Shown in pieces: positions 1 through 64,000 of a stretch of DNA of 64,000 bases. Below the pieces are notes generated by a model that saw only the letters and a list, made by a program, of their open reading frames with translations, made no database searches and was not told where the DNA came from. Numbering within the stretch: position 1 is the first letter of the stretch; the number at the start of each line of letters is the position of its first letter. A program made the translations under genes and the position numbers. The DNA lies in assembly GCA_963598415.1 (NCBI GenBank), contig CAVBUH010000058.1:16421-80420 (forward strand), read 5' to 3'. Source of the DNA: Selenomonadaceae bacterium (lineage in GTDB: Bacteria; Bacillota; Clostridia; Oscillospirales; CAG-272).

Positions 1-146
1 AGAAAACGTAGGCTTTTGCTGTATACGGCTATGTATGAAAAACGCCTGATTTTCTCGGTTTCTGATATATACATACCAAGTCAAAACAATGCCCCAGAAG
101 ATTCTCATGTAAATATTTCCGGGGAGTGAAGAAAGGAAAGTCGGAA

Positions 147-425
147 ATGAAAAACGGCGGACGTTTAAATTTTTTTGTGAAGCTTACTATCCTTGTGGTG
201 ATATGCTTTTGTGCCGTCAATATTATAAAACTTCGAACCGACTACAATGATCTAAAGGACAGAGAAGCGGAATTGCTTAAAGAAAAAGCGGAATATGAGG
301 AAGCGATTGATAAACTTAAGTTTGACCTTGAGCAAGAAATGGATGAAGATTATATAATGCGCATTGCAAGGGAAAAGCTGAATTATTATCTTCCGGATGA
401 AATTATTTTTTATAATGACCGCTGA
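147..425 (+). CDS. divIC: Septum formation initiator family protein (FtsB/DivIC-like)
   Basis: Small ORF with an N-terminal TM helix (FFVKLTILVVICFCAVNII), a coiled coil (LKDREAELLKEKAEYEEAIDKLK) and a C-terminal IMRIAREKLNYYLPDEIIF typical of the family. Start moved from GTG 126 to ATG 147, which follows AAAGGAAAG. Confidence 0.75.
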   Translation: MKNGGRLNFFVKLTILVVICFCAVNIIKLRTDYNDLKDREAELLKEKAEYEEAIDKLKFDLEQEMDEDYIMRIAREKLNYYLPDEIIFYNDR

Positions 426-478
426 TGAGACAGTTTTTAAGCTTTCTCTTGATTTTGTATTAGTTTTGGTTTATAATG

Positions 479-513
479 ATACCGTACTTCGAAATGAGTA
501 CGGTATATTTTTT
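479..513 (+). terminator. Intrinsic terminator downstream of divIC
   Basis: 10 bp perfect stem ATACCGTACT/AGTACGGTAT (479-488 / 497-506) followed by a T-run (508-513). Confidence 0.7.
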
Positions 514-765
514 ATCGGCGGATCGTCTTGATTTCTATAAAATAACAGGCAAAAGGAAAATTGGAAAACAGAGCGGGCGGAACAACGGAAAAACGTGATG
601 TGTTATGTGTCTATATCTGTGCCAGCACATCGTAGGTTTACGATGATAAAATTTTCTGTTTTGCCGTATGCTCTTGCTTTCCGACCGGCGGATTTTATGA
701 GCGCAGCTCGCTCATCGATTCCGGGGAAGACGATTCCGTTATTTTATGAAGGCTATGGTTATAAA

Positions 766-2136
766 ATGAAAAAATTAACACACAGTGAAAAAACTGCGGT
801 GATTGCCGCGGGAGTAATACTTTTTTTGTTTATCGGCGTTTCTGTGCTTGCTGTCATTCTTTTTGGTATGCTTGAGGATACTGAAAACAATTTTGCGGAT
901 TACAGAAAGAAAACCGAGATTAAACTTTCCGATCTTGAAAAGAATCATAACAACTCCCTGAATGATGTTTCCGAGCTCAAAAACGATCTTGAGCTTGCCG
1001 AAAAAAATAAAGCGGAGCTTGAAAAGTATATTGCTCAGATCGAAGCGGAAATGAAAGAGATGGAAGAGGGATTCGGCGATAAGGACGAGCTATACGGAGC
1101 TCTCAGCAGTCAGCTTTCCGAACTTAAAAAGATTCTTGAAGAGAAACAAACCGAAATTGACGCGTTAAAGCAAGATATAACAGAGCTTGAAAAAGTTTAC
1201 AGCGTTGATTTGAACAGTCAGATTCAGATATTGTCCGAGCTTGAAGCATTGCTTTCCGAAGGCGCGCCGATGAATAAAAACGAATCGGTGATTTTGAATC
1301 CCGACGGAACCCCCATGCTTGGTGATGACGGTCTTCCTGCAAAGGATATAACCTATGTTTATCCGAAAATATCGGTATATTATGAGGATCTCGAAAGAGG
1401 TTATAAATATGTTTGGAACGGAGATGCGGTTTATTCCTCCGCAAGCTGTGTAAAGGCGCCTTTTGCACTCACGGTACTGTCTGCGGCGTCGAAAGAAAAA
1501 GCGGAATATGATAAAAAGATCGCGGATCTTATCGCCCAAAACGGAAACGGGGGGGTTCTTCCGGATTTTACGCCTGTATATGATTTTAATAAAATTTTCA
1601 CCTATACCGAAGATAAATACCGTGCAGGCTCGGGGGTAATAAAAAATGAAGAATACGGCGTAGAATATACATATCTTGAGCTTATGCGATTGCTTCTTGA
1701 ATATAGTGACAATGTTGCTTTTGCTGAACTTAGGGCAGAATACGGAACCGATATGCTTAAGAAATTCGCCAAGCAAATAAACGCTGCCGCAATGAAAAAC
1801 AATATCTATAATGCGTCAGCTATCGATCTCGGAAAAACAATGAAGGAAATCTATTACTTTATTGAGAGCGATGCGGAATATGCTTCTTTTATGAAAGACG
1901 CTATGATGTCGTCTATACATACGGTAATGATCGGATACGGTGTGGCTCCTAAGAAGATTGCACATAAGTACGGGTGGGACACAGGGGCATATCATGATAT
2001 GGCTATCGTCTATGATGCTCACCCCTATGTTCTGGTTATCATGTCGGATATGGAGAAAGGAGGAAAAGAAATCAATTCATATATACAGGAGGTAGTTTCC
2101 CTCATTGATGATTTGCATGAAAATTTTTATAGGTGA
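766..2136 (+). CDS. Membrane-anchored serine hydrolase, class A beta-lactamase-like domain with coiled-coil linker
   Basis: ORF 595-2136. The likely start is ATG 766 (MKKLTHSEK), followed by a TM helix and a long coiled coil. The C-terminal domain carries S-x-x-K (SCVK), SDN (YSDN) and a KTG-like KYG triad. Confidence 0.7.
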   Translation: MKKLTHSEKTAVIAAGVILFLFIGVSVLAVILFGMLEDTENNFADYRKKTEIKLSDLEKNHNNSLNDVSELKNDLELAEKNKAELEKYIAQIEAEMKEMEEGFGDKDELYGALSSQLSELKKILEEKQTEIDALKQDITELEKVYSVDLNSQIQILSELEALLSEGAPMNKNESVILNPDGTPMLGDDGLPAKDITYVYPKISVYYEDLERGYKYVWNGDAVYSSASCVKAPFALTVLSAASKEKAEYDKKIADLIAQNGNGGVLPDFTPVYDFNKIFTYTEDKYRAGSGVIKNEEYGVEYTYLELMRLLLEYSDNVAFAELRAEYGTDMLKKFAKQINAAAMKNNIYNASAIDLGKTMKEIYYFIESDAEYASFMKDAMMSSIHTVMIGYGVAPKKIAHKYGWDTGAYHDMAIVYDAHPYVLVIMSDMEKGGKEINSYIQEVVSLIDDLHENFYR

Positions 2137-3863
2137 GTGATAATATTGTGAGAAAATTATACGCTGCCGGCAACGGTTCTGTTTTATTTGTTTCCGGGAA
2201 TTGTGTTGTCGATCATATCGGAACCTATTCGATTAACTTTTTTACTGCTGATCTTGATATGGATGGTGTTCTGTGCAAAAAGGAGTATATCCCCGGTGCG
2301 GTCGTAATTCGTTTTATCGGAAGGTCTCCTCTCGAAAAATCGGATGATTTGCATGCGGAAGTTAAGCTTACGGTCTATGCCGACCCGTTCTCGCAGATTA
2401 TATTTATTTCGATTGCCGCCATGTTTGATGTACACATAAAGATTCAGCCTTGCGAGAAGGTGAGATTTGAATTTTTTGAGAGCTATTCTTCCGATCTTGA
2501 AAAGCGGTCCTGCCTTAAACTGCTGCGGGAGGAAACGGCAATGTATCTCATGGCTGATGTGAACAGTGAGTTTGATAGAGAAAATATGCTTTTTCATATT
2601 AAACCGGGTTATTCAAGGCTCTTTGTGACCGTTCCGTCAGATGAAGAAAATTTCTTGAAATTCAAGGCACTTCTTAAAAAAATGCCTCCCGTTCTTATTT
2701 TCGATTCATCGCCTTCCGATTTATTGTATAAAAGTGTTTGCCGAAGAAAAAACTTGTTTTTTAAATGCAGAACAAATTTAAATGGGCTATCGGTAAAGTG
2801 GCAGGATATGATATCCTACTGCAGAGAAACCGTATATAATTTTCAATCGAAAAACGGAGGCTTTTTCAGTCTCGAGAATTCTTTTAATATGATTGATATG
2901 TGCCGTATTTTTCGGTTTCTTATTGCCGACGGAGATCAGCTTCAGGCAAAGGCTTTTGCAGAATTTATTTATTCTGTATTTGAAAAATATCGCAGCATAC
3001 CGTTTGTGTGTAATCCTGACAAAAACAGAGCGATTTTTTTAGAAAACACATATAATCCGGCGGGAGATGCGGTTCTTATTTCGTTATATGAGTATGAAAA
3101 ACAATTCGGTTCTTCTCACGATTCAAGAATTTCTGCAATAGCTGATACCGTTATGAAAAACGATTATCGATTGGTCAAAGGGGGAATGATGCCATTTTCC
3201 GGAATGGAGGGGTATTTTTATAATGCCCTAATGAAGCCGTGGCAAAGATTTCAAGGTTCGGCTGAATCCACGATGTGCTTTCTCGGCGCGGCAAGACGTT
3301 ATCTTGACATTATGGCAGATAAGCGAGATACACCGCAATACAAACGGATTGCAATGCTTGTAAAATACACAGTCGATGTATTTCCCGAAAATTTTTTTAG
3401 CGGAGAAAAGGTTTATCTTAATGCCCCGAAGCGTGCGGAACGGACCTATCATCCTCATACACTTTCCGGATTATGTGATAATTGTTTTAGATTCGGCCGT
3501 CTGGTTTACCGCTCGCATCGGTATCTTTGCGGCAAGTGCGAAGATATTGCGGATAAGCTGACTCATTCCTGCTGCGGAAGGGCATTTTTTAACGGAGCGG
3601 TTTTTCTCGACAGATATGTCGGGGCGGGATTATTTCCGGATAATACTGTATTTGAAGATATTTCCCCCGAGAAAATGAATACGGACGGTTTGATTATGAG
3701 CATAAAATATTACTGTCAGAGAAGGGATATACAGGCTCTTTTTCTATCTGAGCTTATATCAAGATATGAGAATTATCCCAAACGGTTTTCCTTTGCCCAA
3801 TTATGCCACGCAGCAGCGGAAACGGTCCGTATGCAGGCAAACGTCAGAAAAACAAACAATTAG
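2133..3863 (+). CDS. Hypothetical protein (576 aa, Cys-rich C-terminal part)
   Basis: Long ORF whose GTG start overlaps the upstream stop (GTGA). No family recognised. Contains CDNC...CGKC and SCCG motifs near the C-terminus. Confidence 0.6.
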   Translation: MSDNIVRKLYAAGNGSVLFVSGNCVVDHIGTYSINFFTADLDMDGVLCKKEYIPGAVVIRFIGRSPLEKSDDLHAEVKLTVYADPFSQIIFISIAAMFDVHIKIQPCEKVRFEFFESYSSDLEKRSCLKLLREETAMYLMADVNSEFDRENMLFHIKPGYSRLFVTVPSDEENFLKFKALLKKMPPVLIFDSSPSDLLYKSVCRRKNLFFKCRTNLNGLSVKWQDMISYCRETVYNFQSKNGGFFSLENSFNMIDMCRIFRFLIADGDQLQAKAFAEFIYSVFEKYRSIPFVCNPDKNRAIFLENTYNPAGDAVLISLYEYEKQFGSSHDSRISAIADTVMKNDYRLVKGGMMPFSGMEGYFYNALMKPWQRFQGSAESTMCFLGAARRYLDIMADKRDTPQYKRIAMLVKYTVDVFPENFFSGEKVYLNAPKRAERTYHPHTLSGLCDNCFRFGRLVYRSHRYLCGKCEDIADKLTHSCCGRAFFNGAVFLDRYVGAGLFPDNTVFEDISPEKMNTDGLIMSIKYYCQRRDIQALFLSELISRYENYPKRFSFAQLCHAAAETVRMQANVRKTNN

Positions 3864-3875
3864 TGGGTTAAATTT

Positions 3876-4577
3876 ATGATAGGTGTAACAGTAAATACGG
3901 TTGCAGTGCTTTTGGGTGGGCTTATCGGCTGTATGATAAAAAAGGGCTTTAAAAATAAAGTTGCGGATGCAATCATGTTTGGACTCGGACTATGTACCGT
4001 TTATATCGGTATCTCCGGTATGTTTGAGGGCAATAATATATTGATTCTGATTATCTCTGTAGCCGCCGGAGCAGCTGTCGGTACGGCGCTCGATATAGAC
4101 GGAAAAATCAAGCGTGTGGCGCATTCCGTAGAAAACAAATTCAGAAACAATACGGGACGGCAATCGGTTGCGGACGGTATAATAGGCGGCAGTCTTCTTT
4201 TTTGTGTTGGCGCTATGGCTGTGGTGGGATCACTTAATGCGGGCTTCGGAGACAACACTATGCTTTATACCAAATCAATGCTTGATTTTGTTGCTTCTAT
4301 GATGCTGGCGGTCAGCCTTGGCGTGGGAGTAGCGCTTTCATCCGTTACGGTTTTGATTTTTCAGGGAAGTATTGCACTTTTAGCGGTGTTTATAAAGCCA
4401 TATCTTACAGTGGAACTGATATCGGAGCTGACCTGTACCGGATCATTGCTTATTACCATTATCGGTCTCAATATGACGGGTATGACAAAAGCGAAGGTTG
4501 CCGATTATCTTCCGTCCCTTCTCTTTGTGCCGGTACTTTATTATATTTTTGAACAAATACCGCTGTTTTCGGTTTGA
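3876..4577 (+). CDS. DUF554 family membrane protein
   Basis: Polytopic membrane protein. The N-terminus MIGVTVNTVAVLLGGLIG and overall glycine-rich TM pattern are typical of DUF554 (YdfK/YqgA-like). Confidence 0.7.
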   Translation: MIGVTVNTVAVLLGGLIGCMIKKGFKNKVADAIMFGLGLCTVYIGISGMFEGNNILILIISVAAGAAVGTALDIDGKIKRVAHSVENKFRNNTGRQSVADGIIGGSLLFCVGAMAVVGSLNAGFGDNTMLYTKSMLDFVASMMLAVSLGVGVALSSVTVLIFQGSIALLAVFIKPYLTVELISELTCTGSLLITIIGLNMTGMTKAKVADYLPSLLFVPVLYYIFEQIPLFSV

Positions 4578-4586
4578 GGAGCAGAC

Positions 4587-5717
4587 ATGAATATTGATGA
4601 TAAGGTGGCGTTGTGTCGCTGCGAAGAATATGACGTACGGAAAATTTTTGAGTTTCTGAAAGGAATGTCAGAACAGCTTGGAATTACGCCAAACGAAATT
4701 AAAGATAAGACTGTTATTATAAAACCCAATCTTTTGCTTGCCTTTCCTCCTGAAAAAGCGGCCACCACGCATCCTGATGTTGTCTCTGCGGCGGCGCTTC
4801 TTTTCAGTCAGTGGGGAGCCCGGAGGGTTACGATTGCGGAAAGTCCTGGAGGAATCTATAACGAAAAGAATTTGGAGCGAGTGTACACGGTAACCGGAAT
4901 GAAGGAGGCTGCCGCTCAAAGCGGAGCATACCTGAACCGTGAGCTCGGATGGACGGAATTTTCCACACCGAATGGAAAGGTATCCAAAACCGTTAATCTA
5001 ATTAATCCCGTTTACGAAGCTGACGTTATTGTGAACATATGCAAAATGAAAACGCATTCTCTTGCCGTTATGACAGGAGCTGCGAAAAATCTTTTCGGTG
5101 TGATTCCCGGAATAATGAAGTTTGAGATGCATGCAAGATTCAAAAAACCGGAGGATTTCTTTTCTATGGTTATTGATCTTGATGAACAGCTTGCAAAATC
5201 TCACAATGTAATCCACATATGCGATGGAATAATGGGTATGGAGGGGGACGGACCGTCAGGCGGAATCCCCAAAAAAGCGGGAGTGTTACTGATGAGCCGA
5301 AATCCCTTTAATCTTGACTGCGTTTCGGCTCGTATCATGAGACTTGACGATAGAGTCAGGTTTATTTCTCTTGCCGCGGAAAGAGGACTATGCCCGAAAG
5401 TTTTCGATAAAATCAGTATTATCGGTAGTCGTCCGGAGGAAATTGAGTGCGGGAGCTTTGCACTTCCCGATGCGGCGAAAGGCAAAAAGTTTGATCTGAT
5501 ACCACCGTTTCTTCAGCCGCGCCCTGTTATAGACGGAAAAGTATGCAGAGGCTGCGGCATGTGCGTGAAAAGCTGTCCTCAGCATACGATCTCCGTAAAA
5601 AACGGCAAAGCAAAAATTAATCATGATAGGTGTATCAGATGCTATTGCTGTCAGGAGCTTTGTACTTTTCGCGCAGTAAAGATTAAAAAAAGCTTTATAT
5701 ACAGGCTGGTGGAATGA
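4587..5717 (+). CDS. DUF362 domain protein with C-terminal 2x[4Fe-4S] ferredoxin domain
   Basis: VIIKPNLL...THPDVV core typical of DUF362. C-terminal CRGCGMCVKSCP and CIRCYCCQELC cluster motifs. Confidence 0.75.
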   Translation: MNIDDKVALCRCEEYDVRKIFEFLKGMSEQLGITPNEIKDKTVIIKPNLLLAFPPEKAATTHPDVVSAAALLFSQWGARRVTIAESPGGIYNEKNLERVYTVTGMKEAAAQSGAYLNRELGWTEFSTPNGKVSKTVNLINPVYEADVIVNICKMKTHSLAVMTGAAKNLFGVIPGIMKFEMHARFKKPEDFFSMVIDLDEQLAKSHNVIHICDGIMGMEGDGPSGGIPKKAGVLLMSRNPFNLDCVSARIMRLDDRVRFISLAAERGLCPKVFDKISIIGSRPEEIECGSFALPDAAKGKKFDLIPPFLQPRPVIDGKVCRGCGMCVKSCPQHTISVKNGKAKINHDRCIRCYCCQELCTFRAVKIKKSFIYRLVE

Positions 5718-6583
5718 TGAATATTGATATGAAAAAAACTGTTATCGAATCGGCGTATGCAAAAATTAATCTGTGGCTTGAGATTCTCGGTAGACGGGAA
5801 GACGGCTATCACAATATCAGAAGCATCATGCAGACGGTCTCTCTTTGCGATACTGTTACCGTAAGGCTTACCGAGAGGGAAGTGGGCATGACTTGTTCGG
5901 ACAGTACTCTTTCCTGCGGACGGGATAACCTTTGTGTAAGAGCGGCAGAGATTTTTATTCAAGAGTGCGGCGGTGGCTTCGGTGTATCCCTTCATCTTGA
6001 GAAAAATATTCCGAGAGAAGCCGGGCTTGGCGGGGGAAGCGCTGACGCTGCAGCGGTTCTGAGAGCCTTGAATACTCTTTGCGGAGAGTTTTTTGATACG
6101 GATTTTCTGAGAAAGATGGGAAAAAAACTCGGCGCGGATGTACCATTTTGCATATCCGGCGGAACGGCTCTTGCAGAAGGGGTTGGAGAGATTCTCTCTG
6201 AATATTATTCCATCCCCGATTGTTTTATTGTAGTAAGCGGGGGTGTCGGTCATATTTCCACGCCGGAAGCTTATCGCAGAATTGATTCTGTGCCCGATGT
6301 CTGCGGAAGAGATTTTGGTTCTTTTCAAGAGGCAATGAAAACAGGAGACCTTGCCGTAATCGGCAAAAACCTTTACAACCGTTTTGAGGATGCGGTTCCG
6401 GAGGCTTTGGAAATAAAGGCAATTTTGCTGTCAAGCGGCGCGGCGGGAACTCTTATGAGCGGGTCGGGCTCTGCCGTATTTGGACTTTTTGATTCCTTGA
6501 AAAAAGTCGACATGGCTTGTGCTTTGCTTGAGAAGGCAGGACTTTCATCTTATATCTGTCATCCGATAAAACAGTATCACTGA
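5714..6583 (+). CDS. ispE: 4-diphosphocytidyl-2-C-methyl-D-erythritol kinase
   Basis: AYAKINLWLEILGRREDGYHNI N-terminus and GHMP kinase motif PREAGLGGGSADAAAVL. ATGA overlap with the upstream gene. Confidence 0.9.
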   Translation: MMNIDMKKTVIESAYAKINLWLEILGRREDGYHNIRSIMQTVSLCDTVTVRLTEREVGMTCSDSTLSCGRDNLCVRAAEIFIQECGGGFGVSLHLEKNIPREAGLGGGSADAAAVLRALNTLCGEFFDTDFLRKMGKKLGADVPFCISGGTALAEGVGEILSEYYSIPDCFIVVSGGVGHISTPEAYRRIDSVPDVCGRDFGSFQEAMKTGDLAVIGKNLYNRFEDAVPEALEIKAILLSSGAAGTLMSGSGSAVFGLFDSLKKVDMACALLEKAGLSSYICHPIKQYH

Positions 6584-6594
6584 ATCAGGCTGTT

Positions 6595-6773
6595 TCGAGG
6601 CAATACCGCACAATTCCAAAAGGCAGAGATGTGCAGTCATATTTTTCATCAAACGATACCAATTAGGGGTAGAAGCGGCTCCTTTGCCGACGGAATTTTT
6701 GAAGTGTGACGGTATACGGACAAGCAGATATGCCGTTAAGGCACAAGCTGTGAACATGGCGGTGTTGCCTTAA
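6595..6773 (+). mobile_element. MITE-like palindromic repeat, family 1, subfamily 2 (copy A)
   Basis: 179 bp. Ends GAGGCAATACCGC ... GCGGTGTTGCCTTAA, with the shared core (TTTTTCATCAAACGATACCAATTAGGGG ... TTTGCCGACGGAATTTTTGAAG). Starts 11 nt after the ispE stop. Confidence 0.85.
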
Positions 6774-6969
6774 TCATATTCCTGCGCTTTTTGCCTTGCC
6801 GTTCAAAAAATCATCTCGGAAATCTGCATAGTCGATTGATTAGCCATTCCTTAGGTCAGTATAAGAATTATCGTGATACAATTATCAACGGAAAAATATG
6901 AAAAATAATTTTTTATAATCGTTTTAAAGAAATGACAGAGGATTCCGTCCAAAAATCAATAAAAGGCGA

Positions 6970-6998
6970 GGGCTGTTTGCGGTTTGTGCAAACAGCCC
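6970..6998. terminator. Hairpin terminator candidate between convergent genes
   Basis: GGGCTGTTTGC / GCAAACAGCCC 11 bp stem with A/T-rich flanks on both sides. Confidence 0.55.
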
Positions 6999-7020
6999 AA
7001 ATATTTCGTTTTTTCAAGCG

Positions 7021-7602
7021 TTAATTCTTGTAATAGACAGTCATTGAAGTACCGATATCCTTGACCAGAATATCACGGGGCATTTTGATAAATTGAAAAG
7101 CTACATACAGATCTCCCGCCGCACCGGATATGTTTGCCGTTTGGATAAAATATATCGGCCAAAACCATAAATCAGGCAGAAATGCATTTATCAGATCGAT
7201 GATAATTCCCCATATTACCACGGGGGAAAGCGCAATGATAATGTAGCATTTTTTATTATAATACGCAGAGCTTCCCGCATATGCATAGAGACCGGTGAAG
7301 CCGTACTTCGGCCGGGTTTTGCTGTATATCCGCATAAAAACACCATGAACCAACTCGTGAAGGATAATATAAACGACTACTCCCGCAAGCATAACTGCAA
7401 ATCTTAAAATATATTCGGACAGACCGCGGGACATGTCAAACAGATAGCTGAGCGGCAGGTGAAGATGACCGAAAGCGAGCATAACAGCGAAAATAAAAAA
7501 CGAAAAGGCGTTCACAAGCAAAGCCGTTTTTTTATCATTTTGAAGGTCAAGCTTAAATATTTCCGAATAATTATCAGGAAGCGATAGAGTGTTTTTTATC
7601 AT
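7021..7602 (-). CDS. DUF3267 family putative zinc-peptidase membrane protein
   Basis: HELVHG motif embedded in a TM-rich protein. Start set to ATG 7602 (MIKNTLSLPDNY), preceded by AAGGAG. The longer ORF to 7716 would overlap the HIT gene. Confidence 0.7.
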   Translation of the reverse strand: MIKNTLSLPDNYSEIFKLDLQNDKKTALLVNAFSFFIFAVMLAFGHLHLPLSYLFDMSRGLSEYILRFAVMLAGVVVYIILHELVHGVFMRIYSKTRPKYGFTGLYAYAGSSAYYNKKCYIIIALSPVVIWGIIIDLINAFLPDLWFWPIYFIQTANISGAAGDLYVAFQFIKMPRDILVKDIGTSMTVYYKN

Positions 7603-7646
7603 AAATAAGGGCTCCTTGGTTGTTATGCTTTGAAACGGATGTTTGC

Positions 7647-7982
7647 TCAGTCCATTTTTTCCGAAAGCTTTTTTCCTCCGAGAATGTGGAAATGCAGGTG
7701 CTTTACACTTTGACACCCATCTTCTCCGACATTTGTGATTACACGATAGCCGTTTTCTATTCCGGATGCTTTAGCAATTTCCGGTATCCTCTCAAAAATG
7801 TAGGAAACCACGGAACTGTTTTGTGGCGATACTTCATCTACTGAACTGATATGTTCTTTTGGGATTATCAGAATGTGAACCGGCGCCTGTGGATTTATGT
7901 CGAGGAAAGCAAGGATACGCTCATCCTCGTACACTTTGCTTGAGGGAATTTCTCCTGAAACAATTTTACAGAAAAGACACAT
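7647..7982 (-). CDS. HIT family (histidine triad) nucleotide-binding protein
   Basis: MCLFCKIVSGEIPS N-terminus and the histidine triad HLHFHILGG. Confidence 0.9.
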   Translation of the reverse strand: MCLFCKIVSGEIPSSKVYEDERILAFLDINPQAPVHILIIPKEHISSVDEVSPQNSSVVSYIFERIPEIAKASGIENGYRVITNVGEDGCQSVKHLHFHILGGKKLSEKMD

Positions 7983-8041
7983 TTTTTACCTCCGTCCCGA
8001 TAAAAATCGAAGAATTTGTATCGGGTATATCATTAAAAATA

Positions 8042-8070
8042 TTGACAAAAAGAGTAAGGTGCGATATAAT
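8042..8070 (+). promoter_or_regulatory. Consensus sigma-A type promoter
   Basis: TTGACA (8042-8047), 17 nt spacer, TATAAT (8065-8070), upstream of the DUF1858 gene. Confidence 0.55.
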
Positions 8071-8122
8071 GAGTACAATAATATTATAGTGAATATTTAT
8101 ATTATAGCAAATGGGAGGAAAG

Positions 8123-8329
8123 ATGTCAATGCAAATTACAAAGGATACCATAATCGGAGATATACTGGATCATGATCCCGGAACGGCTCAATTCTTTTTT
8201 GAAATAGGTATGCACTGTCTCGGCTGCCCCGCTTCAAGGGGAGAAAGCATTGAAGCAGCTTGTATGGTTCACGGAACTGATGCCGACGAACTTGTTGCCA
8301 AGATCAACGACTATCTCAGCAAAAAGTGA
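8123..8329 (+). CDS. DUF1858 domain protein (hybrid-cluster-protein-associated redox disulfide family)
   Basis: ITKDTIIGDILDHDPGTAQFFFEIGMHCLGCPASRGESIEAACMVHG matches the DUF1858 pattern with CxxC. Start is ambiguous (8111, 8123 or 8129) because GGAGG lies at 8114-8118. Confidence 0.75.
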   Translation: MSMQITKDTIIGDILDHDPGTAQFFFEIGMHCLGCPASRGESIEAACMVHGTDADELVAKINDYLSKK

Positions 8330-8382
8330 AACTGCGGGCTGCCGTGACGGCGATGACTTTATTCCCGTGAATCTGTATGGAA

Positions 8383-8417
8383 GGGCTGTCGCGTTGAAAC
8401 GCGGCAGCCCTTTGATT
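8383..8417 (+). terminator. Intrinsic terminator candidate
   Basis: GGGCTGTCGCG / CGCGGCAGCCC stem followed by TTTGATT. Confidence 0.5.
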
Positions 8418-9123
8418 GAGGAATATGAAAGAAATAAAAAATAACGGTGCGCGTCTTTCGACGATAGCGCGGCTCGTGAGAGAGAATGTCTTGCTCATCG
8501 ATGTGGGAAGCGATCATGGATATTTGCCGATATCTCTTGTATCAAGCGGAAGAATCAAACGGGCGATTGCTTCGGATGTTGTACCGGGACCGCTTTCAAA
8601 AGCGAAAAAAAACATATCGGCTGCCGGGCTTGAAGCTGAAATAGCGGTTGTTCTGTCGGATGGGCTTGATTTGATAGAAGTTGAATCTCCTTCTGATATT
8701 GTGATTGCCGGAATGGGTGGAGAACTGATCTCAAAAATTATCGATGCAAAACCGCAGGTGAAAAATGCGGATATACATTTGATTCTCCAGCCGATGACAA
8801 AGGCTGAATATTTAAGACGTTATCTTTGTGAAAACGGTTTTGAAATTATCTCGGAGCTTCTTGCCTGTGAAGGGAAAATATATCAGATTATTTCCTGTCT
8901 ATACACAGGAAGGTCATATGCACTCACCGAATGTGAGCTTGCTGTAGGAAAAAAATCTGCAAGGAATGAGGACGCACTTTTTCGCCGTTTTGTCAGCGGA
9001 AAACTCTCTTCGCTGAAAATCGCAGCAGAGGGAAAAGGGATGGCGGCGATAGATTGTACGGAAGAAATAAAATTGATATCGGCTCTTGAAGAGCTTTTGG
9101 ATTCTGAAAGTAAGGAATGTTGA
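8416..9123 (+). CDS. trmK: tRNA (adenine22-N1)-methyltransferase
   Basis: LIDVGSDHGYLPISL and VIAGMGGELI motifs. Conserved pairing with the downstream Nif3-like gene. Alternative start at ATG 8425. Confidence 0.85.
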   Translation: MRNMKEIKNNGARLSTIARLVRENVLLIDVGSDHGYLPISLVSSGRIKRAIASDVVPGPLSKAKKNISAAGLEAEIAVVLSDGLDLIEVESPSDIVIAGMGGELISKIIDAKPQVKNADIHLILQPMTKAEYLRRYLCENGFEIISELLACEGKIYQIISCLYTGRSYALTECELAVGKKSARNEDALFRRFVSGKLSSLKIAAEGKGMAAIDCTEEIKLISALEELLDSESKEC

Positions 9124-9127
9124 TTAT

Positions 9128-9874
9128 ATGAAGGTTAAGGATTTATATGATAGGCTTGATGAAACGATTCCTTCATCGCTTTCCTGCGAATGGGATAATG
9201 ACGGACTTATGTGCTGTCCTGATCCCGACCGAGAAGTGCGCAGGGTTTTGCTCACATTGGATGTCACACAGGCAGCGGCGGAATATGCGGAAGAAAAAGG
9301 ATTTGACGCCATAATATCTCATCATCCGCTTATTTTCCGCCCCTTACCGTCTTTGATATCCCGTAAGTTGATCAGACTCGTCCGAAATAACATAACTGTA
9401 ATGTCCTTTCACACACGTCTCGACAAGCTTGACAACGGTGTGAATCGCGTTCTTGCGGAAAAAATCGGTATTACAGATGCGTCGGCTTTTTCCGAGGAGG
9501 GAATCGGATTGATAGGAACTCTTGAAGAACCTATTATGCCTGAACTTTTTTGCGAGAGAATAAAAAAATCGCTTGGCTGTCCTGTTCTTGAACTTGTGAC
9601 TGCTGGATTGCCATGCAGTCGAATTGCTGTTGTGGGAGGAGATGGCAAAGATTGCCTGTCCGATGCTGTAAGAGCGGGTTGTGATACTTATCTCACGGGA
9701 AGTATGAGCTATAACAGTTTGATTGATGCGTCAGAGATCGGAATTAATATCATTGCCGCCGGTCATTTTTTCACCGAAAATCCCGTTCTTGAAAAAATCG
9801 AACAAATCATTAAAACAATAGATCGAGGAATCCGATGTGAGCTTTTTGACTGCAATGTTGTAAAAATGGTTTGA
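9128..9874 (+). CDS. Nif3-like dinuclear metal centre protein (YqfO/GTP cyclohydrolase 1 type 2 homolog)
   Basis: MKVKDLYDRLDE..., AIISHHPLIF and IAAGHFFTE motifs. Start moved to ATG 9128. Confidence 0.85.
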   Translation: MKVKDLYDRLDETIPSSLSCEWDNDGLMCCPDPDREVRRVLLTLDVTQAAAEYAEEKGFDAIISHHPLIFRPLPSLISRKLIRLVRNNITVMSFHTRLDKLDNGVNRVLAEKIGITDASAFSEEGIGLIGTLEEPIMPELFCERIKKSLGCPVLELVTAGLPCSRIAVVGGDGKDCLSDAVRAGCDTYLTGSMSYNSLIDASEIGINIIAAGHFFTENPVLEKIEQIIKTIDRGIRCELFDCNVVKMV

Positions 9875-9911
9875 CATACATATATGTTGATAAAGGGGAA
9901 ATAAAAGAAAT

Positions 9912-11666
9912 ATGAGAAAAACGAAAATTATCTGTACTCTCGGTCCCGCTTCCGATTCCGAGGAGGTTATAAGAGAGCTTATACTTGCCGGAATGGATGT
10001 TGCCAGAATTAATTTTTCACACGGAGAGTACAGTGAGCACAAGCATAAAGCCGATATAATAAAAAAGCTGCGCGCCGAGCTGAATCGGCATACCGCGCTT
10101 TTGCTTGATACAAAAGGTCCCGAAATCCGTCTTAAAACATTTGAAAAAGGAAAGGTTACGCTTAAAGCCGGAGACAGCTTTTCACTTTATATGGATGATC
10201 GGCAGGGAAATGAAAAGGGCGTTTCCATTACCTATACGGGATTATGGAGAGATGTTTCTTTCGGAAGCAGAATCCTGATTGATGACGGGCTTATAGAGCT
10301 TACTGTGGAAAGTGTTTCAGAAAAGGAAATCAAGTGCTGCGTAAAAAACGGAGGTTCTCTATCGAATCGCAAGGGCATAAATGTTCCCGGTGTTCGCTTA
10401 TCCATTCCTTTTTTGAGTGAAAAGGACAAGAGTGATATAGCTTTTGGGGTAAAAGAGGATTTTGATTTTATTGCCGCCTCCTTTACGCAGTGCGCCGATG
10501 ATATAAGAAAGATACGGGATGAGCTTGATAAAAACGGAAGTCACGGGATACGGATTATCGCTAAGATAGAAAATTCGACCGGAGTCGATAATATCGATGA
10601 GATTCTCAACGAGGCGGACGGTATCATGGTTGCAAGGGGAGATCTTGGCGCGGAGGTGCCTATGGAGAATATTCCCGTTATTCAGAAACAGTTGATTTCA
10701 AAGTGCTATAATGCCGGGAAGCAGGTTATTACCGCAACGCAGATGCTGGAGAGCATGACGCACAATCCGCGTCCTACAAGAGCGGAAATCACGGATGTTG
10801 CAAATGCGATTTACGACGGAACGAGCGCTACCATGCTTTCCGGCGAGACAGCAATGGGAGATTATCCGATTGAAGCGGTAAAGCGAATGGCTACAATTGC
10901 TTTGCGCACGGAAAGCGATATTGACTACAAGAAAAGATTCTTTGATTGCCGTTTCGGCGGTTTCGGAAACGTTACGGATGCCATATCTCATGCGACCTGT
11001 ACTACGGCGCATGATCTCGGTGCAAAGGCTATTATAACGGTAACTACCTCTGGATTCACAGCGCGTCTGCTCAGTCGCTTCCGTCCGCAGACCGATATCA
11101 TTGCTTGCTCTCCCGATCCGAAAGCGTGCAGACATATGAATATGTCGTGGGGGGTAATTCCGCTTCTTATAGATAAAGTGGAGGAAAGCTCCGAAAAGCT
11201 TCTCTCGATTGCTGTCGATAAGGTGTATGAGGCAGGTTATGTGAATTACGGCGATCTTGTGGTGGTTACTGCGGGACTTCCGCTCGGAATACCGGGAACC
11301 ACGAATATGCTCAAGGTTCAAATGGTAGGCGATGTTCTTCTTGCCGGAAAAGGAATTGTAGAGGAATCGGTTTGCGGTCAGCTCTGCGTCTGTGCCAATG
11401 ATGAGGAAGCACTTGAAAAAGGGAAAAACGGTGATGTTATTGTAATTCCATCCGCTTCTGACAGAATAATCAGTGTGCTTCGTCACGCGAGCGCTATCAT
11501 CTGTGAACGGGGCGGAGAGGATTCATATGCTGCGATAGTGGGAAAGACGCTGAATATTCCGGTGATAATTGCCGAAAACGCTACCAAGATATTGAAGTCG
11601 GGAATTACTGTGACTGTGGACGGAAAACGCGGTATGGTATACTGTAATGAACGGAAACCGGATTAA
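9912..11666 (+). CDS. pyk: Pyruvate kinase with C-terminal PEP-utilizer mobile domain
   Basis: MRKTKIICTLGPAS, MVARGDLG and the catalytic core, plus a ~100 aa C-terminal extension as in the Bacillus-type enzyme. Confidence 0.95.
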   Translation: MRKTKIICTLGPASDSEEVIRELILAGMDVARINFSHGEYSEHKHKADIIKKLRAELNRHTALLLDTKGPEIRLKTFEKGKVTLKAGDSFSLYMDDRQGNEKGVSITYTGLWRDVSFGSRILIDDGLIELTVESVSEKEIKCCVKNGGSLSNRKGINVPGVRLSIPFLSEKDKSDIAFGVKEDFDFIAASFTQCADDIRKIRDELDKNGSHGIRIIAKIENSTGVDNIDEILNEADGIMVARGDLGAEVPMENIPVIQKQLISKCYNAGKQVITATQMLESMTHNPRPTRAEITDVANAIYDGTSATMLSGETAMGDYPIEAVKRMATIALRTESDIDYKKRFFDCRFGGFGNVTDAISHATCTTAHDLGAKAIITVTTSGFTARLLSRFRPQTDIIACSPDPKACRHMNMSWGVIPLLIDKVEESSEKLLSIAVDKVYEAGYVNYGDLVVVTAGLPLGIPGTTNMLKVQMVGDVLLAGKGIVEESVCGQLCVCANDEEALEKGKNGDVIVIPSASDRIISVLRHASAIICERGGEDSYAAIVGKTLNIPVIIAENATKILKSGITVTVDGKRGMVYCNERKPD

Positions 11667-12072
11667 TAATAGAAACTGTAACAGAATTACCGGCAACGGC
11701 GGTGAGAACGCCGCTTGCCGGTTTCTTGAAAGTACCGGTTATACTTTGATATGCCGTAATTACCGTTCGGGACATGATGAAATCGACATAATTGCGGAAA
11801 ATGAGCAATATATTATTTTTGTCGAGGTAAAAACACGCACTGAGGTGAAAAATTGTCTGTATGGAAGACCGTCATCGGCTGTGGATGCGAAAAAAAGAAA
11901 ATGCCTTGCCAGAGCGGCAGAAGCTTATATAAAAAATACCCATGCTTCAAAGTTTTACCGTTTTGACGTAATTGAGGTGCTTGTTTCCTCTGATTCCGTT
12001 ACCGGCAGGGGAAGCTACAAAATAAATCATATGAAGGGCGTGTTCGGTGCCTCCGGAAAAATATGGATATAA
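11647..12072 (+). CDS. YraN family (UPF0102) endonuclease
   Basis: GENAACRFLESTGYTLICRNYR...DIIAENEQYIIFVEVKTR is the typical YraN core. Overlaps the pyk 3' end by 20 nt. Confidence 0.8.
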   Translation: MNGNRINNRNCNRITGNGGENAACRFLESTGYTLICRNYRSGHDEIDIIAENEQYIIFVEVKTRTEVKNCLYGRPSSAVDAKKRKCLARAAEAYIKNTHASKFYRFDVIEVLVSSDSVTGRGSYKINHMKGVFGASGKIWI

Positions 12073-12085
12073 ATGAGGAAATACA

Positions 12086-12958
12086 ATGAAGCTTTTTGAT
12101 TTGCATTGCGACACACTTACCGAGATCTATCGCCGGAACGAAAATATGCTTGAAAATTCATGTCATGTTTCCTTTCAGAATGCCTTTCGTACCTTTGACA
12201 GCTATAAGCAAATTATGGCTGTCTGGAGCGAAGATTCGCTTGATGGGGAGGAAAATTACCGGCGTTTTGACAAAATTGTTGACTATGCCGCACCTTTTTT
12301 GAGATATAACGGATTTGAATATATTCTCGCTGTTGAAGGCGCGAAGCTGTTATGTGGCGATATAAAAAGGCTTGAATATCTGTATGCTCGCGGGGTAAGG
12401 GTACTGACGCTTGTGTGGCAAGGCAATTGCTGTGTCGGCGGTGCCTATGATACGCATGACGGTCTTACCTCTTTCGGCAGAGAGGTAGTAGAAAGATGTT
12501 ATGATCTCGGAATCCTTCCCGATGTTTCTCATGCTTCCGACGAGTTATTTTACGATACGGCCGAAATAGCCGCTAAACGAAGAGGAACGATTATAGCAAG
12601 TCATTCCTGTTCGAGAACCGTTTTCGATCATCCGAGAAATTTGACCGATGATATGGCGAAGGTCATATCGGAGCTTGGCGGACTAATCGGAGTAAATATG
12701 GTGGTACAGCATCTCGGTTCTTCCGATATTTCTGCGGTTTGCGGGCATATTTCTCATCTTGCGGAACTTGCAGGAGAAGATAAAATCTGTCTCGGATGCG
12801 ATTTTGACGGTACCGATTTGCTGCCCGATGGAATTGAAAACATCAGCGACTTATCCCTGTTATACACGGCTTTGAGTGAAAGTCAATATGCACCGGGCTT
12901 TGCGGAAAAAATTTTTTATTCAAACGCACAAAATTTTTCAAAAAATCATCTTTTATAA
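12086..12958 (+). CDS. Dipeptidase (peptidase family M19-like)
   Basis: N-terminal FDLHCDTL and VSHASD, ASHS, GCDFDG metal-ligand-like motifs. Confidence 0.75.
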   Translation: MKLFDLHCDTLTEIYRRNENMLENSCHVSFQNAFRTFDSYKQIMAVWSEDSLDGEENYRRFDKIVDYAAPFLRYNGFEYILAVEGAKLLCGDIKRLEYLYARGVRVLTLVWQGNCCVGGAYDTHDGLTSFGREVVERCYDLGILPDVSHASDELFYDTAEIAAKRRGTIIASHSCSRTVFDHPRNLTDDMAKVISELGGLIGVNMVVQHLGSSDISAVCGHISHLAELAGEDKICLGCDFDGTDLLPDGIENISDLSLLYTALSESQYAPGFAEKIFYSNAQNFSKNHLL

Positions 12959-13153
12959 TGACTTTTTCCGAAAAATCATTATAATATAATATTGTTATAT
13001 CTTTTTTATAAAAAAGATTCATGTATAAATCTTAAGTACATTAGTTAAGTGTTGAAGCCCTATACTGCGGCGGATTGCGCGGTCGGTTTCACTGTTTTCT
13101 ACCAATGTCGAGGAAAGGAAAGTCTTTTGTATATAAAGACACGGTAATCTTTA

Positions 13154-14635
13154 ATGAAATATGTAAGCACGAGGGGCAAGAGCAGTCCCTGTACTTCCGC
13201 GGAAGCAATCAAAAAAGGGCTTGCGGAGGATGGCGGTCTCTACTTTCCCGATGAAATTCCGATTCTCTCTTCAGATGATTTGATTTCGCTTTGCAAGGCT
13301 GATTACCCGCAAAGGGCTGCTGAGATTATGTATAGGTTTCTCTCTGATCAATACACATACGAGGAGCTTCTTTCGGATTGCAGAGAGGCATACTGTGAGA
13401 AGAGCTTTCCGGGCGGCGCGGCTCCTTTAACCAAGCTTGGTGATCGTATACGAGTTCTTGAACTGTGGCACGGTCCTACCGCCGCTTTCAAGGATATGGC
13501 GCTTCAGATTATGCCGCGTCTCTTCGTCAGGGCTATCAAGAAAACAGGAGACTCAAGGCTGGCGCATATTCTTGTAGCAACTTCGGGCGATACGGGTAAG
13601 GCAGCGCTGGAAGGATACCGCGATGTTGACGGAGTAAAAATTTCTGTTTTTTATCCCGTAAACGGCGTAAGCCGCGTTCAAAAGCTTCAGATGGCTACCC
13701 AAGAAGGGAATAATGTTAAAGTTTATTCGGTTGTCGGTAATTTTGACGATGCCCAGAATGGCGTTAAGAGAATCTTCGGTGACACCGTTATTAACGAAAC
13801 ACTTGATAAAAAAGGAATATTTCTTTCAAGTGCAAATTCGATCAATTGGGGACGGCTCGTTCCGCAGGTGGTTTATTATATATCCGCCTATTGCGATATG
13901 GTCAACAGCGGCGATATCAGATTGTTTGATGAAATCAATGTTTGTGTTCCGACCGGGAATTTTGGGAATATTCTCGCGGCATATATTGCGAAGAGTATGG
14001 GACTTCCTATTCACAGCTTTATTTGCGCTTCAAACAGCAATCATGTTCTGACTGATTTCTTTGAGACAGGGACATATAACAGAAAACGTCCTTTCCACAT
14101 CACATCTTCGCCATCTATGGATATACTCATTTCAAGCAACCTGGAAAGATTGCTGTATCTTGTATGCGGAAGCGGAGAGACCGCCGAATATATGACGGCG
14201 CTTGCCGAGAATGGAAGTTATACGGTTTCTTCTGCTGTAAAACGCGAGCTTGATCATTCCTTCAGCGGCGGATGCTGCAGTGAGGAATCTACTGCGGCTG
14301 AAATCAAGCATATATACCGGGACTACGGCTATCTGTGCGATACACACACGGCGGTCGGTCTTTACTGTGCTGAGGAATATCTCTCCAAGGTTGATGATAA
14401 ACGCAAAATACTTGCAGCTTCCACGGCTTCTCCCTATAAGTTTGCTCCGAGCGTGCTTGAGACTCTTACAGAAGAAAAAACGAAAAACGAATTGGAAGCG
14501 CTTGACAGACTTGAGTCTTTGACCGGTGTGCAGATTCCGCTTCCTCTTGCCGGAATTGCAAAAAGAAAAATCCGCTTTGATCCGGATAAGGCAATCAAAG
14601 CGGAGGATATGCCCGGGGTAGTGCTTGACGACTGA
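13154..14635 (+). CDS. thrC: Threonine synthase (long form)
   Basis: MKYVSTRG, PTAAFKDMALQ (PLP lysine) and TSGDTGKAA motifs. Confidence 0.92.
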   Translation: MKYVSTRGKSSPCTSAEAIKKGLAEDGGLYFPDEIPILSSDDLISLCKADYPQRAAEIMYRFLSDQYTYEELLSDCREAYCEKSFPGGAAPLTKLGDRIRVLELWHGPTAAFKDMALQIMPRLFVRAIKKTGDSRLAHILVATSGDTGKAALEGYRDVDGVKISVFYPVNGVSRVQKLQMATQEGNNVKVYSVVGNFDDAQNGVKRIFGDTVINETLDKKGIFLSSANSINWGRLVPQVVYYISAYCDMVNSGDIRLFDEINVCVPTGNFGNILAAYIAKSMGLPIHSFICASNSNHVLTDFFETGTYNRKRPFHITSSPSMDILISSNLERLLYLVCGSGETAEYMTALAENGSYTVSSAVKRELDHSFSGGCCSEESTAAEIKHIYRDYGYLCDTHTAVGLYCAEEYLSKVDDKRKILAASTASPYKFAPSVLETLTEEKTKNELEALDRLESLTGVQIPLPLAGIAKRKIRFDPDKAIKAEDMPGVVLDD

Positions 14636-14660
14636 TTTGTCGCTTCCCCTTCGCGTTTCC

Positions 14661-14867
14661 TCAAAGCGTTTTAGGCTTGAAGGAAGCGCATACCGTATCT
14701 GCGCAGGATGTGGCAAAGCTCGGTCCGACGGCGATCTTATCGGCAGTGCAATAATTATCTCCGTCATGGTGGACGCAGTTTTTGACGTCGCAAACAATTC
14801 CCTTTATGTGATGCGGCGCCTTTGGACGGTTTTCTCTGACATCTTCATAATTATCAAATAATCCCAT
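14661..14867 (-). CDS. DUF1540 domain protein
   Basis: IVCDVKNCVHHDGDNYCTADKIAVGP...CADTVCASF, the Cys-rich repeat characteristic of DUF1540. Confidence 0.8.
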   Translation of the reverse strand: MGLFDNYEDVRENRPKAPHHIKGIVCDVKNCVHHDGDNYCTADKIAVGPSFATSCADTVCASFKPKTL

Positions 14868-15014
14868 ACTTTCCCCCGTTTCTCCGGCACTGTATCATTC
14901 GGACGTTGCCGCCGGTGCCGGAAGCGGCGTTTCTGTCCGATATAATTATTTGCGTATCTGCGGCTTTTTATTCGGTATGAGGATATTTTTTCTGTGAAAG
15001 GAGCAGCTTTCCTA

Positions 15015-15725
15015 ATGGCGCTTTATTGCATCGCGGATACCCATCTTTCTCTCTCCGTTCCTAAGCCGATGGATGTGTTCGGAAGCCGTTGGCGGAGTTA
15101 TACTGAGAAGCTTGTTAAAGGCTGGAACTCGGTTGTTTCCGAAAATGATACGGTTGTGATTCCCGGCGATATTTCATGGGGAATGACGCTTAACGAGGCG
15201 GCTGAGGATTTGAAGCTCTTGGACAGCCTGAACGGAACAAAGATCATTTCTAAAGGAAATCACGATTTCTGGTGGCAGTCGCGGCAGAAGATTGAAAATT
15301 TATTTGTATCAAGCGGAATCAATACAATAAAGCTTCTTCACAATAATTCATATTTATGCGAGGATAAAATAATATGTGGCTCGCGCGGATGGTTTTGTGA
15401 TCCTAAAGCTTCGCCTGAGAATACCGATTCGGTCAAAATATCGGCAAGAGAAGTGATTCGTACCGAGATGAGTATAAGAGCGGCACTTGAGCTTAGAGGC
15501 GGCAGGGATTTAGAACTTATTGCTTTTTTTCATTTTCCACCGGTATATAAAAATTTCATCTGCCGCGGAATAATTGAGCTTCTTCACAGATACGGCATAA
15601 GGCGCTGCTATTATGGTCATGTACACGGAAATTATGATATGCCCCAGACAATTTGCTTTGAGAATATTAATATGACGCTGATATCTGCCGATTATTTAAA
15701 ATTTATACCTTATCGTATTGTGTAA
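15015..15725 (+). CDS. Metallophosphoesterase
   Basis: ADTHL, GDISWG and GNHDFWW motifs. Start moved to ATG 15015 behind AAAGGAG. Confidence 0.8.
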   Translation: MALYCIADTHLSLSVPKPMDVFGSRWRSYTEKLVKGWNSVVSENDTVVIPGDISWGMTLNEAAEDLKLLDSLNGTKIISKGNHDFWWQSRQKIENLFVSSGINTIKLLHNNSYLCEDKIICGSRGWFCDPKASPENTDSVKISAREVIRTEMSIRAALELRGGRDLELIAFFHFPPVYKNFICRGIIELLHRYGIRRCYYGHVHGNYDMPQTICFENINMTLISADYLKFIPYRIV

Positions 15726-15751
15726 AAAATGTTAATATTTTGTTTTTTCCC

Positions 15752-15779
15752 TTGACAATGTCTCAGAATTTGGTACAAT
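15752..15779 (+). promoter_or_regulatory. Sigma-A type promoter candidate for tig
   Basis: TTGACA (15752-15757), 16 nt spacer, TACAAT (15774-15779) with an upstream TGG. Confidence 0.5.
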
Positions 15780-15834
15780 TATATATTGATTTGTTTTGAT
15801 AAAATAAAGATAATACATTCGGAGGAGATACAGA

Positions 15835-17139
15835 ATGAGTTTAAAGAGCATGAATAAGCCGACCGGAAATCAGGTGGAGCTTGAAATTTCCATTGATAAG
15901 GAAAGCTTTGAAAAAGCGGTTTCCGCCGCTTACAGAAAAAATGTCGGAAAAATGAATATTCCCGGCTTCCGTAAAGGCAAGGCTCCCAGATCAATTATTG
16001 AAAAGATGTATGGCAAGGGTGTTTTTTATGATGATGCGTTGAACGCTCTTATTCCCGATGCTTTTGAATCGGCGCTTGCGGAGTCAGGCGAAAAACCGGT
16101 TGGACAGCCGGAGTTTGAGGTTGTTTCTATCGAGGATGAGGTTGTTGTAAAGGCTTCTTTCCCCGTAAAACCCGATGTCGCACTCAGGCAGTATAAGGGC
16201 TTTGAAATAGACCGTACCGTTTCCCCTGTTACCGATGATGAGGTTGATTCCGAAATTGCGCAGGTTCGTTCTCGCAACTCCCGTACAGTAGATATTACCG
16301 ACCGCGCGGCTGCAGAGGGCGATATTGCTGTAATTGATTATGAAGGATCGATCGACGGCGTTCCTTTTGACGGCGGAAAAGGCGAAAAATATAATCTTAC
16401 ACTTGGCTCCGGACAGTTTATTCCTGGCTTTGAAGGTCAGATTGTCGGTCATAACGCTGGAGATGCTTTTGACGTATGTGTAACTTTCCCGGAGGATTAT
16501 CATGCCAAGGAGCTTGCCGGCAAGGAAGCTGTTTTCAAGACGGTTCTTCATGAGATAAAATTCAACGAGCTTCCTGAGCTTGATGACGATTTTGCAAAAG
16601 ATGTATCCGAATTTGATACTTTTGATGAATACAAAGCAGATGTCAAGGCAAAAATTACAGAGAGACATAATAAAACAGCCGATTCCGAGGTGGAAGAAAA
16701 GCTTATTGACGCACTTATAGAGAATCTTGAAGCCGATATCCCGGAAGCAATGTTTGTTTCTGAGACCGAGAATCAGCTTCGTGATTATGATAACCGTCTC
16801 AGAATGCAAGGGCTTGATCTCGGTACTTATTTGAAATATACGGGACTTGACCTTGACAAGATGAGAGAACAATTCAGACCGCGTGCCGAGCGCCAGGTTA
16901 AAACAAGGCTTGCTCTTGAAAAAATTGCTCAGCTTGAGAATATTGAAGTTACCGAAGAGGATACCGAAGCTGAAATCAAAAAGATTGCCGAAATGTATAA
17001 TATGGAGGCTGAGAAGGTCAGGGAGCAGATATCTCCTGACATGCTTGCCGAAGATATTAAGGTCGGTAAAGCGGTTGAACTTGTAAAAGCCAACGCCGTG
17101 ATCACCGATAAAGCTTCGGAAACGGAAAAGACCGAATAA
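15835..17139 (+). CDS. tig: Trigger factor
   Basis: NIPGFRKGKAPRSIIEKMYG signature, central FKBP-type PPIase domain, and the tig-clpP-clpX context. Confidence 0.95.
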   Translation: MSLKSMNKPTGNQVELEISIDKESFEKAVSAAYRKNVGKMNIPGFRKGKAPRSIIEKMYGKGVFYDDALNALIPDAFESALAESGEKPVGQPEFEVVSIEDEVVVKASFPVKPDVALRQYKGFEIDRTVSPVTDDEVDSEIAQVRSRNSRTVDITDRAAAEGDIAVIDYEGSIDGVPFDGGKGEKYNLTLGSGQFIPGFEGQIVGHNAGDAFDVCVTFPEDYHAKELAGKEAVFKTVLHEIKFNELPELDDDFAKDVSEFDTFDEYKADVKAKITERHNKTADSEVEEKLIDALIENLEADIPEAMFVSETENQLRDYDNRLRMQGLDLGTYLKYTGLDLDKMREQFRPRAERQVKTRLALEKIAQLENIEVTEEDTEAEIKKIAEMYNMEAEKVREQISPDMLAEDIKVGKAVELVKANAVITDKASETEKTE

Positions 17140-17155
17140 TCCGGAGGAAACGTTA

Positions 17156-17815
17156 ATGGAGCTTCAAGGAAAAAAGATTAATTTTCTCGGTGATAGTATT
17201 ACCGAAGGCGTAGGAGCTTCCTGTGCGGAAAATGTTTATCATCAGGTTATGAAGCGTAAATATGGTCTTGCGGAGGCGAGAAACTATGGAATAGGAGGGA
17301 CTCGCTACGCACGCCAGATAACTCCTTCCAATGAAGTGTGGGATCATGATTTCTGCGAGAGACTTCATAATATGGACGATGATGCCGATGTTGTGATTGT
17401 ATTTGGGGGGACAAATGATTTCGGTCATGGAGATGCTCCTATCGGCACCTTTGAGGACAGAGAACCAAATACTTTTTACGGTGCATGTCATTATGTTTAT
17501 TCTCATCTTATAGAAAAATATCCGGCTGCGGTTATTGTTGTAATGACACCTCTTCACCGCACGAATGAGATGTTTACGGATGGTGACGGTCATCAAAAGG
17601 CATATCATTACGGGAATCTGAAAAGATATGTGGATATCATTCGTGAGGTTGCTGAATATTACAGTCTGCCGGTAGTGGATCTTTTTGCTTCCTCCGGCAT
17701 ACAGCCGAATATTCCGGTAATTCGCGAAGCCTATACCGTTGACGGGCTTCATCCGAATGACAGAGGGTATGCTTTGATAGCTGAGCGTTTAGGCAATTTT
17801 TTGCTTCATTATTGA
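17156..17815 (+). CDS. SGNH/GDSL hydrolase family protein
   Basis: Block I INFLGDSITEG, block III GTND, block V DGLHPN. Confidence 0.85.
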   Translation: MELQGKKINFLGDSITEGVGASCAENVYHQVMKRKYGLAEARNYGIGGTRYARQITPSNEVWDHDFCERLHNMDDDADVVIVFGGTNDFGHGDAPIGTFEDREPNTFYGACHYVYSHLIEKYPAAVIVVMTPLHRTNEMFTDGDGHQKAYHYGNLKRYVDIIREVAEYYSLPVVDLFASSGIQPNIPVIREAYTVDGLHPNDRGYALIAERLGNFLLHY

Positions 17816-18031
17816 GTTAGTATCCAATTGTAAAACTGTGTTTTACAATTGATAATCGTGCGGCGTGGAAAGGTGCGCTTATCTCTGGCGGCAAAAATCA
17901 AGGATTTTTGCCACACCCTTCGGCGCGCGTACTCACTTTGTTCATCTTAAAGGTGTTTTTTCGTCGGCAAAGCCGTTGAAAAAAACGGATTTTATTACAA
18001 TCATTGGCTTTAACAATCGGCTATAACCGGA

Positions 18032-18087
18032 TTGGAGCAACGCCGCATAATTCGCGGCATTCGTCTTGTCGGGGCGGTGTTGCTTTA
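18032..18087. repeat. Possible termini-only relic of the family 1 repeat
   Basis: TTGGAGCAACGCCGC ... GCGGTGTTGCTTTA forms an inverted pair resembling the family 1 termini, with only ~30 nt between them. Weak. Confidence 0.3.
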
Positions 18088-18198
18088 CCATCGCACAGTA
18101 GCGCGGAGGCTTTCTTTTTACGTTCTCCGCGCACTTTTATACCGGTATAACCGGTTTCGCTGCCCGGATCGGATTGTCCGGGAGAAAGGATATATTTT

Positions 18199-18783
18199 AT
18201 GGCACTTGTACCAACCGTCATTGAACAGACAAACCGGGGAGAACGCGCTTATGACATCTATTCGCGTCTTCTTAACGATCGTATTGTTTTTCTTGCCGAT
18301 GAGGTAAATGATGTTACTGCATCGCTTGTAGTGGCGCAGCTTCTTTTCCTTGAGGCGCAGGATCCTGACAAGGATATCTGTCTTTACATCAATAGTCCTG
18401 GCGGATCGGTTACCGCCGGTCTTGCCATATATGATACAATGAATTATATAAAGTGCGACGTATCAACAATTTGTATTGGTATGGCTGCCAGCATGGGAGC
18501 TTTTCTGCTCTCTTCCGGTACCAAAGGAAAGCGTCTTGCGCTTCCGAACAGCGAGATTATGATTCATCAGCCTCTCGGCGGAATGCAGGGGCAAGCCTCT
18601 GATATAAAGATTCATGCAGATCATATTATCAGAACTCGCGACACACTTAACCGTATTCTTGCGCAAAATACCGGGAAGCCGCTCGATATAATAGAACGTG
18701 ATACCGACAGAGATAACTTTCTTTCTGCAGCAGCAGCAGCAGAGTACGGTCTTATCGATAAGGTTATTGATAGACGAGCATAA
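18199..18783 (+). CDS. clpP: ATP-dependent Clp protease proteolytic subunit
   Basis: [11 protein letters not shown], the catalytic GMAASMG serine and the HQPLGG histidine motif. Confidence 0.97.
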
Positions 18784-18819
18784 ACAGTTTGATAATATTC
18801 ATTCCTGAAAGGACTGCAT

Positions 18820-20091
18820 ATGGCAGGAAACAACAACAATAATAACGGTAACGAGCAGGTTTACTGTGATTTTTGCGGACGGCTTGAGAATCAGGTTCAA
18901 TACCTTATTCCGTCGCCTACCGGTTTATTTATTTGTGATAAATGTCTTGAAGGCTGTAATCAGCTTGTTGCCGAACATTTTAAAAAAGTATCATACAGGG
19001 AGAAAGCGGGAAACGGCTTATCGCTCGACACTTTACCCAAGCCCTCTGAGCTGAAAGCGGTGCTTGACGAATATGTTATAGGTCAGGACGGAGCAAAGAA
19101 AACGCTTTCCGTTGCGGTTTATAATCATTATAAGCGGATTTTGCAAGAAAAAAAAGATGCAGACGACGTGGAAATTCAGAAAAGCAACGTGCTTTTGATA
19201 GGCCCGACGGGTGTGGGAAAAACCTTTCTTGCGCAGACGCTTGCAAAAACGCTTAAGGTTCCTTTCGCAATAGCTGACGCGACCACGCTTACCGAGGCCG
19301 GGTATGTCGGAGAAGACGTTGAGAATATACTTCTGCGGCTTATACAGGCGGCTGACTATGATGTCGAACTGGCAGAAAAAGGCATTATTTATATTGACGA
19401 AATCGATAAAATTTCAAGAAAGAGCGAAAATCGATCTATAACAAGGGACGTTTCGGGGGAAGGTGTTCAGCAGGCGCTTTTAAAAATTCTCGAAGGAACG
19501 GTTTCCAATGTACCGCCTCAAGGGGGAAGAAAACATCCGAATCAGGAGTTTATACAGATCAACACGGAGAATATCCTGTTTATCTGCGGAGGTGCGTTTG
19601 ACGGACTTGAAAATGTTATAGAGCAAAGAACGGGAAAATCCTCGCTCGGATTCGGAAGTCAAATTCTGAAAAAAGCTGAGAAAGACAATGTTGATATTTA
19701 TAAGGATGTAACGCCGCATGATATTGTTAAATTCGGTCTCATTCCGGAGCTTGTTGGCAGACTTCCTGTTATTGTCGGACTTCAGAAGCTTGACAGAGAA
19801 GCGCTTGTCAGAATATTGAAAGAGCCGAAAAACGCTGTTATAAAGCAATATATGAAGCTCTTTGAAATGGATGGCGTAAAGCTTCGTTTTACTGACGGTG
19901 CACTTGAAAAAATAGCGGACCGAGCAATAGAGCTTAACACGGGTGCCAGAGGATTGCGCTCAATAGTCGAAGGAATATTGCTTGATATTATGTATGATGT
20001 ACCCTCAAAGAATGACGTACAGCAAGTAACAATTACCAAAAATACCGTAACAAACGGCGAAAAGCCTAAACTGATTTACCGAGAAGACTGA
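18820..20091 (+). CDS. clpX: ATP-dependent Clp protease ATP-binding subunit ClpX
   Basis: N-terminal zinc finger CDFCGR...CDKC, Walker A GPTGVGKT, Walker [10 protein letters not shown]. Confidence 0.97.
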
Positions 20092-20137
20092 TTATCGGTT
20101 ACGGAAGCAGACAAAGAGCAGCTATATTTTATAAAAT

Positions 20138-20170
20138 GCGGGAGAGCTTAGTTCTTTCCTGCATTTTTTT
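20138..20170 (+). terminator. Intrinsic terminator after clpX
   Basis: GCGGGAGAG / CTTTCCTGC stem (two G:U pairs) followed by ATTTTTTT. Confidence 0.6.
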
Positions 20171-20271
20171 ACATTAAATCAAAAAAAGTTATGTACAAAT
20201 CGGATTTCGTATGTTATAATTAATCTTGGATTATTGTCGAATAAAATGCTATTTTCTGAAAGGTTATTTTG

Positions 20272-21072
20272 ATGAACGCAAAATACGGGAGAAAACCTCT
20301 GCAAAAGCATGAAAAATCGGAAGTGCTTCCGAAATCCGTATCGTATGTTATCGGACGCAATGCGGTTTCTGAACTGCTGAAGAGCGGTAGGGATATTGAT
20401 AAAATATATATTAAAAAGGGAGAACGGTCAGGTTCTATTACTGTTATTGCAGCGGAAGCGATAAAGCGCGGCATTATAATTGTCGAAGTCGAAAGCACAA
20501 AGCTTGATTTTATGTCAGGCGGACAACCTCATCAGGGCGTGGTTGCTTCGGCTGCGCTCAAGGATTATGCAACTATTGACGATATGTTAAAGCTTGCCGG
20601 GGAGCGTGGTGAAAAGCCGCTTATTGTTATAGCTGACGGTGTAGAGGATCCTCAAAATCTCGGCGCACTTATAAGGGTTGCCGAATGTGCCGGGGCGCAT
20701 GGAATCATTATTCCCAAGCGCAGAGCGGTAGGTCTTACGGAAACGGTTGGAAGAGCTTCTGCCGGTGCAATAGAGCATATTCCGGTTGCAAAGGTAAACA
20801 ACCTTTCCCAAACGATTGAGGAGCTTAAGGATAAAGGACTTTGGATTTTTGCGGCGGAAGCCGGGGGAGAGGTTTATTATACCTCCGATTTGAATTGCCC
20901 GGCGGCTGTAATCCTCGGAAGCGAGGGCTTCGGGATATCAAAACTTCTTAAGGAAAAAAGCGATTTCGTTATATCGATACCTATGTACGGAAAAATAAAT
21001 TCCCTTAATGTGTCTGCTGCCGCAGCGGTTATACTTTGCGAGGCGGCAAGACAAAGAAATGCCGGTGCTTGA
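20272..21072 (+). CDS. rlmB: 23S rRNA (guanosine-2'-O)-methyltransferase, SpoU/TrmH family (RlmB-like)
   Basis: N-terminal substrate-binding domain (GRNAVSELLKSG) and SpoU motifs DPQNLGALIRVAECAG, LGSEGFGIS, SLNVSAAAAV. Confidence 0.88.
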   Translation: MNAKYGRKPLQKHEKSEVLPKSVSYVIGRNAVSELLKSGRDIDKIYIKKGERSGSITVIAAEAIKRGIIIVEVESTKLDFMSGGQPHQGVVASAALKDYATIDDMLKLAGERGEKPLIVIADGVEDPQNLGALIRVAECAGAHGIIIPKRRAVGLTETVGRASAGAIEHIPVAKVNNLSQTIEELKDKGLWIFAAEAGGEVYYTSDLNCPAAVILGSEGFGISKLLKEKSDFVISIPMYGKINSLNVSAAAAVILCEAARQRNAGA

Positions 21073-21101
21073 TATGAATAGGGAAGGGAGATGGAAAATC
21101 A

Positions 21102-23939
21102 ATGGACAATAAGCATGACAATGACATATCTGCAGACGACTTGCTTGCAAAATTGAAAGCCAATATGGCAAAGACGGAAGAGTCTCAAGATAAATTCGAT
21201 ACGGATGCCGATAAGAAAAAGAAATATAGGTTCAGACGTACAGAAAAGAATATTTCTGCAGTAACGGAGAATGAGATCCTTCGTGAGATGCCGGAAAAAA
21301 ACACCACAGGATTTATAAGTCCCATTCCGAAATCTGATATTGCGGATCTCGATATAGACGCCCTTATGAAGAAATATCTTCCGGAAGACGAGTATGAAAA
21401 GCTTTCGAGGAAGAATACTCCGGTTAACCGGGAACAAGAGGAAGAGCTTGTAAGGACATTGACATCGATAGACACGGTAAGGATTTCTCAAACAGAAGAG
21501 TCAAACGATGAAAATTCTGTTAATCAATTGGCAGCTTCTGAAGAGAATGGGGATAAATATGATTATGATAATAAATATTCCGATGACGAAGCGTATACTG
21601 CTCCCGACAGAGAGCTTTTCTCTGCACTAAGCGACGGAGGAAGGGTTTGCGATATTCCAGAGGATATAGACTCCGGTGACGGCAGTGATACCAGAGCAGT
21701 TCTTCTGCGTCAAGCAGTTTCTCAGGAGAATACATTCTTTTCTGATGAAATCCAAGAAATCCGTGTATCGGAGATCAATTCCGATGCGTCGGAGGCCGTG
21801 AAAGCCGATTCCGACAAAACGGCTGAAATATCCGTTCCGGAGAAATCGGATATAGAAAGAAATGAGGCAGTTCCTCAGAATTCTGATACAATTGTTTTTG
21901 ACTTGGATAATGTATCTGTCAACACTATTGCGGAGGAGAACAATTTATTAGGTAATGAGGATGATAAAAATACCTCTTTGGAAAAAGAAAATAAAGATAT
22001 CCCGACGGATTCCGTAGATTTAACTGAGGGTGTCCCCGAAACAGCCTCCGAGTCTGATTTTGACGAGACGGATGCCAATCTTATGATAGCTTTTGGGATG
22101 GACGATGAGCTTGAAAAAGCGATGGGCAAAGAAAATGCCGATAAGCTGCGTTCGGATATGGAAAATTTGTATCCAGATGACCAAACCAAGAAGAAAAAAG
22201 TAAGAGAAGACAGAAAAACGCCTATTAAAGAATTTATTTCTCCTGTCGAAGCCAAGGAGATATTCGAATCGTATAAGACAGAATTCGGGAAAAATGCGCT
22301 TTCGCTGTTCGGAATTATTGCGATTGTTATAATATTGTTTTTCTATGAGAATATTACTATACTTGGCGGACATTTGCCGGACGCCCTGAATCCGGAATAT
22401 TATCCTATTGTCTATATCATGACAGGCTTGCAGTTTCTTTTTCTCGGTTTTGCAATCGCCTTTCAAAGTCTTGTTAAGGGTATTCGCGGACTAATTGACA
22501 GAAAGCCGATTCCTGAGAGCTTTTTACCGTTGATTCTTCTGGTCAGTGTGGCTTATTCAATTGCCGTATGCTTTTTTGAACCGGGAGCTGTTCCCGTTTC
22601 CTTTTATTTTCCTTCATCCATATGCCTGTTGCTATCGGTTCTTAACGAAAGAATGGATTTGCGCAGAGAGATAATGACTTTTAATATAGTTTCCTCAAAG
22701 CGTACTAAATTTGCTCTTGAAAAGCTTGAACTGAATGATGCCGAGCTTGAGGCGAAGGCTTTCGATGAATTTCTTCCTAAACAGCCTGCTGTTTTTAAAA
22801 TAAATAAAACAGCATTTATTGACGGATATTTTCACCGTACAAAGGCATATCCGAGTATAAAACTGATTCTTAAAGCGTTTATTCCTGTTTCTGCGGCGAT
22901 TGTTGTGGCTTCCTTTATTATGGGCTTCATCTTTATGAAGAATTGGCAGGATTCTGCTATGTTTGCCTATACTGCCTTTTTCTTCTCTCTCCCCGCTACG
23001 GTTTTTATTGCGTTTGGCCTGCCGGCTTTCCGCGCATCTAAGCTGGCATTTGCCGATAACAGTGCTTTTGTGGGAGAAGCCGCTCTTGATGAGTATACTT
23101 CAGCCGGTTCTATTTCGTTTGATGATCGAGAAGTTTTTCCGACAAGCGGAGTGAAGCTTAAAAGCGTAAAAGTGTTCGGCTCGGGGAGAATTGATACGGT
23201 TATTTATAATGTGGCAAGTATATATTCTCTTTTGGGAGGACCTCTTTCGGATGTTCTTAATGTTGCAACAGCTGATCTCGGTCGTTCGGATAACACGGAG
23301 ATACTGTCAATTGATAATGAAGGAGTAGAGGCTGTTGTTGATGGTCGTCATCTCTATGCGGGAAAAGCGGATTATCTTCGTAAAAACGGGTATATACCTG
23401 TTTCCGATCCTGACGACGAGGAAATTGTTGAGGATGGGGAAATAAGTATCATGTTCCTTGTCTGCGATGATGAGGTTGTTGCCAAGCTTTATGTAAAGTA
23501 CAGAATCGATCCTGGATTTGAAACAACCCTCAAACGGCTGTATAAATCCGGAATTTGCGTAGGGGTAAAGACGGTAGATCCTAATATTAACGACGAGATG
23601 CTCAGCACGAAAATCAAGCTTTCCAAGTATCCGGTTAGGGTGCTCAAGTACAGTGATATCTCGGAAAGCCGCAGGGGAAGCGACAGAACCGACAGCGGCA
23701 TTGTATCAAAAAAATCTGCTAAAGCTCTGCTGCGAATATTTACGCTTTGTGATAAAATCAAGCATGTAACAAAAGCAAATATCGCTGTTAATATCATAAC
23801 GATGGTAAGCGGTCTTGCTATCTGTGCTGTAGTGGCGGCTTTGGGAAATGTCGCTGGGGTTTCCTCTTTGTATGTTGCGCTGTTTCAGCTTTTTTGGATC
23901 ATTCCGGTGTATTTGATGTCAAAATTCATGTTGCTCTGA
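21102..23939 (+). CDS. Membrane protein with acidic N-terminal region and degenerate P1B-type ATPase-like architecture
   Basis: 945 aa. ~370 aa D/E/S-rich low-complexity N-terminus, then TM helices and a P/N-domain-like region collinear with CopA-type ATPases. Signature motifs are altered (FDDREVF for FDKTGTLT, VKTVDPN for LTGDN, no GDGxND). Confidence 0.65.
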   Translation: MDNKHDNDISADDLLAKLKANMAKTEESQDKFDTDADKKKKYRFRRTEKNISAVTENEILREMPEKNTTGFISPIPKSDIADLDIDALMKKYLPEDEYEKLSRKNTPVNREQEEELVRTLTSIDTVRISQTEESNDENSVNQLAASEENGDKYDYDNKYSDDEAYTAPDRELFSALSDGGRVCDIPEDIDSGDGSDTRAVLLRQAVSQENTFFSDEIQEIRVSEINSDASEAVKADSDKTAEISVPEKSDIERNEAVPQNSDTIVFDLDNVSVNTIAEENNLLGNEDDKNTSLEKENKDIPTDSVDLTEGVPETASESDFDETDANLMIAFGMDDELEKAMGKENADKLRSDMENLYPDDQTKKKKVREDRKTPIKEFISPVEAKEIFESYKTEFGKNALSLFGIIAIVIILFFYENITILGGHLPDALNPEYYPIVYIMTGLQFLFLGFAIAFQSLVKGIRGLIDRKPIPESFLPLILLVSVAYSIAVCFFEPGAVPVSFYFPSSICLLLSVLNERMDLRREIMTFNIVSSKRTKFALEKLELNDAELEAKAFDEFLPKQPAVFKINKTAFIDGYFHRTKAYPSIKLILKAFIPVSAAIVVASFIMGFIFMKNWQDSAMFAYTAFFFSLPATVFIAFGLPAFRASKLAFADNSAFVGEAALDEYTSAGSISFDDREVFPTSGVKLKSVKVFGSGRIDTVIYNVASIYSLLGGPLSDVLNVATADLGRSDNTEILSIDNEGVEAVVDGRHLYAGKADYLRKNGYIPVSDPDDEEIVEDGEISIMFLVCDDEVVAKLYVKYRIDPGFETTLKRLYKSGICVGVKTVDPNINDEMLSTKIKLSKYPVRVLKYSDISESRRGSDRTDSGIVSKKSAKALLRIFTLCDKIKHVTKANIAVNIITMVSGLAICAVVAALGNVAGVSSLYVALFQLFWIIPVYLMSKFMLL

Positions 23940-24003
23940 AGAATTGTTCTTTTTCATTTTTACAGTACGGATCGCATTTCGAACCCGTATAAACAAAATT
24001 GGC

Positions 24004-24031
24004 GCTGTCATAAGACCGGCAGCCCTTTTTT
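24004..24031 (+). terminator. Weak intrinsic terminator candidate
   Basis: GCTGTC / GGCAGC stem followed by CCTTTTTTG. Confidence 0.4.
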
Positions 24032-24085
24032 GTGTATCAGCTTGCTGAAAGCTTATTGGACTTACATTTTGAAAGGAATTTAACT

Positions 24086-25945
24086 ATGGATAATAAAATG
24101 AGAGGAGTACTGAAGCAGGTTCTTAAGCCGGGGAGATATACCGGCGGAGAATACGGTCAGGTGGTTAAGGATAAGAATAAAGTAAAAGCCAGATTTGCTT
24201 TTTGCTTTCCCGATACCTATGAAATAGGAATGTCCAATCTCGGCGTGAGACTGCTTTACGGCGTACTGAACCGTGAGCCAGATATCTGGTGCGAGCGCGT
24301 ATATGCTCCATGGGTTGACATGGAGGAAAAAATGCGTGAAAATCATATCCGACTCTATGCACATGAGAGCGGGGATCCTGTCCGTGATTTTGATATCGTA
24401 GGTTTTACGCTTCAATATGAGCTTAGCTATACCAATGTACTGAATATGCTCGATCTTGCCGGTATTCCGCTTTTGTCGGAAGAGCGGGGAGAGGATTGTC
24501 CGATCATAGTCGGAGGAGGTCCCTGTGCTTATAACGCGGAGCCTGTTGCGGATTTCTTTGACGTATTCAGTATAGGTGAGGGAGAAGAGGCTCTTGTTGA
24601 GATGACAAGACTCTATATTGATATGAAGGAGTCAGGGGAGTATACAAAGCTTGCGTTTCTTCACAGACTTGCAAAAATTCCGGGTTTTTATGTTCCGTCT
24701 TTTTACAGCGTTAGTTATAATGCGGACGGCACGATTTCCTCCTATACTCCCAAGTATGACAACATTCCGATCAAGATAACAAAGCGAATTATTAAGGATA
24801 TGGATCAAGCTTATTTCCCGGACAGGCTTGTTATGCCGTATATTGAAACGGTTCATGACCGAATCGTACTTGAGGTATATCGGGGCTGCATCAGAGGCTG
24901 CCGCTTCTGTCAGGCGGGAATTATTTTTCGCCCGGTAAGAGAGAAAACGCCTGAGATTTTGAACGAGCAGGCGAAATGTTTATACGAAAGCAGCGGATTT
25001 GATGAAATTTCGCTTTCCTCACTGAGTATAAGCGATTATTCGGAGCTTACCAAGCTGACCGATTTGCTTCTTGAATGGACAAATGAATCGAAGGTAAGTC
25101 TCAGCCTGCCCTCTCTGAGAATTGACAGCTTCACAAAGGAGCTGATGGATAAAATTTCTACCGTCAGAACAGGCGGACTCACCTTTGCTCCTGAGGCGGG
25201 GACGCAAAGACTTCGCGACGCCATTAATAAAAATGTTTGTGAAGACGACCTTATGAAAGCCTGCCGCACTGCTTTTGAGGCTGGAAAAAATTCGGTAAAA
25301 TTATATTTTATGAACGGTCTTCCAACCGAAACAATGGAGGATATCGCGGGAATTGCGGAGCTTGCCAAAAAGGTTGACAGAGAGTTTTACAAGGCATCTT
25401 TGAGACCGAAGGGAAAGTCTCCTGCGGTTACCATCAGTGTTTCCTGCTTTGTTCCGAAGCCTTTTACATCATTTCAATGGGAAGGACAGGACAGCCTTGA
25501 AGCCCTTGTGGAAAAGCAGAACTATTTGAGAGACTGTATAAGAGGAGAAAAGCATATCCGTTACAATTGGCATGAGGCAAAGGTAAGCCGTATTGAGGCG
25601 GTATTTGCGAGAGGAGACAGGAGACTCGGACGCGCTCTTCTGGAAGCGCATCGGCTTGGAATTAAGTTTGATGGATGGGATGAGTTTTTCAGCTATGACA
25701 AATGGCTTGAAGCCTTCGCACATTCGGGAATCGATCCTTCTTTTTATGCCAATCGTACTTTTGCGCTTGATGAGGTTCTTCCTTGGGATATCATTGACTG
25801 CGGCGTAAATAAGGAATTTTTCCTGCGTGAAAGAGCCAAAGCATATCATTCTGAAACAACCCCTAATTGCCGTGAGCATTGTTCAGGCTGCGGTGCAAAT
25901 AAGCTCGGAGGTGTAAGGTCATGCTGCCCAGGTCTGTCAGATTGA
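24086..25945 (+). CDS. B12-binding domain radical SAM protein (TIGR03960-like)
   Basis: RYTGGEYG N-terminus and CIRGCRFCQAG radical SAM cluster motif. Paired with the downstream DUF2344 gene. Start moved to ATG 24086. Confidence 0.85.
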   Translation: MDNKMRGVLKQVLKPGRYTGGEYGQVVKDKNKVKARFAFCFPDTYEIGMSNLGVRLLYGVLNREPDIWCERVYAPWVDMEEKMRENHIRLYAHESGDPVRDFDIVGFTLQYELSYTNVLNMLDLAGIPLLSEERGEDCPIIVGGGPCAYNAEPVADFFDVFSIGEGEEALVEMTRLYIDMKESGEYTKLAFLHRLAKIPGFYVPSFYSVSYNADGTISSYTPKYDNIPIKITKRIIKDMDQAYFPDRLVMPYIETVHDRIVLEVYRGCIRGCRFCQAGIIFRPVREKTPEILNEQAKCLYESSGFDEISLSSLSISDYSELTKLTDLLLEWTNESKVSLSLPSLRIDSFTKELMDKISTVRTGGLTFAPEAGTQRLRDAINKNVCEDDLMKACRTAFEAGKNSVKLYFMNGLPTETMEDIAGIAELAKKVDREFYKASLRPKGKSPAVTISVSCFVPKPFTSFQWEGQDSLEALVEKQNYLRDCIRGEKHIRYNWHEAKVSRIEAVFARGDRRLGRALLEAHRLGIKFDGWDEFFSYDKWLEAFAHSGIDPSFYANRTFALDEVLPWDIIDCGVNKEFFLRERAKAYHSETTPNCREHCSGCGANKLGGVRSCCPGLSD

Positions 25946-26532
25946 AATTTACCAAAACCGGTAGTCTTCAGTTTATATCACATCTTGATTTGAATCGCAC
26001 AATGAAGACCGTTATGATACGTGCGAAGATACCGATTCATTATACCGAAGGATTCAATCCCCATCCCAAAATGGTTTTTGCGCTTCCGCTTTCTATCGGA
26101 GCAGAGAGCGTTTGTGAGCTTCTTGATATAAAGGTTGATAAAGAGCTTTGCGATGATGAGATCGTGAGACGATTGAACTTGTCTCTTCCGTCTGAGATGA
26201 GAGTACTGGAAGCCTATACTCCGGAAACAAAATTCACGGACATTCGCTATGCCGAGTATGAAATTTGTTCCGAAGAACCAATGGATGTATCTCCGTTGTC
26301 AAGTGATTCGATAATTGTGATGAAGCGTACCAAAAGCGGCACAAAGGAAAGCGACATAAGACCTCTGATAAAAAGCTGGAACAGAACCGACAGCGGCTTA
26401 AGCTGTGTGCTTTCCGCTGATAGTGCCGACTATCTGAATCCGGAATATATTGCTTCGCTTTTTCATCTTAAGGATTATTGTATCATGCGACGTAAAGTGC
26501 TGCTTGCGGACGGAATTACGGAATTCAGATAA
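25921..26532 (+). CDS. Radical-SAM-associated protein (TIGR03936/DUF2344-like)
   Basis: LKFTKTGSLQFISHLDLNRTMKTVMIRAKIPIHYTEGFNPHPKMVFALPLSIG is the family signature. Overlaps the upstream gene by 25 nt. Confidence 0.85.
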   Translation: MLPRSVRLKFTKTGSLQFISHLDLNRTMKTVMIRAKIPIHYTEGFNPHPKMVFALPLSIGAESVCELLDIKVDKELCDDEIVRRLNLSLPSEMRVLEAYTPETKFTDIRYAEYEICSEEPMDVSPLSSDSIIVMKRTKSGTKESDIRPLIKSWNRTDSGLSCVLSADSADYLNPEYIASLFHLKDYCIMRRKVLLADGITEFR

Positions 26533-26902
26533 TGCTGGAAAAATTCAGAGAATCGGAGATGCGCAGCGCGGTGATCGCTTCGACAAGTATTCTGCGCGCC
26601 GCGATGTAATCGGCGGACGAACCATGCTCATAGTAATCGCAGGTGTTATAAAGCGCTGCTGTGACCGCTGTGATATATCCGGCTTTGGCTGCGCAAAGCA
26701 GACGCGGCTTTGCAGATTCCCATAATTCTTCTGCCTGCTCGATTGCCAATGCCGGCGAACATGCACTATCGTCAAGCTTTTCCGGAAAGCATGCTTCAAG
26801 TTCAAGCAGCTTTGCGGTTACCTTATCGATATAGATACAGTTCAGAACGGAACAGATCATCAGTACGGCAAGAATGATCAATGAAGCGACAAAGGATTTC
26901 AT
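26525..26902 (-). CDS. DUF4363 family protein
   Basis: Signal anchor plus helical domain. Canonical pairing (ATGA overlap) with the DUF421 gene upstream. Confidence 0.7.
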   Translation of the reverse strand: MKSFVASLIILAVLMICSVLNCIYIDKVTAKLLELEACFPEKLDDSACSPALAIEQAEELWESAKPRLLCAAKAGYITAVTAALYNTCDYYEHGSSADYIAARRILVEAITALRISDSLNFSSII

Positions 26903-27531
26903 TTCTTTTTCTCCTTTTCTTTTTCGATATAGTAGGAACGGTTTCCATCGGTTGTCATAAGGAAAAGATTTTCAAGCTTTCTTTTGTCAGATGAAAGCCG
27001 TGCGGCAAGCCATAGTTCGTCTTTCCCAAGTAGCTTCAGAAAATGGGTGTTTGCTTTTCCGTCAACTATAACCGGCAGAGCAAGCTTGTCAGATTTCGTA
27101 AAGGCGGATATCTGCCCGTTATGCTCAAGAAAACAGAATTCAAGTTCTGAAATATCCGAAACGTCTTTAAGACGGAGAGAACTGATCAGTTCATCCGCAC
27201 TCAGGCGCTGTTTGTTCAGGGCATGCAGATTGAGCTTTCCGTTTGAAATAATGACGGTTGGAGGCGGCTCAAACATTTTTTTGAAAAATAACGATTTTGT
27301 GGTAATGAAGGATATGATAATTTCAAGTGAAACGAGAAGAAGAATAGGAAGTATTGCATATATCAGAGGAATGTCAGGATCAGATAGAGGAGCGGCGGCT
27401 ACTTCCGATATTAAGAAAGCGGTTGTCAGCTCCGAGAGCTGCATTTCACCTACCTGTCGTTTTCCGGTCAGCCTAATGGATGCAATCAGAATAATGTAAA
27501 TAATAAGTGTTCTTATCAGTATAGGAAACAT
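26899..27531 (-). CDS. DUF421 domain membrane protein (YetF-like)
   Basis: RLTGKRQVGEMQLSELTTAFLISEVAA is the typical DUF421 N-terminal region. Confidence 0.85.
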   Translation of the reverse strand: MFPILIRTLIIYIILIASIRLTGKRQVGEMQLSELTTAFLISEVAAAPLSDPDIPLIYAILPILLLVSLEIIISFITTKSLFFKKMFEPPPTVIISNGKLNLHALNKQRLSADELISSLRLKDVSDISELEFCFLEHNGQISAFTKSDKLALPVIVDGKANTHFLKLLGKDELWLAARLSSDKRKLENLFLMTTDGNRSYYIEKEKEKKK

Positions 27532-27850
27532 TTATAGCCTCTTATAAAAATCTTAATATGGATATTTTGTTCGATCACTGTTTTATTATTTACTTTAAGC
27601 TTATAAATATGTGTCCTTTTTACCTAAAAAGGATAGAAAATGAGAGAAGTTTTTCATCTCCGGATTAAGGAATCACAGAATAAATCGTCAACGTATTTTT
27701 CCGGCAGATTTTTTGCCTTCCGTTCAAAAAATCATCTTGGGAATCTGCTGTTTGATTTATTTAGTGATTTCTTAAAGGCAGAACGAGTCTGTGAAGATTT
27801 CCTGATGGGGGATATTCTGCGTTCTTTTCTGTTGCCTCGTTTCTTTTTAT

Positions 27851-28030
27851 TTAAGGCAACACCGCCGGGTGCACGGTTAATGCCTTTGTTGCACATTTGC
27901 TTGCGTCTTTTCCGTCAACCTTCACCAATTTCATCGGCAGAGGAGTCACGCTTTCCTCCTCAATTGGTATTGTCTGACGAAAAATCCGGCGGCGCAACTG
28001 TACAACAATCATTGTGCGGTATTACCTTAA
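27851..28030 (-). mobile_element. MITE-like palindromic repeat, family 1, subfamily 1 (copy B)
   Basis: 180 bp, TTAAGGCAACACCGCC ... GTGCGGTATTACCTTAA, with the core CCTCCTCAATTGGTATTGTCTGACGAAAAATCC. Confidence 0.9.
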
Positions 28031-28101
28031 TTTTGAACAGCGATTTTGCTATGCAAAATTCGGGAAAGGAAGCTTTCGATTTATGAAGGCTATAGTCTAA
28101 A

Positions 28102-28824
28102 ATGCTTGACGAAAAAATTTTTAAAACGCTCGGTATTCTCGGGGGACTTGGTCCTATGGCAACCGTTTATTTCTATGAAATGCTTACCGAGCATACAAGG
28201 GTTTCCTGTGATCAGGAGCATATAAATATTATCATTTCAAGCCGGGCAACAACACCGGACAGAACGGCTTATATACTTGGTAAAAGTAAAGAGAATCCGC
28301 TTCCGGTTATGGTGGAGGAGGCACACCGTCTTGTCTCCGCAGGAGCTGATGTAATTGTCCTCCCCTGCAATACGGCACATTATTTTTATGATGAGCTAAG
28401 CCGTGCAACAGGTGTTCCGATTATCAATATTATTACCGAGACGGTCTCTTATTGTCTGCAAAATGGTATGAAAAAAATCGGATTGCTTGCAACCGAAGGG
28501 ACTGTCCAATCGCAGGCATACGGAAATGTATGTAAAAATTCCGGAATATCGGTTGCTTATCCCTGCCGGGAATCTCAAAAGCTGATTAACGAGATTATTT
28601 ACGATGAGATTAAACAGGGAAAGGATGCCGATATGGAAAAGTTCGGAAGGGTTGCTTATGAACTCAGGGGGCAGGGGTGCGATACGCTTGTTCTCGGATG
28701 TACGGAGTTGTCTTTGCTGAAAAAAAGCGGGCATCTCGGAAAGTATTATACCGATTCTCTTGAGGTTCTTGCTGCAGTGACAATTGAGAGATGCGGAAAA
28801 ACGCCGGTAGGATTTGATTTATAA
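28102..28824 (+). CDS. Aspartate/glutamate racemase family protein (aspartate racemase-like)
   Basis: LGILGGLGPMATVYFY, VLPCNTAHYF and LGCTELSLL, with two catalytic Cys regions. Confidence 0.88.
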   Translation: MLDEKIFKTLGILGGLGPMATVYFYEMLTEHTRVSCDQEHINIIISSRATTPDRTAYILGKSKENPLPVMVEEAHRLVSAGADVIVLPCNTAHYFYDELSRATGVPIINIITETVSYCLQNGMKKIGLLATEGTVQSQAYGNVCKNSGISVAYPCRESQKLINEIIYDEIKQGKDADMEKFGRVAYELRGQGCDTLVLGCTELSLLKKSGHLGKYYTDSLEVLAAVTIERCGKTPVGFDL

Positions 28825-28951
28825 AAGAAAGGCGGTGTAAAAAAGTGAAACTTTTTTGAACATCGCCTTGAAATATTCCTTTCCGGTGTCTTGCCTAAGC
28901 GCAAGCACAAAATCTGTTGCTTCCCGGAGCGAAGTAGGAGAAATTTGAAAA

Positions 28952-28980
28952 ATCACGAACGTCTGTCCGTGATTTTTTTT
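28952..28980 (+). terminator. Intrinsic terminator
   Basis: ATCACG / CGTGAT stem followed by an 8 nt T-run. Confidence 0.6.
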
Positions 28981-29132
28981 GTTGGCTATAAAAAATATTA
29001 AGCTTTTTATAGCTTTCCTATTTGAAAGTTGAGTTCTCTGACTCCAAGTTGAGTTAATTGTAATTTTTGTCTTTTAGTTTAGCGGAATCTTATCTGAAAT
29101 ATTATATATCTTATCTAAGATTAGTTTTATTT

Positions 29133-29648
29133 TTATAATTTTAACCTCCTGAATTGTTTGTCTGACAGATAATAATATCCTGATTCTCCGTTTTTAATAT
29201 AATGTATCACAATTTCCCCGCTATCGGAATCGATTTCAACAATTTGCAGACGGTGCGACATGGCGTCCGACTTTGAGACTGCGGCGTCAGAAAAAATAAA
29301 GTAGGTAATGCCGCTGTATTTTTCTTTTATGCCGGTGAAGAAGCTGCGTTCTTCGACATTGGTAAAACGAACGCCCTTTTGCTTCAGATCTACATACCTT
29401 GTTTCGTTTACGGTAACGGTTCCTTCCGCTTCGGTCGGCTTAAAGAAAAATCGGTAGAAAGATAAACTTATCGTTACGGATACCGGTTCGCCGTCTGCCG
29501 ATACTGCGGTCGCTGTCGATGAAATCTTAATAGGAAAATGGTACCACACGGTAAAAACGGAAATGACTGTAATGCAAAATAAGAATAATATCTTTTTTTT
29601 ATGATGTTTTAGTTTACCGAATAGTGATCGGAAGAAAGAAACCATCAT
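29133..29648 (-). CDS. Hypothetical membrane-anchored protein
   Basis: ORF with AAGGAG 5-6 nt before ATG 29648 and an N-terminal TM helix (ILFLFCITVISVFTVWY). No family recognised. Confidence 0.55.
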   Translation of the reverse strand: MMVSFFRSLFGKLKHHKKKILFLFCITVISVFTVWYHFPIKISSTATAVSADGEPVSVTISLSFYRFFFKPTEAEGTVTVNETRYVDLKQKGVRFTNVEERSFFTGIKEKYSGITYFIFSDAAVSKSDAMSHRLQIVEIDSDSGEIVIHYIKNGESGYYYLSDKQFRRLKL

Positions 29649-30000
29649 CTGTTCTCCTTGCAAATATAATTATGTTAATATGACGGAAGAAAAGGAAAGA
29701 TACTGACCCTTATCGGATTACAGAATTTATGGTGTACTTTACGATACATGGATATATCCTCCTTATATATTATTCTATCATAATTATATACTTATTTTTG
29801 TTTATTGTCAACGCTTATTTTGGCTAATAATCTTAGAGATATTAATAGAACAAGTTTAAAATTGGCATTTATTACATAAAAAGAGAAATACAACATGACT
29901 TATTTTCTTTTTTTGAGAGGAAATATTGCCTATAAATAGTGTTTATCAAGCGAAAAAAACGGGTATATTTCCGAACTTAAAGGACATATTCAGAATATTA

Positions 30001-30029
30001 TTGCAAAATTCCGGTATATGTTGTATAAT
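30001..30029 (+). promoter_or_regulatory. Sigma-A type promoter candidate for purB-purA
   Basis: TTGCAA (30001-30006), 17 nt spacer, TATAAT (30024-30029). Confidence 0.5.
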
Positions 30030-30067
30030 AAAATGTAAAAAACAAAAATCGAGGGTTGGAGGACAAG

Positions 30068-31498
30068 ATGAAGGAATTTTATGAAAATCCCCTCTGTGTA
30101 AGATACTCGAGTGATGAGATGAAGAGAATCTTTTCTGCGGATTGCAAGTTTTCAACATGGAGAAAGCTTTGGATTGCTCTTGCTGAGAGCGAGCAGGAGC
30201 TTGGTCTTGCTATCACAAAAGAGCAGATTGAGGAAATGAAGGCGCATATCTATGATATAGATTATGATGCCGCTGCAAAATATGAGTCTGAGCTTCGCCA
30301 TGATGTTATGGCGCACGTTCGTACATACGGGGACGCTTGTCCTAATGCTAAGCCGATTATTCATCTCGGAGCAACCTCTTGTTATGTCGGGGATAATACG
30401 GATATTATACAAATGCGCGACGCGCTTTTGCTGATAAAAAAGCTGCTTGTAAACGCAATTTCGGCGCTTGGCTCCTTTGCAGAGAAATATAAGGAGGTTC
30501 CCACTCTTGCTTATACGCATTTTCAAGCCGCTCAGCCTACTACTGTCGGCAAGCGAGCAACGCTCTGGGCGCAGGATCTGATACTTGATTTAGACAATCT
30601 CGATCATGTTCTTTCCCGTCTGAAGCTTTTGGGCTGCAAGGGAACTACCGGAACCGGCGCAAGCTTTGTCGCTCTTTTTGACGGCGACACCGAAAAGGTA
30701 AAGCTACTTGAAAAAAAGATTGCTGAGAAGATGGGATTCAGCGGTGCTGTTGCTGTTTCCGGACAGACTTATACAAGAAAAATCGATTATTTTGTACTTT
30801 CCGTCTTATCGGGAATCGCACAAAGTGCTTCCAAATTTGCAGGCGATATCCGTTTGCTTTCGCATATGAAGGAGTTTGACGAGCCATTTGAGAGTAAGCA
30901 GATCGGTTCTTCCGCTATGGCATATAAGAGGAATCCCATGAGAAGTGAGCGCATTGCGTCGCTTTCAAGGTATGTTATTGCCGACACGCTCAATCCTGCT
31001 GTAACGGCAGCAACACAATGGCTTGAAAGAACCCTTGACGATTCGGCAAACCGCCGTATCAGTATTCCTGAGGCTTTTCTTGCTGTTGACGGTATCCTTT
31101 CTCTTTATATCAATGTGATTTCCAACGGAAATGTATATCCGAAGGTTATGGAGAAGCATTTGAATGAAGAACTTCCGTTCATGGCTACCGAAAATATCAT
31201 GATGTATTGTGTCAGAAAAGGAGGAGATCGTCAGGAGCTTCATGAGGCCATAAGGGAATTGTCGGTTGCTGTTACAAAGCAGATAAAGCTGAACGGGGCA
31301 GACAATAATCTCCTTGAATTGATTTTAAATGATAAACGCTTCGGTATTACGAAGTCTGAACTTGACGATATTCTTCATGTTCGTAACTTTATAGGAATGG
31401 CGCCAGAACAGACAGAAGAATTTATAAACAACGAGATAGAACCTGTTCTCGCTTCCAATCGAGATTTTCTTGGTCTTGATATAAACATCCGCGTCTGA
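30068..31498 (+). CDS. purB: Adenylosuccinate lyase
   Basis: YENPLCVRYSS N-terminus and the fumarate-lyase signature GSSAMAYKRNP. Start moved to ATG 30068 behind GGAGGA. Confidence 0.95.
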   Translation: MKEFYENPLCVRYSSDEMKRIFSADCKFSTWRKLWIALAESEQELGLAITKEQIEEMKAHIYDIDYDAAAKYESELRHDVMAHVRTYGDACPNAKPIIHLGATSCYVGDNTDIIQMRDALLLIKKLLVNAISALGSFAEKYKEVPTLAYTHFQAAQPTTVGKRATLWAQDLILDLDNLDHVLSRLKLLGCKGTTGTGASFVALFDGDTEKVKLLEKKIAEKMGFSGAVAVSGQTYTRKIDYFVLSVLSGIAQSASKFAGDIRLLSHMKEFDEPFESKQIGSSAMAYKRNPMRSERIASLSRYVIADTLNPAVTAATQWLERTLDDSANRRISIPEAFLAVDGILSLYINVISNGNVYPKVMEKHLNEELPFMATENIMMYCVRKGGDRQELHEAIRELSVAVTKQIKLNGADNNLLELILNDKRFGITKSELDDILHVRNFIGMAPEQTEEFINNEIEPVLASNRDFLGLDINIRV

Positions 31499-31530
31499 GA
31501 TAATCGCATAAACTGAAAGAAGGAATATTA

Positions 31531-32805
31531 ATGTTAACAGCAATTGTCGGAATTAACTGGGGAGACGAGGGAAAAGGCCGTATGGTGGATCTGCTTTCCC
31601 GAAAATTTGATATTGTTTCCCGGTATCAGGGGGGGAATAATGCCGGGCATACGGTGGTCAATGAAAAAGGAAAATTTATTCTCAATCTTCTTCCGTCAGG
31701 AATACTCAGAGACAGTACCGTAAATGTGATGGGACCGGGAATGGTGATTGACGTTGAGCATCTTTACGGAGAGGTGCAGAAGCTGCGCGACGCCGGAATT
31801 GTGATTACGCCTGATCATTTGAAGATAAGCGACAGGGCAACCATTTGTATGCCGTATCATAAGCTTCTCGATTGTCTTGAGGAGGAACGCCTGGCAGATA
31901 AAAAATTCGGCTCAACAAGACGCGGTATAGCCCCGGTGTATGCCGATAAATATATGAAAAAGACCGTAAGAATGGGAGATTTGCTGCATCCCGAGACGCT
32001 TCCGGAAAAGCTTAACGATCTTATGGAATGGAAAAATCTCACTGTTAATAAGGGATACGGACATGATAAGATTACCCCGGAGGCGATGCTTGAGTGGCTT
32101 AATACTTATGCCATGCCGTTTGTTCCCTATATAACCAATACGACAAAGTATCTCGGAGAGGCTGCTAAAAATGGGAAAAACATTATGTTTGAAGCGCAGC
32201 TTGGGGCGCTCCGCGATATAGACTTCGGAATATATCCTTACACTTCCTCTTCTTCTACTATCGCGGCTTACGCTCCTATCGGGGCGGGAATTCCGCAGTG
32301 CAGACTTGACGAGGTTATCGGAATTATGAAAGCATATTCGTCTTGCGTGGGTGAAGGTCCTTTTACCTGTGAACTTTTTGGAAGTGATGGGGATGCGCTT
32401 CGTGAGGCGGGAGGCGAATACGGTGCAGCGACCGGTCGGCCGAGACGTGTCGGAGGTTTTGATGCTGTGGCATCGAGATATGGAGCTCTTGTTCAGGGAG
32501 CTACTTGTATCGCAGTAACAAAACTTGATGTGCTTTCTTATCTTGAAAAAATACCGGTGTGTGTTGCCTATGAGGTAAATGGCGTCAGAACCGAGGATTT
32601 TCCGATGGGAGTCGAGCTTGCTGAAGCAAAGCCGGTTTATGAATTTTTCGACGGCTGGATGAGTGATATTTCAAGCTGCCGCAGATTTTCCGAGCTTCCC
32701 GAAAATGCTCAGAGGTATGTCCGCTATCTTGAAACTAGTGTGGGCTGTCCGGTGAAGTATGTGTCTGTCGGTGCCGAGCGCGAGCAATACATTCAGATGT
32801 TTTGA
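31531..32805 (+). CDS. purA: Adenylosuccinate synthase
   Basis: GINWGDEGKGRMVD P-loop, GGNNAGHT, and the TKLDVL motif. Confidence 0.95.
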   Translation: MLTAIVGINWGDEGKGRMVDLLSRKFDIVSRYQGGNNAGHTVVNEKGKFILNLLPSGILRDSTVNVMGPGMVIDVEHLYGEVQKLRDAGIVITPDHLKISDRATICMPYHKLLDCLEEERLADKKFGSTRRGIAPVYADKYMKKTVRMGDLLHPETLPEKLNDLMEWKNLTVNKGYGHDKITPEAMLEWLNTYAMPFVPYITNTTKYLGEAAKNGKNIMFEAQLGALRDIDFGIYPYTSSSSTIAAYAPIGAGIPQCRLDEVIGIMKAYSSCVGEGPFTCELFGSDGDALREAGGEYGAATGRPRRVGGFDAVASRYGALVQGATCIAVTKLDVLSYLEKIPVCVAYEVNGVRTEDFPMGVELAEAKPVYEFFDGWMSDISSCRRFSELPENAQRYVRYLETSVGCPVKYVSVGAEREQYIQMF

Positions 32806-32823
32806 ATTTGTTTTTTATCAGTA

Positions 32824-32850
32824 TGGGCTGTTGCTGAAAGCAACAGCCCA
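32824..32850. terminator. Hairpin terminator between purA and the convergent AraC gene
   Basis: TGGGCTGTTGC / GCAACAGCCCA 11 bp stem with a TGAAA loop. Confidence 0.6.
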
Positions 32851-32977
32851 TTCAGTTTCCAGCGAATGCCGTCTATGCGTACAAGAGAGTGTAAAACCAT
32901 GAACAATCAAAAACATAAAAATTGAGCTTGTTTGTGCTGTTTTTCGGTTATTTAGCAGTCATTATATAACATTTATT

Positions 32978-33760
32978 TCATTCCTTCAGGCTTTCTTTTC
33001 TGTACATTGCCGGAGGTAACCCGACCGCACTTTTGAATTGACGTATAAAATGAGAGAGATTATTATATCCGAGAGCTTCGGCAATAGATGCTATAGAGTC
33101 CTTACTAAAGGAGAGCGCGCTTTTGGCACTTTCGATTCTTGCGTTGATGAGGTCATCTATGGGGGCGGAACCGTACATGGATTTATAGACGCTGAAAAAT
33201 CTCGATTCACTGAGATTTACTTCTTTTGCCATCTCCGCCACGGTCCAGTGATGTCCAAGGGAAGAGAATACGCTGCCTCTCAGCTTTCGCAGTCGCTCTT
33301 CTGTACCCAGGTCGATCGGTATAGCCGATTCTCCTCCGCAGGCACGTGAGAGCTTTATTAACAGTTCTGCCATTTTTAATGTCAGCATGTCGTCGCTGTT
33401 ATTTTTTTCAGCATAAAATTCGGCTTCACATTCCCTGATGATTGCCGTGATAAAATCATGAGTTGCCGGATAGTAAAGCGTATCTGTTGTGATGCCGAAT
33501 CGAGAGAGAAGCGGTATCAGATCACCGGATATATGAATCCAATCATGTGTAAGTGCTTGTCTGCTGATAAATTTCTGAGGAGTTTTGATATCATAGATTA
33601 TACAGGCATGGGAAGCGGTTTTTACCATTTTTCCATCGTTCAGTAATTCAACACTGTTGAAAAAATGGAGAAAAGTATATTGGGTGTGTCCGTTGGGACG
33701 ATTAATGACAAATCCTGCCTTTTCCGGCCACGCATGTCTTATAGCTTCGATTTTAAACAT
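32978..33760 (-). CDS. AraC family transcriptional regulator
   Basis: C-terminal HTH_AraC (IASIAEALGYNNLSHFIRQFKSAVGLPP). Divergent from the GH2 gene. Start set to ATG 33760 behind GGAGG. Confidence 0.88.
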   Translation of the reverse strand: MFKIEAIRHAWPEKAGFVINRPNGHTQYTFLHFFNSVELLNDGKMVKTASHACIIYDIKTPQKFISRQALTHDWIHISGDLIPLLSRFGITTDTLYYPATHDFITAIIRECEAEFYAEKNNSDDMLTLKMAELLIKLSRACGGESAIPIDLGTEERLRKLRGSVFSSLGHHWTVAEMAKEVNLSESRFFSVYKSMYGSAPIDDLINARIESAKSALSFSKDSIASIAEALGYNNLSHFIRQFKSAVGLPPAMYRKESLKE

Positions 33761-33909
33761 ATTATTTTTATACCTCCGGTGAGAGTAATAAGAGTATAAC
33801 ACTTGCAGTAGAATATGTCAATAAAATCGGATATTATGTTATTGAATTTTCTTTTGTAAAATACTATAATTAAACTGTTAAAGCAAAAAAATTATAGAGA
33901 GGATAAGAT

Positions 33910-35610
33910 ATGATTTACAGAGAAGAGCATCCAAAACCCCAATTTGAACGCAGAGATTGGATAAATTTGAACGGCGAATGGCAGTTTGAAATTGACCGTG
34001 GAAACAGCGGAGAAGAGAGAAAAATATACGCAGACGACATCACGTTGAAAAATGTGATTGTGGTGCCGTTTTGTCCGCAGAGTGAGCTTTCGGGAATAGA
34101 AGATAAGGATTTCATGAGTTCCGTATGGTATAAGCGAACCTTTGAACTTACGGAAGATCAGCTTTTTGGTCGTGTATATGCACACTTTGGCGCGGTGGAT
34201 TACCTTGCGACAGTATATGTAAACGGTCAGAAATGCGGTTCTCACAAAGGAGGATATGTTTCCTTCAGAGTTGATATTACCGATGCGGTACATGCCGGAA
34301 TGAATACAGTAACGGTGCATGCCGAAGACGATGAAAGAAATCGATTGATCCCAAGGGGAAAGCAGTGTGAGGGTTATTATTCGTGCGGATGCGATTATAC
34401 CCGTACCACAGGTATCTGGCAAACCGTTTGGCTTGAATTTGTTCCTGAAACTCACATTGAAAAAGTAAAGTATTATCCCTCTGTAAGCGCCAACACGCTT
34501 ACGCTGAGAGCAGAGGTCAAGGGTGCGGCACTTTTTACGGCAGAGGTTTTCTATGAAGGAAAACCGATGGGGAAGGCTTCTTCCGTTTCTTGCGGCGAGC
34601 AGATTTCTTTGACAATAACGCTTTCCGAAAAACATCTTTGGGAGGTCGGTAAAGGGGGACTGTATGATATTGTCCTTACCTATGGAGAAGATAGGGTAAA
34701 GAGCTATTTCGGTCTGAGAAGCATTGATTATCGTGACTATAAGTTCTTTCTTAACGGAAGATCGGTTTTTCAGCGTCTTATACTCGATCAAGGATTTTAT
34801 CCCGACGGCATTTATACTGCGCCGTCTGACAAGGAGCTTGAGGCTGATATTGACCGTTCAATGGCGATGGGCTTCAACGGCGCAAGACTTCATGAGAAGG
34901 TATTTGAAGAGAGATTCCTTTATCATGCCGATCGTAAGGGATATCTTGTATGGGGAGAATTTCCGAACTGGGGACTTGATCACTCTTATGCTGATTCCAT
35001 ATACGGAATACTCCCCGAATGGCTTGAAGAAGTTGACCGCGACTTCAATCATCCGTCCATTGTAGGGTGGTGTCCTTTCAACGAGACTTGGGATCAGAAG
35101 GGCAGAAAGCAATACGACGATTGTTTGGCACTTGTTTATAAGGCTACCAAGGCTGCAGATCCGACACGTCCCTGTATTGATACAAGCGGAAACTATCATG
35201 TCGTTACCGATATTTATGATGTGCATAACTACGAACAGAATCCGGAAATTTTGGCAGCACACTACGAAAAGCTTGCTCAAGACGGCACACATACCGATCA
35301 CTGTGGTCATCGTCAGCACTATGACGGAAAATTGCCTTTCTTCGTCAGCGAGTATGGAGGTATACGGTGGTCGAATAAAGGAGGATGGGGATACGGAAAC
35401 GCACCTCAAACAGAGGAGGAATTTCTTACCCGGCTTAAAGGGCTTACCGACGTGCTTCTTGATAACCCGAGAATGTTTGCTCTTTGCTATACACAGCTTA
35501 CCGATGTGGAGCAGGAACAGAACGGACTTTATACTTACGACAGAAAGGAAAAATTCCCCGCGGAAATAATTCATCCGATTTTCTCAAGAAAAGCTAAAAT
35601 TGAGGATTAA
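33910..35610 (+). CDS. Glycoside hydrolase family 2 protein
   Basis: GH2 sugar-binding and TIM-barrel pattern (LNGEWQF, VYVNGQKCGSHKGGY, GFNGARLHEK, WCPFNE...). The stop TAA abuts repeat copy C. Confidence 0.85.
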   Translation: MIYREEHPKPQFERRDWINLNGEWQFEIDRGNSGEERKIYADDITLKNVIVVPFCPQSELSGIEDKDFMSSVWYKRTFELTEDQLFGRVYAHFGAVDYLATVYVNGQKCGSHKGGYVSFRVDITDAVHAGMNTVTVHAEDDERNRLIPRGKQCEGYYSCGCDYTRTTGIWQTVWLEFVPETHIEKVKYYPSVSANTLTLRAEVKGAALFTAEVFYEGKPMGKASSVSCGEQISLTITLSEKHLWEVGKGGLYDIVLTYGEDRVKSYFGLRSIDYRDYKFFLNGRSVFQRLILDQGFYPDGIYTAPSDKELEADIDRSMAMGFNGARLHEKVFEERFLYHADRKGYLVWGEFPNWGLDHSYADSIYGILPEWLEEVDRDFNHPSIVGWCPFNETWDQKGRKQYDDCLALVYKATKAADPTRPCIDTSGNYHVVTDIYDVHNYEQNPEILAAHYEKLAQDGTHTDHCGHRQHYDGKLPFFVSEYGGIRWSNKGGWGYGNAPQTEEEFLTRLKGLTDVLLDNPRMFALCYTQLTDVEQEQNGLYTYDRKEKFPAEIIHPIFSRKAKIED

Positions 35611-35790
35611 TTAAGGCAATACCGCACAATGATTGTTGAGCAGTAGCGCCGCCGGATTTTTCGTCAGACGATATAAATTGAGGAAGCAAGAGTAACTCCT
35701 CTGTCGACGAAATTTGTGAAGTATGACGGAAAAGCTGCAAGCAAATGTGCAATAAAGGCGTTAGCTGTGTACCCGGCGGTATTGCCTTCA
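35611..35790 (+). mobile_element. MITE-like palindromic repeat, family 1, subfamily 1 (copy C)
   Basis: 180 bp, TTAAGGCAATACCGCACAATGATTG ... CCCGGCGGTATTGCCTTCA. Begins at the nucleotide after the GH2 stop codon. Confidence 0.9.
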
Positions 35791-35805
35791 TAAGGATTTC
35801 ATCAT

Positions 35806-35847
35806 GAAAAAGAGGCTGTTAAAAAACTTGATGTTTTTTAACAGCCT
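35806..35847 (-). terminator. Strong hairpin, probable terminator of the pfl operon
   Basis: 15 bp stem AGGCTGTTAAAAAAC / GTTTTTTAACAGCCT. On the minus strand it is followed by CTTTTTC. Confidence 0.5.
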
Positions 35848-36118
35848 TATAAATTGCGGACGAAAATTCGATATTTTTTTCGGACTTGCTCCGATTTCGG
35901 TTGGAGTAAAACCGGATGCCGCATGAATCGATAGACCGGATAAAAGGCGGACGGGAAACCGTTTATTGTCTGAACCGGTTGTTTTGTCTTGCTGTTTTAC
36001 ACTTCAGATGTTTACTGTATCGGCAAAACGCTGTCTTCCTGACGGCAGGATCTGTGTAAGAGGACTTCTCATGTTCATGAGACAAATCAGGGGAAAATTC
36101 GATGCGGCGGTAAAAAGC

Positions 36119-36162
36119 TTTAAGGGAATACCGCACAATGATTATTGCACAGATGCGCCGCA
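36119..36162 (+). repeat. Solo left-end fragment of the family 1 repeat (copy D)
   Basis: TTAAGGGAATACCGCACAATGATTATTGCACAGATGCGCCGC matches the first ~44 nt of subfamily 1, then diverges. Confidence 0.7.
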
Positions 36163-36197
36163 AAAATAGTGCGATATTTCCTTAACACTGTACCTGA

Positions 36198-36911
36198 CTA
36201 CTGTAGATATTTTGGAATCATTGCCTTCAGTCTTTGTATCGTATTATTGTCACATTCAGGCACAGCGGAAAGGGGGAACGGAATGCAGAGAGTATCATAC
36301 TTTGCAGTACAGAGCTTTCTGAAAGGAAGAAGCTCAATTTTCCTCAGATTAGAATAAGGTGAAACAAGTCTGATGATTTCGGAAATTTCTTCTTCGGAAT
36401 CCGTGATTCCCGGTACAACAACATGGCGTATCCACAGTGGTACAGATAATTTTTCGGTCAGCGACAGAAATTTGAATACTTCGGATAAGCTGCCGGAACA
36501 GTACTTTCGATAAAGCTCGTCCGATATAAATTTAACATCGCATATTACGAGATCGGTAAGATTTAACAGTTCCTCCGTATATTCGTTCGCTCCGATTCCG
36601 GAGGTGTCTATGGCGGTATGTATATTGCTTCGGCGGCAGAGTGAAAAAAGATCGGCGACAAATTTACTTTGCAAAAGAGGCTCTCCTCCACTTACTGTAA
36701 CGCCTCCGGAATCCCCGAAGTAGGGGATGCATCTTCTTATCTTGTGAAAAATTTCCTCTGCCGTCATCTCAAATCCGCCGGATGCTTGCCATGTTTCAGG
36801 ATTATGACAGTAAATACATCTGAGAAGACATCCCTGCATAAATACAAGATATCTAACTCCGGGACCGTCAGCAGCTCCGAGACTCTGAAGAGAACTGATT
36901 CTGCCTTTCAT
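36198..36911 (-). CDS. pflA: Pyruvate formate-lyase activating enzyme
   Basis: Radical SAM cluster motif CLLRCIYCHN. Lies immediately downstream of pflB. Confidence 0.93.
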   Translation of the reverse strand: MKGRISSLQSLGAADGPGVRYLVFMQGCLLRCIYCHNPETWQASGGFEMTAEEIFHKIRRCIPYFGDSGGVTVSGGEPLLQSKFVADLFSLCRRSNIHTAIDTSGIGANEYTEELLNLTDLVICDVKFISDELYRKYCSGSLSEVFKFLSLTEKLSVPLWIRHVVVPGITDSEEEISEIIRLVSPYSNLRKIELLPFRKLCTAKYDTLCIPFPLSAVPECDNNTIQRLKAMIPKYLQ

Positions 36912-39143
36912 TTACAGCGTCTCATGGAAGGTTCTGGATATGACTTCCTTTTGCTGTTCCCTTGAGAGCTTATGGAAATTAACGGCATATCCTGATACTC
37001 TTATGGTGAGATTCGGATATTTATCGGGATTTTCCATAGCGTCAATTAGGGCTTCGCGGTTCAGAACGTTTATGTTGATATGCTGAGCCATCTTACTGAA
37101 ATAGCCGTCGATTATGCCGGAGAGATTTGCATATCTTGTTTCATCGTCATTTCCGAGCGCCTGCGGGATAATAGAGAAGGTATTGGAAATGCCGTCTTTA
37201 CATATATCGTAGGATATTTTTGCTACCGAGTTAAGTGACGCAAGAGCACCGTTTTTTTCTCGGTTATGCATGGGGTTCGCACCGGGAGCAAAGGGCTCTC
37301 CAGCTTTGCGGCCGTCGGGAGTAGAGCCTGTTTTCTTTCCGTATACGACATTTGACGTAATAGTGAGAATTGACAGAGTATGCTCAGCGTTTCTGTATGT
37401 GGGGATTTTTCTCAGCTCGGCAAGGAATTTTTCGACCTGCTCAACGGCAAGCATGTCCACTCTGTCATCGTCGTTTCCGTAGGTAGGAAAGCTTCCTTCT
37501 GTCATAAAATCAGTGATAAGCCCTGTGCTGTCGCGTATTACCTTTACTTTTGCGTATTTTATAGCCGAAAGAGAATCGGCAAGTACGGAAAGACCGGCCG
37601 CACCAAACGCCATAAAACGGTGAACGTCAGTATCGTGAAGCGCCATTTGGGTTTTCTCATATGCGTACTTATCATGCATATAATGTATCATATTCATGGC
37701 GGTTACATAGGTACGGGCAAGCCAGGGACGGTATCTGTCAAGAAGAGCGATAACTTTATCATACTCAAGATACTCTCCTGAATAGGGCTCTGAAGCCGGA
37801 GCAACCTGCTTCCCGCTTTTTTCATCGCGTCCGCCGTTCAGACTCATAAGAAGCAGCTTGGCAAGGTTTGCTCTTGCACCGAAAAACTGCATATCTTTTC
37901 CGATTCTCATAGCCGATACACAGCAGGCAATACCGTAATCGTCACCGAACTGAGGTCTCATGACGTCGTCGTTTTCATACTGAATGGCATCGGTGTCACA
38001 GGAAACTTTTGCTGCAAATCGCTTAAAGGCTGTCGGAAGCCGCGACGACCAGAGTACTGTAAGATTCGGCTCGGCAGACGGACCGAGATTATAAAGTGTG
38101 TTCAGAAAACGGAAAGAGGATTTTGTAACGAGGGTGCGCCCATCAATCCCCATTCCACCGATGGATTCGGTTATCCACATAGGATCTCCCGCAAAAAGCT
38201 CGTTGTATTCAGGCGTTCTCAGGTGCCGCGCCATTCTGAGCTTGATAACAAAATCGTCAATGATTTCCTGGGCTTCGCTTTCGGTAATCGTACCGTTGTT
38301 CAGATCGCGGGTAAAATATATATCAAGAAAAGTGCTTGTACGACCAAGACTCATCGCCGCTCCGTTTTGTTCTTTTATAGCGGCAAGATAAGCGAAGTAG
38401 AGCCATTGAACGGCTTCTTTGGAATTGCAGGCGGGTTCGGAAATGTCATAACCATACATTTGCGCCATTTCTTTTGTTTTTGAAAGGAAAGCGATTTGTT
38501 GATAGAGTTCTTCCAGGAGCCGGATTTTGTCGGCATCGAGCAGTTCATTGGAGATTCGTTCTTTATCCGATTTTTTTTGCTCAATCAGGTAATTTATACC
38601 GTAAAGAGCGACTCTGCGATAGTCGCCGATGATTCTTCCTCTGCCATAAGCGTCGGGCAGTCCCGTGATGATTCCGCAGTGTCTTGCGGCGCGAATGTCA
38701 TCATTATAAACGCGAAAAACACCGTCGTTGTGTGTTGTTCTGTAAGTAAACTCTTTTTCTACTTCCTCCGAAAGCGTATAGCCATATGCTTCACAGGCTC
38801 TCCTTGTCATTTTTATTCCTCCAAAGGGATTTACTCCCCTTTTAAGAGGTTTGTCTGTTTGCAGTCCTACGATGATTTCATTATCTTTATCAAGATATCC
38901 GGGCTTATAATTTGTTACCGATGTTACCGTGTGGGTATCGATTTCAAGTACGCCATTTCTTTCTTGTTCAAGCCTAAGCAGTAAATTTAATTTTTCCATC
39001 AGGGCAGCCGTTCTTTGAGTGGCGGGAGCAAGAAAACGCTCATCCCCTGAATAAGGAGTATAATTTGTCTGTATAAAATTCTGCAAATTTATCTCGTTTT
39101 GCCATGCGCCGGGGATAAAACCGTTCCACGCAGCAGTATTCAT
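36912..39143 (-). CDS. pflB: Formate C-acetyltransferase (pyruvate formate-lyase)
   Basis: Glycyl radical motif RVSGYAVNF at the C-terminus and active-site CCVS. Start set to ATG 39143 (MNTAAWNGF) behind GAGGGAA. Confidence 0.95.
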
Positions 39144-39369
39144 TTTCGTTCCCTCGCAATTCAAATATATTTCGTCATATACCGACATATATATTATAAT
39201 ATATTTTACATGTAAGGTCAATGTCAATTCATACTGTTTTCACGTAAAATGAAATAGAATATTAGGTTGATTATGACCTCAAAATAAAAATTACTGCGGA
39301 GGTGCAAAAGTATGCTTTCAGAATTAATTTTGAGCGGAGCTGTTCATTCTGTAAATCGAAGTTAAAGTT

Positions 39370-39549
39370 TTAAGGTAACACCGTATAATTCACTGCTTGC
39401 GCCTTGACAGCATATCTGCTTGTCCATTTTCTGTTACACTTCACAAATTTTGTCGGCTGAGGGAACCGTTCTTGTTTCCTCAATTGGTATCGTTGATAAA
39501 AAATATGCCTGCGCATTTGTACCGTCAGAACCCAGCGGCATTGCCTTAA
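39370..39549 (-). mobile_element. MITE-like palindromic repeat, family 1, subfamily 2 (copy E)
   Basis: 180 bp, TTAAGGTAACACCG ... CAGCGGCATTGCCTTAA, with the core CACTTCACAAATTTTGTCGG...CCTCAATTGGTATCG. Confidence 0.88.
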
Positions 39550-39912
39550 AATAAAAATGCAATAACAGAGTTCGGTCTGAACTCTGTATAAAAGGGCGGC
39601 AATTTCCGCTGCTTAAGCCGGAAAGAAAAAACAATCACGAATTTTCCTCGACGGATTAGTGAAAAATAAAAAGATAAAAAATCTCCCCGAACTTAGTCCG
39701 GAGAGATTTTTGTCCTTACACTACAATTTAAATGCCGATTGATGTGAAAACGATTTAGGTGCCGCTTACTTACGAGTGAGTACACCTATCCCTTTGCGAT
39801 GACAAGAAGGAAAAGTATCTGCTATCTTTCGGATTTTTTGCTTCATACGCGCAAACAAATCTATGTAAAAATTCAAGTAAGAATTCTGTTCTATTGTAAT
39901 ATTGCGGAATAA

Positions 39913-40539
39913 CTATATTATGCCTAAATTCAAATTGATAGGTGTCGCATTATACGATTTATCAGCCCAACCTTTATCCCTTTGGCCATTTTCGTCATAT
40001 AATTCTGCTTCTTCAATCCACACAAATACAACCATTTCTTTTGTTTCATTTTCTTCAAATGAAATCTCTAAATTATCAAATATTTCGTTTTTAGACTTAA
40101 AGTGCAAAAGCGTATCGGGGTCATTATCTTTATGATATATGCCTTCTTTTTCATCGTAATATTTATAAACTTTAAGTTCGCTGTCAATCAAAATTGCAAC
40201 TCTTACATAGTCTATAACATACTTGTTCGGTTGAGTTAAATACATTGAGAGTGTGTAGTTATCTTCGGTGGTGCTGTTTAGATTGATTTTGTAAATTTTA
40301 GCGTTTGATTGGGATTTTTCGCTACCGCTAAAATCAATATTTGCATAGTTCTCTGTAGGTTGCCTGTTAAAGTCAGAATCCTCAAAATTCTTTGAAGTTG
40401 TTTTTTCTTCTCCGTCTAATATACGGATACTTTTGTTAGAAGAAACTACATTTAACGATGTATTATAACTTTTATCACAACCAGCAAAACACAATAGTAG
40501 GAATATCATACTTAAGATTAAAGCTAATAATTTTTTCAT
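39913..40539 (-). CDS. Hypothetical lipoprotein
   Basis: Signal peptide with lipobox (LLLCFAGC). Sits in a visibly AT-rich stretch. No family recognised. Confidence 0.6.
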   Translation of the reverse strand: MKKLLALILSMIFLLLCFAGCDKSYNTSLNVVSSNKSIRILDGEEKTTSKNFEDSDFNRQPTENYANIDFSGSEKSQSNAKIYKINLNSTTEDNYTLSMYLTQPNKYVIDYVRVAILIDSELKVYKYYDEKEGIYHKDNDPDTLLHFKSKNEIFDNLEISFEENETKEMVVFVWIEEAELYDENGQRDKGWADKSYNATPINLNLGII

Positions 40540-41100
40540 AACAATTTACTCCTTCTTCCGTTTAATTTTGATATCTCAGCTTAATTCTGTTTGTTCTCCT
40601 TGGTGGTGTTGATGGCAGAGATAAGCATTTTTTTATCTTGAGGCAATCTGCAAGCAACGATTTTCCCATATCCTTGGTAATATAATCGGACATTTGAAGT
40701 AGCTTCATTCAATACTCCGTTTCGGAGGTTACTTTGAGGGCGATATGCAGTTTCGCAATAAAGTCCGCTTTGTCCGTAATTTGCCTCGTTGATATTGGAT
40801 TCAATCAAGTACCACTACGAACAAATTTGCTTTGAAATAATCGTTTCCTTCTTGGTTCTAATCAAATATTGATGAAGTTTTACAATGCGTGATGAGAAAA
40901 TAATGAATTTATCAATCAAAGCATTTTTTCATATTGCACCTCCGACTTTATGTTACCTTCATTATAGCATGCAAAAGTATGGGTGTCAATCAATTATTCA
41001 TTATTCATCAGCGAGCTTGCGAGCGACTTCATATTTGACGAAGTCAAATGCTTTATTATTCATTCGAAAAGGCCATCTTAATGAATAATGAATAAATACA

Positions 41101-41131
41101 AACGAAAAGCCACCAACTTGCGTTGATGGCT
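41101..41131 (-). terminator. Intrinsic terminator downstream of tRNA-Gln
   Basis: On the minus strand, a GCCATCAAC / GTTGGTGGC hairpin followed by TTTTCGTT. Confidence 0.65.
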
Positions 41132-41138
41132 CTTCGTT

Positions 41139-41215
41139 TGGCTGGGATGGCGCGACTCGAACGCGCGACTGCAAGAGTCAAAGTCTTGTGCCTTAACCGA
41201 CTTGGCGACATCCCA
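41139..41215 (-). tRNA. tRNA-Gln (anticodon UUG), CCA encoded
   Basis: Hand-folded cloverleaf: acceptor UGGGAUG/CAUCCCA, D stem GCC/GGC, anticodon stem CAAGA/UCUUG with loop CUUUGAC, T arm GCGCG-UUCGAGU-CGCGC, discriminator G plus CCA. 77 nt. Confidence 0.9.
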
Positions 41216-41359
41216 AAAACTGATTAGCATTATATCATAAATTTTGTCTTATGTCAATATTTTTTGAAAAAGTAATGGCAAGTTAAGAAGTATTTTATTG
41301 ACATACGAAAATTATAATGCTAAAATTATAAAAAATGACTCGATTAAGGAGAAAAAACT

Positions 41360-42040
41360 ATGCACTACAAAATTGAGGGCACTCCGCTTCCGGTTGTTAT
41401 ATGTGAGCTTGAAGCGGGAGAACAAATGATAACCGAACGCGGAAGTATGAGCTGGATGAGTCCTAATATGAAAATGGAAACGACAAGTAACGGCGGAATC
41501 GGAAAAGCGTTTGGCCGTATGTTTTCTGGAGAGGCATTTTTTCAGAATCGCTATACGGCTGTCGGTGCTCCCGGTATGATTGCTTTTGCCTCTACTTTTC
41601 CCGGTTCAATCGTTGCCGTAGAAATAAATCCGGAAAGTCCGCTTGTGGTTCAGAAACGCTCATTTCTTGCTTCTACCCCGGGGGTTGAGCTTTCGGTTTT
41701 CTTTCAGAAAAAAGCAGGTGTCGGTTTTTTCGGAGGAGAAGGATTTATCATGCAGAAGCTTTCAGGAAGGGGAATCGCATTTCTGGAAATAGACGGTTAT
41801 GCGGTTGAATATGATCTTGCTCCGGGAGCGAGGCTCGTTGTAGATACCGGTTATCTCGCCTCCATGGATGCGACCTGCTCGGTAGAGGTGCAGACCGTAC
41901 CGGGGGTGAAAAATATGCTGTTTGGCGGCGAGGGAATTTTTAATACCGTAATAATCGGTCCAGGAAAAGTCAGACTTCAGACGATGCCTATAAATAGTGT
42001 TGCGGCCTCTATAGGTCCTTTTATCGCTTCCGGAAAATAA
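41360..42040 (+). CDS. TIGR00266/AIM24 family protein (DUF124)
   Basis: MHYKIEGTPLPVVICELEAGEQMITERGSMSWMS... and GEGFIMQKLSGRGIAFLE, a typical family pattern. Confidence 0.8.
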   Translation: MHYKIEGTPLPVVICELEAGEQMITERGSMSWMSPNMKMETTSNGGIGKAFGRMFSGEAFFQNRYTAVGAPGMIAFASTFPGSIVAVEINPESPLVVQKRSFLASTPGVELSVFFQKKAGVGFFGGEGFIMQKLSGRGIAFLEIDGYAVEYDLAPGARLVVDTGYLASMDATCSVEVQTVPGVKNMLFGGEGIFNTVIIGPGKVRLQTMPINSVAASIGPFIASGK

Positions 42041-42076
42041 AATTACCGGTTTTTAGTGTATCGAAAAATTAAAAAA

Positions 42077-42113
42077 ACAGACCGTCTTTTATTACGACGA
42101 TCTGTTTTTTTTT
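42077..42113. terminator. Bidirectional intrinsic terminator
   Basis: ACAGACCGTC / GACGATCTGT stem flanked by an A-run upstream and a 9 nt T-run downstream. Lies between convergent genes. Confidence 0.75.
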
Positions 42114-42125
42114 GATAAGCAATTT

Positions 42126-43487
42126 TTATTTTATTCCGAAAATGGAATTAAGGACAAGATAAAGTTGTGGAAAATATCTCATGGTATTCCAAATTGATAT
42201 TCCTGCAAGGTTATATTTATTTACTAATTCAAGTTTTTCTGCTATGCTTTGCGCATTTTCGAACCATACAACGTGTTCTGTTCCGTTGGCTGTATAGTAA
42301 TAATAAGGTGCTTGGCTTTGTTCGTCGTATTCAATTTCAGATCCGACTTCTCGCGCTCTATCAACGGCAGTCTCGATGGATATTCCTTCCGCCTCTGTTT
42401 GCCCTGCCGCAAATGGCAGAGGCCAGTCATAGCCATAATTCGGAATTCCGAGAAGTATTTTATCGGGAGATATTTCGGTGATCGCATATCTGACAACATT
42501 TTCCACGCTTCTGACGGGTGCTACTGCTCCGGGAGGGCCGAATTTATAGCCCCATTCATACGTCATGAGGATTACATAGTCTGCGACTGCTCCGATAGCC
42601 CCGTAATCATGTCCTTCGTACAGAAGACCGGGCTGATCAGCGCTTGTTTTGGGAGCAAGGGCTACAAATAGTTTATAGCCGTTGTTTTTCAGGGCGGCGG
42701 AGAGCTTTGTGAGAAAAATCACATATCTGTTTGCATCCTCACGGGGAACAAATTCAAAATCTACTTCTACACCGCTGTATCCTTTTTCATTCAGAACATT
42801 AAGAAGATTATTGATTAAGATTTCCTGAGCATTGGCATCGTTGAACAGCCTGCTGGAGAGTTGGTTATTAAACCGTCCGTCTTCGCCGAGGGTGGATATG
42901 AGAAGCAAGGCTTCGACACCGTAACTTTGTGCTATCGAAATAATTCTTTCATCGTCAGCGGGAATTAATTCTCCTGTTTCCTTAAAGCCATATGTAAAAA
43001 CAGTAAGATATGTAAGGTATGGCAGTATGGTACGAAGCACCTGTTCGTCTATAAATGGATAAGCATATCCGTTGACAATGATATCGCGTGATTTTGCCCC
43101 TGAGTACGAGATTATAATTGTCTGTCCAGGGTATAACATGGGATTGCCTTCAAGTCCGGGATTATCGGCAAGAAGCTGTTTTACGGTTGTATTATAGTTT
43201 TGCGCAATGGAATAAAGGGAATCGCCTTGCTTTACGGTATAAGTTACGTCCGGAATCAATATCACAAGCTCCTGACCGGGAATAAGAGCTTGATTGGCGG
43301 AAATACCGTTGTCTGTCATAAGCATTTTTTCGGGAATGCCGTAGATACGGGACAGTGATGCGATAGTTTCGCCGGGGCTTACTCTGTGAATTATCATATC
43401 TATTTCATACCTATATGCCGAAGCATATACCTTTCGAAAGTTTTCTTTATCATTATATGCTGAAAATATTATTTGTGAATCAATCAA
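42126..43487 (-). CDS. LysM-domain glycoside hydrolase family 18 protein (spore cortex YaaH/SleL-like)
   Basis: Two LysM repeats (HRVSPGETIASLSRIYG, YTVKQGDSLYSIAQNYN) and a GH18 catalytic motif, GVEVDFEFV (DxxDxDxE-like). An alternative start is ATG 43397. Confidence 0.85.
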   Translation of the reverse strand: MIDSQIIFSAYNDKENFRKVYASAYRYEIDMIIHRVSPGETIASLSRIYGIPEKMLMTDNGISANQALIPGQELVILIPDVTYTVKQGDSLYSIAQNYNTTVKQLLADNPGLEGNPMLYPGQTIIISYSGAKSRDIIVNGYAYPFIDEQVLRTILPYLTYLTVFTYGFKETGELIPADDERIISIAQSYGVEALLLISTLGEDGRFNNQLSSRLFNDANAQEILINNLLNVLNEKGYSGVEVDFEFVPREDANRYVIFLTKLSAALKNNGYKLFVALAPKTSADQPGLLYEGHDYGAIGAVADYVILMTYEWGYKFGPPGAVAPVRSVENVVRYAITEISPDKILLGIPNYGYDWPLPFAAGQTEAEGISIETAVDRAREVGSEIEYDEQSQAPYYYYTANGTEHVVWFENAQSIAEKLELVNKYNLAGISIWNTMRYFPQLYLVLNSIFGIK

Positions 43488-43612
43488 TAAAATGGGTAAA
43501 TTGCATATAGTCTGATTTTAAATTTTGTAAAAATAGACCGAATTGTGGTGAAAATGCACAAAAATAGCAGCAATATTTTTAATTCTGAGAATCATTTTTT
43601 TATTTAACTCTA

Positions 43613-43641
43613 TTGCAATATTGTTTGATTTGTTGTATAAT
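43613..43641 (+). promoter_or_regulatory. Sigma-A type promoter candidate, far upstream of the EF-G2 gene
   Basis: TTGCAA (43613-43618), 17 nt spacer, TATAAT (43636-43641). Implies a leader of roughly 270 nt. Confidence 0.45.
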
Positions 43642-43918
43642 TAATGAATGTTAGGATTTGAAATTATATGGATATTATACAATATTTGTCCGTAGTTTCA
43701 CCTTACCTGTTAAAACGCCCGCCGAATTAAGCAATCCGTTTGTAAGAGTCGGCAAAAACGATAAGACGAGCAAAGTGATTTGCATGCCGAGGGAAGCAGT
43801 CCGAAATCTGCGATTTTGGACTGTGGAGATAAGCGTGCGTAAAACTGCCGTAGCGTAATCGATTGTAGAACAGAATTTTACAATCGCCTAAATATATTAA
43901 GCCAAAGGAGAAAATCTT

Positions 43919-45979
43919 ATGAACAAGTTTACCACAGCCCAGATTCGCAATGTATGTCTGCTCGGCCACGGAGGTTCGGGAAAGACATCTCTCGCGGAGG
44001 CAATGCTTTACCTGACAAAGGCTACCGACCGACTCGGAAAAACCTCGGAAGGAAATACTATCTGCGACTTTGATACCGAGGAAATCAAGCGCGGTTTTAC
44101 CATACAGTCTTCAATAGCTCCTGTTTATTGGAAGGAGTGCAAAATCAATATTCTTGACACCCCCGGATACCTGGATTTTTCCGGAGAAGTTATGCAGAGC
44201 GTGAGAGTGGCTGATGCAGCTCTTATCGTGATAGACGGAAAAGCGGGCGTTGAGGTTGGAGCGGAGCTTGCTTGGGAATATGCAAAATCAGCGGGAATAC
44301 CCAAATCGTTCTTCATCAACAAATTTGATGATCCGGAGTGTCGATTCTATAAAGCCTTTGACGCGCTCAGAGCGGCATTTGGTGTTTCTGTGTGTCCGCT
44401 GTTGATTCCGATGATTGAAAACGGCGCTGTTACCGGTTTCCTTAATTTGATGGATTTGAAAACATATGTGTATAACAAGCAGGGGGCTCACGAAGAGGGA
44501 GCGATACCGGAGGAATTTACCGAGGTTGCCGATAAATATCGGAATATGCTTTTGGAATCAATTGCCGAAACCAGCGATGAGCTTATGGAGAAATTCTTCG
44601 CAGGAGAAGAAATTACAAGAGCGGAAGCAGTGGAAGCCATTCATAACGGAATCATCCACGGTTCGATCTGTCCTGTTATTTGCGGTTCAGCCGGAAAAAT
44701 GTGGGGAGTAGAGGCGTTGCTTGATACTATCGCGGAATCATATCCCCGTCATACTGCCAAAAAGACCGAGAAGAATATCGACGGTGAGGACATGCCGATT
44801 GATAAAGAAGGAAAAGAACCGGCAGTGTTTGTATTCAAGACTGTTTCGGATTCCTTCGGAAAGCAGTCCTTTTTCAAGGTGATGACGGGAAATCTTGACA
44901 ATACCATGTCTCTTAAGAACCTGACGAGCGGAGCGGTCGAAAAATTCGGTCATATCTATGAAGTGAGAGGAAAAAAGAGCGTCGAGGTCGATTCTCTTGC
45001 CTGCGGCGACATCGGAATGATACAGAAGCTTTCCGATACCGCTACCAACGATACGCTTACGAATCTTGCTATAAAACCGTATAAGCATATCGAATATCCC
45101 GAACCTTATATGACAATGGCAATCAGTCCTAAGAGCAAGGGCGACGAAGATAAGATTGCCAACGGAATTGCAAGACTGAAGGAAGAGGATAAGACGATTA
45201 ATTTTGAAAATAATGCGGAAACAAAGCAGCTTTTAATATCCGGACTTGGAGATATTCATCTTGATGTTATTGTATCGAAGCTGAAATCGAGATATAATGT
45301 TGATGTTGAACTGAGTAAGCCGAAAATTGCTTACCGAGAAACGATCAGAAAAACGATTCAGGCAGAAGGCAAGCATAAAAAGCAGTCGGGAGGTCACGGA
45401 CAGTACGGTCATGTCCGGATAACCTTCTCCCCCGGAGAATCGGAAGGACTCATCTTTACGGAATCGGTAGTAGGCGGAGCGGTGCCGAAGGGATATTTTC
45501 CCGCAGTCGAAAAGGGACTTACTGAGGCAATGCAGAAAGGCGTTCTCGCCGGATATCCGATGGTGGGACTTGCGGCAGATCTTTATGACGGTTCTTATCA
45601 TGATGTTGACTCGTCGGAAATGGCGTTCAAGCTTGCGGCGAATCTGGCTTATAAGGAGCTTGTCAAGGCGTCCCCGGTTCTTTTAGAGCCGGTCGGAGAG
45701 CTTAAGGTTACTGTTCCGGAGACAATGGTCGGAGATATTATCGGAGATTTGAACAAGCGGCGCGGACGTGTTCTCGGAATGGATCATGTTGAGGGCAAGA
45801 AAGGATATCAGTCTGTTACTGCCGAAGTTCCTCAGGCGGAAATGACAGATTATACGATAGCTGTTCGTGCAATGACACAGGGAAAAGGAACCTTTACCTA
45901 TAGGTTTGTTCGGTACGAGGATGTTCCCGGAAATATCTCATCCAAGATTATTGCTGATGCCGTATCTGAAGATAAATAA
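43919..45979 (+). CDS. Elongation factor G paralog, EF-G2 (EFG II) type
   Basis: GHGGSGKTS (G1), DTPGYLDF (G3, with Tyr in place of the usual His), NKFD (G4), and KHKKQSGGHGQYGHV in domain IV. Collinear with what I recall of Thermus EF-G-2. Confidence 0.88.
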   Translation: MNKFTTAQIRNVCLLGHGGSGKTSLAEAMLYLTKATDRLGKTSEGNTICDFDTEEIKRGFTIQSSIAPVYWKECKINILDTPGYLDFSGEVMQSVRVADAALIVIDGKAGVEVGAELAWEYAKSAGIPKSFFINKFDDPECRFYKAFDALRAAFGVSVCPLLIPMIENGAVTGFLNLMDLKTYVYNKQGAHEEGAIPEEFTEVADKYRNMLLESIAETSDELMEKFFAGEEITRAEAVEAIHNGIIHGSICPVICGSAGKMWGVEALLDTIAESYPRHTAKKTEKNIDGEDMPIDKEGKEPAVFVFKTVSDSFGKQSFFKVMTGNLDNTMSLKNLTSGAVEKFGHIYEVRGKKSVEVDSLACGDIGMIQKLSDTATNDTLTNLAIKPYKHIEYPEPYMTMAISPKSKGDEDKIANGIARLKEEDKTINFENNAETKQLLISGLGDIHLDVIVSKLKSRYNVDVELSKPKIAYRETIRKTIQAEGKHKKQSGGHGQYGHVRITFSPGESEGLIFTESVVGGAVPKGYFPAVEKGLTEAMQKGVLAGYPMVGLAADLYDGSYHDVDSSEMAFKLAANLAYKELVKASPVLLEPVGELKVTVPETMVGDIIGDLNKRRGRVLGMDHVEGKKGYQSVTAEVPQAEMTDYTIAVRAMTQGKGTFTYRFVRYEDVPGNISSKIIADAVSEDK

Positions 45980-46005
45980 TACCGTGTAGCTTTAGGCAGA
46001 CACAT

Positions 46006-46057
46006 AAAAACCGCAGGATGATGTTGCGTTTTTACGCGACGTTCCTGCGGTTTTTTT
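46006..46057. terminator. Bidirectional intrinsic terminator
   Basis: AAAAA-CCGCAGGA ... TCCTGCGG-TTTTTTT between convergent genes. Confidence 0.75.
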
Positions 46058-47189
46058 ACAAAGTATGAGAAATAATCTTTTTCACGGCGAGAAAAATACT
46101 TTTTGCCGAATAGCTGCAAATTTCACCGTATCTGCCGTTATCAAGTTGTTCTGTTGCTGATAAATAGTTGGTACATACGATTGGTTTGCGGAGCAGCTTT
46201 GCTTCCTCTACGGTGATCGGCATCCCTTCATATTTTGACGGAAGAATAAAGATATCGCACTTTTTTATATATGGATAAGGATTATCAACATGTCCGAGCA
46301 AAATAAGCATATCCGACACCCCGAGCCGCTTTGCCTTTCTGCATAATTTCATGGTATCCTTTTTGCTTCCCGTTCCGGCGATATACCATCTTGCTTTGAT
46401 ATTCTCTTGTTTCAGAAGATAAAGTACATTCGGAATGAGAAAATAGCCTTTTTGGCGACAGATACGCATAACCGACAGAAGCCGGAGACCGGTGTATTTT
46501 TGATCCGGAAATTCAGTATTTTTTTCAGAGCTGCAAAGGATTTCTTTTTCGGGAAGAGAATTGAGTAATGTAAAAAATTTTGATTCAAGCTCCGGAAAAT
46601 GTTCTTTCAGAAGCTTAGTACAGGAACGTGATACAGAAATGACTGCGGTGCATCTGTCAAAGTAATAACGATATATTCGATCGTCTCTTTTGGGATGAAA
46701 ATAGTCGAAATGCAGCCAGGCAATTTTTTGCTTTGCATTCACCTTCTCGCTCATGTAGAACATGGTTCGGTCTCCCCAAAAAGCCAGACAGATATCATAT
46801 TCTGTATTGATTTCAAACTCTCTGTCAAAAGGCAGTATTGCTTGTTTCATAAGCAGAATCCAGAGCTTCTGATACATATAGCATGAAAACGGCGCGGTAA
46901 TGAAGAAATGTATATGATTGAACAGGAATTTTTTCTTTTGCGGAAAATCGAGCTGCCGGATTGTTTTAAAAACATTTCTTTTAGAAAGAGAGAACAGAGA
47001 GCCATTTTTTATCGGCTTCAGTATCTGTATATCAGAAGGGAGCTGTCCAGCAAGAGCGCCTCCGCTCTCAGCCAGGACGAGGTCGATATTATATTTTTCC
47101 CTGTCTATTGTCTCAAGGAAGGAAAGAAGCGCTTTTTCTGTTCCTCCCATATTCATTTTGATGCCGCAAATAAGAATTTTCTTTTTCAT
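46056..47189 (-). CDS. Glycosyltransferase family 4 (GT-B)
   Basis: N-terminal ICGIKMNMGGTEKAL and the C-terminal motif ILPSKYEGMPITVEEAKLLRKPIV. Confidence 0.85.
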   Translation of the reverse strand: MKKKILICGIKMNMGGTEKALLSFLETIDREKYNIDLVLAESGGALAGQLPSDIQILKPIKNGSLFSLSKRNVFKTIRQLDFPQKKKFLFNHIHFFITAPFSCYMYQKLWILLMKQAILPFDREFEINTEYDICLAFWGDRTMFYMSEKVNAKQKIAWLHFDYFHPKRDDRIYRYYFDRCTAVISVSRSCTKLLKEHFPELESKFFTLLNSLPEKEILCSSEKNTEFPDQKYTGLRLLSVMRICRQKGYFLIPNVLYLLKQENIKARWYIAGTGSKKDTMKLCRKAKRLGVSDMLILLGHVDNPYPYIKKCDIFILPSKYEGMPITVEEAKLLRKPIVCTNYLSATEQLDNGRYGEICSYSAKSIFLAVKKIISHTL

Positions 47190-47328
47190 GATGTTGCCTT
47201 TTTTCTTAATTGTGGTCTTAAAAAGAAAGATATATACAGCGTTTGTGTTTTATCAGAAAAACTCTGTCATAACAGGAAGCTGAATAAAATGCGTGGATTC
47301 ATATTGATACAGATAAGTCCGAATTAAT

Positions 47329-47649
47329 TTAAGGCAATACCGCCGGGTTCACGGCTTTCTTTAAGGATGCATCTTCAGGGCAATTTTCCGCCGTGCTTCA
47401 GGGTACCTCTAAAAATTCACGTCTCAAATCCGGTTCGATCCGGGTTCCGTCGTTCGTTTAAAAAATTCTTGGCAGATGGATACGCTGTCTGCGAAATTTT
47501 TGTTTGGACTGACGATTGCCGTTTGTGAATAAGAGATACCCTTCACAAATTTTGCCGACAGAGAAGTCGCTCTTGCCTCCTCTATTGGTATTGTCTGACG
47601 AAAAATCCAACTGCGTATCTGTACCGTCGAGCCCGGCGGATTGCCTTAC
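47329..47649 (-). mobile_element. MITE-like palindromic repeat, family 1, subfamily 2 (copy F), interrupted by a nested element
   Basis: Ends TTAAGGCAATACCGCCGGGTTCACGG ... CCCGGCGGATTGCCTTAC. 321 bp long because of a 141 bp insertion. Confidence 0.88.
47401..47541. mobile_element. Nested 141 bp MITE-like element, family 2
   Basis: Termini GGGTACCTCTAAAAATTCAC ... GTGAATAAGAGATACCC form an imperfect inverted repeat. Flanked by a direct TTCA (47397-47400 and 47542-47545), which is single in uninterrupted family 1 copies. Confidence 0.7.
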
Positions 47650-47758
47650 TTTTTGTCTGCATCAACCAAAAGATAATACATTATAAGAAAAAGACTTGCA
47701 CCAATAAAGCGGCAAGTCTTTTGTTAAATGTGAATACATCCGTACAGACGGGTAATTG

Positions 47759-48514
47759 TCAATTTTTTTCAGCTCTGCAAATGAAAAATATTCTTTCTGT
47801 CTCATTTCCGACGGGATTCATCTGAAATCCGTCGGAAATCGAAATAATATGGAATCCGGAGTCGTTAAGAAAACTTGAAAGTGTATCTGTACGCCAGCAT
47901 CTTTCCCGCTGAAGCTCATCATAACGCCGATATAAACCGGTATTGAGGTCTTCGGCAAAGAGGGAAAGCTCAAAATCGCACAGCCCGGTTTTTCTGTCAA
48001 AATGGTTTTTCCAGCCGCAGTATACGCCGGGAGCTTCCATCACATATTGATTTTCTCCGTATACGTTTTTGAACTTATAGGGAGAATTGACATCAAAAAT
48101 AAAGAGTCCGTTGGGATCAAGATAATTATGCACAAGAGAAAAGCATTTTTTCAGACCTTGCTTGCCGGTGATATAATTGATACTGTCAAGACAGCAGACA
48201 ACGGCGGCAACTGTTCCGTAAAGCTCAAAGAAGCGCATATCCTGACAAAGCCAAAGAACCTTGTCTCCGTCCGGTTTTTTTCTTCCGCAATCAAGCATTT
48301 CGGGAGAAACGTCTATGGCTATCATATCATATCCGCGTTTTAAAAGAGGAAGCGTAATATTTCCTGTTCCGCAGGCAAGATCAAGAACCAGCGAGCCGCT
48401 CGGTATGCCTCCTTCTCTGAATCGGGCGACAAGAAAATCAGCCCATTGCTCATAATCGATATGAGCGTTGAGTTTGTCGTAATAGGAGGCAAGAGAGGAA
48501 TATTGGAGATTCAT
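47759..48514 (-). CDS. Class I SAM-dependent methyltransferase
   Basis: Motif I VLDLACGTGNITLPL. Start set to ATG 48514 (MNLQYSSLASYYD), which forms an ATGA overlap with the upstream gene. Confidence 0.85.
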   Translation of the reverse strand: MNLQYSSLASYYDKLNAHIDYEQWADFLVARFREGGIPSGSLVLDLACGTGNITLPLLKRGYDMIAIDVSPEMLDCGRKKPDGDKVLWLCQDMRFFELYGTVAAVVCCLDSINYITGKQGLKKCFSLVHNYLDPNGLFIFDVNSPYKFKNVYGENQYVMEAPGVYCGWKNHFDRKTGLCDFELSLFAEDLNTGLYRRYDELQRERCWRTDTLSSFLNDSGFHIISISDGFQMNPVGNETERIFFICRAEKN

Positions 48515-48804
48515 TTTTTTCTGTCGATTCTTCTGAGAATTTCGGCATAGCCGTCGCTGCCGTATTTCAGGCAACGGTTGACACGGCTTATAGTGGCGGT
48601 GCTGAGTCCTGTCTTTTCCGAAATGTCCGAATATATATGATTATTATTGAGCATTCTTGCGGCAGTGAGTCTTTTTGCCATTTCGCGTATCTCGGATACT
48701 GTGCACAGATCCTCAAAAAACGCATAGCATTCATCTATATCATTCAGTGATAGAATGGCTTTGAATAAACAATCGGTTTGCTCATCCCTGTATTTTTCTG
48801 ACAT
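48511..48804 (-). CDS. YerC/YecD family TrpR-related protein
   Basis: ECYAFFEDLCTVSEIREMAKRL...GLSTATISRVNRCLKYGSDGY is the family signature. Start is probably ATG 48804. Confidence 0.82.
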   Translation of the reverse strand: MSEKYRDEQTDCLFKAILSLNDIDECYAFFEDLCTVSEIREMAKRLTAARMLNNNHIYSDISEKTGLSTATISRVNRCLKYGSDGYAEILRRIDRKK

Positions 48805-48967
48805 CGGTATTCCTCCGTTTCCGCACATAATGGCGGTATTTATATAAGTAATGAAGGGGTAATAAGCATTTATTTTATTGCCGTTTATAGGATTATAACA
48901 TCATTTTATCTGTTTGTCAAGATTGCAGATGCAGACTTATTGACAAGAATTATCGATTATGATATAC

Positions 48968-49145
48968 TTAAGGCAATACCGCACAATGATTGTTGTGCAG
49001 TTGCGCCGCCAGATTTTTCGTCAGACAATACCAATTGAGGAGGCAAGAGTGCTCCTCTGCCGACGAACTTGTGAAGTATGACGGGAAAGATGCAAGCAAA
49101 TGCGAAGCATAGGCGTTTGCCGTGCACTCAGCGGTATTGTCTTAA
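48968..49145 (+). mobile_element. MITE-like palindromic repeat, family 1, subfamily 1 (copy G)
   Basis: 178 bp, TTAAGGCAATACCGCACAATGATTG ... CAGCGGTATTGTCTTAA. Ends 33 nt before the start codon at 49179. Confidence 0.9.
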
Positions 49146-49178
49146 AACAATATACAAATTTATTAAGAAAGAACGAAA

Positions 49179-49706
49179 ATGTCTGTTAAAGTGAAATTGA
49201 GAATAAAGGCGACCATAACTGACCTTGTGCTTGCCGGAAAATACAGTGCTTCCGCAATGAACGGTTTTTTTACTGCGGAGAACGGAAATGTATATGCAAT
49301 TGATAAGCTGAACGATATGTGCAGTGATGTTATTGAATATACAGCGTGGGGAGAATATTCCGAGGAACAGGGGAATTGTGTTATCAGATATACCGAAAAT
49401 CCCGATATCGGATATGCCGGATGTATTACGACGCTCATTTTTTCTCCAGAAAACAGAGGCGCGCTGATTATGACACGCGACGGAGAAATCTCAACCGCCG
49501 CTCGTTTTGATATGAAGGAAAAAAGACAGCACTGTCGTTACGAAACGCCGATCATTCCTGTGGAATTTGCAATCAATACTCGATCGGTACATAATACCGT
49601 TGATTCCGGGAGCGGTGCAATACTTCTTGATTACAATATTGAAGTCAGAGGTGTGAATACCGAAAGAAACCGGCTCTTTATAGAGGTGCAGGGATATGAC
49701 GGCTAA
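49179..49706 (+). CDS. Probable DUF1934 (YwiB-like) beta-barrel protein
   Basis: Size, beta-rich periodic pattern and position just upstream of holA. The family assignment is from pattern only. Confidence 0.55.
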   Translation: MSVKVKLRIKATITDLVLAGKYSASAMNGFFTAENGNVYAIDKLNDMCSDVIEYTAWGEYSEEQGNCVIRYTENPDIGYAGCITTLIFSPENRGALIMTRDGEISTAARFDMKEKRQHCRYETPIIPVEFAINTRSVHNTVDSGSGAILLDYNIEVRGVNTERNRLFIEVQGYDG

Positions 49707-50721
49707 TGATTTTAAAGCGGAACTCAGGCGTCTTTCCGGCGGATATCTTTTCTGCGGAGAGGAGGATTATCTCAAAAGGTATTATATGGGAGCGGCGCGT
49801 AACGCTGTTACCGAAAAGAATGATATTTTTAACCGTATCTTAATTACCGCCGATAATTATTCTGCGGATAATTTGATGTCCTCAATCGAATCCCTTCCGG
49901 TGATGAACGACAAAAAATTTATTGAGATATCCGGATTGCCCTTTAATGAAATGCGGGAGCAGGATATTGAGGATATGACAGAAGTGCTTTCAAAGCTTCC
50001 GGACTATGAATATGATGTGCTGATTATCTATGCCGATGCGGAGAACTTTGATGCAGGTACGCCGAAGCAGCCGTCGAAGCTTTTTAAGAAGCTTTCAAAA
50101 GTTGTTAAACCGGTACTTTTTCCCCGAGAAACGCCTGCTCGTCTTGCTGCCTGGGTAGCAAAGCATTTCGCCGCAGAGCTTGTGGTTGCGCCTCCTGATG
50201 CCGTCAATGCGCTTCTCGCAAAATGTGGGTGCGATATGTCGGTTTTGTCGTCGGAAATTGAAAAACTGTGCTGGTATCTAAAGGCGGCGAATAGAGAAAA
50301 GTTGACCGAAGCCGACGTTGCTTTGGTAGCTTCAGAGTCAAAGGAAATAGCTGCTTTTGATTTTACAAACGCTATACTGGACGGAAAAATTTCAAAGGCG
50401 CTTTCTATTCTCACTGAACTGAGGTTAAAAAAAGAAAAACCGGAAATTATTTTGAGTGGTATTTCAAAAGTAATTTGCGAGCTTTGTGCCGTGAAGGCGC
50501 TTATGGAATCCGGATCAGGATCGCAAATGATTGCACAGAAGCTCAAAATGCATCCTTTCAAGGCGGGGCTTTATATGAAAAGCGCCTCGGCAGCCGATTC
50601 CGATAAGCTAAAGAGGCTTGCTGCTATCTGCTATGATGCGGATATCAGGATCAAATCCACTCCGCTTGACAGCTATGGGGTTCTTGACAGACTTACTGTC
50701 GAAGCGGCAATGAGAGGATAG
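49696..50721 (+). CDS. holA: DNA polymerase III subunit delta
   Basis: YLFCGEEDYLKRYY N-terminal motif, 341 aa, helical C-terminal domain. Confidence 0.85.
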   Translation: MTANDFKAELRRLSGGYLFCGEEDYLKRYYMGAARNAVTEKNDIFNRILITADNYSADNLMSSIESLPVMNDKKFIEISGLPFNEMREQDIEDMTEVLSKLPDYEYDVLIIYADAENFDAGTPKQPSKLFKKLSKVVKPVLFPRETPARLAAWVAKHFAAELVVAPPDAVNALLAKCGCDMSVLSSEIEKLCWYLKAANREKLTEADVALVASESKEIAAFDFTNAILDGKISKALSILTELRLKKEKPEIILSGISKVICELCAVKALMESGSGSQMIAQKLKMHPFKAGLYMKSASAADSDKLKRLAAICYDADIRIKSTPLDSYGVLDRLTVEAAMRG

Positions 50722-50893
50722 GGAGCGGATGTATTCCGACGCTCCGCTGTGCAGGCGGAAACGTTCGGCGTTATATTTATATAGGGCGGAGATTGATTTT
50801 GCCGAAGTATAGTATACTGCAGCTATTATCAAAGAAGCTTTTACAGAGCGAATGATATCTTTATAACATATAAACCATGAAAGGCAAAGAATT

Positions 50894-51397
50894 ATGCAGA
50901 TTAATAAGGAACGGGTAAAGAAAACTTTTAAGGACAAGCTGATAACGGCGCTTACGATAGCACCGTCTCTTGCGGTAATGCTCCTCAGCGCGGTTTATAA
51001 TCTCGCCGTTGAGAGCATGGGGATGAATATCAATTCCGCCGTGCCGATCATGATGTCATGTCTTACGCTTTTTACCGCGCTTGCTTCTACCGTATTGGCT
51101 GTGGTATACAAAAGACGTTTTACCACTGTGTTCTTTGCGGTGATCTTTATGCTGTGCTTTTTATGTTATCTTGGTTTTTACGGCTCCGGAACGACCGATA
51201 TATACGCGGATGCCTTTTTTGAAATGTTCATGCTTATTCTTTCGGTTCCGGTATGGTCCTATATGCCGCTTGCCATGCGTATTGCCCCAAATCAGGGAAT
51301 GATGGCTTTGTTCATTACAGCAATTCTGGTGCTTATTAATACGGCAGTATCGATATGGTTGACCGTTTCTGAGAAAAGAGGAAAGAAGCTTGAATGA
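50894..51397 (+). CDS. Hypothetical polytopic membrane protein
   Basis: About five predicted TM helices. No family recognised. Confidence 0.55.
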   Translation: MQINKERVKKTFKDKLITALTIAPSLAVMLLSAVYNLAVESMGMNINSAVPIMMSCLTLFTALASTVLAVVYKRRFTTVFFAVIFMLCFLCYLGFYGSGTTDIYADAFFEMFMLILSVPVWSYMPLAMRIAPNQGMMALFITAILVLINTAVSIWLTVSEKRGKKLE

Positions 51398-51989
51398 GAA
51401 GTTAACGGTTGATCGTCCCGTAATTGTTGAAGGAAAATACGATAAGATCAAGCTTGAATCGGTGATTCAAGGAAATATTATTACCACAGACGGGTTTGGT
51501 GTTTTTCGCGATTCCGAAAAAAAAGCTCTGATAAAGCGGCTTGCCGCACCTAACGGAGTTATCGTACTGACGGACAGTGACGGCGGCGGTCTTGTAATAA
51601 GGAATTATTTGAATTCCATACTGCCGAAAAATAAGATTACTCATCTCTACATACCCGAAATAAAAGGGCGTGAAAAGAGAAAGCATATGGATTCCAAAGA
51701 GGGATTTCTTGGCGTAGAGGGAATAGAATGCGATTTGCTTGCAGAAATTTTTAAGCCGTATGCAGCAAAGAGAGAAAACTCTCTTTCACAGCACAGTATA
51801 ACAAAGACTGATCTGTTTGACGACGGATTTTCGGGAGGAAACGGGAGTAGTGAGAGACGTAAAAGGCTTTGTAAAGCCGCCGGACTTCCTACCAATATCA
51901 GCGCGAACGCCTTGCTTGAAGCACTGAATCTGTTATATGACTACGACGGATATAAAGATCTGATCGAAAAAATAAACCTATATAATTGA
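51390..51989 (+). CDS. Toprim domain protein (RNase M5-like / DUF4093)
   Basis: VIVEGKYDKIKL and VLTDSDGGGLVIRNYL Toprim motifs. A TTG start overlaps the upstream gene by 8 nt. Confidence 0.7.
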   Translation: MNEKLTVDRPVIVEGKYDKIKLESVIQGNIITTDGFGVFRDSEKKALIKRLAAPNGVIVLTDSDGGGLVIRNYLNSILPKNKITHLYIPEIKGREKRKHMDSKEGFLGVEGIECDLLAEIFKPYAAKRENSLSQHSITKTDLFDDGFSGGNGSSERRKRLCKAAGLPTNISANALLEALNLLYDYDGYKDLIEKINLYN

Positions 51990-52025
51990 AAGGACGCGGG
52001 AGACAATTGCCCGCTGTGAACAACC

Positions 52026-52688
52026 ATGAAACCGGATGAATTTTTCAGGCATATGAAAATATCCTCAAAAACGTTTGTTTTTCAATGCGCGGAGCTTGCT
52101 CGGAAATACAGCGAACTGATAAAATACGGAATTTTCGGCGTACTTACCACAATTATTGATTTTGGGGTTTATACAATACTATATGAGATGTTGAGGGTCA
52201 ACGGTACGCTTTCCAATGCGATAGCGTGGTTTGCCGCCGTTGTGTTTGCTTTTATTACGAATAAGCTGTTCGTCTTTGAATCAAGAAGCCGCAGTTTTTC
52301 GAGAATTGCTTATGAGTTTGCTACTTTTTTTGCTGCGAGAGCGTTTACCGGAGCAGTTTATATAGGGGGATATGCTTTACTTATTGAAATGGGAGTAAAC
52401 GGATATATTGCCAAAGCCCTGCTTTCGATTTTTAATATTATTGTAAATTATATTTTTTCCAAGCTTATAACCTTCAGAAAGAGAAAAGCCCCGGAAAATA
52501 TAGAGGCGATGAAGGAGAACGACAATGCCCCGAGAGTAAGAAACGGTGCAATTATGATCGGTGCTTTTGATAAGCAGAAGGCGGAAGCGCCGTATACAGA
52601 AAGGGACAAGCTCTGTTCGGAGAACGGAAGCGGCGCTGACGCTTCTGTTATTTCGGAAGAGCATGAAAAAAAACAAAATGAAGCTTAA
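52026..52688 (+). CDS. GtrA family membrane protein
   Basis: KYGIFGVLTTIIDFGVYTIL and the four-TM GtrA pattern, plus a hydrophilic C-terminal tail. Confidence 0.8.
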   Translation: MKPDEFFRHMKISSKTFVFQCAELARKYSELIKYGIFGVLTTIIDFGVYTILYEMLRVNGTLSNAIAWFAAVVFAFITNKLFVFESRSRSFSRIAYEFATFFAARAFTGAVYIGGYALLIEMGVNGYIAKALLSIFNIIVNYIFSKLITFRKRKAPENIEAMKENDNAPRVRNGAIMIGAFDKQKAEAPYTERDKLCSENGSGADASVISEEHEKKQNEA

Positions 52689-54165
52689 TTCTATTATGGG
52701 TTCTTCGGCTGGGAAACAATCCGGCGAAAAAGATGAAGGCTGTGCTTTCAGTTATAAGCGAACCCTTCTGTGCGGTTTTGCTTTTTTCGGAATCTGTGCA
52801 TTTTGGCAGCTCTATGATAATATCATTACCCTTATTCTTAAATTTGATTTCGGAGTGAACGAAACTGCTTCGGGATGGATTATGTCACTTGACAATATCT
52901 TTGCGCTGTTTATGCTTCCTCTTTTCGGCACGTTGTCCGATAAAACAAAAACGCGACTCGGAAAGCGTATGCCTTATATTATTTTCGGCACGCTTTTCAG
53001 TGCGTTAGCCTTTACGCTTATACCGATAGCTGTCGAAATGAAAAATATGGTGTTTTTTGTTTCAGTTCTTCTGGCTGCCCTTGTTGCCATGAGCATATAT
53101 CGCTCCCCGGCGGTATCTCTTATGCCCGATATCACGCCTAAGCCCTTTCGTTCAAAGGCGAATGCGGTTATCAATCTGATGGGTACCTTCGGAGGGCTGG
53201 CGGTGCTTATATCGGTATCGGTACTTATGAAAACGCAGTATTATGTTGATTGTGCTGTCTCCGGAATGAGAACGGCGATCAGCAGCAGCTCTGCGGCAGA
53301 GTATTTTTGCGAGGGATGCGGAGAGACACACGTCCTTTCGGATTTGACATCGGACACATATGTGCTGCGTCTTGAACACGAAAGCTTTTTACCGCTCTTT
53401 GCACTTACGGCAGGCATTATGGTTGTGTGCCTTGTAATATTGCTTCTTTTCATGCATGAGAATCGATATACCTCTGAGCGAGAAGAAGCAGAAAGAAGAT
53501 TGGGCTTATCCGATTCAATGGATTATGGGAACAATGGGGAGGGCAGAGAAAGGCTTCGTCCTGAGGTAAAGCGCAGCCTTATTTTTCTTCTCTTGTCTGT
53601 AGCCTTCTGGTTTATGGGATATAATGCTGTGACAACGGCATTTTCAAAATATGTTGTATGGTATTGGGGACTTCCGGATGGAGGATTTGCAAACTGTCTT
53701 ATTGTAGCGCTTGCGGCGGCGGCAGTATCGTATATTCCGATTGGTTTTATATCCGGCAGAATAGGCAGAAAAAAGACGATTCTAATAGGCGTTGCACTGC
53801 TTACCGCAATGTTCGGTTCCGCTTTCTTTTTTAAAAGCTATCATCCCGCAATAAATATTCTCTTTGCACTTGTCGGCGTGGCTTGGGCGGCGATAAACGT
53901 GAATTCTTATCCTATGGTAGTAGAAATGAGCAGAGGTAGCAGCATTGGGAAGTATACAGGACTGTATTATACCTTTTCCATGGCGGCTCAGATTATTACG
54001 CCGATTCTGTCGGGATATTTGCTTGATATCAGCTATAAAATGCTCTTTCCGTATGCTACCGCTTTCGCAGCTCTGTCTTTTGTAACAATGCTTTTTGTAA
54101 AACACGGTGATTCCAAGCCGGAAGGGAAAACGTCGATTCTTGAAAAGATCGGCGCAGATATGTAA
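52663..54165 (+). CDS. MFS/GPH-type transporter
   Basis: ~12 TM helices with LFGTLSDKTKTRLGKRMPYI, the typical loop 2-3 motif. Start is uncertain (52663, 52678 or 52696). Confidence 0.8.
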   Translation: MKKNKMKLNSIMGSSAGKQSGEKDEGCAFSYKRTLLCGFAFFGICAFWQLYDNIITLILKFDFGVNETASGWIMSLDNIFALFMLPLFGTLSDKTKTRLGKRMPYIIFGTLFSALAFTLIPIAVEMKNMVFFVSVLLAALVAMSIYRSPAVSLMPDITPKPFRSKANAVINLMGTFGGLAVLISVSVLMKTQYYVDCAVSGMRTAISSSSAAEYFCEGCGETHVLSDLTSDTYVLRLEHESFLPLFALTAGIMVVCLVILLLFMHENRYTSEREEAERRLGLSDSMDYGNNGEGRERLRPEVKRSLIFLLLSVAFWFMGYNAVTTAFSKYVVWYWGLPDGGFANCLIVALAAAAVSYIPIGFISGRIGRKKTILIGVALLTAMFGSAFFFKSYHPAINILFALVGVAWAAINVNSYPMVVEMSRGSSIGKYTGLYYTFSMAAQIITPILSGYLLDISYKMLFPYATAFAALSFVTMLFVKHGDSKPEGKTSILEKIGADM

Positions 54166-54168
54166 CAT

Positions 54169-54966
54169 ATGTGGGTGTTTTTTTTGCTTCTATTTCTGTT
54201 ATTATTGTATTTGTTTCTTATTTTTCCGGGTAGGGGCACAAAAGCTTCGGTGTTTCGAGGGCTGTATATTGCGCATAGGGGGCTTCATTCGGAAAATATT
54301 ACGGAAAATACTCTTGCGGCTTTTGCGGCGGCGGTTGATAAAGGCTTCGGTATTGAGCTTGATGTACAGCTTTCTTTTGACGGCGTTGCGGTTGTATGTC
54401 ATGATTCCGATTTGAAAAGAGTATTCGGTATTGACAAAAAGGTCTCATCGTTTATGGCTTCTGATCTTGAAAAAATCGGGGTACCGTCTTTCGCTTCTGT
54501 ATTAGAGCTTGTTGCGGCGAAGGTCCCTATGATTGTGGAATTAAAAGGTGAGAATGCCGATATTACCGTTTGTGAAAAAGCTGCAGAACTGCTTGACAGA
54601 TATAATGGGATATATTGCGTGGAATCCTTTAATCCTCTTTACGTGTATTGGTTCAGAAAACATAGACCGAAGGTGATACGAGGGCAGCTTTCCACTCGTT
54701 TTACAAGGAATAAGCATTCCGGAAGCTGTGTTCTTCATTTTTTTCTCCGAAATTTGCTTTGTAATTGTCTTTCACGACCGGATTTTATTGCATATGAATA
54801 TAAATACGGAACCTCGCTGTCGCTAAGGCTTTGCGGCATTTTGGGGGCCGAGAAATTTTGCTGGACGCTGCGCAGCGAGGATGAGGTTAAGTCGGCACAA
54901 AAATATTTTTCAGCGTTTATTTTTGAAAAATTTATTCCGGACGGGAAAGAAAGCTTTGTTTTGTAG
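54169..54966 (+). CDS. Glycerophosphodiester phosphodiesterase family protein
   Basis: HRGLH...ENTLAAFAAAVDKGFGIELDVQLSFDGVAVVCHD, the GDPD signature, after an N-terminal TM helix. Confidence 0.85.
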   Translation: MWVFFLLLFLLLLYLFLIFPGRGTKASVFRGLYIAHRGLHSENITENTLAAFAAAVDKGFGIELDVQLSFDGVAVVCHDSDLKRVFGIDKKVSSFMASDLEKIGVPSFASVLELVAAKVPMIVELKGENADITVCEKAAELLDRYNGIYCVESFNPLYVYWFRKHRPKVIRGQLSTRFTRNKHSGSCVLHFFLRNLLCNCLSRPDFIAYEYKYGTSLSLRLCGILGAEKFCWTLRSEDEVKSAQKYFSAFIFEKFIPDGKESFVL

Positions 54967-54972
54967 AAAGGT

Positions 54973-55150
54973 TTAAGGCAATACTGCTGGGTTCACGGCT
55001 TGCGCCTTGATGGCATATCCGCTTGTTCATTTCTCGCCACACTTCACAAATTTTGTCGGCAGAGGAGCTAATCTTGCCTTTTCAATTTGTATCGTTTGAC
55101 AACACATGACTGCGCATCTGTACCATCAGAACCCGGCGGTATTACCTTAA
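54973..55150 (-). mobile_element. MITE-like palindromic repeat, family 1, subfamily 2 (copy H)
   Basis: 178 bp, TTAAGGCAATACTGCTGGGTTCACGG ... GAACCCGGCGGTATTACCTTAA. Starts 6 nt after the GDPD stop. Confidence 0.9.
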
Positions 55151-55364
55151 ACTTAGGTGTTGAGATTTAATATTCATTGAACAGATATTCGGAAATCAAG
55201 GCGTCAGTAGCTTTTGGCGCCTTTTTTATATAGGGACTTAATTATATATTCGGGCAACAAATTAAGAATTCTATGTCACAATATGGAGTTGTTTATTAAA
55301 TGAAAATATGATAAAATTATTTTGGATATATATGCAAAAGATGCAGAGGAAAGGATGAGACCAA

Positions 55365-56165
55365 ATGATACAATTAACTCCACCAATGGGCTGGAATTCA
55401 TGGAATACTTTCGGAAAAAATATAAGCGAAGTAACGTTGAGGGAGGCAGCTGATGCACTCGTTAAAACAGGACTTCGTGATTCCGGATATCAATATTTTG
55501 TAATTGACGATACCTGGGCATTGCGTGAACGCGGTAAAGACGGAAGGCTGATTCCGAATCCCGATAAATTTCCTAATGGAATTAAAGCTGTGAGCGATTA
55601 TGTTCATGATAAGGGATTAAAATTCGGTATATATTCGTGTGCGGGAACCATGACCTGCGCTCAATATCCCGGAAGCTATGAATACGAGTTTCTTGATGCC
55701 GAGACTTTTGCAGAATGGGGAGTTGATTTCCTTAAATACGATTATTGTTTTAAGCCGACATTTGAGAGAGGGGAGCTTCTATATCGCAGAATGGGGCTTG
55801 CTCTTGCTAACTGCGGACGGGATATTCTCTTTTCCGCTTGCTCATGGGGAAATGACGATACAAAATCCTGGATAAAGACAACAGGCGCTCATATGTGGCG
55901 TTCGACGCATGACGTTTTCGATTCGTGGGAATCTATAAAAATGAGAGCCAAGGAACAGCTTGATATACAAAAATACAATGGTTTAGGCTGTTTTAATGAC
56001 ATGGATATGCTTGTTGTCGGAATGAACGGAAAGGGAAATGTCGGTTTAACGCCGAGTTCTTTTGTTCAGTACCGTACACATTTTGCTTTGTGGGCACTGC
56101 TCGGTTCACCGCTTATGATAGGATGTGATATCCGTAATGCAGACGCCGATGTAATAGATTGCTGA
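55365..56165 (+). pseudogene. Alpha-galactosidase (GH27), apparently 3'-truncated
   Basis: LTPPMGWNSWN, LKYDYC (nucleophile region) and MWRSTHDV (acid/base region) are present. The ORF stops right after PLMIGCDIRN, so the usual C-terminal beta-sandwich domain is absent. Confidence 0.6.
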
Positions 56166-56190
56166 ATTTAATGCGGAGGGGAATATTCTT

Positions 56191-56817
56191 GTGGCAAAGA
56201 ACAATGGAGCGCCTTCGTATCTCATATATAAGATATGTGCGGATGAGGGAAAGCTTCTTTCTTCGCTGACAATTAAATCATATGCAAGTGTAAATGATTG
56301 GGAGGTGGACGGTGCCCCGCTTGCCGGAAATGAATTCGGTATCTATGTAAAATCAACCGATGATTTTGATTTTGAAAGCGATACACCTGCTGACGGTGCA
56401 AGTGGTATGGTCGGAAAGAAAAATCACACATGGAAGCTTGATGAATATGTAAATGGTAAAAGTGAAATATATGTCTGTATCTATTTTCTAAATAATAGCA
56501 GTTTTATTGATTGGGTACGGTTTTATTCTTTTGATTTTTCCGCAGCCGAAAAAATAAATGCTCCTGCAACAAGTTCTTCCGATACAGAGTCACAACCGGA
56601 GAGCACCACGTCGATGGGTTCCGGAACAGAAACCGATAATAACGCTTCGATTATATCGGGAACGAACGATGATTCTACAGATACAAGCGACATTATTGAT
56701 CCTGAGGAGAAGAATACCAATTTAATCGCAATTACTTTGATTGCTGTAGCGACAATTGCAGCTGTCATCGTAGTTGTGGCTATGATAAAAGTTGCAAAGT
56801 CTAATAAAACAGATTAA
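56191..56817 (+). CDS. Hypothetical protein with S/T/D-rich linker and C-terminal TM anchor
   Basis: GTG-start ORF. C-terminal LIAITLIAVATIAAVIVVVAMI anchor. Its stop codon TAA lies inside the TTAA terminus of repeat copy I. Confidence 0.55.
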   Translation: MAKNNGAPSYLIYKICADEGKLLSSLTIKSYASVNDWEVDGAPLAGNEFGIYVKSTDDFDFESDTPADGASGMVGKKNHTWKLDEYVNGKSEIYVCIYFLNNSSFIDWVRFYSFDFSAAEKINAPATSSSDTESQPESTTSMGSGTETDNNASIISGTNDDSTDTSDIIDPEEKNTNLIAITLIAVATIAAVIVVVAMIKVAKSNKTD

Positions 56818-56923
56818 GACAATACCGTACCATGATTGTTGTGCAGTTGCGCCGCTGGATTTTTCGTCAGACAATACAAGTTGAGGAGGCAAGAGTGACT
56901 CTTCTGCCGACGAAATTTGTGAA
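56509..56923 (+). repeat. 415 bp direct repeat, copy 1 (gene 3' end plus the first 110 bp of a family 1 repeat)
   Basis: Differs from 58894-59308 at only 3 positions (56518, 56519, 56902). Confidence 0.95.
56814..56923 (+). mobile_element. MITE-like repeat, family 1, subfamily 1 (copy I), truncated by an insertion
   Basis: The first 110 bp are identical, bar one base, to copy J. Broken after ...CGAAATTTGTGAA. Confidence 0.9.
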
Positions 56924-58121
56924 GGGATCTCTAAGGAATCACTGAATAAATCGCCAGCACCACATCCCTAAGAGTACCGCTTATGTTTCGGCAGATAATT
57001 GTAGGGAAGTGCGTTTTCTACTCAAAGTCAACGGTTTCATTTTTTTGCACTATTATCTACAATAGACATGTTTGAAAAAACGTTTGACCACAGATACTAC
57101 GTATTGTCTGTAATAATGTTGAAAATCTTCCTAATACAAGCCGTCTGTAAGGTTGCCGTTGTGCCTATCTCATAACGCTTGTGACGACGATCTATGCCTC
57201 ATAATAAGATAAGGGCCATAAAGAAATAGCGTATAAGCAAGCTGATTCCAAGGAGCTCTAATTTACCGTCGAACAGGTTTTGTAAAACTGCCACAAGGGG
57301 AAACGAACATCTCTACGAGGCAAGTAGAAGATTTTTTCGGGATTACGATTCTTTTAAGGTATATGCAATGTAGGAATCAAAGTCGCTGTTTCCTTCCGAA
57401 TTCTTTGTACCACTTTTTAATTTCTGCTCTGTACTCAAGACTGCGGACAAGGGAATTTGTAGCCTTTTAATTTTTTTAAGATGTCCATATTTTTATACTA
57501 AAATAAATAGAAGCGCTCTACCAAGGCTGTATTACAGCAGGTAAAGCGCTTTTGTTGTTCTATTTATTCTATTTTTTTATTTTTCTCGTGCCCACAGCCT
57601 CTTTATCCTTGTGTTGTCATAGCTTATGATATGTCTCTGTAGAGGAAGGAAAGCTCCCTTTGCAATTCCTGTCATAAAGCCGTACATAAGCTCCTCGGGA
57701 ATAAGATGGGTGACGGAAATGGCGTCAATGCTTTCTCTAAGAGAAGGATTTATTCTTGTGCCGTCGAAAAAAGACTATTTACTCTCTGTCTTACCATTGC
57801 CAGACATCTTGCCAAAGCAGTAAAATATCTTGCCCCTCGTCTTAAGACAGAAATCAAAAATTATCTCCTTCTCGCTATTGTTGAGAGTATTCATGTTTGC
57901 GAGAGGGGCAGGATGATGACGCTGTCTTGATTGGCCTTCTGGCAATGTAATTGACCATCTTATTACAAATACTCCCAAATATTGCAAATTTCCAATAAAA
58001 AAACTAATTTTAATCAATATTTTGAGCCCTATGCTCTATCCAAAAAAAGAATGCAGGTCAATAAAAATTATCTGTTCTCTCTACGAACATGAGAATTTTT
58101 CGAGAAATTCACATTTTTCTC

Positions 58122-58150
58122 TTGACAAGCTTCGTGCATTGATGTAAAAT
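58122..58150 (+). promoter_or_regulatory. Sigma-A type promoter candidate for the transaldolase-family gene
   Basis: TTGACA (58122-58127), 17 nt spacer, TAAAAT (58145-58150). Confidence 0.5.
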
Positions 58151-58202
58151 GTAGCCTGTTATAACAAATTCACTTAATGTTTCGCGCGATTTTGGAGAAC
58201 TC

Positions 58203-58850
58203 ATGAAAATTTTTATTGATACAGCAAATATCTCAGAAATCAAGGCTGCTTGGGATTTGGGAGTCATTAGTGGCGTTACGACAAATCCCACTTTGATTGC
58301 CAAGGAAGGCCGGAACTTCAAAGAGGTAGTCAAGGAAATTACTTCAATCGTTGATGGACCTATTTCCGCCGAGGTCATCTCGCTGCAACATGAAAAAATG
58401 GTTGAGGAAGCCCTTGAGCTTTCTGCTATCCATCCCAATATAGTAATCAAAATTCCTATGTGTACCGAAGGTTTAAAAGCGGTTAAGATTTTATCATCCA
58501 AAGGGATTCGCACCAATGTCACCCTAATCTTTTCTGCCGCTCAAGCCTTCCTCGCTTCTCGTGCGGGAGCCTCCTATGTCAGTCCATTTCTTGGCAGATT
58601 AGACGATATCGGGAGTGAGGGAATGACACTAATCAAGGACATCGTTGAAATCTTCCGTCATCAAGAAACCAAGACGGAAATAATCGGAGCAAGTATTCGT
58701 CATCCTATCCATGTCATTGAAGCCGCTAAATCAGGTTGTGATATAGCTACTATCCCCTATAAAGTCATCACGCAAATGGTTGGTCATCCTCTAACATCTA
58801 ATGGCATTGAAAAATTTCTCAAGGATTGGGAAACGCTTCAAAATAGCTGA
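58203..58850 (+). CDS. Transaldolase family protein, short form (fructose-6-phosphate aldolase/TalC-like)
   Basis: [22 protein letters not shown]...[13 protein letters not shown] (Schiff-base Lys region)...[11 protein letters not shown]. 215 aa, typical of the short subfamily. Confidence 0.9.
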
Positions 58851-58893
58851 AACTCTATTTTTATCCCGCAAACACGAATTTATTTTCAAAGAA

Positions 58894-59202
58894 GATTGGG
58901 TATTGTTTTATTCTTTTGATTTTTCCGCAGCCGAAAAAATAAATGCTCCTGCAACAAGTTCTTCCGATACAGAGTCACAACCGGAGAGCACCACGTCGAT
59001 GGGTTCCGGAACAGAAACCGATAATAACGCTTCGATTATATCGGGAACGAACGATGATTCTACAGATACAAGCGACATTATTGATCCTGAGGAGAAGAAT
59101 ACCAATTTAATCGCAATTACTTTGATTGCTGTAGCGACAATTGCAGCTGTCATCGTAGTTGTGGCTATGATAAAAGTTGCAAAGTCTAATAAAACAGATT
59201 AA
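58894..59202 (+). pseudogene. Duplicated 3' fragment of the 56191-56817 gene
   Basis: Encodes the same last ~100 residues as the gene at 56191-56817. The upstream part (58801-58893) shows only diverged similarity and there is no credible start. Confidence 0.6.
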
Positions 59203-59308
59203 GACAATACCGTACCATGATTGTTGTGCAGTTGCGCCGCTGGATTTTTCGTCAGACAATACAAGTTGAGGAGGCAAGAGTGACTCCTCTGCCGACGAAA
59301 TTTGTGAA
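58894..59308 (+). repeat. 415 bp direct repeat, copy 2
   Basis: See copy 1. The identical antisense ORFs in the supplied track (56523-56768 and 58908-59153) are consistent with this. Confidence 0.95.
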
Positions 59309-59378
59309 ATATGACGGAAAAGATGCAAGCAAATGCGCAATAAAGGCGTTAGCTATGTACCCGGCGGTATTGCCTTAA
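59199..59378 (+). mobile_element. MITE-like palindromic repeat, family 1, subfamily 1 (copy J), intact
   Basis: 180 bp, TTAAGACAATACCGTACC ... CCCGGCGGTATTGCCTTAA. Confidence 0.9.
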
Positions 59379-59680
59379 CTTTAGTCATAAAAACCGCCGA
59401 CCAAACCGATGGCTTGTCCGGTGCTATAAAGGTAAGCTCCCGGTAGGGTGAAAGCCGTCGAAAAGCTTGATGCCTCTGCTACAAATGGAGGTTTTCACAT
59501 TTATGAGGATAGTCTCAGGTTTTGACTTGGAAGCAGATCAATCTGTAATATCTGATATCGAAAAGAAATGGAGAAAAATCGACAGAAGTCGGGAGCGTTT
59601 GGAGAAAATATAGCATTTATGAATAAGAAACGAAGTTTCTGATGACAATAAATAAAAATAAATTGCCGGAGGAAATTGGT

Positions 59681-59899
59681 ATGGATAATAAAAACGGTTT
59701 TGTGATTAACGACCGTGATCGTATTTTAAGAGCATGGCAAAACTCTACGGAACTGGTCAGAGACTATCAGAATTATGCAAATGAGATGCAGAAAAGCAAT
59801 AGGGAGCTGGCGGTGCTTTTTGCAGAATATGCAGAGGATGAGGCAATTCATGCCTCAAGGCTGCTTGAACTTCTTCAAGGCTTCGAAAGTCGTTCATAA
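59681..59899 (+). CDS. Hypothetical small protein (possibly a ferritin-like helical protein)
   Basis: GGAGG precedes ATG 59681. Contains the helical segment LAVLFAEYAEDEAIHASRLLELL. Weak family inference. Confidence 0.45.
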   Translation: MDNKNGFVINDRDRILRAWQNSTELVRDYQNYANEMQKSNRELAVLFAEYAEDEAIHASRLLELLQGFESRS

Positions 59900-59902
59900 A
59901 AG

Positions 59903-59943
59903 CAACGGGCTGACGGTGAAAATACCGCAGCCCGTTGTTTTTT
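59903..59943. terminator. Bidirectional intrinsic terminator
   Basis: 10 bp stem CAACGGGCTG / CAGCCCGTTG followed by TTTTTT. Lies between convergent genes. Confidence 0.8.
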
Positions 59944-59955
59944 ACTTATTAAAGA

Positions 59956-61173
59956 TTAAAAGTTTACTTCCGTATCATAATAGCAACATTTCAGAAGCTT
60001 TTCCATTTCTTCTTGAGAAGGAATTCTCGGGTTAGAACCGGTGCAAGCGTCTCCTATGGCGTTTTTTGCAATTTCCGGCAGACGTGAAAGGAAGACATCC
60101 TCCGGTACAAAACCGTTTTCGGTAGGATAGCTGTCAGCGCCGTAATTCTTTATGCAATGCGGGATGTTAAGGTCATCGTTCATTTTGCGCAGATAGGCAA
60201 TAAGGAGATTGACTTTTTCATCATCGTTTTTTCCGCCAAGTCCCATGAAATCCGCTATTACGCCATAGCGTTTTTTAGCCGTTTCGTTCTTTGCATTAAA
60301 TGCAATTACTTTGGGAAGATACATCGCATTGGCAGCGCCGTGTATAATATGCGCTCCGTAATCATCGAAAGCGGCTCCGGTCTTATGAGCCATAGAGTGA
60401 ACGATTCCGAGCAGCGCGTTTGAGAATGCCATTCCGGCGAGGCATTGGGCATTATGCATGGAATCACGTTTTGACATATCTCCGTTATAGGAATCAACAA
60501 GATCGTTCTCAATCATGCGTATAGCGTGAAGTGCAAGGGGATCCGTGAAATCACAGTTAGCGGTCGAAACATAAGCCTCAATTGCATGTGTCATAGCATC
60601 CATACCTGTATGAGCTACAAGCTTCTTTGGCATGGTTTCAGCCAAGTCGGGGTCAACGATTGCCACGTCGGGAGTAATCTCGAAATCCGCGATAGGATAT
60701 TTAATGCCCTTGGCATAATCGGTGATAATGGAGAAAGCTGTTACCTCGGTAGCAGTACCGGATGTAGAAGAAATTGCGCAGAAATGTGCTTTCTTACGGA
60801 GCTTGGGAAGACCGAATACTTTGCACATATCCTCAAAGGTAACCTCCGGATATTCGTATTTTATCCACATGGCTTTAGCGGCATCAATCGGAGATCCGCC
60901 GCCCATTGCGATAATCCAATCGGGTTGGAATTCAATCATTTTTTCCGCGCCCTTCATAACTGTCTCGACAGAGGGATCTGGTTCGATTCCTTCAATGAGC
61001 GCAATTTCCATGCCGGCTTCTTTCAGATAAGCTTCCGCCTTATCCAAAAAACCGAATTTTCTCATAGAGCTTCCGCCCACGCAGATGATCGCGCGCTTTC
61101 CTTCAAACGTTTTAAGAGCCTCCAGTGCTCCCTTTCCATGATACAAATCACGGGGGAGAGTAAATCTTGCCAT
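59956..61173 (-). CDS. Iron-containing alcohol dehydrogenase
   Basis: GGGSPIDAAKAM plus the Fe-ADH histidine motifs (HTGMDAMTHAIEAY, VHSMAHKTGA). Start set to ATG 61173 behind AAGGAGG. Confidence 0.9.
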   Translation of the reverse strand: MARFTLPRDLYHGKGALEALKTFEGKRAIICVGGSSMRKFGFLDKAEAYLKEAGMEIALIEGIEPDPSVETVMKGAEKMIEFQPDWIIAMGGGSPIDAAKAMWIKYEYPEVTFEDMCKVFGLPKLRKKAHFCAISSTSGTATEVTAFSIITDYAKGIKYPIADFEITPDVAIVDPDLAETMPKKLVAHTGMDAMTHAIEAYVSTANCDFTDPLALHAIRMIENDLVDSYNGDMSKRDSMHNAQCLAGMAFSNALLGIVHSMAHKTGAAFDDYGAHIIHGAANAMYLPKVIAFNAKNETAKKRYGVIADFMGLGGKNDDEKVNLLIAYLRKMNDDLNIPHCIKNYGADSYPTENGFVPEDVFLSRLPEIAKNAIGDACTGSNPRIPSQEEMEKLLKCCYYDTEVNF

Positions 61174-61357
61174 ATCGTATGACCTCCTTGAATTTTTACT
61201 GCGGAGTATGCTTAATGTATTATGCCCCGTCCGAGGTAGATTATATACCATTTTTTTCATTGTGTCAATACATCTGATAAAATTTTATCGATAATTTTTT
61301 ATTTATTTACATTCAAGACATATATGTTGTGCTTTAGTAATGAATATTATAACAGTG

Positions 61358-61386
61358 TTGACAAAAATATTCATTTATGCTACAAT
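61358..61386 (+). promoter_or_regulatory. Sigma-A type promoter candidate
   Basis: TTGACA (61358-61363), 17 nt spacer, TACAAT (61381-61386). Confidence 0.5.
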
Positions 61387-61526
61387 GAAAATGTCGAATG
61401 TGGTATTCAATATTCTTTGAGAAAAAGTTTTGTATAGTCTATTGTCGTTTTGAAGGTTTATAAAAATTACGTGTTCATCTGTAAAATAATGCTGAATGCC
61501 TGTGAATTGGCGGAGGAATATGATCA

Positions 61527-62741
61527 ATGAAAAAGTTATATTTTATTTTAATCATTTCATCGCTTTTATTTATCCTTTTCGGATGCATTTCCAAAAAGAA
61601 TCGAATTCCTGCCGAAACTGTACTGAAGCTTGGCGCAGAAAAAAAACCGGTTACGGTATCCATATCATCGCTTCCAGAGGGATATTCCACAGTTTTAGAA
61701 GATAAAGCAGAAATCAAAAAGCTGTATGAAACCCTCATGACTTTGAAGTTGACAAAAGCTGAGAGCGCTGAAGTGAATCAGATGACGGGAATGACTTGGG
61801 TAATCGTTCTGTCCGATTCTTCCGGAAAGCAAAAAGTCGTTTATTTTTTCGGAAAATACATTCGTACCGATGAAGATAAACAATGGTATGAGATGCTGAG
61901 CGAAGACAGAATAATGCTTGACAGAATTTTTGGGGAATATACTGCCGATTCCGGAACGGCGATCTTGCAGTATTGCGGATCGGAAGCGGTGACGGAAGAA
62001 GGAGACAGCGGTTATTATACAGGAGGTATCTCTCTCGGAAAAGATGATATTGAAATGCTTGTACGACTGTTTTCCTGACAGACGGAGTCAGAGCTTTGGG
62101 ATTGCGGATTTAATTATACTTTAAAGCTGGGCGATAAGGTATATCGAATTCAAACCCGATTCCGCGACAGGGAATGTTATTATGAGCATGAGGGAAAAGG
62201 GTTTATTGTGACGGGAGGCGACGCCAATACTCTTATTTCTCTTTGTCAAGCATATACAGCGGTGCAGAAAATGAATACATCGCTTCCAAAGGAAATGCCG
62301 GAGGATTTTTCTGTTCGTTTTGAAATGTGGATTATCGAAGGGCGGAAGAATATTCTTGATACCCGCGAGGGCTTTATTCAAAAGGATCTTGTCGCTGATG
62401 GAATTGCAGCAGCAGGAATCGATGCTGAGAATCTTCCGATGGAGGAGATATATTCAAAGCTGAAGTTGCTTTGTATGGATATGATAACGAAGGAGATGAC
62501 CTCTGCGCAGTTGACAAATGATAACACAATGGTAGATATTTCTCCGCTTATTCGCTATTCAATTCAATTTACGGCAAGCGGGAAAGCATATGCGGTATTC
62601 GGTGATGAGACTGCGCGAGCGTATATAGCTGAGAATGACGAAGCAGCACGGTTTATTATGGCTGCGGACTATTTATCTAATGTGATGATTTACTCTGATG
62701 AATATAAATCGTTGCCTGAAGCAGAGGGCGGATATGACTAA
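61527..62741 (+). pseudogene. Lipoprotein ORF interrupted by a single in-frame TGA (segments 61527-62078 and 62079-62741)
   Basis: Signal peptide with lipobox (LFILFGC). After TGA at 62076-62078, the same frame stays open for 129 nt up to the GTG at 62208 used by the ORF track, then continues to 62741. Confidence 0.5.
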
Positions 62742-62932
62742 TGAAAAATTTTCTGTCTGATGCCGGTCTGCATATTGGACTCGGAGGGCTGTTCTGTCAT
62801 TAAAAAATGCGTGAAGCATCAGTTATATCTGGCTTGCGGAAACAGATCCGGTAAGTTTTGCGCATCTTCTCGATGTAAAATTTGGAGAGCAAGTGCTTTT
62901 GCAGGAAGATGCTTGAATGCTTTCAGAAATAT

Positions 62933-63284
62933 TTAAGGCAATACCGCACAATTACCAACTAACGCCTTGACAGCACAGCTACTTGCCTATTTTCCGACAT
63001 TCGTCACAAAAAATAACGCAATAGGAGCCGCTATTGCCTATATTTTTGTGTTGGGCTGTTGCGTTAAGCAATAAGCCTGGCATTTTCCCGGTCGTGAAAA
63101 TGCCGAATCGGGTGTTTTTGACTGTATTTTCTTTGGATTATTATGAATTTAAATGGTCAAAATTGCGGATTGCATCCGCAAAACCCGACTTCGTGGGGTA
63201 GTCGCACGTTAGTGCGACAGCCCCTTGAATCCCAAAAACTATGACGGCGCATCTGCGCTGTCATAACCCGGCGGTATTACCTCA
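62933..63284 (-). mobile_element. MITE-like palindromic repeat, family 1, subfamily 2 (copy K), with ~170 bp of extra internal sequence
   Basis: Ends TTAAGGCAATACCGCACAATT ... AACCCGGCGGTATTACCTCA. The extra sequence at about 63053-63224 contains strong hairpins. Confidence 0.8.
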
Positions 63285-63524
63285 GCCCGATTCCAAGGGG
63301 GGAAACGGGGCTATGTTGAGGTGAACGGAAAGGAGCTTTTGCTGACGGAAAATGATTTTGTCGCCGTTACGAAGATTTGTGAGATATATAAGGATAACAG
63401 AAAAAAACGTTGCATTTGAAACAGAAAGGGAAGGGGCGATGGCAGTACCAATGAAATGCAACCTGCCGGAACCTTGGAACCAATAGTCTACGAGTTTTTC
63501 TGTATTTCTGTAATCAATAAACGC

Positions 63525-63566
63525 AACAACAGAGATATCGCAACCGTACGCGGTATCTCTGTTGTT
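63525..63566 (-). terminator. Stem-loop, terminator candidate for the PstS-like gene
   Basis: 13 bp perfect stem AACAACAGAGATA / TATCTCTGTTGTT. U-rich sequence follows only moderately on either strand. Confidence 0.4.
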
Positions 63567-63609
63567 TTCTTTAAACCGTTTGTGTATCTCCCGATTCATC
63601 ATTTTACAA

Positions 63610-64000
63610 TTATTTAATGGCGGTATACCCGGTTTTCTCTATGATGTATTGTCCTTCTTCGGAAAGAAGCCATTCAATCAGTATTGGTATATTGGGATTA
63701 TCATTTTCCTTGTCATAGACGGCATAAAACTGACTGACAATAGGATATCTTCCGTTTTTAATATTTTCCCTGTCGGGATATGCGCCGTTTACAGCAAGCA
63801 TCTTGACTCCGCTATTCTCTATGACGTCGGCAACATAATATCGGAAAGAAAAGCCGATGGCAGAGCCGATAAAGCTGTCATAGTCACGGATGGCTTTTTC
63901 TCCGTTCATGAATGCTAAAAATGCTGTTTGACTTCCGCTGCCTTCAATTCTTTGCAGCGCACTTATCGGAATATTTTTTCCTCCGAGCTGGGACCAATTT
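63610..64000 (-). CDS. Phosphate-binding (PstS-like, PBP2 type) substrate-binding protein, C-terminal part; 5' end lies outside the window
   Basis: The frame stays open to the window edge: NWSQLGGKNIPISALQRIEGSGSQTAFLAFMNGEKAI...YPIVSQFYAVY, typical of PstS-like binding proteins. Confidence 0.7.
   Translation of the reverse strand, partial: NWSQLGGKNIPISALQRIEGSGSQTAFLAFMNGEKAIRDYDSFIGSAIGFSFRYYVADVIENSGVKMLAVNGAYPDRENIKNGRYPIVSQFYAVYDKENDNPNIPILIEWLLSEEGQYIIEKTGYTAIK

Follow-up and report, generated by a model that had tools for sequence, protein, structure and literature searches.

What are the palindromic repeats of about 180 bp that recur along the window, i.e., the whole 64-kb stretch of DNA analysed here, how do they move, and why are they able to fold on themselves? 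An earlier note on this DNA had described them as a MITE-like family. With a probability of roughly 90%, we consider them to be non-autonomous MITEs that use an IS5-type transposase and make TTAA-type 4-bp duplications. The family is apparently new and without a name; searches of the literature for the terminal sequence and for Ruminococcus MITEs found no account of it.

Copies in the window

The terminal 15-mer TTAAGGCAATACCGC (two mismatches or fewer) occurs 19 times in the window, compared with a mean of 0.10 and a maximum of 1 in shuffled sequences. A profile built from the seven full copies (nhmmer) recovers every copy listed earlier and nothing else notable in the window. Both results show that the palindromic family is real. 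The window contains seven full copies (178-180 bp), one truncated copy, two copies with an altered core and one mini element of 66 bp:

6595..6773, + strand: full copy, subfamily B; left flank decayed (TCGA), right flank TTAA; nhmmer E = 1e-48
27851..28030, - strand: full copy, subfamily A; flanks TTAA/TTAA; divergent genes on either side
35611..35790, + strand: full copy, subfamily A; abuts the stop codon of the GH2 glycosidase gene 33910-35610
36120..36185, no orientation assigned: mini copy, 66 bp; two termini; flanks TTAA/TTAA; just 3' of pflA
39370..39549, - strand: full copy, subfamily B; 143 bp 5' of pflB (formate C-acetyltransferase)
47329..47648, - strand: composite copy; family termini around a 135-bp insert (47401-47535)
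48968..49145, + strand: full copy, subfamily A; 5' of a DUF1934 gene; also in sister species L238
54973..55150, - strand: full copy, subfamily B; antisense to a GDPD gene; also in sister species L238
56814..56925, + strand: truncated copy, model positions 1-112; terminal part of a 417-bp duplicate
59199..59378, + strand: full copy, subfamily A; its TTAA flank contains the stop codon of the upstream ORF
62933..63284, - strand: variant copy, 352 bp; family termini; part of the core replaced by approximately 190 bp that are unrelated (63040-63232)

The orientation of the element can be defined, and the profile assigns copies to both the + and the - strand, as the earlier note had stated. The two subfamilies that it had distinguished are likewise recovered in the identity matrix, with 86-91% identity within subfamily A (35611, 59199, 27851, 48968) and 72-77% within subfamily B (54973, 6595, 39370). 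Other parts of that description need revision. The element thought to be a left end only (36119-36162) is actually the 66-bp mini at 36120-36185, with both termini. The copy at 56814 is indeed truncated but is not a separate insertion, since it lies within a 417-bp segmental duplicate of 58894-59310 that ends in 56814-56925; this origin of one “copy” had not been noticed earlier. The placement of all copies between genes holds for the most part, the exceptions being overlaps of 3-4 nt with stop codons and a called 148-amino acid ORF (27640-28086; no family match) that crosses the copy 27851..28030. The 135-bp insert of the composite copy shows a weak similarity to the core of a different family variant. 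We rejected the idea that the inserts of both altered copies represent another repeat family, as their sequence is unique.

No conserved ORF is found in the copies: the longest ORFs (24-53 codons) lie on either strand and in differing frames. A small candidate ORF in subfamily A (GAGGAGG, with GTG 6 nt later) was rejected, its start being lost or its frame broken elsewhere. The earlier note had named a match to a known structured RNA among the findings that would overturn its view. At gathering thresholds, Rfam matches only a tRNA in the window, and a search with two copies at E up to 10 gave chance-level matches only; neither the window nor the copies have a relevant match.

Termini, targets and a probable IS5-type partner

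The element proper is approximately 172 bp long (GGCAATACCGCACAA...TTGTGCGGT(A/G)TTGCC). Its boundaries are GGCAATACCGC...GCGGTATTGCC, and the flanking TTAA lies outside as a 4-bp target-site duplication. The terminal inverted repeats are 15-19 bp long, with ends GGCAATACCGCACAA and TTGTGCGGTATTGCC; between alignment columns 3-15 and 173-185, 96.6% of cells are paired. TTAA is present on both sides in 44 of 75 MITE copies. Eight further copies have matching 4-mers other than TTAA, among them TTAG (twice) and TATA, TAAA, CTAT, CAAG and TTAT (once each), the last five being non-YTAR flanks. Because such 4-mers also match on both sides, we interpret the flanking 4 bp as target duplications. The earlier note had offered TA or TTAA as the duplicated target; the duplication comprises 4 bp, usually TTAA, and is not TA. 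The target rule of IS5 is YTAR (ISfinder descriptions), with which the usual TTAA is consistent.

A candidate source of the transposase is found in other gut bacteria, where an IS of 1130 bp has the same termini and encodes an intact 325-amino acid protein. This protein contains the domains DUF772 and DDE_Tnp_1 and scores 327.6 bits against the IS5-family model NF033581 of NCBIfam (cut-off 140). Its identity to proteobacterial plasmid copies is below 60%, the highest value being 48% (Ralstonia). The IS is flanked by CTAA/CTAA in L130 and L131 and by TTAA/TTAA in L132, L135 and L125. Intact 325-amino acid transposases are very abundant, and a frameshifted, degenerate IS copy is seen in L011 (3598-4734). 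The window itself contains no transposase, in agreement with the earlier statement that an autonomous partner is missing there. Beyond approximately 19 bases at the ends, the IS interior shows no similarity to the MITE core, whose conserved boxes it lacks. The proposal that the + strand of the MITE corresponds to the sense strand of the IS (T/C at position 6 of the ends) was dropped because IS variants differ at this position.

In size, copy number, inverted repeats, fixed-length duplication, lack of coding capacity and the existence of an IS with the same termini, the family conforms to what is expected of a bacterial MITE. By analogy with the IS5 family, the 325-amino acid DDE transposase, encoded elsewhere by the 1130-bp IS, would bind the MITE termini, excise the element and paste it into a 4-bp target (usually TTAA), which would thereby be duplicated.

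How widespread is the family? Many gut and rumen genomes, assigned to Ruminococcus, Oscillospiraceae and Acutalibacteraceae, contain further copies, while 555 kb of unrelated control loci gave zero matches. Members of the family range from approximately 40 to approximately 350 bp (elements with the same termini in other genomes: 41-303 bp), and minis of 33-57 bp, consisting of two termini and a loop, are common in other genomes. Two window insertions (48968 and 54973) are also present in the sister species L238, in which the TTAA site of copy 47329..47648 is occupied by a mini element of 38 bp that belongs to a different subtype. In the related species L241, the spacer between the GH2 gene and pflA is only 60 bp long and lacks copy 35611..35790; no copies were found in the more distant relatives L239-L243. 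The window copies are fixed among contigs of the same species, and strains L139/L140 have one extra copy, inside a rearranged stretch. For none of the window copies could an empty site be identified to the base, the polymorphic sites being rearranged or occupied by another family member. A PflA metagenome scan for empty sites, in which the closest relative was only 63% identical, served as a negative control.

Could the repeats instead be non-transposable, i.e., REP-like palindromes of the host or a family of structured RNA genes with IS-like ends by chance? Short intergenic hairpins at high density would fit such an origin, but the 15-19 bp termini in common with an IS5-type IS, the 4-bp flanks that match and yet vary, the lineage-dependent occupancy and the lack of an Rfam match make it highly improbable. 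The MITE-like nature put forward in the earlier note is upheld by the termini common to an IS5-family IS, by the 4-bp duplications and by an occupancy that varies between strains and related species. Of the outcomes that the note had named as fatal to its view, none occurred: Rfam gave no match, many genomes contain further copies, and occupancy is not uniform.

Hairpin conservation and strand asymmetry

The earlier note had suggested that the unit can fold over its entire length into a single long hairpin. Copy 59199 bears this out, with a fold of -67.1 kcal/mol as RNA (z = -6.3) and -29.9 kcal/mol as DNA (z = -3.8). In the alignment, 92.3% of the hairpin cells are paired, compared with 78.3% in shuffles, and 192 cells are compensatory, compared with 63; none of 500 shuffles reaches either observed value. 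Compensatory changes occur at 30 of the 49 hairpin pairs. A small side stem, present on the 3' arm only and capped mostly by G-N-N-A loops, swaps GGC/GCC for GCC/GGC (all read from the alignment). The two arms keep fixed asymmetries, and therefore repeated re-palindromisation cannot account for the pairing. Nor does end-binding by the transposase alone account for the conservation of the internal boxes TTTTTCGTCAGA and TGACGGAAAA.

Wobbles in the consensus pairs are one-sided (G:U 143 vs. A:C 30). When recent single-side changes are counted, the asymmetry is weak (G:U 24 vs. A:C 13, p-value about 0.1); most of it therefore resides at a few inherited wobble positions. In 30 of 32 copies, drawn from many genomes, the + strand gives a more stable RNA than the - strand (mean difference 20.7 kcal/mol). 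The wobble bias towards one strand hints at selection acting on a single strand. This strand-asymmetric, compensated conservation of the hairpin had also escaped earlier notice.

Fold energies range from -44 to -73 kcal/mol in the window copies and from -59 to -117 kcal/mol in other genomes, where most are below -85. The window copies are old and in decay. Their identity to one another is 66-91%, their folds are less stable than those of copies elsewhere, and they are fixed in the species and partly common to the sister species. They are now passive in intergenic DNA and untranslated regions and act mainly as recombination substrates. The interior of the element, unrelated to the IS, forms one long hairpin with the small 3'-arm side stem, and its maintenance across species by compensatory changes suggests that the hairpin is important for the element's own spread.

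In what form might the hairpin be needed? We tentatively propose, as a possibility that is still open to considerable doubt, that the core (wobble-paired hairpin, invariant boxes and G-N-N-A-capped 3' side stem) is a functional RNA or single DNA strand between IS5-type ends and not filler. If so, the single-stranded core would be needed for the spread of the element or would act on transcripts. One such version, equally speculative, holds that the core of the mobile element is a functional single-stranded module, most likely a co-transcribed RNA hairpin, with selection on the RNA of one strand; it could serve as a processing or stability signal or as a transposase-linked regulator. The greater stability of the + strand RNA, the excess of G:U over A:C, the compensated pairs, the 3'-arm-only side stem and the fixed asymmetries between the arms all point in this direction. 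Some copies would be transcribed, being located between a stop codon and the terminator; an example is copy 54973..55150, between the GDPD stop codon and a terminator-like hairpin (55198-55223). The RNA of the window copies in general would form long hairpins if transcribed. The bcr1 MITE of Bacillus provides a precedent: it is transcribed, and compensatory changes preserve its structure (PMC3184786). However, copies show no significant preference for one orientation relative to the flanking genes, either in tandem pairs (7 sense vs. 5 antisense) or 3' of a gene (23 sense vs. 14 antisense), and a scan for promoters or intrinsic terminators inside the copies gave no consistent consensus match. 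The weakness of the recent single-side asymmetry also counts against an RNA module, and the decay of the window copies argues against a host function of the resident ones.

Alternatively, the hairpin might be required as DNA, with strand fold-back or cruciform extrusion joining the termini for the transposase, on the premise that an element of 172 bp is too short for easy looping. The structure is best where copies look young and has decayed in the window, where no transposase is nearby; selection therefore seems to act during propagation, which speaks for such a requirement. The many minis that consist of nothing but two termini and a loop fit as well. The strand asymmetry is less easily accommodated: a cruciform folds both strands and so predicts no difference between G:T and A:C, although a single-stranded DNA fold could give the same asymmetry, G:T being the least costly DNA mismatch. 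The window copies show no replication-strand bias (5 vs. 5 by orientation, under a uniformly positive GC skew, with the 66-bp mini unassigned), and we know of no IS5-type DDE enzyme that uses a single-stranded substrate. We regard a DNA hairpin required for mobility as unlikely.

Significance and relation to known systems

The MITE described here is a very common repeat among the Ruminococcus-like bacteria and Oscillospiraceae that inhabit the human gut and the rumen. As a kind of MITE it is ordinary, while the conservation of its long hairpin is unusually good. For practical work the family matters in several ways: metagenome assemblies break at it, with many contigs ending within copies; copies can cause chimeric joins or real rearrangements (L153); and gene callers are misled into ORFs across copies, e.g., 27640-28086. 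A named model of the family would improve annotation and strain typing of carriers that are hard to culture. The family is also well suited to the question of why the hairpins of MITEs stay conserved. With sequences from many species, compensatory changes, a favoured strand and a known partner transposase, the requirement for the hairpin is directly testable.

Several known systems resemble the family in part. The 33-57 bp minis are similar to short extragenic palindromes of the REP/BIME type but have termini of the IS5 type and are flanked by 4-bp duplications. The movement of REPs, which lack such duplications, is attributed to RAYT tyrosine transposases. The duplications, and termini that match a DDE-type IS, speak against membership in REP/BIME. 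Derivatives of IS200/IS605 (PATE), which have subterminal hairpins, no terminal inverted repeats and no duplication, are ruled out by the terminal inverted repeats and the 4-bp duplications. Correia elements of Neisseria, ERIC/IRU of enterobacteria and RUP of pneumococcus are likewise hairpin MITEs; they measure 100-180 bp, are abundant between genes and are co-transcribed with their neighbours. The target of Correia elements is TA. Termini, targets and hosts of these three differ from those of the window family, and a sequence relation is not expected; they are covered by a general review (PMC3184786).

The bcr1 MITE of the Bacillus cereus group is approximately 155 bp long, makes short target duplications, varies between strains and has a compensated hairpin (PMC3184786). 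Like the window family, it is a Firmicute MITE whose hairpin is maintained by compensatory changes; unlike it, bcr1 has an unrelated sequence, 5-bp duplications and other hosts, and no IS5-type partner is implied. The closest counterpart of the partner IS is IS5 of Escherichia coli and its group, with DUF772 and DDE_Tnp_1 domains in a transposase of about 325 amino acids (NF033581), an IS of approximately 1.1 kb and targets of the YTAR type (CTAA, TTAA, TTAG) that are duplicated over 4 bp. The partner IS differs from IS5 in its termini (GGCAATACCGC...), and the window carries its non-autonomous derivative only.

Copies in the window

The window has 19 occurrences of the 15-mer TTAAGGCAATACCGC with at most two mismatches, against a shuffle mean of 0.10. 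The copy list of the earlier note was recovered in full by a repeat search and a profile made from the seven full window copies.

Copies of the palindromic, MITE-like element
6595-6773, + strand, full copy (profile)
27851-28030, - strand, full copy (profile)
35611-35790, + strand, full copy (profile)
36120-36185, mini copy of 66 bp, both ends present
39370-39549, - strand, full copy (profile)
47329-47648, family ends with altered interior (profile)
48968-49145, + strand, full copy (profile)
54973-55150, - strand, full copy (profile)
56814-56925, truncated copy (profile)
59199-59378, + strand, full copy (profile)
62933-63284, family ends with altered interior (profile)

The window copies are 66-91% alike in pairwise identity, and every full one folds as one long hairpin. 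The two subfamilies proposed earlier hold, with identities of 86-91% within A (35611, 59199, 27851, 48968) and 72-77% within B (54973, 6595, 39370). Copy 56814 is present and truncated as described, but it is not an independent insertion, since it is the terminal part of a 417-bp duplicate of 58894-59310. The two 417-bp repeats (56509-56925 and 58894-59310; 99% identical) terminate within a MITE copy and bracket a 1968-bp segment with two ORFs, one of 74 amino acids and one transaldolase-like (TAL_FSA). Of the same-species contigs, L115 is missing this segment and one repeat; five others have the segment.

The window has several other features. A 66-nt direct repeat (6788-6853 and 27709-27774; 73% identity), each copy near a MITE copy in differing relative orientation, could be another small repeat family. 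A 148-amino-acid ORF (27640-28086) spanning copy 27851 is annotated as a gene in public assemblies; it has no match in Pfam or NCBIfam and is probably an artefact of open frames in the element. The melibiase-like gene at 55365-56817 is split into two ORFs (266 and 208 amino acids); its sister-species counterpart (L238 11182-12327) is a single 381-amino-acid gene, and homology stops at window position 56158. The sole Rfam or ARAGORN match in the window is a tRNA-Gln (anticodon TTG; 41139-41215, minus strand).

A probable autonomous partner of IS5 type

A search of the 64 kb found no transposase. At another locus (L011), a 1137-bp element has the same ends as the small element and a frameshifted transposase gene. 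With the repaired transposase as query, we found thousands of intact 325-amino-acid relatives, which have DUF772 and DDE_Tnp_1 domains and match NF033581 (NCBIfam, IS5 family). The intact insertion sequence (IS) in its contigs is 1130 bp long, from GGCAATACCGCACAAAAC to GCGGTGTTGCC. Because its flanks read CTAA/CTAA at two sites and TTAA/TTAA at three, the four bases outside GGCAAT...ATTGCC are a target duplication. The small element has TTAA on both sides in 44 of 75 copies and another matching 4-mer in eight (TTAG twice; TATA, TAAA, CTAT, CAAG and TTAT once each), and its four flanking bases are likewise a target duplication. Similarity between the IS and the small element does not extend past the outermost 19 or so bases. 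One IS copy (L136 2566-2630) has its right end tandemly duplicated (54 bp), giving two consecutive right termini.

Conservation of the hairpin

An Rfam check, which the earlier note had proposed, matched the element to no family, and the copies contain no conserved ORF and no promoter or terminator consensus. The consensus hairpin, derived from 29 aligned copies of many genomes, comprises 49 pairs; compensatory changes occur at 30 of these. The paired fraction of cells is 92.3%; shuffles give 78.3%, and sliding the partners 35-45%. Compensatory cells number 192, against 63 in shuffles. None of 500 shuffles reached the observed pairing or compensatory values.

Such pairing might arise by repeated re-palindromisation. 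This is ruled out because asymmetries between the arms persist, so that neither mirrors the other: a small stem-loop (cap mostly G-N-N-A; GGC/GCC exchanged for GCC/GGC) occurs on the 3' arm only, several wobble pairs are fixed, and two boxes, TTTTTCGTCAGA and TGACGGAAAA, are almost invariant. Selection for pairing would be the simpler reading.

Of 32 copies, 30 have a + strand RNA that is more stable than their - strand RNA (mean difference 20.7 kcal/mol), and consensus pairs include 143 G:U against 30 A:C. Recent single-side departures from the group consensus show a weak bias in the same direction (24 G:U, 13 A:C; p ~0.1), and double changes that compensate each other (61) are more frequent than single mismatches of every kind (48). 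The orientation of copies with respect to neighbouring genes has no clear bias: tandem gene pairs give 7 sense and 5 antisense, and copies 3' of a gene 23 sense and 14 antisense. Stability is markedly lower in the window copies (-44 to -73 kcal/mol) than in most of those elsewhere (mostly -85 to -117). From the strand, compensation and orientation data and this lower stability, we read selection as operating during spread, with resident copies decaying afterwards. The selected form may be either RNA or single-stranded DNA.

Occupancy, distribution and relation to known elements

Among contigs of the same species (99.3-100% identity) the copies are fixed. A more divergent strain, represented by two contigs (L139/L140), has an additional full copy at a place where the window lacks one, but the surroundings are rearranged. 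This strain-variable stretch (window 29673-29904; L139 9305-10064) is longer by about 530 bp in L139/L140, and the extra MITE (L139 9398-9576) lies inside the excess. Beside it is GGCAATATTGCC, which resembles two element tips fused; in the window this sequence differs by one base (GGAAATATTGCC). The sister species (~94-96% nucleotide identity) has copies 48968 and 54973 in common with the window. At the 47329 site its element is a mini form of 38 bp and of a different subtype, in the same TTAA, with flanks ~95% identical. More distant relatives have no copies across the 5-22 kb compared. In one of them (GH2 protein 82% identical to that of the window) the spacer between the GH2 gene and the pyruvate formate-lyase activase gene pflA is 60 bp; in the window it is 587 bp, with two copies inside. 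No base-precise empty site was recovered among the strains and species compared. At L153 3500-3661, another upstream gene (a 782-amino-acid GH2) is fused to the DUF1934 gene within the equivalent of copy 48968, either by inter-copy recombination or by chimeric metagenome assembly.

The window has the gene content of an anaerobic Firmicute (pyruvate formate-lyase and activase, EF-G, pyruvate kinase, GH2 glycosidase) and a G+C of ~42%. It matches a 71-kb human-gut metagenome contig at 100% identity across 20.7 kb, and the nearest annotated relatives of its proteins are in Ruminococcaceae, Oscillospiraceae or Clostridia MAGs. Scanning species-representative genomes with the 15-mer gave at least 114 loci; among the matches listed, most are from Ruminococcus, Ruminococcaceae, Oscillospiraceae, Acutalibacteraceae and related gut or rumen genomes. 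In these loci the profile found 56 copies or fragments, frequently at contig ends. Paired ends in other genomes span 41 to 303 bp, the smallest forms being a short loop between two ends. Control loci containing PflA from other taxa (555 kb) gave no family match. A few predicted viral or proviral contigs (L263, L251, L284, L288, L310) carry full-length family copies or, in the one case of L263, the intact IS, with a transposase 76% identical. Phages may have aided the spread of the family.

Text searches of the literature found no description of the family, which therefore seems unnamed. Two points give it moderate interest: it is abundant in important gut taxa, and why its hairpin is conserved is a testable question. 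Judged by its sequence, the element appears to show the features that define a bacterial MITE with an IS5-group partner, and would work like other hairpin MITEs. The closest precedent for maintaining structure by compensatory changes is bcr1 of Bacillus (PMC3184786), which is unrelated to it in sequence.

Follow-up and report, generated by a model that had tools for sequence, protein, structure and literature searches.

At positions 47329-47649 of the 64,000-nucleotide stretch of DNA analyzed here (the window), a 141-bp segment interrupts a copy of a short repeat of a family that we call fam1, which raises the questions of whether this segment is a mobile element in its own right, what could have mobilized it, and how the nested arrangement came about. 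A sequence-only reading had proposed that the segment is an independent non-autonomous transposable element that jumped into the fam1 repeat, that TTCA/TGAA inside the fam1 core may be a preferred target, and that the nesting gives a relative age order. Based on our analysis, we assign a probability of roughly 0.9 to the explanation that the segment is a decayed MITE of a second family (fam2) inside a fam1 MITE, that the two families are served by two IS5-family transposases, and, less securely, that the resulting composite has been copied.

Architecture of the nested locus

We re-read the sequence of the locus and found that the insert (47401-47541, 141 bp) has imperfect inverted ends, is bounded by TTCA on either side, and breaks up the fam1 repeat; the coordinates, inverted ends and duplicated TTCA given in the sequence-only reading were right to the base, as was the single TTCA of an uninterrupted copy at 54973-55150. 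The host repeat begins after TTAA at 47329 with GGCAATACCGCC, and its left arm runs to ...GCCGTGCTTCA at 47400; the insert starts with GGGTACCTCTAAAAATTCAC and finishes with ...GTGAATAAGAGATACCC; the host then picks up at 47542 with TTCACAAATTTTGCC and closes with ...GGATTGCC, followed by TTAC to 47649 (Table 1). A repeat search paired both the insert ends (47400-47410 with 47532-47542, 11 nt, 91% complementary) and the arms of the host (47330-47354 with 47624-47648).

Two minus-strand genes, encoding a methyltransferase and a glycosyltransferase, flank the composite and are separated by a spacer of 569 bp. Directly downstream of the methyltransferase gene, at 47690-47725 on the minus strand, a G+C-rich hairpin is followed by a T-run; this feature, which was read by eye and not listed by the terminator-like consensus scan, is probably the gene's own terminator. 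An Rfam scan of the window at the gathering threshold returned only a tRNA, with no RNA family over the element, and no ORF of at least 60 aa was found inside the fam2 element. Elsewhere in the window there are at least nine more copies or fragments of fam1, such as those at 6627-6773, 27851-28030, 35663-35788, 39389-39549, 48968-49145, 54973-55150, and 59251-59378.

Table 1. Features of the composite element and its surroundings (window coordinates)
Feature	Position	Strand	Basis
Group 1 glycosyltransferase gene, start 140 bp from element	46059-47189	-	
Outer left flank TTAA of fam1 host (left target duplication)	47329-47332	+	sequence; TTAA typical of fam1 flanks; matching IS with 4-bp flanking duplications
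Fam1 left arm, subfamily C, model 5-74, from inverted repeat GGCAATACCGCCGGG to TTCA	47333-47400	+	nhmmer match C58:63749-63820 (model 1-74)
TTCA, left copy of target-site duplication of fam2 insertion	47397-47400	+	sequence; comparison with uninterrupted copy; family-wide duplications
Nested fam2 MITE copy, 141 bp, deletion variant of 161-bp consensus	47401-47541	+	BLAST; copy alignment; profile search; consensus comparison
Fam2 left terminal inverted repeat GGGTACCTCTAAAAATTCA	47401-47419	+	family consensus; 14-17/19 positions match IS5-family ends in related genomes
Fam1/fam2 common core, approximate, about fam2 consensus 43-115, far end shortened by first 10-bp deletion	47443-47515	+	consensus-consensus alignment; profile cross-matches; cross-genus alignment
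Terminator-like hairpin in fam2 core, 8-bp stem, 4 G-C pairs, T-rich tail	47472-47502 (hairpin 47472-47492)	+	consensus scan, pattern match only
Fam2 right terminal inverted repeat, cut by 10-bp deletion, GTGAATAAGAGATACCC	47525-47541	+	sequence; consensus comparison
TTCA, right copy of target-site duplication	47542-47545	+	sequence; comparison with uninterrupted copy
Fam1 right arm, model about 71-176, ends in inverted repeat ...CCCGGCGGATTGCC	47542-47645	+	nhmmer match C58:63958-64068 (model 67-179)
Outer right flank TTAC, decayed copy of TTAA duplication	47646-47649	+	sequence; composite flank comparison
Methyltransferase gene	47762-48574	-	
Uninterrupted fam1 copy (paralogous empty site), single TTCA, reads ...CACTTCACAAATTTTG	54973-55150	+	sequence; BLAST

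No orthologous empty site was found among same-genus genomes, where only the methyltransferase gene is conserved, the neighbourhood differs, and synteny is lost. Searches of 18 other genomes from the genus with the composite as query detected neither fam1 nor fam2. These genomes span 1.3-2.6 Mb, compared with 3.88 Mb for the genome that contains the window (G000; 98% complete, 2.9% contamination), and MITEs explain only about 0.1 Mb of this size excess.

Two repeat families across the genome

Across G000 (3.88 Mb, 43.8% G+C, 210 contigs of at least 2 kb, shorter contigs being excluded from the assembly), BLAST returned 124 matches to the 141-bp insert. Alignment of 106 copies yielded a 161-bp fam2 consensus with 19-nt terminal inverted repeats and ends GGGCACCTCTAAAAATTCA ... 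TGAATTTTTAGAGATACCC, and an nhmmer profile search of the genome identified 167 non-overlapping fam2 loci, about 100 of them full length; the absence of any other copy in the genome, which would have spoken against the sequence-only reading, is therefore not what we see. Identity between the window copy and the consensus is 86.5%; the copy lacks consensus positions 116-125 and 140-149, and its right inverted repeat looks imperfect because of the loss of these two 10-bp stretches near the 3' end.

We then compared the four bases on each side of strict full-length fam2 copies projected to the profile ends (n = 79). An exact 4-bp duplication was present in 39 of these copies, compared with a mean of 7.4 and a maximum of 15 for shuffled pairings, and 62 of the 79 carried a duplication with at most one mismatch (shuffles, 32). 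The signal is confined to the element boundary: in an earlier 139-hit set with both strands counted, duplications occurred in 68 copies at offset 0 and in 0-1 copies at offsets of ±1 to 3, and no fam2 duplications of 5-8 bp, or at shifted boundaries, were seen. Left flanks show that the fam2 target is T(T/A)AA-like (TTAA 18, TAAA 12, ATAA 8, TGAA 7, TTAT 6, TTCA 3). Free copies insert at TTCA (3 left flanks) as well as at TGAA (7), in both orientations, and about 4% of left flanks are TTCA. The TTCA pair at 47397-47400 and 47542-47545 is thus a genuine, if uncommon, 4-bp target-site duplication. An 11-nt inverted repeat with a 4-bp repeat at one locus is weak evidence taken alone; the family-wide evidence is decisive.

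Fam2-like MITEs with the same ends are also present in five other genera, where their 4-bp duplications, compared by eye, are mostly exact; one related genome (G022) holds about 35 such copies. Fam2 has the hallmarks of a MITE, namely terminal inverted repeats, a fixed 4-bp duplication, a small non-coding multi-copy unit, and paralogous empty sites. We additionally considered a palindrome-associated element (PATE) of the IS200/IS605 type, because fam1/fam2 junctions run in one orientation only (see below). PATEs have neither inverted termini nor a duplication and insert 3' of a fixed tetranucleotide in one orientation; the inverted termini of fam2, and its variable duplications that match within each copy, rule out this assignment.

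For fam1, we used a profile of 180 positions that includes the TTAA flanks, the unit itself being 172 bp plus these flanks. The genome search returned 583 loci (about 79 kb), 327 of them full length and uninterrupted, and TTAA flanked 205 of 251 full copies on the left and 212 of 251 on the right (82-84%). Fam1 falls into three subfamilies that differ mainly at positions 35-60, with uninterrupted copies (n = 337) distributed as 205 B, 95 A, 13 C, and 24 unclassified. The 13 C copies are of the host's own subfamily, and every uninterrupted copy that was inspected reads through a single TTCA. Fam1 is found in at least five other genera. The combined total for fam1 and fam2 is about 750 loci, which cover about 101 kb (2.6% of the genome).

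These counts bear on the alternative that the 141 bp belonged to a longer original fam1 and were deleted from the shorter copies. Some common interior ancestry is real, as the two families have a homologous core of about 80 bp, but about 100 full-length copies of fam2 are found by themselves at unrelated loci, with their own inverted repeats and 4-bp duplications and no fam1 flanks, the edges of the insert are exactly fam2 termini and the duplicated TTCA, and the insert is missing from 327 fam1 copies in this genome as well as from fam1 in other genera. An ancestral segment is accordingly very improbable. With its own termini and 4-bp duplication, many free copies that have duplications of their own, and hundreds of insert-free fam1 copies, the insert is an independent non-autonomous transposable element, as had been proposed.

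Candidate partner transposases

IS5-group elements are about 1.2 kb long, generate a 4-bp duplication, and use a YTAR-type target. Searching G000 for the transposase domain DDE_Tnp_1 (PF01609), we found only two matches, an IS4-like fragment and a partial fam1-type element at the end of contig C113. The latter (G000:C113:~5400-6361, locus L090) is the sole fam1-type IS5-family element found in the assembly; the contig end cuts it short, and two frameshifts, one of them in an A-run, disrupt its transposase frame. Its right end reads ...CATTGTACGGTGTTGCC followed by TTAA and matches the terminus of fam1 subfamily B at 15 of 17 positions. Relatives of this element came to 80 loci from public genomes, mostly Oscillospiraceae, Ruminococcus-like, and other Clostridia, the closest (97% amino-acid identity) being in Huintestinicola butyrica and an uncultured Ruminococcus MAG. 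Elsewhere, fam1-type IS elements are about 1.14 kb long, encode a transposase of 325 aa in the L013 type, end in GGCAAYACCGCACAAW, and have 4-bp flanking duplications such as TAAA, CTAA, TTAG, and ATAG.

For fam2, no transposase of the matching type was found in G000 at E <= 1e-30 in contigs of 2 kb or more, and paired fam2 ends 0.3-6 kb apart enclosed only ordinary genes, with no transposase gene between them. We therefore extended the hunt for a fam2 partner to 400 genomes of the same bacterial family, using a distantly related transposase as query. This led to L139 (L139:1268-2538, from G295:C6), a 1255-bp IS5-family element with ends GGTAACCTCTAAAAATTCA / GGGAACCTCTAAAAATTGA and a 335-aa transposase ORF. 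A search with the L139 protein uncovered a second complete fam2-type element of 1254 bp (L145), and six more loci have single fam2-type ends, including a partial copy (L148) in G007, which belongs to the same genus as the window. At fam2-type loci, 14-17 of 19 IS end positions match the fam2 terminus. The longer, transposase-bearing relative that the sequence-only reading proposed to look for exists as 1.25-kb IS5-family elements in related genomes, although none was found in this assembly. Fam2 MITEs make 4-bp duplications, yet L139, with the same ends, has identical 8-bp direct repeats (TAAACAAT) on its two sides; L145 is flanked by TACA/TGCA (3/4 matching), and these two are the only complete copies recovered.

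Two further candidates were set aside. A 1058-bp transposase contig in G022, which drew attention because of the many fam2-like copies in that genome, lacks fam2 ends and has no overlapping contigs, and the fam2-like ends at G022 contig starts all lead into MITEs. The IS4-like DDE fragment in G000 (C189:1-2600) has ends unrelated to fam1 or fam2; it adjoins a gene resembling an IS256 or mutator-type transposase, whose ends are also unrelated to either family.

Both transposase types carry the DUF772 and DDE_Tnp_1 domains and exceed the threshold of the NCBIfam IS5-family model NF033581, the fam2-type proteins at 282-293 bits against a cut-off of 140, and the two types are 29% identical to one another. 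Judged from these ends and domains, fam1 and fam2 are MITEs of IS5-family elements that appear to be served by two different transposases. Fam2 would be mobilized by an IS5-family DDE transposase making 4-bp staggered cuts at T(T/A)AA-like sites, and fam1 by a different IS5-family transposase targeting TTAA. We infer mobilization within this genome from the related elements, because no fam2-type transposase gene was found here and the fam1-type copy is frameshifted and truncated; neither family need be active now. IS copies may also have gone unassembled in this fragmented draft, in which contig ends often lie in repeats.

A recurrent junction between fam1 and fam2

Contact between the two families is frequent, with 40 of the 167 fam2 loci touching a fam1 match. 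The junction seen in the window, in which fam1 position 74 meets fam2 position 1, occurs 19 times and always in the same orientation (19/19, binomial p = 4e-6), and 8 of the 19 junctions belong to complete composites, which are scattered over unrelated loci and have outer flanks resembling TTAA. Fam2 also abuts a fam1 terminus in about 15-20 cases, in both orientations, as is expected because fam2 can use the TTAA that flanks every fam1 copy.

Fam1/fam2-type repeats are a main cause of assembly breaks: 223 of about 420 G000 contig ends resemble other contig ends, and many G022 contigs start 30-50 bp inside a fam2-like MITE. A short-read mis-join across two abundant repeats was for this reason weighed as a source of the composite in the window, the draft being fragmented, more than half of its contig ends resembling other contig ends, and a related genome breaking inside these same repeats. 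The composite, however, sits deep in a long contig with unique flanks, both of its junctions fall precisely at element ends and show a matching 4-bp duplication, and the same arrangement recurs, with diverged sequences, in seven further complete composites at separate loci, so that an assembly artefact is scarcely credible.

The repeated junction could in principle reflect either many insertions at one site or the copying of few. If TTCA at fam1 positions 71-74 were a preferred, orientation-specific fam2 target, as the sequence-only reading had suggested for TTCA/TGAA in the fam1 core, each of the 19 junctions would be an independent insertion. Several observations fit such repeated targeting: the hosts come from at least three fam1 subfamilies, three interrupted hosts being subfamily A or B; the 10-bp indel of fam2 is polymorphic among nested copies; and the two families meet often, as in the 15-20 cases of fam2 abutting fam1 termini. 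Nested fam2 copies are likewise no closer to one another than to free copies (0.76 vs. 0.80), with free copies as their nearest neighbours, and arm and insert distances are uncorrelated (r = -0.22, Mantel 1697/2000), although clustering and distance tests of this kind decide nothing about unit copying, since no signal is expected under star-like divergence. Set against these observations, all 19 junctions run in one orientation, whereas free fam2 copies use TTCA/TGAA both ways and usually insert at a near-palindromic target; about 4% of left flanks are TTCA, which makes it a minor target; and subfamily C, which accounts for 13 of 337 uninterrupted fam1 copies (about 4%), makes up 13 of 24 interrupted ones (54%; Fisher p = 8e-11). 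Moreover, no junction-spanning composite was seen in 400 same-family genomes, a weak test in which two candidates were scored per genome. Tabulation of flanks and junctions thus does not bear out the proposed target preference, and we regard a hot spot as unlikely.

The subfamily C excess, the single orientation, the minor TTCA target, and the about equal divergence of composite arms and inserts (mean pairwise identity 0.73 and 0.75, respectively) favour copying as a unit. We consider it probable that one or a few founding insertions took place and that the composite then multiplied by means of its fam1 ends, which were still intact. The points against unit copying can be accommodated only if the copies recombined afterwards or if fam2 independently hit this site, in this orientation, at least 2-3 times; recombination among hundreds of copies could explain all of these points, and in one composite the left arm is indeed of B type and the right arm of A/C type. 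The founding insertion or insertions would have been at the TTCA of fam1 positions 71-74, and the composite, its fam1 ends intact, would have been copied as a unit to new TTAA sites by a fam1-type transposase, so that the 19 same-orientation junctions would be products of composite copying. The copy in the window would be one old member of this composite lineage. Because the composite was probably copied as a unit, the relative age order read from the locus at 47329-47649 is not secure: the nesting there probably predates the arrival of the composite copy.

Nesting also extends to a third level at G000:C2:3517-3932, G000:C69:3419-3755, and G000:C8:2574-2930, where a further fam1 lies inside the fam2 part of a composite. 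In the C2 nest, the fam2 halves overlap by four model positions (78-81), consistent with a 4-bp duplication.

A core common to both families

Consensus-to-consensus alignment pairs fam1 positions 53-137 with fam2 positions 43-122, a stretch of about 80 bp, whereas the termini of the two families differ. The core of the fam2 profile also matches full-length fam1 copies in related genomes. The core is absent from both fam1-type and fam2-type IS elements, and none was found outside fam1 and fam2 in this genome. When nine fam2-type sequences representing six genera were aligned, the arms of the core, ...CCGTCATTCGTCACAAAAATTC... and ...GAATTTTTGTTTAGACTGAC..., proved nearly invariant, and variation lay in the apical hairpin that they enclose, where some of the changes are compensatory. 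This hairpin is the one that the consensus scan picked out as terminator-like. Across genera, the core shows conservation comparable to that of the transposase-binding ends.

Several composites carry deletions that end at homologous core positions of fam2 and fam1. Chimeric elements made up of a fam1 left arm, a fam2 5' part, and a fam1 right part occur at C13:21627-21823, C34:38293-38500, C15:1852-2057, and C43:183743-183981 of G000. The placement of the breakpoints suggests that the chimeras arose by deletion through recombination between the common cores, and several composites would have been shortened in this way, through cores of about 80 bp, after their spread.

One further interpretation, which we hold to be distinctly doubtful, is that the core is a selected functional module that moves between MITE families with different termini. 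Candidate roles for such a module include a bidirectional terminator-like hairpin, a host-factor site, and a transposition-enhancing site. If this were true, nested composites and core recombination would be the intermediates that give the core new ends and hence a new transposase.

Discussion

In several respects fam1 and fam2 resemble known IS5-family MITEs. Their terminal inverted repeats start with GG and they have a 4-bp duplication at TTAA-like sites; at 160-180 bp, without an ORF, they occur in tens to hundreds of intergenic copies; and their ends are common to elements that encode DUF772 plus DDE_Tnp_1 transposases (GGGNACCTCTAAAAATTC ends being proposed for the fam2 partner). They differ in that their interior is not a deletion derivative of an IS, as neither IS type contains the core, in that their combined copy number is very high for a bacterium, and in that this assembly yielded no intact partner.

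Composite or mosaic repeats are known from other bacteria, such as the BIMEs of enterobacteria and, reportedly, the BrickBuilt or MITE-with-minisatellite elements of Porphyromonas gingivalis. By description, the fam1/fam2 composites are like these in having recurring modules in fixed order and orientation at many loci, and unlike them in that each module is a complete MITE with its own ends and duplication, the insertion origin being still visible.

The small pneumococcal repeats RUP, BOX, and SPRITE cluster and insert into one another, and SPRITE carries a terminator-like hairpin, according to a review (PMC10969869, citing Croucher et al.). Fam1 and fam2 are likewise small, non-autonomous, and nested, with a terminator-like hairpin in the fam2 core as in SPRITE; they differ in a host from a different phylum-level group, another transposase family, and unrelated sequences, as well as in a nested pair that itself appears multiplied and in two families that have a homologous core. 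Cases of small repeats landing inside each other in bacteria have been described before (PMC10969869). Nested insertions are textbook evidence that transposons move, and the one seen here is thus a real but ordinary event.

What is new are the families themselves, our literature search having returned no description of either: two previously undescribed IS5-type MITE families that are unusually abundant in one gut Clostridia genome. They use what appear to be different transposases and yet have a conserved interior in common, and the nested pair seems to have turned into a unit that amplifies in its own right. This genome is therefore a good natural case for the birth of MITEs and the swapping of their ends, for short-read assembly breaks in genomes from gut metagenomes, and for whether terminator-like cores affect neighbouring genes.

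Follow-up and report, generated by a model that had tools for sequence, protein, structure and literature searches.

Specialised transducing phages of the lambda dgal type form heterogenotes by Campbell integration through homology, and long direct repeats, such as those of IS26-type translocatable units and of tandem amplifications, mediate RecA-dependent gain, loss and amplification. In Escherichia coli, e14 is a cryptic ("grounded") prophage remnant located at the 3' end of icd (PMC6379469). We analyzed a 64,000-nucleotide stretch of DNA (here called the window) from a Selenomonadaceae bacterium (contig CAVBUH010000058.1), in which an interval of 1,970 bp (56924-58893) with an intact fsa/talC gene is bracketed by two copies of a direct repeat, R1 and R2. 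We put the probability at about one half that this region is an old, selectively retained structural scar of Campbell-type origin that has since been reshaped by host recombination and is not an active cassette. The scar is of an ordinary kind, a cryptic-prophage and transposon remnant and not a new mobile element.

As in e14/icd, the 3' end of the target gene is directly duplicated around phage-derived DNA, the gene is intact (here through R1) with a displaced pseudo-3' copy, and the remnant is a hotspot of deletion, inversion and foreign-gene capture. Unlike e14, what survives of the phage at this locus amounts to about 0.6 kb (a terL fragment), with neither an integrase nor an att core. Its repeat, at 309 to 415 bp, is also longer and takes in a transposon junction together with part of a host MITE. 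With lambda dgal-type heterogenotes it would share a circle that carried host DNA beside an old insertion junction and was closed by an illegitimate joint, with a single crossover duplicating the shared host segment; however, nothing here points to packaging, to a helper phage or to an event of recent date, and two diverged lineages are both fixed for the structure. The left end of the cassette recalls MITEs and nested MITEs in being inverted-repeat-like and in sitting at the TGAA that a bona fide MITE of 141 bp also targeted, and its core is common to a MITE family widespread in Ruminococcus/Oscillospiraceae, but the cassette has one such end only, is 2 kb long and has an interior of phage and cellular DNA. 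Presence and absence alleles with differing crossover points, inter-repeat conversion and cassette-repeat-cassette contigs resemble IS26-type units, whereas the repeats here are host-gene and MITE sequence instead of insertion sequences, and circles or tandem copies are putative.

Sequence comparison of R1 (56509-56923) and R2 (58894-59308), both on the plus strand, bore out the 415-bp direct repeat described in an earlier note on this DNA, including the 1,970 bp between the copies and the three mismatches (CG versus TT at 56518/56519 and T versus C at 56902). Each copy has the make-up proposed in that note, with the gene part now set at the final 309 nt of ORF 56191-56817, stop codon included, followed by the first ~110 nt of a family-1 MITE; nhmmer placed family-1 model positions 4-118 at 56811-56925. 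R1 and the cassette together form a 2,385-bp unit. TGAA closes both R1 and R2, and both TGAA copies lie within the 415-bp repeat. The left junction, J1, reads CGAAATTTGTGAA joined to GGGATCTCTAAGGAATCAC, whereas the uninterrupted MITE copy J continues from TGAA into ATATGACGG; the break does fall, as had been noted, at the TGAA where the 141-bp element sits in copy F. On the right, a 43-nt spacer (58851-58893, plus strand) terminates at J2 (58893/58894), which in both the window and the sister lineage L104 is a sharp joint into the interior of a surface-protein gene. The displaced 3' copy of this gene in R2 belongs to a chimeric ORF (58801-59202). J2 reads as an illegitimate joint without a transposon signature. 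The claim that the gene continues in diverged form upstream of R2 (FIFKEDWV versus IYFLNNSSFIDWV) was rejected, the similarity being not significant (46 of 500 shuffles scored equally). The CG/TT mismatch at the left edge was also rejected as microhomology or a donor marker; the TT is a later substitution, because the displaced copy in L104 carries CG.

The gene whose 3' end forms the gene part of R1 is itself a 5'-truncated copy (56191-56817, plus strand; a 208-aa ORF); the full-length gene encodes 275 aa. Homology to its intact version in L102 and L104 begins at 56156, and at about 56155/56156 the gene is fused to a truncated alpha-galactosidase gene (55365-56165, plus strand; 266 aa) that retains the Melibiase_2 domain only (Pfam PF16499, E = 4.5e-64). 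Cluster members P0132, P0135, P0140 and P0141 are 275 aa long and have a signal peptide, and the product is predicted to be secreted and anchored in the membrane by its C terminus; it matched no family in Pfam, NCBIfam or PHROG. Scanning metagenomes for the 275-aa protein yielded nothing beyond a copy of L102 and a further loop contig. Downstream, copy J is a complete family-1 MITE (59198-59378, plus strand; nhmmer E = 1.3e-66), the first 110 nt of which lie within R2; it is missing at the corresponding position in L104.

The cassette opens at the TGAA hotspot with a 33-nt TIR-like end (GGGATCTCTAAGGAATCACTGAATAAATCGCCA; 56924-56956, plus strand). Over its first ~10 nt it looks like the termini of the 141-bp MITE in copy F (47401-47541), which has inverted ends and TGAA on either side. 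This likeness was already recorded in the earlier note, but positions 56932-56956 fit the inverted repeat of a second MITE family even better (three matches in the window against 0.07 expected); this family is represented at 27666-27776 by an element with 22-nt inverted ends. No right inverted repeat was found, again in line with the earlier reading, the best reverse-complement match inside 56991-59400 being 9 nt. When GTDB species representatives were scanned with the inverted-repeat core TAAGRAATCACWRAATAAATC, 78 loci were recovered in Ruminococcus/Oscillospiraceae genomes, none of them from the window's own species, and all were MITEs of 100 to 260 nt or solo ends. No transposase was found beside these 78 ends or in the cassette, and no intact parent element with the cassette's end was found in the GTDB species representatives. 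Being small and non-coding, with inverted repeats, the 141-bp and 27666-27776 elements are MITEs; the cassette is not. Only one point here is mildly new, namely, that one TGAA site in an abundant MITE was struck at least twice by related TIR elements.

Directly adjoining the 33-nt end, and cut off by it, is a fragment of a terminase large subunit (terL) pseudogene (56957-57454, minus strand), which covers residues ~20-213 of ~533 and has several in-frame stops. The fragment scored E = 5e-13 database-wide and 44% identity over 121 aa in a pairwise comparison (E = 7e-23), its region matched IMG/VR phage contigs by tblastx (E = 3e-31), and its relative P0161 matches phrog_38 (terminase large subunit, 1.7e-55). 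What the earlier note called a decayed region holds a phage terminase pseudogene, and this homologue of a phage packaging gene fits a prophage remnant. A hairpin-containing stretch (57505-57578, minus strand) is kept just upstream of terL in related phages and is 80 to 86% identical by blastn to sequence directly upstream of terL in L108-L110. The stretch that follows (57581-58015) has no conserved reading frame and no Rfam match and is the segment most diverged from L104 (89.6% identity, 21 indel columns); a minus-strand pseudo-ORF at 57560-58017 has no Pfam or NCBIfam match and no homologue in the protein database. The interval 56924-58202 did not match plasmid or phage records by blastn, Rfam detected nothing on the window or the cassette save one tRNA elsewhere in the window, and no ORF or pseudogene similar to an integrase or recombinase was found in 56924-58893.

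The intact gene in the cassette (tal; 58203-58850, plus strand; 215 aa) is indeed of the transaldolase family, as had been proposed. It matches TAL_FSA in Pfam (PF00923, 1.4e-61, 208.8 bits against a cutoff of 27) and residues 1-211 of 213 of TIGR00875 fsa_talC_mipB (320.2 bits, cutoff 245.95), and the product, a predicted transaldolase/fructose-6-phosphate aldolase, is a member of the fsa_talC_mipB subfamily. It has D6, and K83 in the sequence IVIKIP; we take K83, in a (V/I)K(I/V)P motif, to be the Schiff-base lysine and D6 to be the N-terminal Asp of the family. Phages can bear talC auxiliary metabolic genes (PHROG 440), and here too a talC-class gene adjoins phage DNA and matches phrog_440 (4.5e-78). 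However, the close relatives of tal are cellular (80 to 93% aa identity, with AraC regulators adjacent; the closest 93% aa and 79% nt, beside AraC genes), while its best viral relatives are just 43 to 47% identical, and we rejected tal as a phage auxiliary gene. Homology to other tal loci is limited to 58058-58843 and includes a promoter region (58058-58202, plus strand) conserved with tal loci of other species, with a putative consensus promoter TTGACA-17-TAAAAT at 58122-58150 and GGAGAA ahead of the ATG. A decayed AraC regulator, expected upstream from the other tal loci, was not found, the homology beginning at ~58058. Polarised changes in tal number 16 synonymous and 3 nonsynonymous on the window branch and 20 and 3 on the L104 branch, indicating that tal was kept under purifying selection while most of the insert decayed.

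The layout is not an assembly artefact, because independent metagenome contigs confirm the same order: L003 and L005, in which the two repeat copies are distinguished by 6 sites, show A-R1-B-R2, and L006 and L105 show B-R2-C. The earlier note had predicted a sister-strain allele with one gene copy and an intact repeat, and such empty alleles are present in L012, L013, L156-L158, L102 and L103; where such contigs derive from short-read metagenomes, they could in principle reflect mixed populations. L012 and L013 combine the CG edge with R1-type SNPs, and L156 combines the CG edge with R2-type SNPs, two different recombinant haplotypes, as repeat-mediated deletion predicts. Secondary deletion between the repeats explains the empty alleles at least as well as an ancestral state, the direction of gain versus loss resting on three lineages without an outgroup. 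Both R2 with its downstream DNA and R1 with its upstream DNA are collinear with the empty alleles, and the shared segment is duplicated on either side of the insert, as in a single-crossover integrant. A further set of contigs (L007, L008, L105, L106 and L155) reads B-R-B, which is equally compatible with a circular form, with a tandem copy and with a loop in the assembly graph.

The age of the structure was read from L104, a sister lineage diverged by ~6.5% that has the same J1 (TGAA followed by GGGGATCTCTAAGG) and J2 (AAAGAA followed by GATTGGGGACGG). The insertion is old, because both junctions are common to L104 and the cassette is as diverged (89.6 to 93.5% identity between the window and L104) as the flank (93 to 93.5%), and it was retained, because changes in tal are mostly synonymous. 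R1 and R2 are 99.4% identical in the window and 95.8% identical in L104. In other strains R2 has 4 extra SNPs, and the R1 copies of L002 and L004 are mosaic. Given the age of the insertion (L104) and these mosaic haplotypes, the near-identity of R1 and R2 reflects gene conversion and not youth. L104 carries the tal half in reverse orientation, owing to a separate inversion whose breakpoints are a pair of inverted 7-bp repeats, ATATTTT on the left (58017-58023) and its partner AAAATAT on the right (59605-59611); tal became a pseudogene there afterwards, and recently. A related genome with tal ancestrally in place and the repeat uninterrupted, which the earlier note had set against its own reading, is matched by L104 only in part: tal is present, but inverted and pseudogenised, and the repeat is interrupted likewise.

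The best model for these features, though unproven, is Campbell-type integration of a circle derived from a phage. A circular DNA would have integrated via one crossover within the 3' end of the surface-protein gene. It would have borne a copy of the gene's last ~0.3 kb with the first 110 nt of the adjoining family-1 MITE, a TIR-type transposable-element end that had earlier landed in the MITE's TGAA hotspot, phage DNA that now remains as the terminase fragment, and an fsa/talC gene captured, together with its promoter, from a cellular source. Such a circular vehicle is plausible because the cassette holds phage DNA, the terL pseudogene. After integration the gene would have been complete at R1, with its 3' end present a second time, displaced, at R2. 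On this reading, host homologous recombination between the repeats now shapes the locus: gene conversion holds them nearly identical, and crossovers remove the 2,385-bp unit to give the empty alleles and possibly also amplify it or free it as a circle. The Campbell-type reading offered in the earlier note holds up in that the structure is what a single crossover would give and phage DNA offers a plausible circle, but the event was not recent and the empty alleles may be deletions. Against the model, our searches turned up neither a donor circle nor an integrase, an att core or the full parent element, and the absence of a family-1 MITE after the displaced gene copy in L104 requires an extra step, either MITE excision or allele replacement.

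Among the other readings we weighed, a site-specific integration of the e14/icd type is unlikely. It would place the attP of a temperate phage in a phage-borne copy of the gene's 3' end, with the phage integrase acting at a core at the left edge of the repeat, R1 and R2 as attL and attR, and the prophage later cut down to 2 kb. A terL remnant does lie between R1 and R2, the repeat begins within the gene and passes its stop codon so that the gene stays intact, and e14 provides a precedent, leaving a 163-bp pseudo-icd' duplicate (PMC6379469). However, the supposedly phage-borne copy would include 110 nt of host MITE up to the transposon junction, which points to recently acquired host DNA and not to an evolved attP arm; moreover, integrase and a recognisable core are absent, and the related phages L108-L137 lack anything like the repeat, the MITE or the inverted repeat. 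An origin in situ strikes us as quite unlikely. Here an element would have entered the MITE's TGAA, an illegitimate sister-chromatid exchange (58893 x 56509) would have tandemly duplicated the repeat and cassette, and precise excision of the second element would have restored the MITE after R2. This sequence of events needs at least three rare steps, one of them a precise excision, and its intermediate, A-R-B-R-B-Z, was not seen among about 30 contigs of the locus, although J2 is a plain illegitimate joint without a transposon signature, the TGAA-flanked 141-bp MITE shows that such elements duplicate 4 bp on insertion and so could be excised precisely, and the lack of a MITE after R2 in L104 suggests that excision-like events occur at the site.

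Transposition with one end or a surrogate end is highly improbable. It would have the left inverted repeat and a cryptic end in the family-1 MITE move a 2,381-bp unit (56924-59304), flanking host DNA included, into the TGAA of copy J, duplicating TGAA. Since R1 and R2 both close with TGAA, the unit formally lies between duplicated 4-bp sequences, and the MITE sequence AGTGACTCC (59279-59287), 18 to 26 nt before TGAA, matches the inverted core at 8 of 9 positions, but this motif match is post hoc, J2 must have pre-existed, the right inverted repeat is absent, and there is no transposase here or beside the related ends elsewhere. That the repeat was collapsed or falsely expanded in assembly has next to no likelihood: the window copies do have a 382-bp identical core in common and several assemblies yield 2.4-kb loop contigs, but L003 and L005 span both copies with their 6 differing sites, L006 spans the right side, and the gene-end copies of L104 are in inverted orientation, where collapse cannot occur.

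A bolder version of the Campbell-type history, which we consider improbable, would make the 2,385-bp unit a recombinase-free, RecA-driven, episome-like module that leaves as a circle, multiplies in tandem and returns to other strains by homology, the TGAA of the family-1 MITE serving a family of TIR elements as its dedicated landing site. If this were true, fsa/talC would be reversibly switched in presence and copy number within a gut Eubacteriales population. The locus also calls for caution in dating insertions, as near-identical flanking repeats here reflect gene conversion and not a recent insertion. On the reading that we favor, an old Campbell-type scar, a working metabolic gene can survive long within the ruins of inserted phage and transposon DNA, and the long direct repeats left by integration may make tal a presence/absence polymorphism in a gut bacterial population.

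The cassette of 1,970 bp is bracketed by a 415-bp direct repeat, R1 (56509-56923) on its left and R2 (58894-59308) on its right. The earlier note had counted three mismatches between the copies, and they do differ at exactly those positions (CG versus TT at 56518/56519 and T versus C at 56902). Homology between R1 and R2 ends abruptly on either side, and each copy begins with 309 nt from the 3' end of the neighbouring gene (ORF 56191-56817) and continues into a family-1 repeat, of which it holds the first ~110 nt. At the left cassette junction (J1, 56923/56924) the sequence reads CGAAATTTGTGAA|GGGATCTCTAAGGAATCAC, where the uninterrupted family-1 copy J instead reads TGAA|ATATGACGG. A 43-nt spacer (58851-58893) leads up to the right junction (J2, 58893/58894), where a plain illegitimate joint connects it to the interior of the neighbouring gene. 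The diverged similarity to this gene that had been noted upstream of J2 was not significant, since 46 of 500 shuffles equalled its score.

The family-1 repeat is a MITE-like element of ~181 nt with inverted ends TTAAGGCAATACCGC / GCGGTATTGCCTTAA and TTAA at both borders, and it has no match in Rfam. Using nhmmer, we located it at 11 places within the 64-kb window (6597-6775, 27848-28033, 35607-35792, 36119-36162, 39368-39550, 47326-47650, 48964-49148, 54972-55153, 56811-56925, 59196-59381, and 62931-63039), an unusually high density. An unrelated stretch of ~200 nt interrupts, or stands in place of, the middle of a family-1-like copy at 62927-63282, elsewhere than at the TGAA site. Nested in copy F is a 141-bp MITE (47401-47541; inverted ends GGGTATCTCT... 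/ ...AGAGGTACCC) with TGAA on either side as a target duplication. The junction sequences bear out the suggestion of the earlier note that it occupies the same TGAA as J1, and this TGAA is therefore a repeated landing site. A second MITE family is represented by ~111 nt at 27666-27776, with inverted repeat TTAAGGAATCACAGAATAAATC, and by a half copy at 6788-6853.

The left end of the cassette (56924-56956) resembles a transposon terminal inverted repeat through its likeness to the ends of both these MITEs: its first ~10 nt are similar to the termini of the 141-bp MITE, and 23 of 25 nt at 56932-56956 match the inverted repeat of the 27666-27776 MITE. The core GGAATCACTGAATAAATCG occurs 3 times in the window, versus 0.07 expected, and also terminates MITEs of 100 to 260 nt at 78 loci in Ruminococcus, Oscillospiraceae, Huintestinicola, and Hominimerdicola genomes, ~30 of them in a single MAG, RUG10944. 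No transposase gene was visible beside any of the 78 loci, and, as previously reported, the cassette contains no right-hand inverted-repeat partner for this end. Within family-1, at 56894-56902 and 59279-59287, lies AGTGACTC(T/C), 18 to 26 nt before the TGAA hotspot; spotted post hoc, it agrees at 8 of 9 positions with the inverted core of the cassette terminal repeat (AGTGATTCC). This motif might explain the preference for the TGAA site or might act as a surrogate end.

The inverted-repeat-like left end of the cassette directly adjoins part of a phage terminase large-subunit gene (terL; 56957-57454, minus strand), which is riddled with stops and covers approximately residues 20 to 213 of 533. 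Over 121 aa this fragment shares 44% identity with protein P0161 (E = 7e-23 pairwise, 5e-13 database-wide), which itself matches phrog_38, "terminase large subunit" (1.7e-55), and it matches IMG/VR phage contigs in tblastx searches (E = 3e-31). In the same IMG/VR phages, conservation extends to a hairpin region (57505-57578) immediately upstream of terL. The stretch at 57581-58015 is without a conserved reading frame, RNA family, or protein homologue.

The cassette also carries an intact 215-aa transaldolase gene (tal, 58203-58850; PF00923, 1.4e-61), the product of which scores 320 bits against TIGR00875 (fsa_talC_mipB; cutoff, 246). Homology with the tal loci of other species is limited to a block of promoter and gene (58058-58850; promoter TTGACA-17-TAAAAT at 58122-58150), at 93% amino acid and 79% nucleotide identity, and in every case an AraC-type regulator adjoins the gene in those species. 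Viral talC genes are just 43 to 47% identical, which rules out a phage gene and identifies tal as a captured cellular gene. By tal and MITE distribution, the closest named relatives of the host, an uncultured Eubacteriales bacterium of the gut, are Oscillospiraceae/Ruminococcus-like. A chimeric 133-aa ORF (58801-59202) starts within the 3' end of tal and continues across R2; its predicted product would consist of the linker and membrane anchor from the surface protein that the neighbouring gene specifies.

That neighbouring gene is a 5'-truncated form of the gene for a 275-aa protein (P0132, P0135, P0140, and P0141) with a signal peptide, a Ser/Thr/Asp-rich linker, and a C-terminal membrane anchor. 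A fusion point at ~56155/56156 joins residue ~56 of the surface-protein gene to an alpha-galactosidase gene that breaks off after its Melibiase_2 domain. Because R1 provides a complete 3' end, the neighbouring gene was never disrupted by the insertion. Four related contigs (L102-L104 and L107) carry an intact 275-aa gene, with two ~1,100-aa proteins ahead of it instead of the alpha-galactosidase fusion, so that the window's clade has a large deletion or rearrangement at this point.

We recovered ~30 independent human-gut metagenome contigs of the locus by exact-protein look-ups and found three kinds of allele: filled, empty, and inverted. Filled, window-like alleles are present in L001-L006 and L105. 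An assembly artefact, against which the earlier note had asked for a check, is very improbable, as two contigs span flank-R1-cassette-R2 (L003 and L005, with 6 differences between R1 and R2 within the first 242 nt) and two span cassette-R2-right flank (L006 and L105). The cassette-repeat-cassette order of some ~2.4-kb contigs (L007, L008, L106, L155, and the beginning of L105) would be expected alike from a circle, from a tandem copy, and from an assembly-graph loop. A single SPAdes scaffold (L105, 1-3059) runs from the tal 3' end through repeat, whole cassette, and repeat to the right flank, with two 674-nt copies that differ solely at the T/C marker; the strain may thus have the 2,385-bp unit duplicated in tandem. 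In empty alleles, a single gene copy is followed by a complete family-1 MITE and the right flank. Those from the window's own clade (L012, L013, and L156-L158) share the alpha-galactosidase fusion and show 99.4 to 99.9% identity (L157, 98.3 to 98.8%). The single gene copy plus intact repeat anticipated for sister strains was thus found; in the empty alleles with an intact 275-aa gene (L102, L103, and L107), the MITE lacks its first ~52 nt (e.g., L102 10828-10883).

The inverted allele belongs to L104 (GCA_964311565.1), from a lineage ~6.5% diverged, in which J1 (TGAA|GGGGATCTCTAAGG) and J2 (AAAGAA|GATTGGGGACGG) are both as in the window. At 12015-13437 of this contig, the block 58024-59604, from tal to the rubrerythrin upstream region, is inverted, with breakpoints in a 7-bp inverted repeat (ATATTTT, 58017-58023; AAAATAT, 59605-59611). 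The two gene-end copies consequently face opposite ways, so that a simple crossover between them can no longer remove the cassette. At 12240-12260, the displaced gene copy is joined directly to 59378 onward (GATTA|CTTTAG) without the family-1 MITE (compare window 59195-59385), one base short of the expected TTAA empty site; either near-precise MITE excision or a never-occupied site would account for this joint.

Identity between the window and L104 is 93.5% for the inverted-repeat-like end and terL scrap, 89.6% for the unassigned stretch, and 92.7% for the tal block, similar to the 93.0 to 93.5% of the right flank, indicating that the cassette diverged along with its surroundings. On this comparison, J1 and J2 are both older than the window/L104 split. 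When differences in tal were polarised with three outgroup loci, we counted 16 synonymous and 3 nonsynonymous changes on the window branch and 20 and 3 on the L104 branch, a bias showing that tal was under purifying selection in both lineages for most of that time. In L104, where the gene has three frameshifting indels, its inactivation is recent. Inside the window's clade the few tal variants are nonsynonymous only (4 in L106 895-1542 and 1 in L105 1954-2601; 0 synonymous), in contrast to the long-term bias; relaxed selection in some strains is one possible reason, sequencing error another.

Given this age and selection history, the near-identity of R1 and R2 in the window (99.3%) does not indicate youth. 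Identity between the two copies is 95.8% in L104; R2 in other strains of the window's clade has four extra SNPs (56583, 56585, 56643, and 56654); and mosaic copies occur of R1 (L002 and L004) and R2 (L006). The picture is one of repeated gene conversion. The TT at 58903/58904 is a later substitution, because L104 reads CG there. Empty alleles carry at least two repeat haplotypes, one with the R1 edge and R1-type SNPs (L012 and L013) and one with the R1 edge and R2-type SNPs (L156 and protein P0134), which would be the expected remains of independent R1 × R2 crossovers at different points. As the cassette predates the split, we take the empty alleles in the window's clade to be secondary losses by recombination; replacement of the allele from strains that were never occupied is a possible alternative.

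While anatomy, common junctions, co-divergence, selection on tal, repeat conversion, empty alleles, and the inversion are directly shown, the origin we infer. On the simplest path, a phage-DNA-associated element with terminal inverted repeats would have inserted at the TGAA in the MITE that lies downstream of the gene. One illegitimate joint, J2, would then have closed a circle containing the gene 3' end, the TGAA junction, phage DNA, and tal, and a single crossover in the shared gene segment would have put this circle into a chromosome with an uninterrupted site. We give this Campbell-type origin, one of two readings offered by the earlier note, a probability of about 0.5; the structure agrees with it, and phage DNA is a plausible vehicle. 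Specialised-transducing DNA is comparable, as is the e14/icd case, where a 163-bp pseudo-icd' duplicate stays behind from the prophage (PMC6379469).

Integrase-mediated integration with a phage-borne gene end would likewise draw on the phage DNA, but the cassette encodes no integrase, and we consider this route unlikely. An in situ tandem duplication followed by precise excision is doubtful too, at slightly lower odds, and surrogate-end transposition with TGAA duplication appears improbable. Common to all models in which the structure is real, and robust, are a transposon-type junction at the TGAA hotspot and the illegitimate junction at 58893/58894.

With one end only and no transposase, the cassette does not qualify as an insertion sequence or transposon, nor, lacking an integrase, as an intact prophage. 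The region fits the class of cryptic prophage and transposon remnants with captured genes, bracketed by integration-derived repeats, and has no mechanistic novelty. Its interest is modest and lies in a cellular fsa/talC gene kept long-term in a pocket of phage and transposon remnants, in a presence/absence polymorphism in gut populations driven by the repeats, and in the repeated use of one TGAA site in an abundant MITE by related terminal-inverted-repeat elements.
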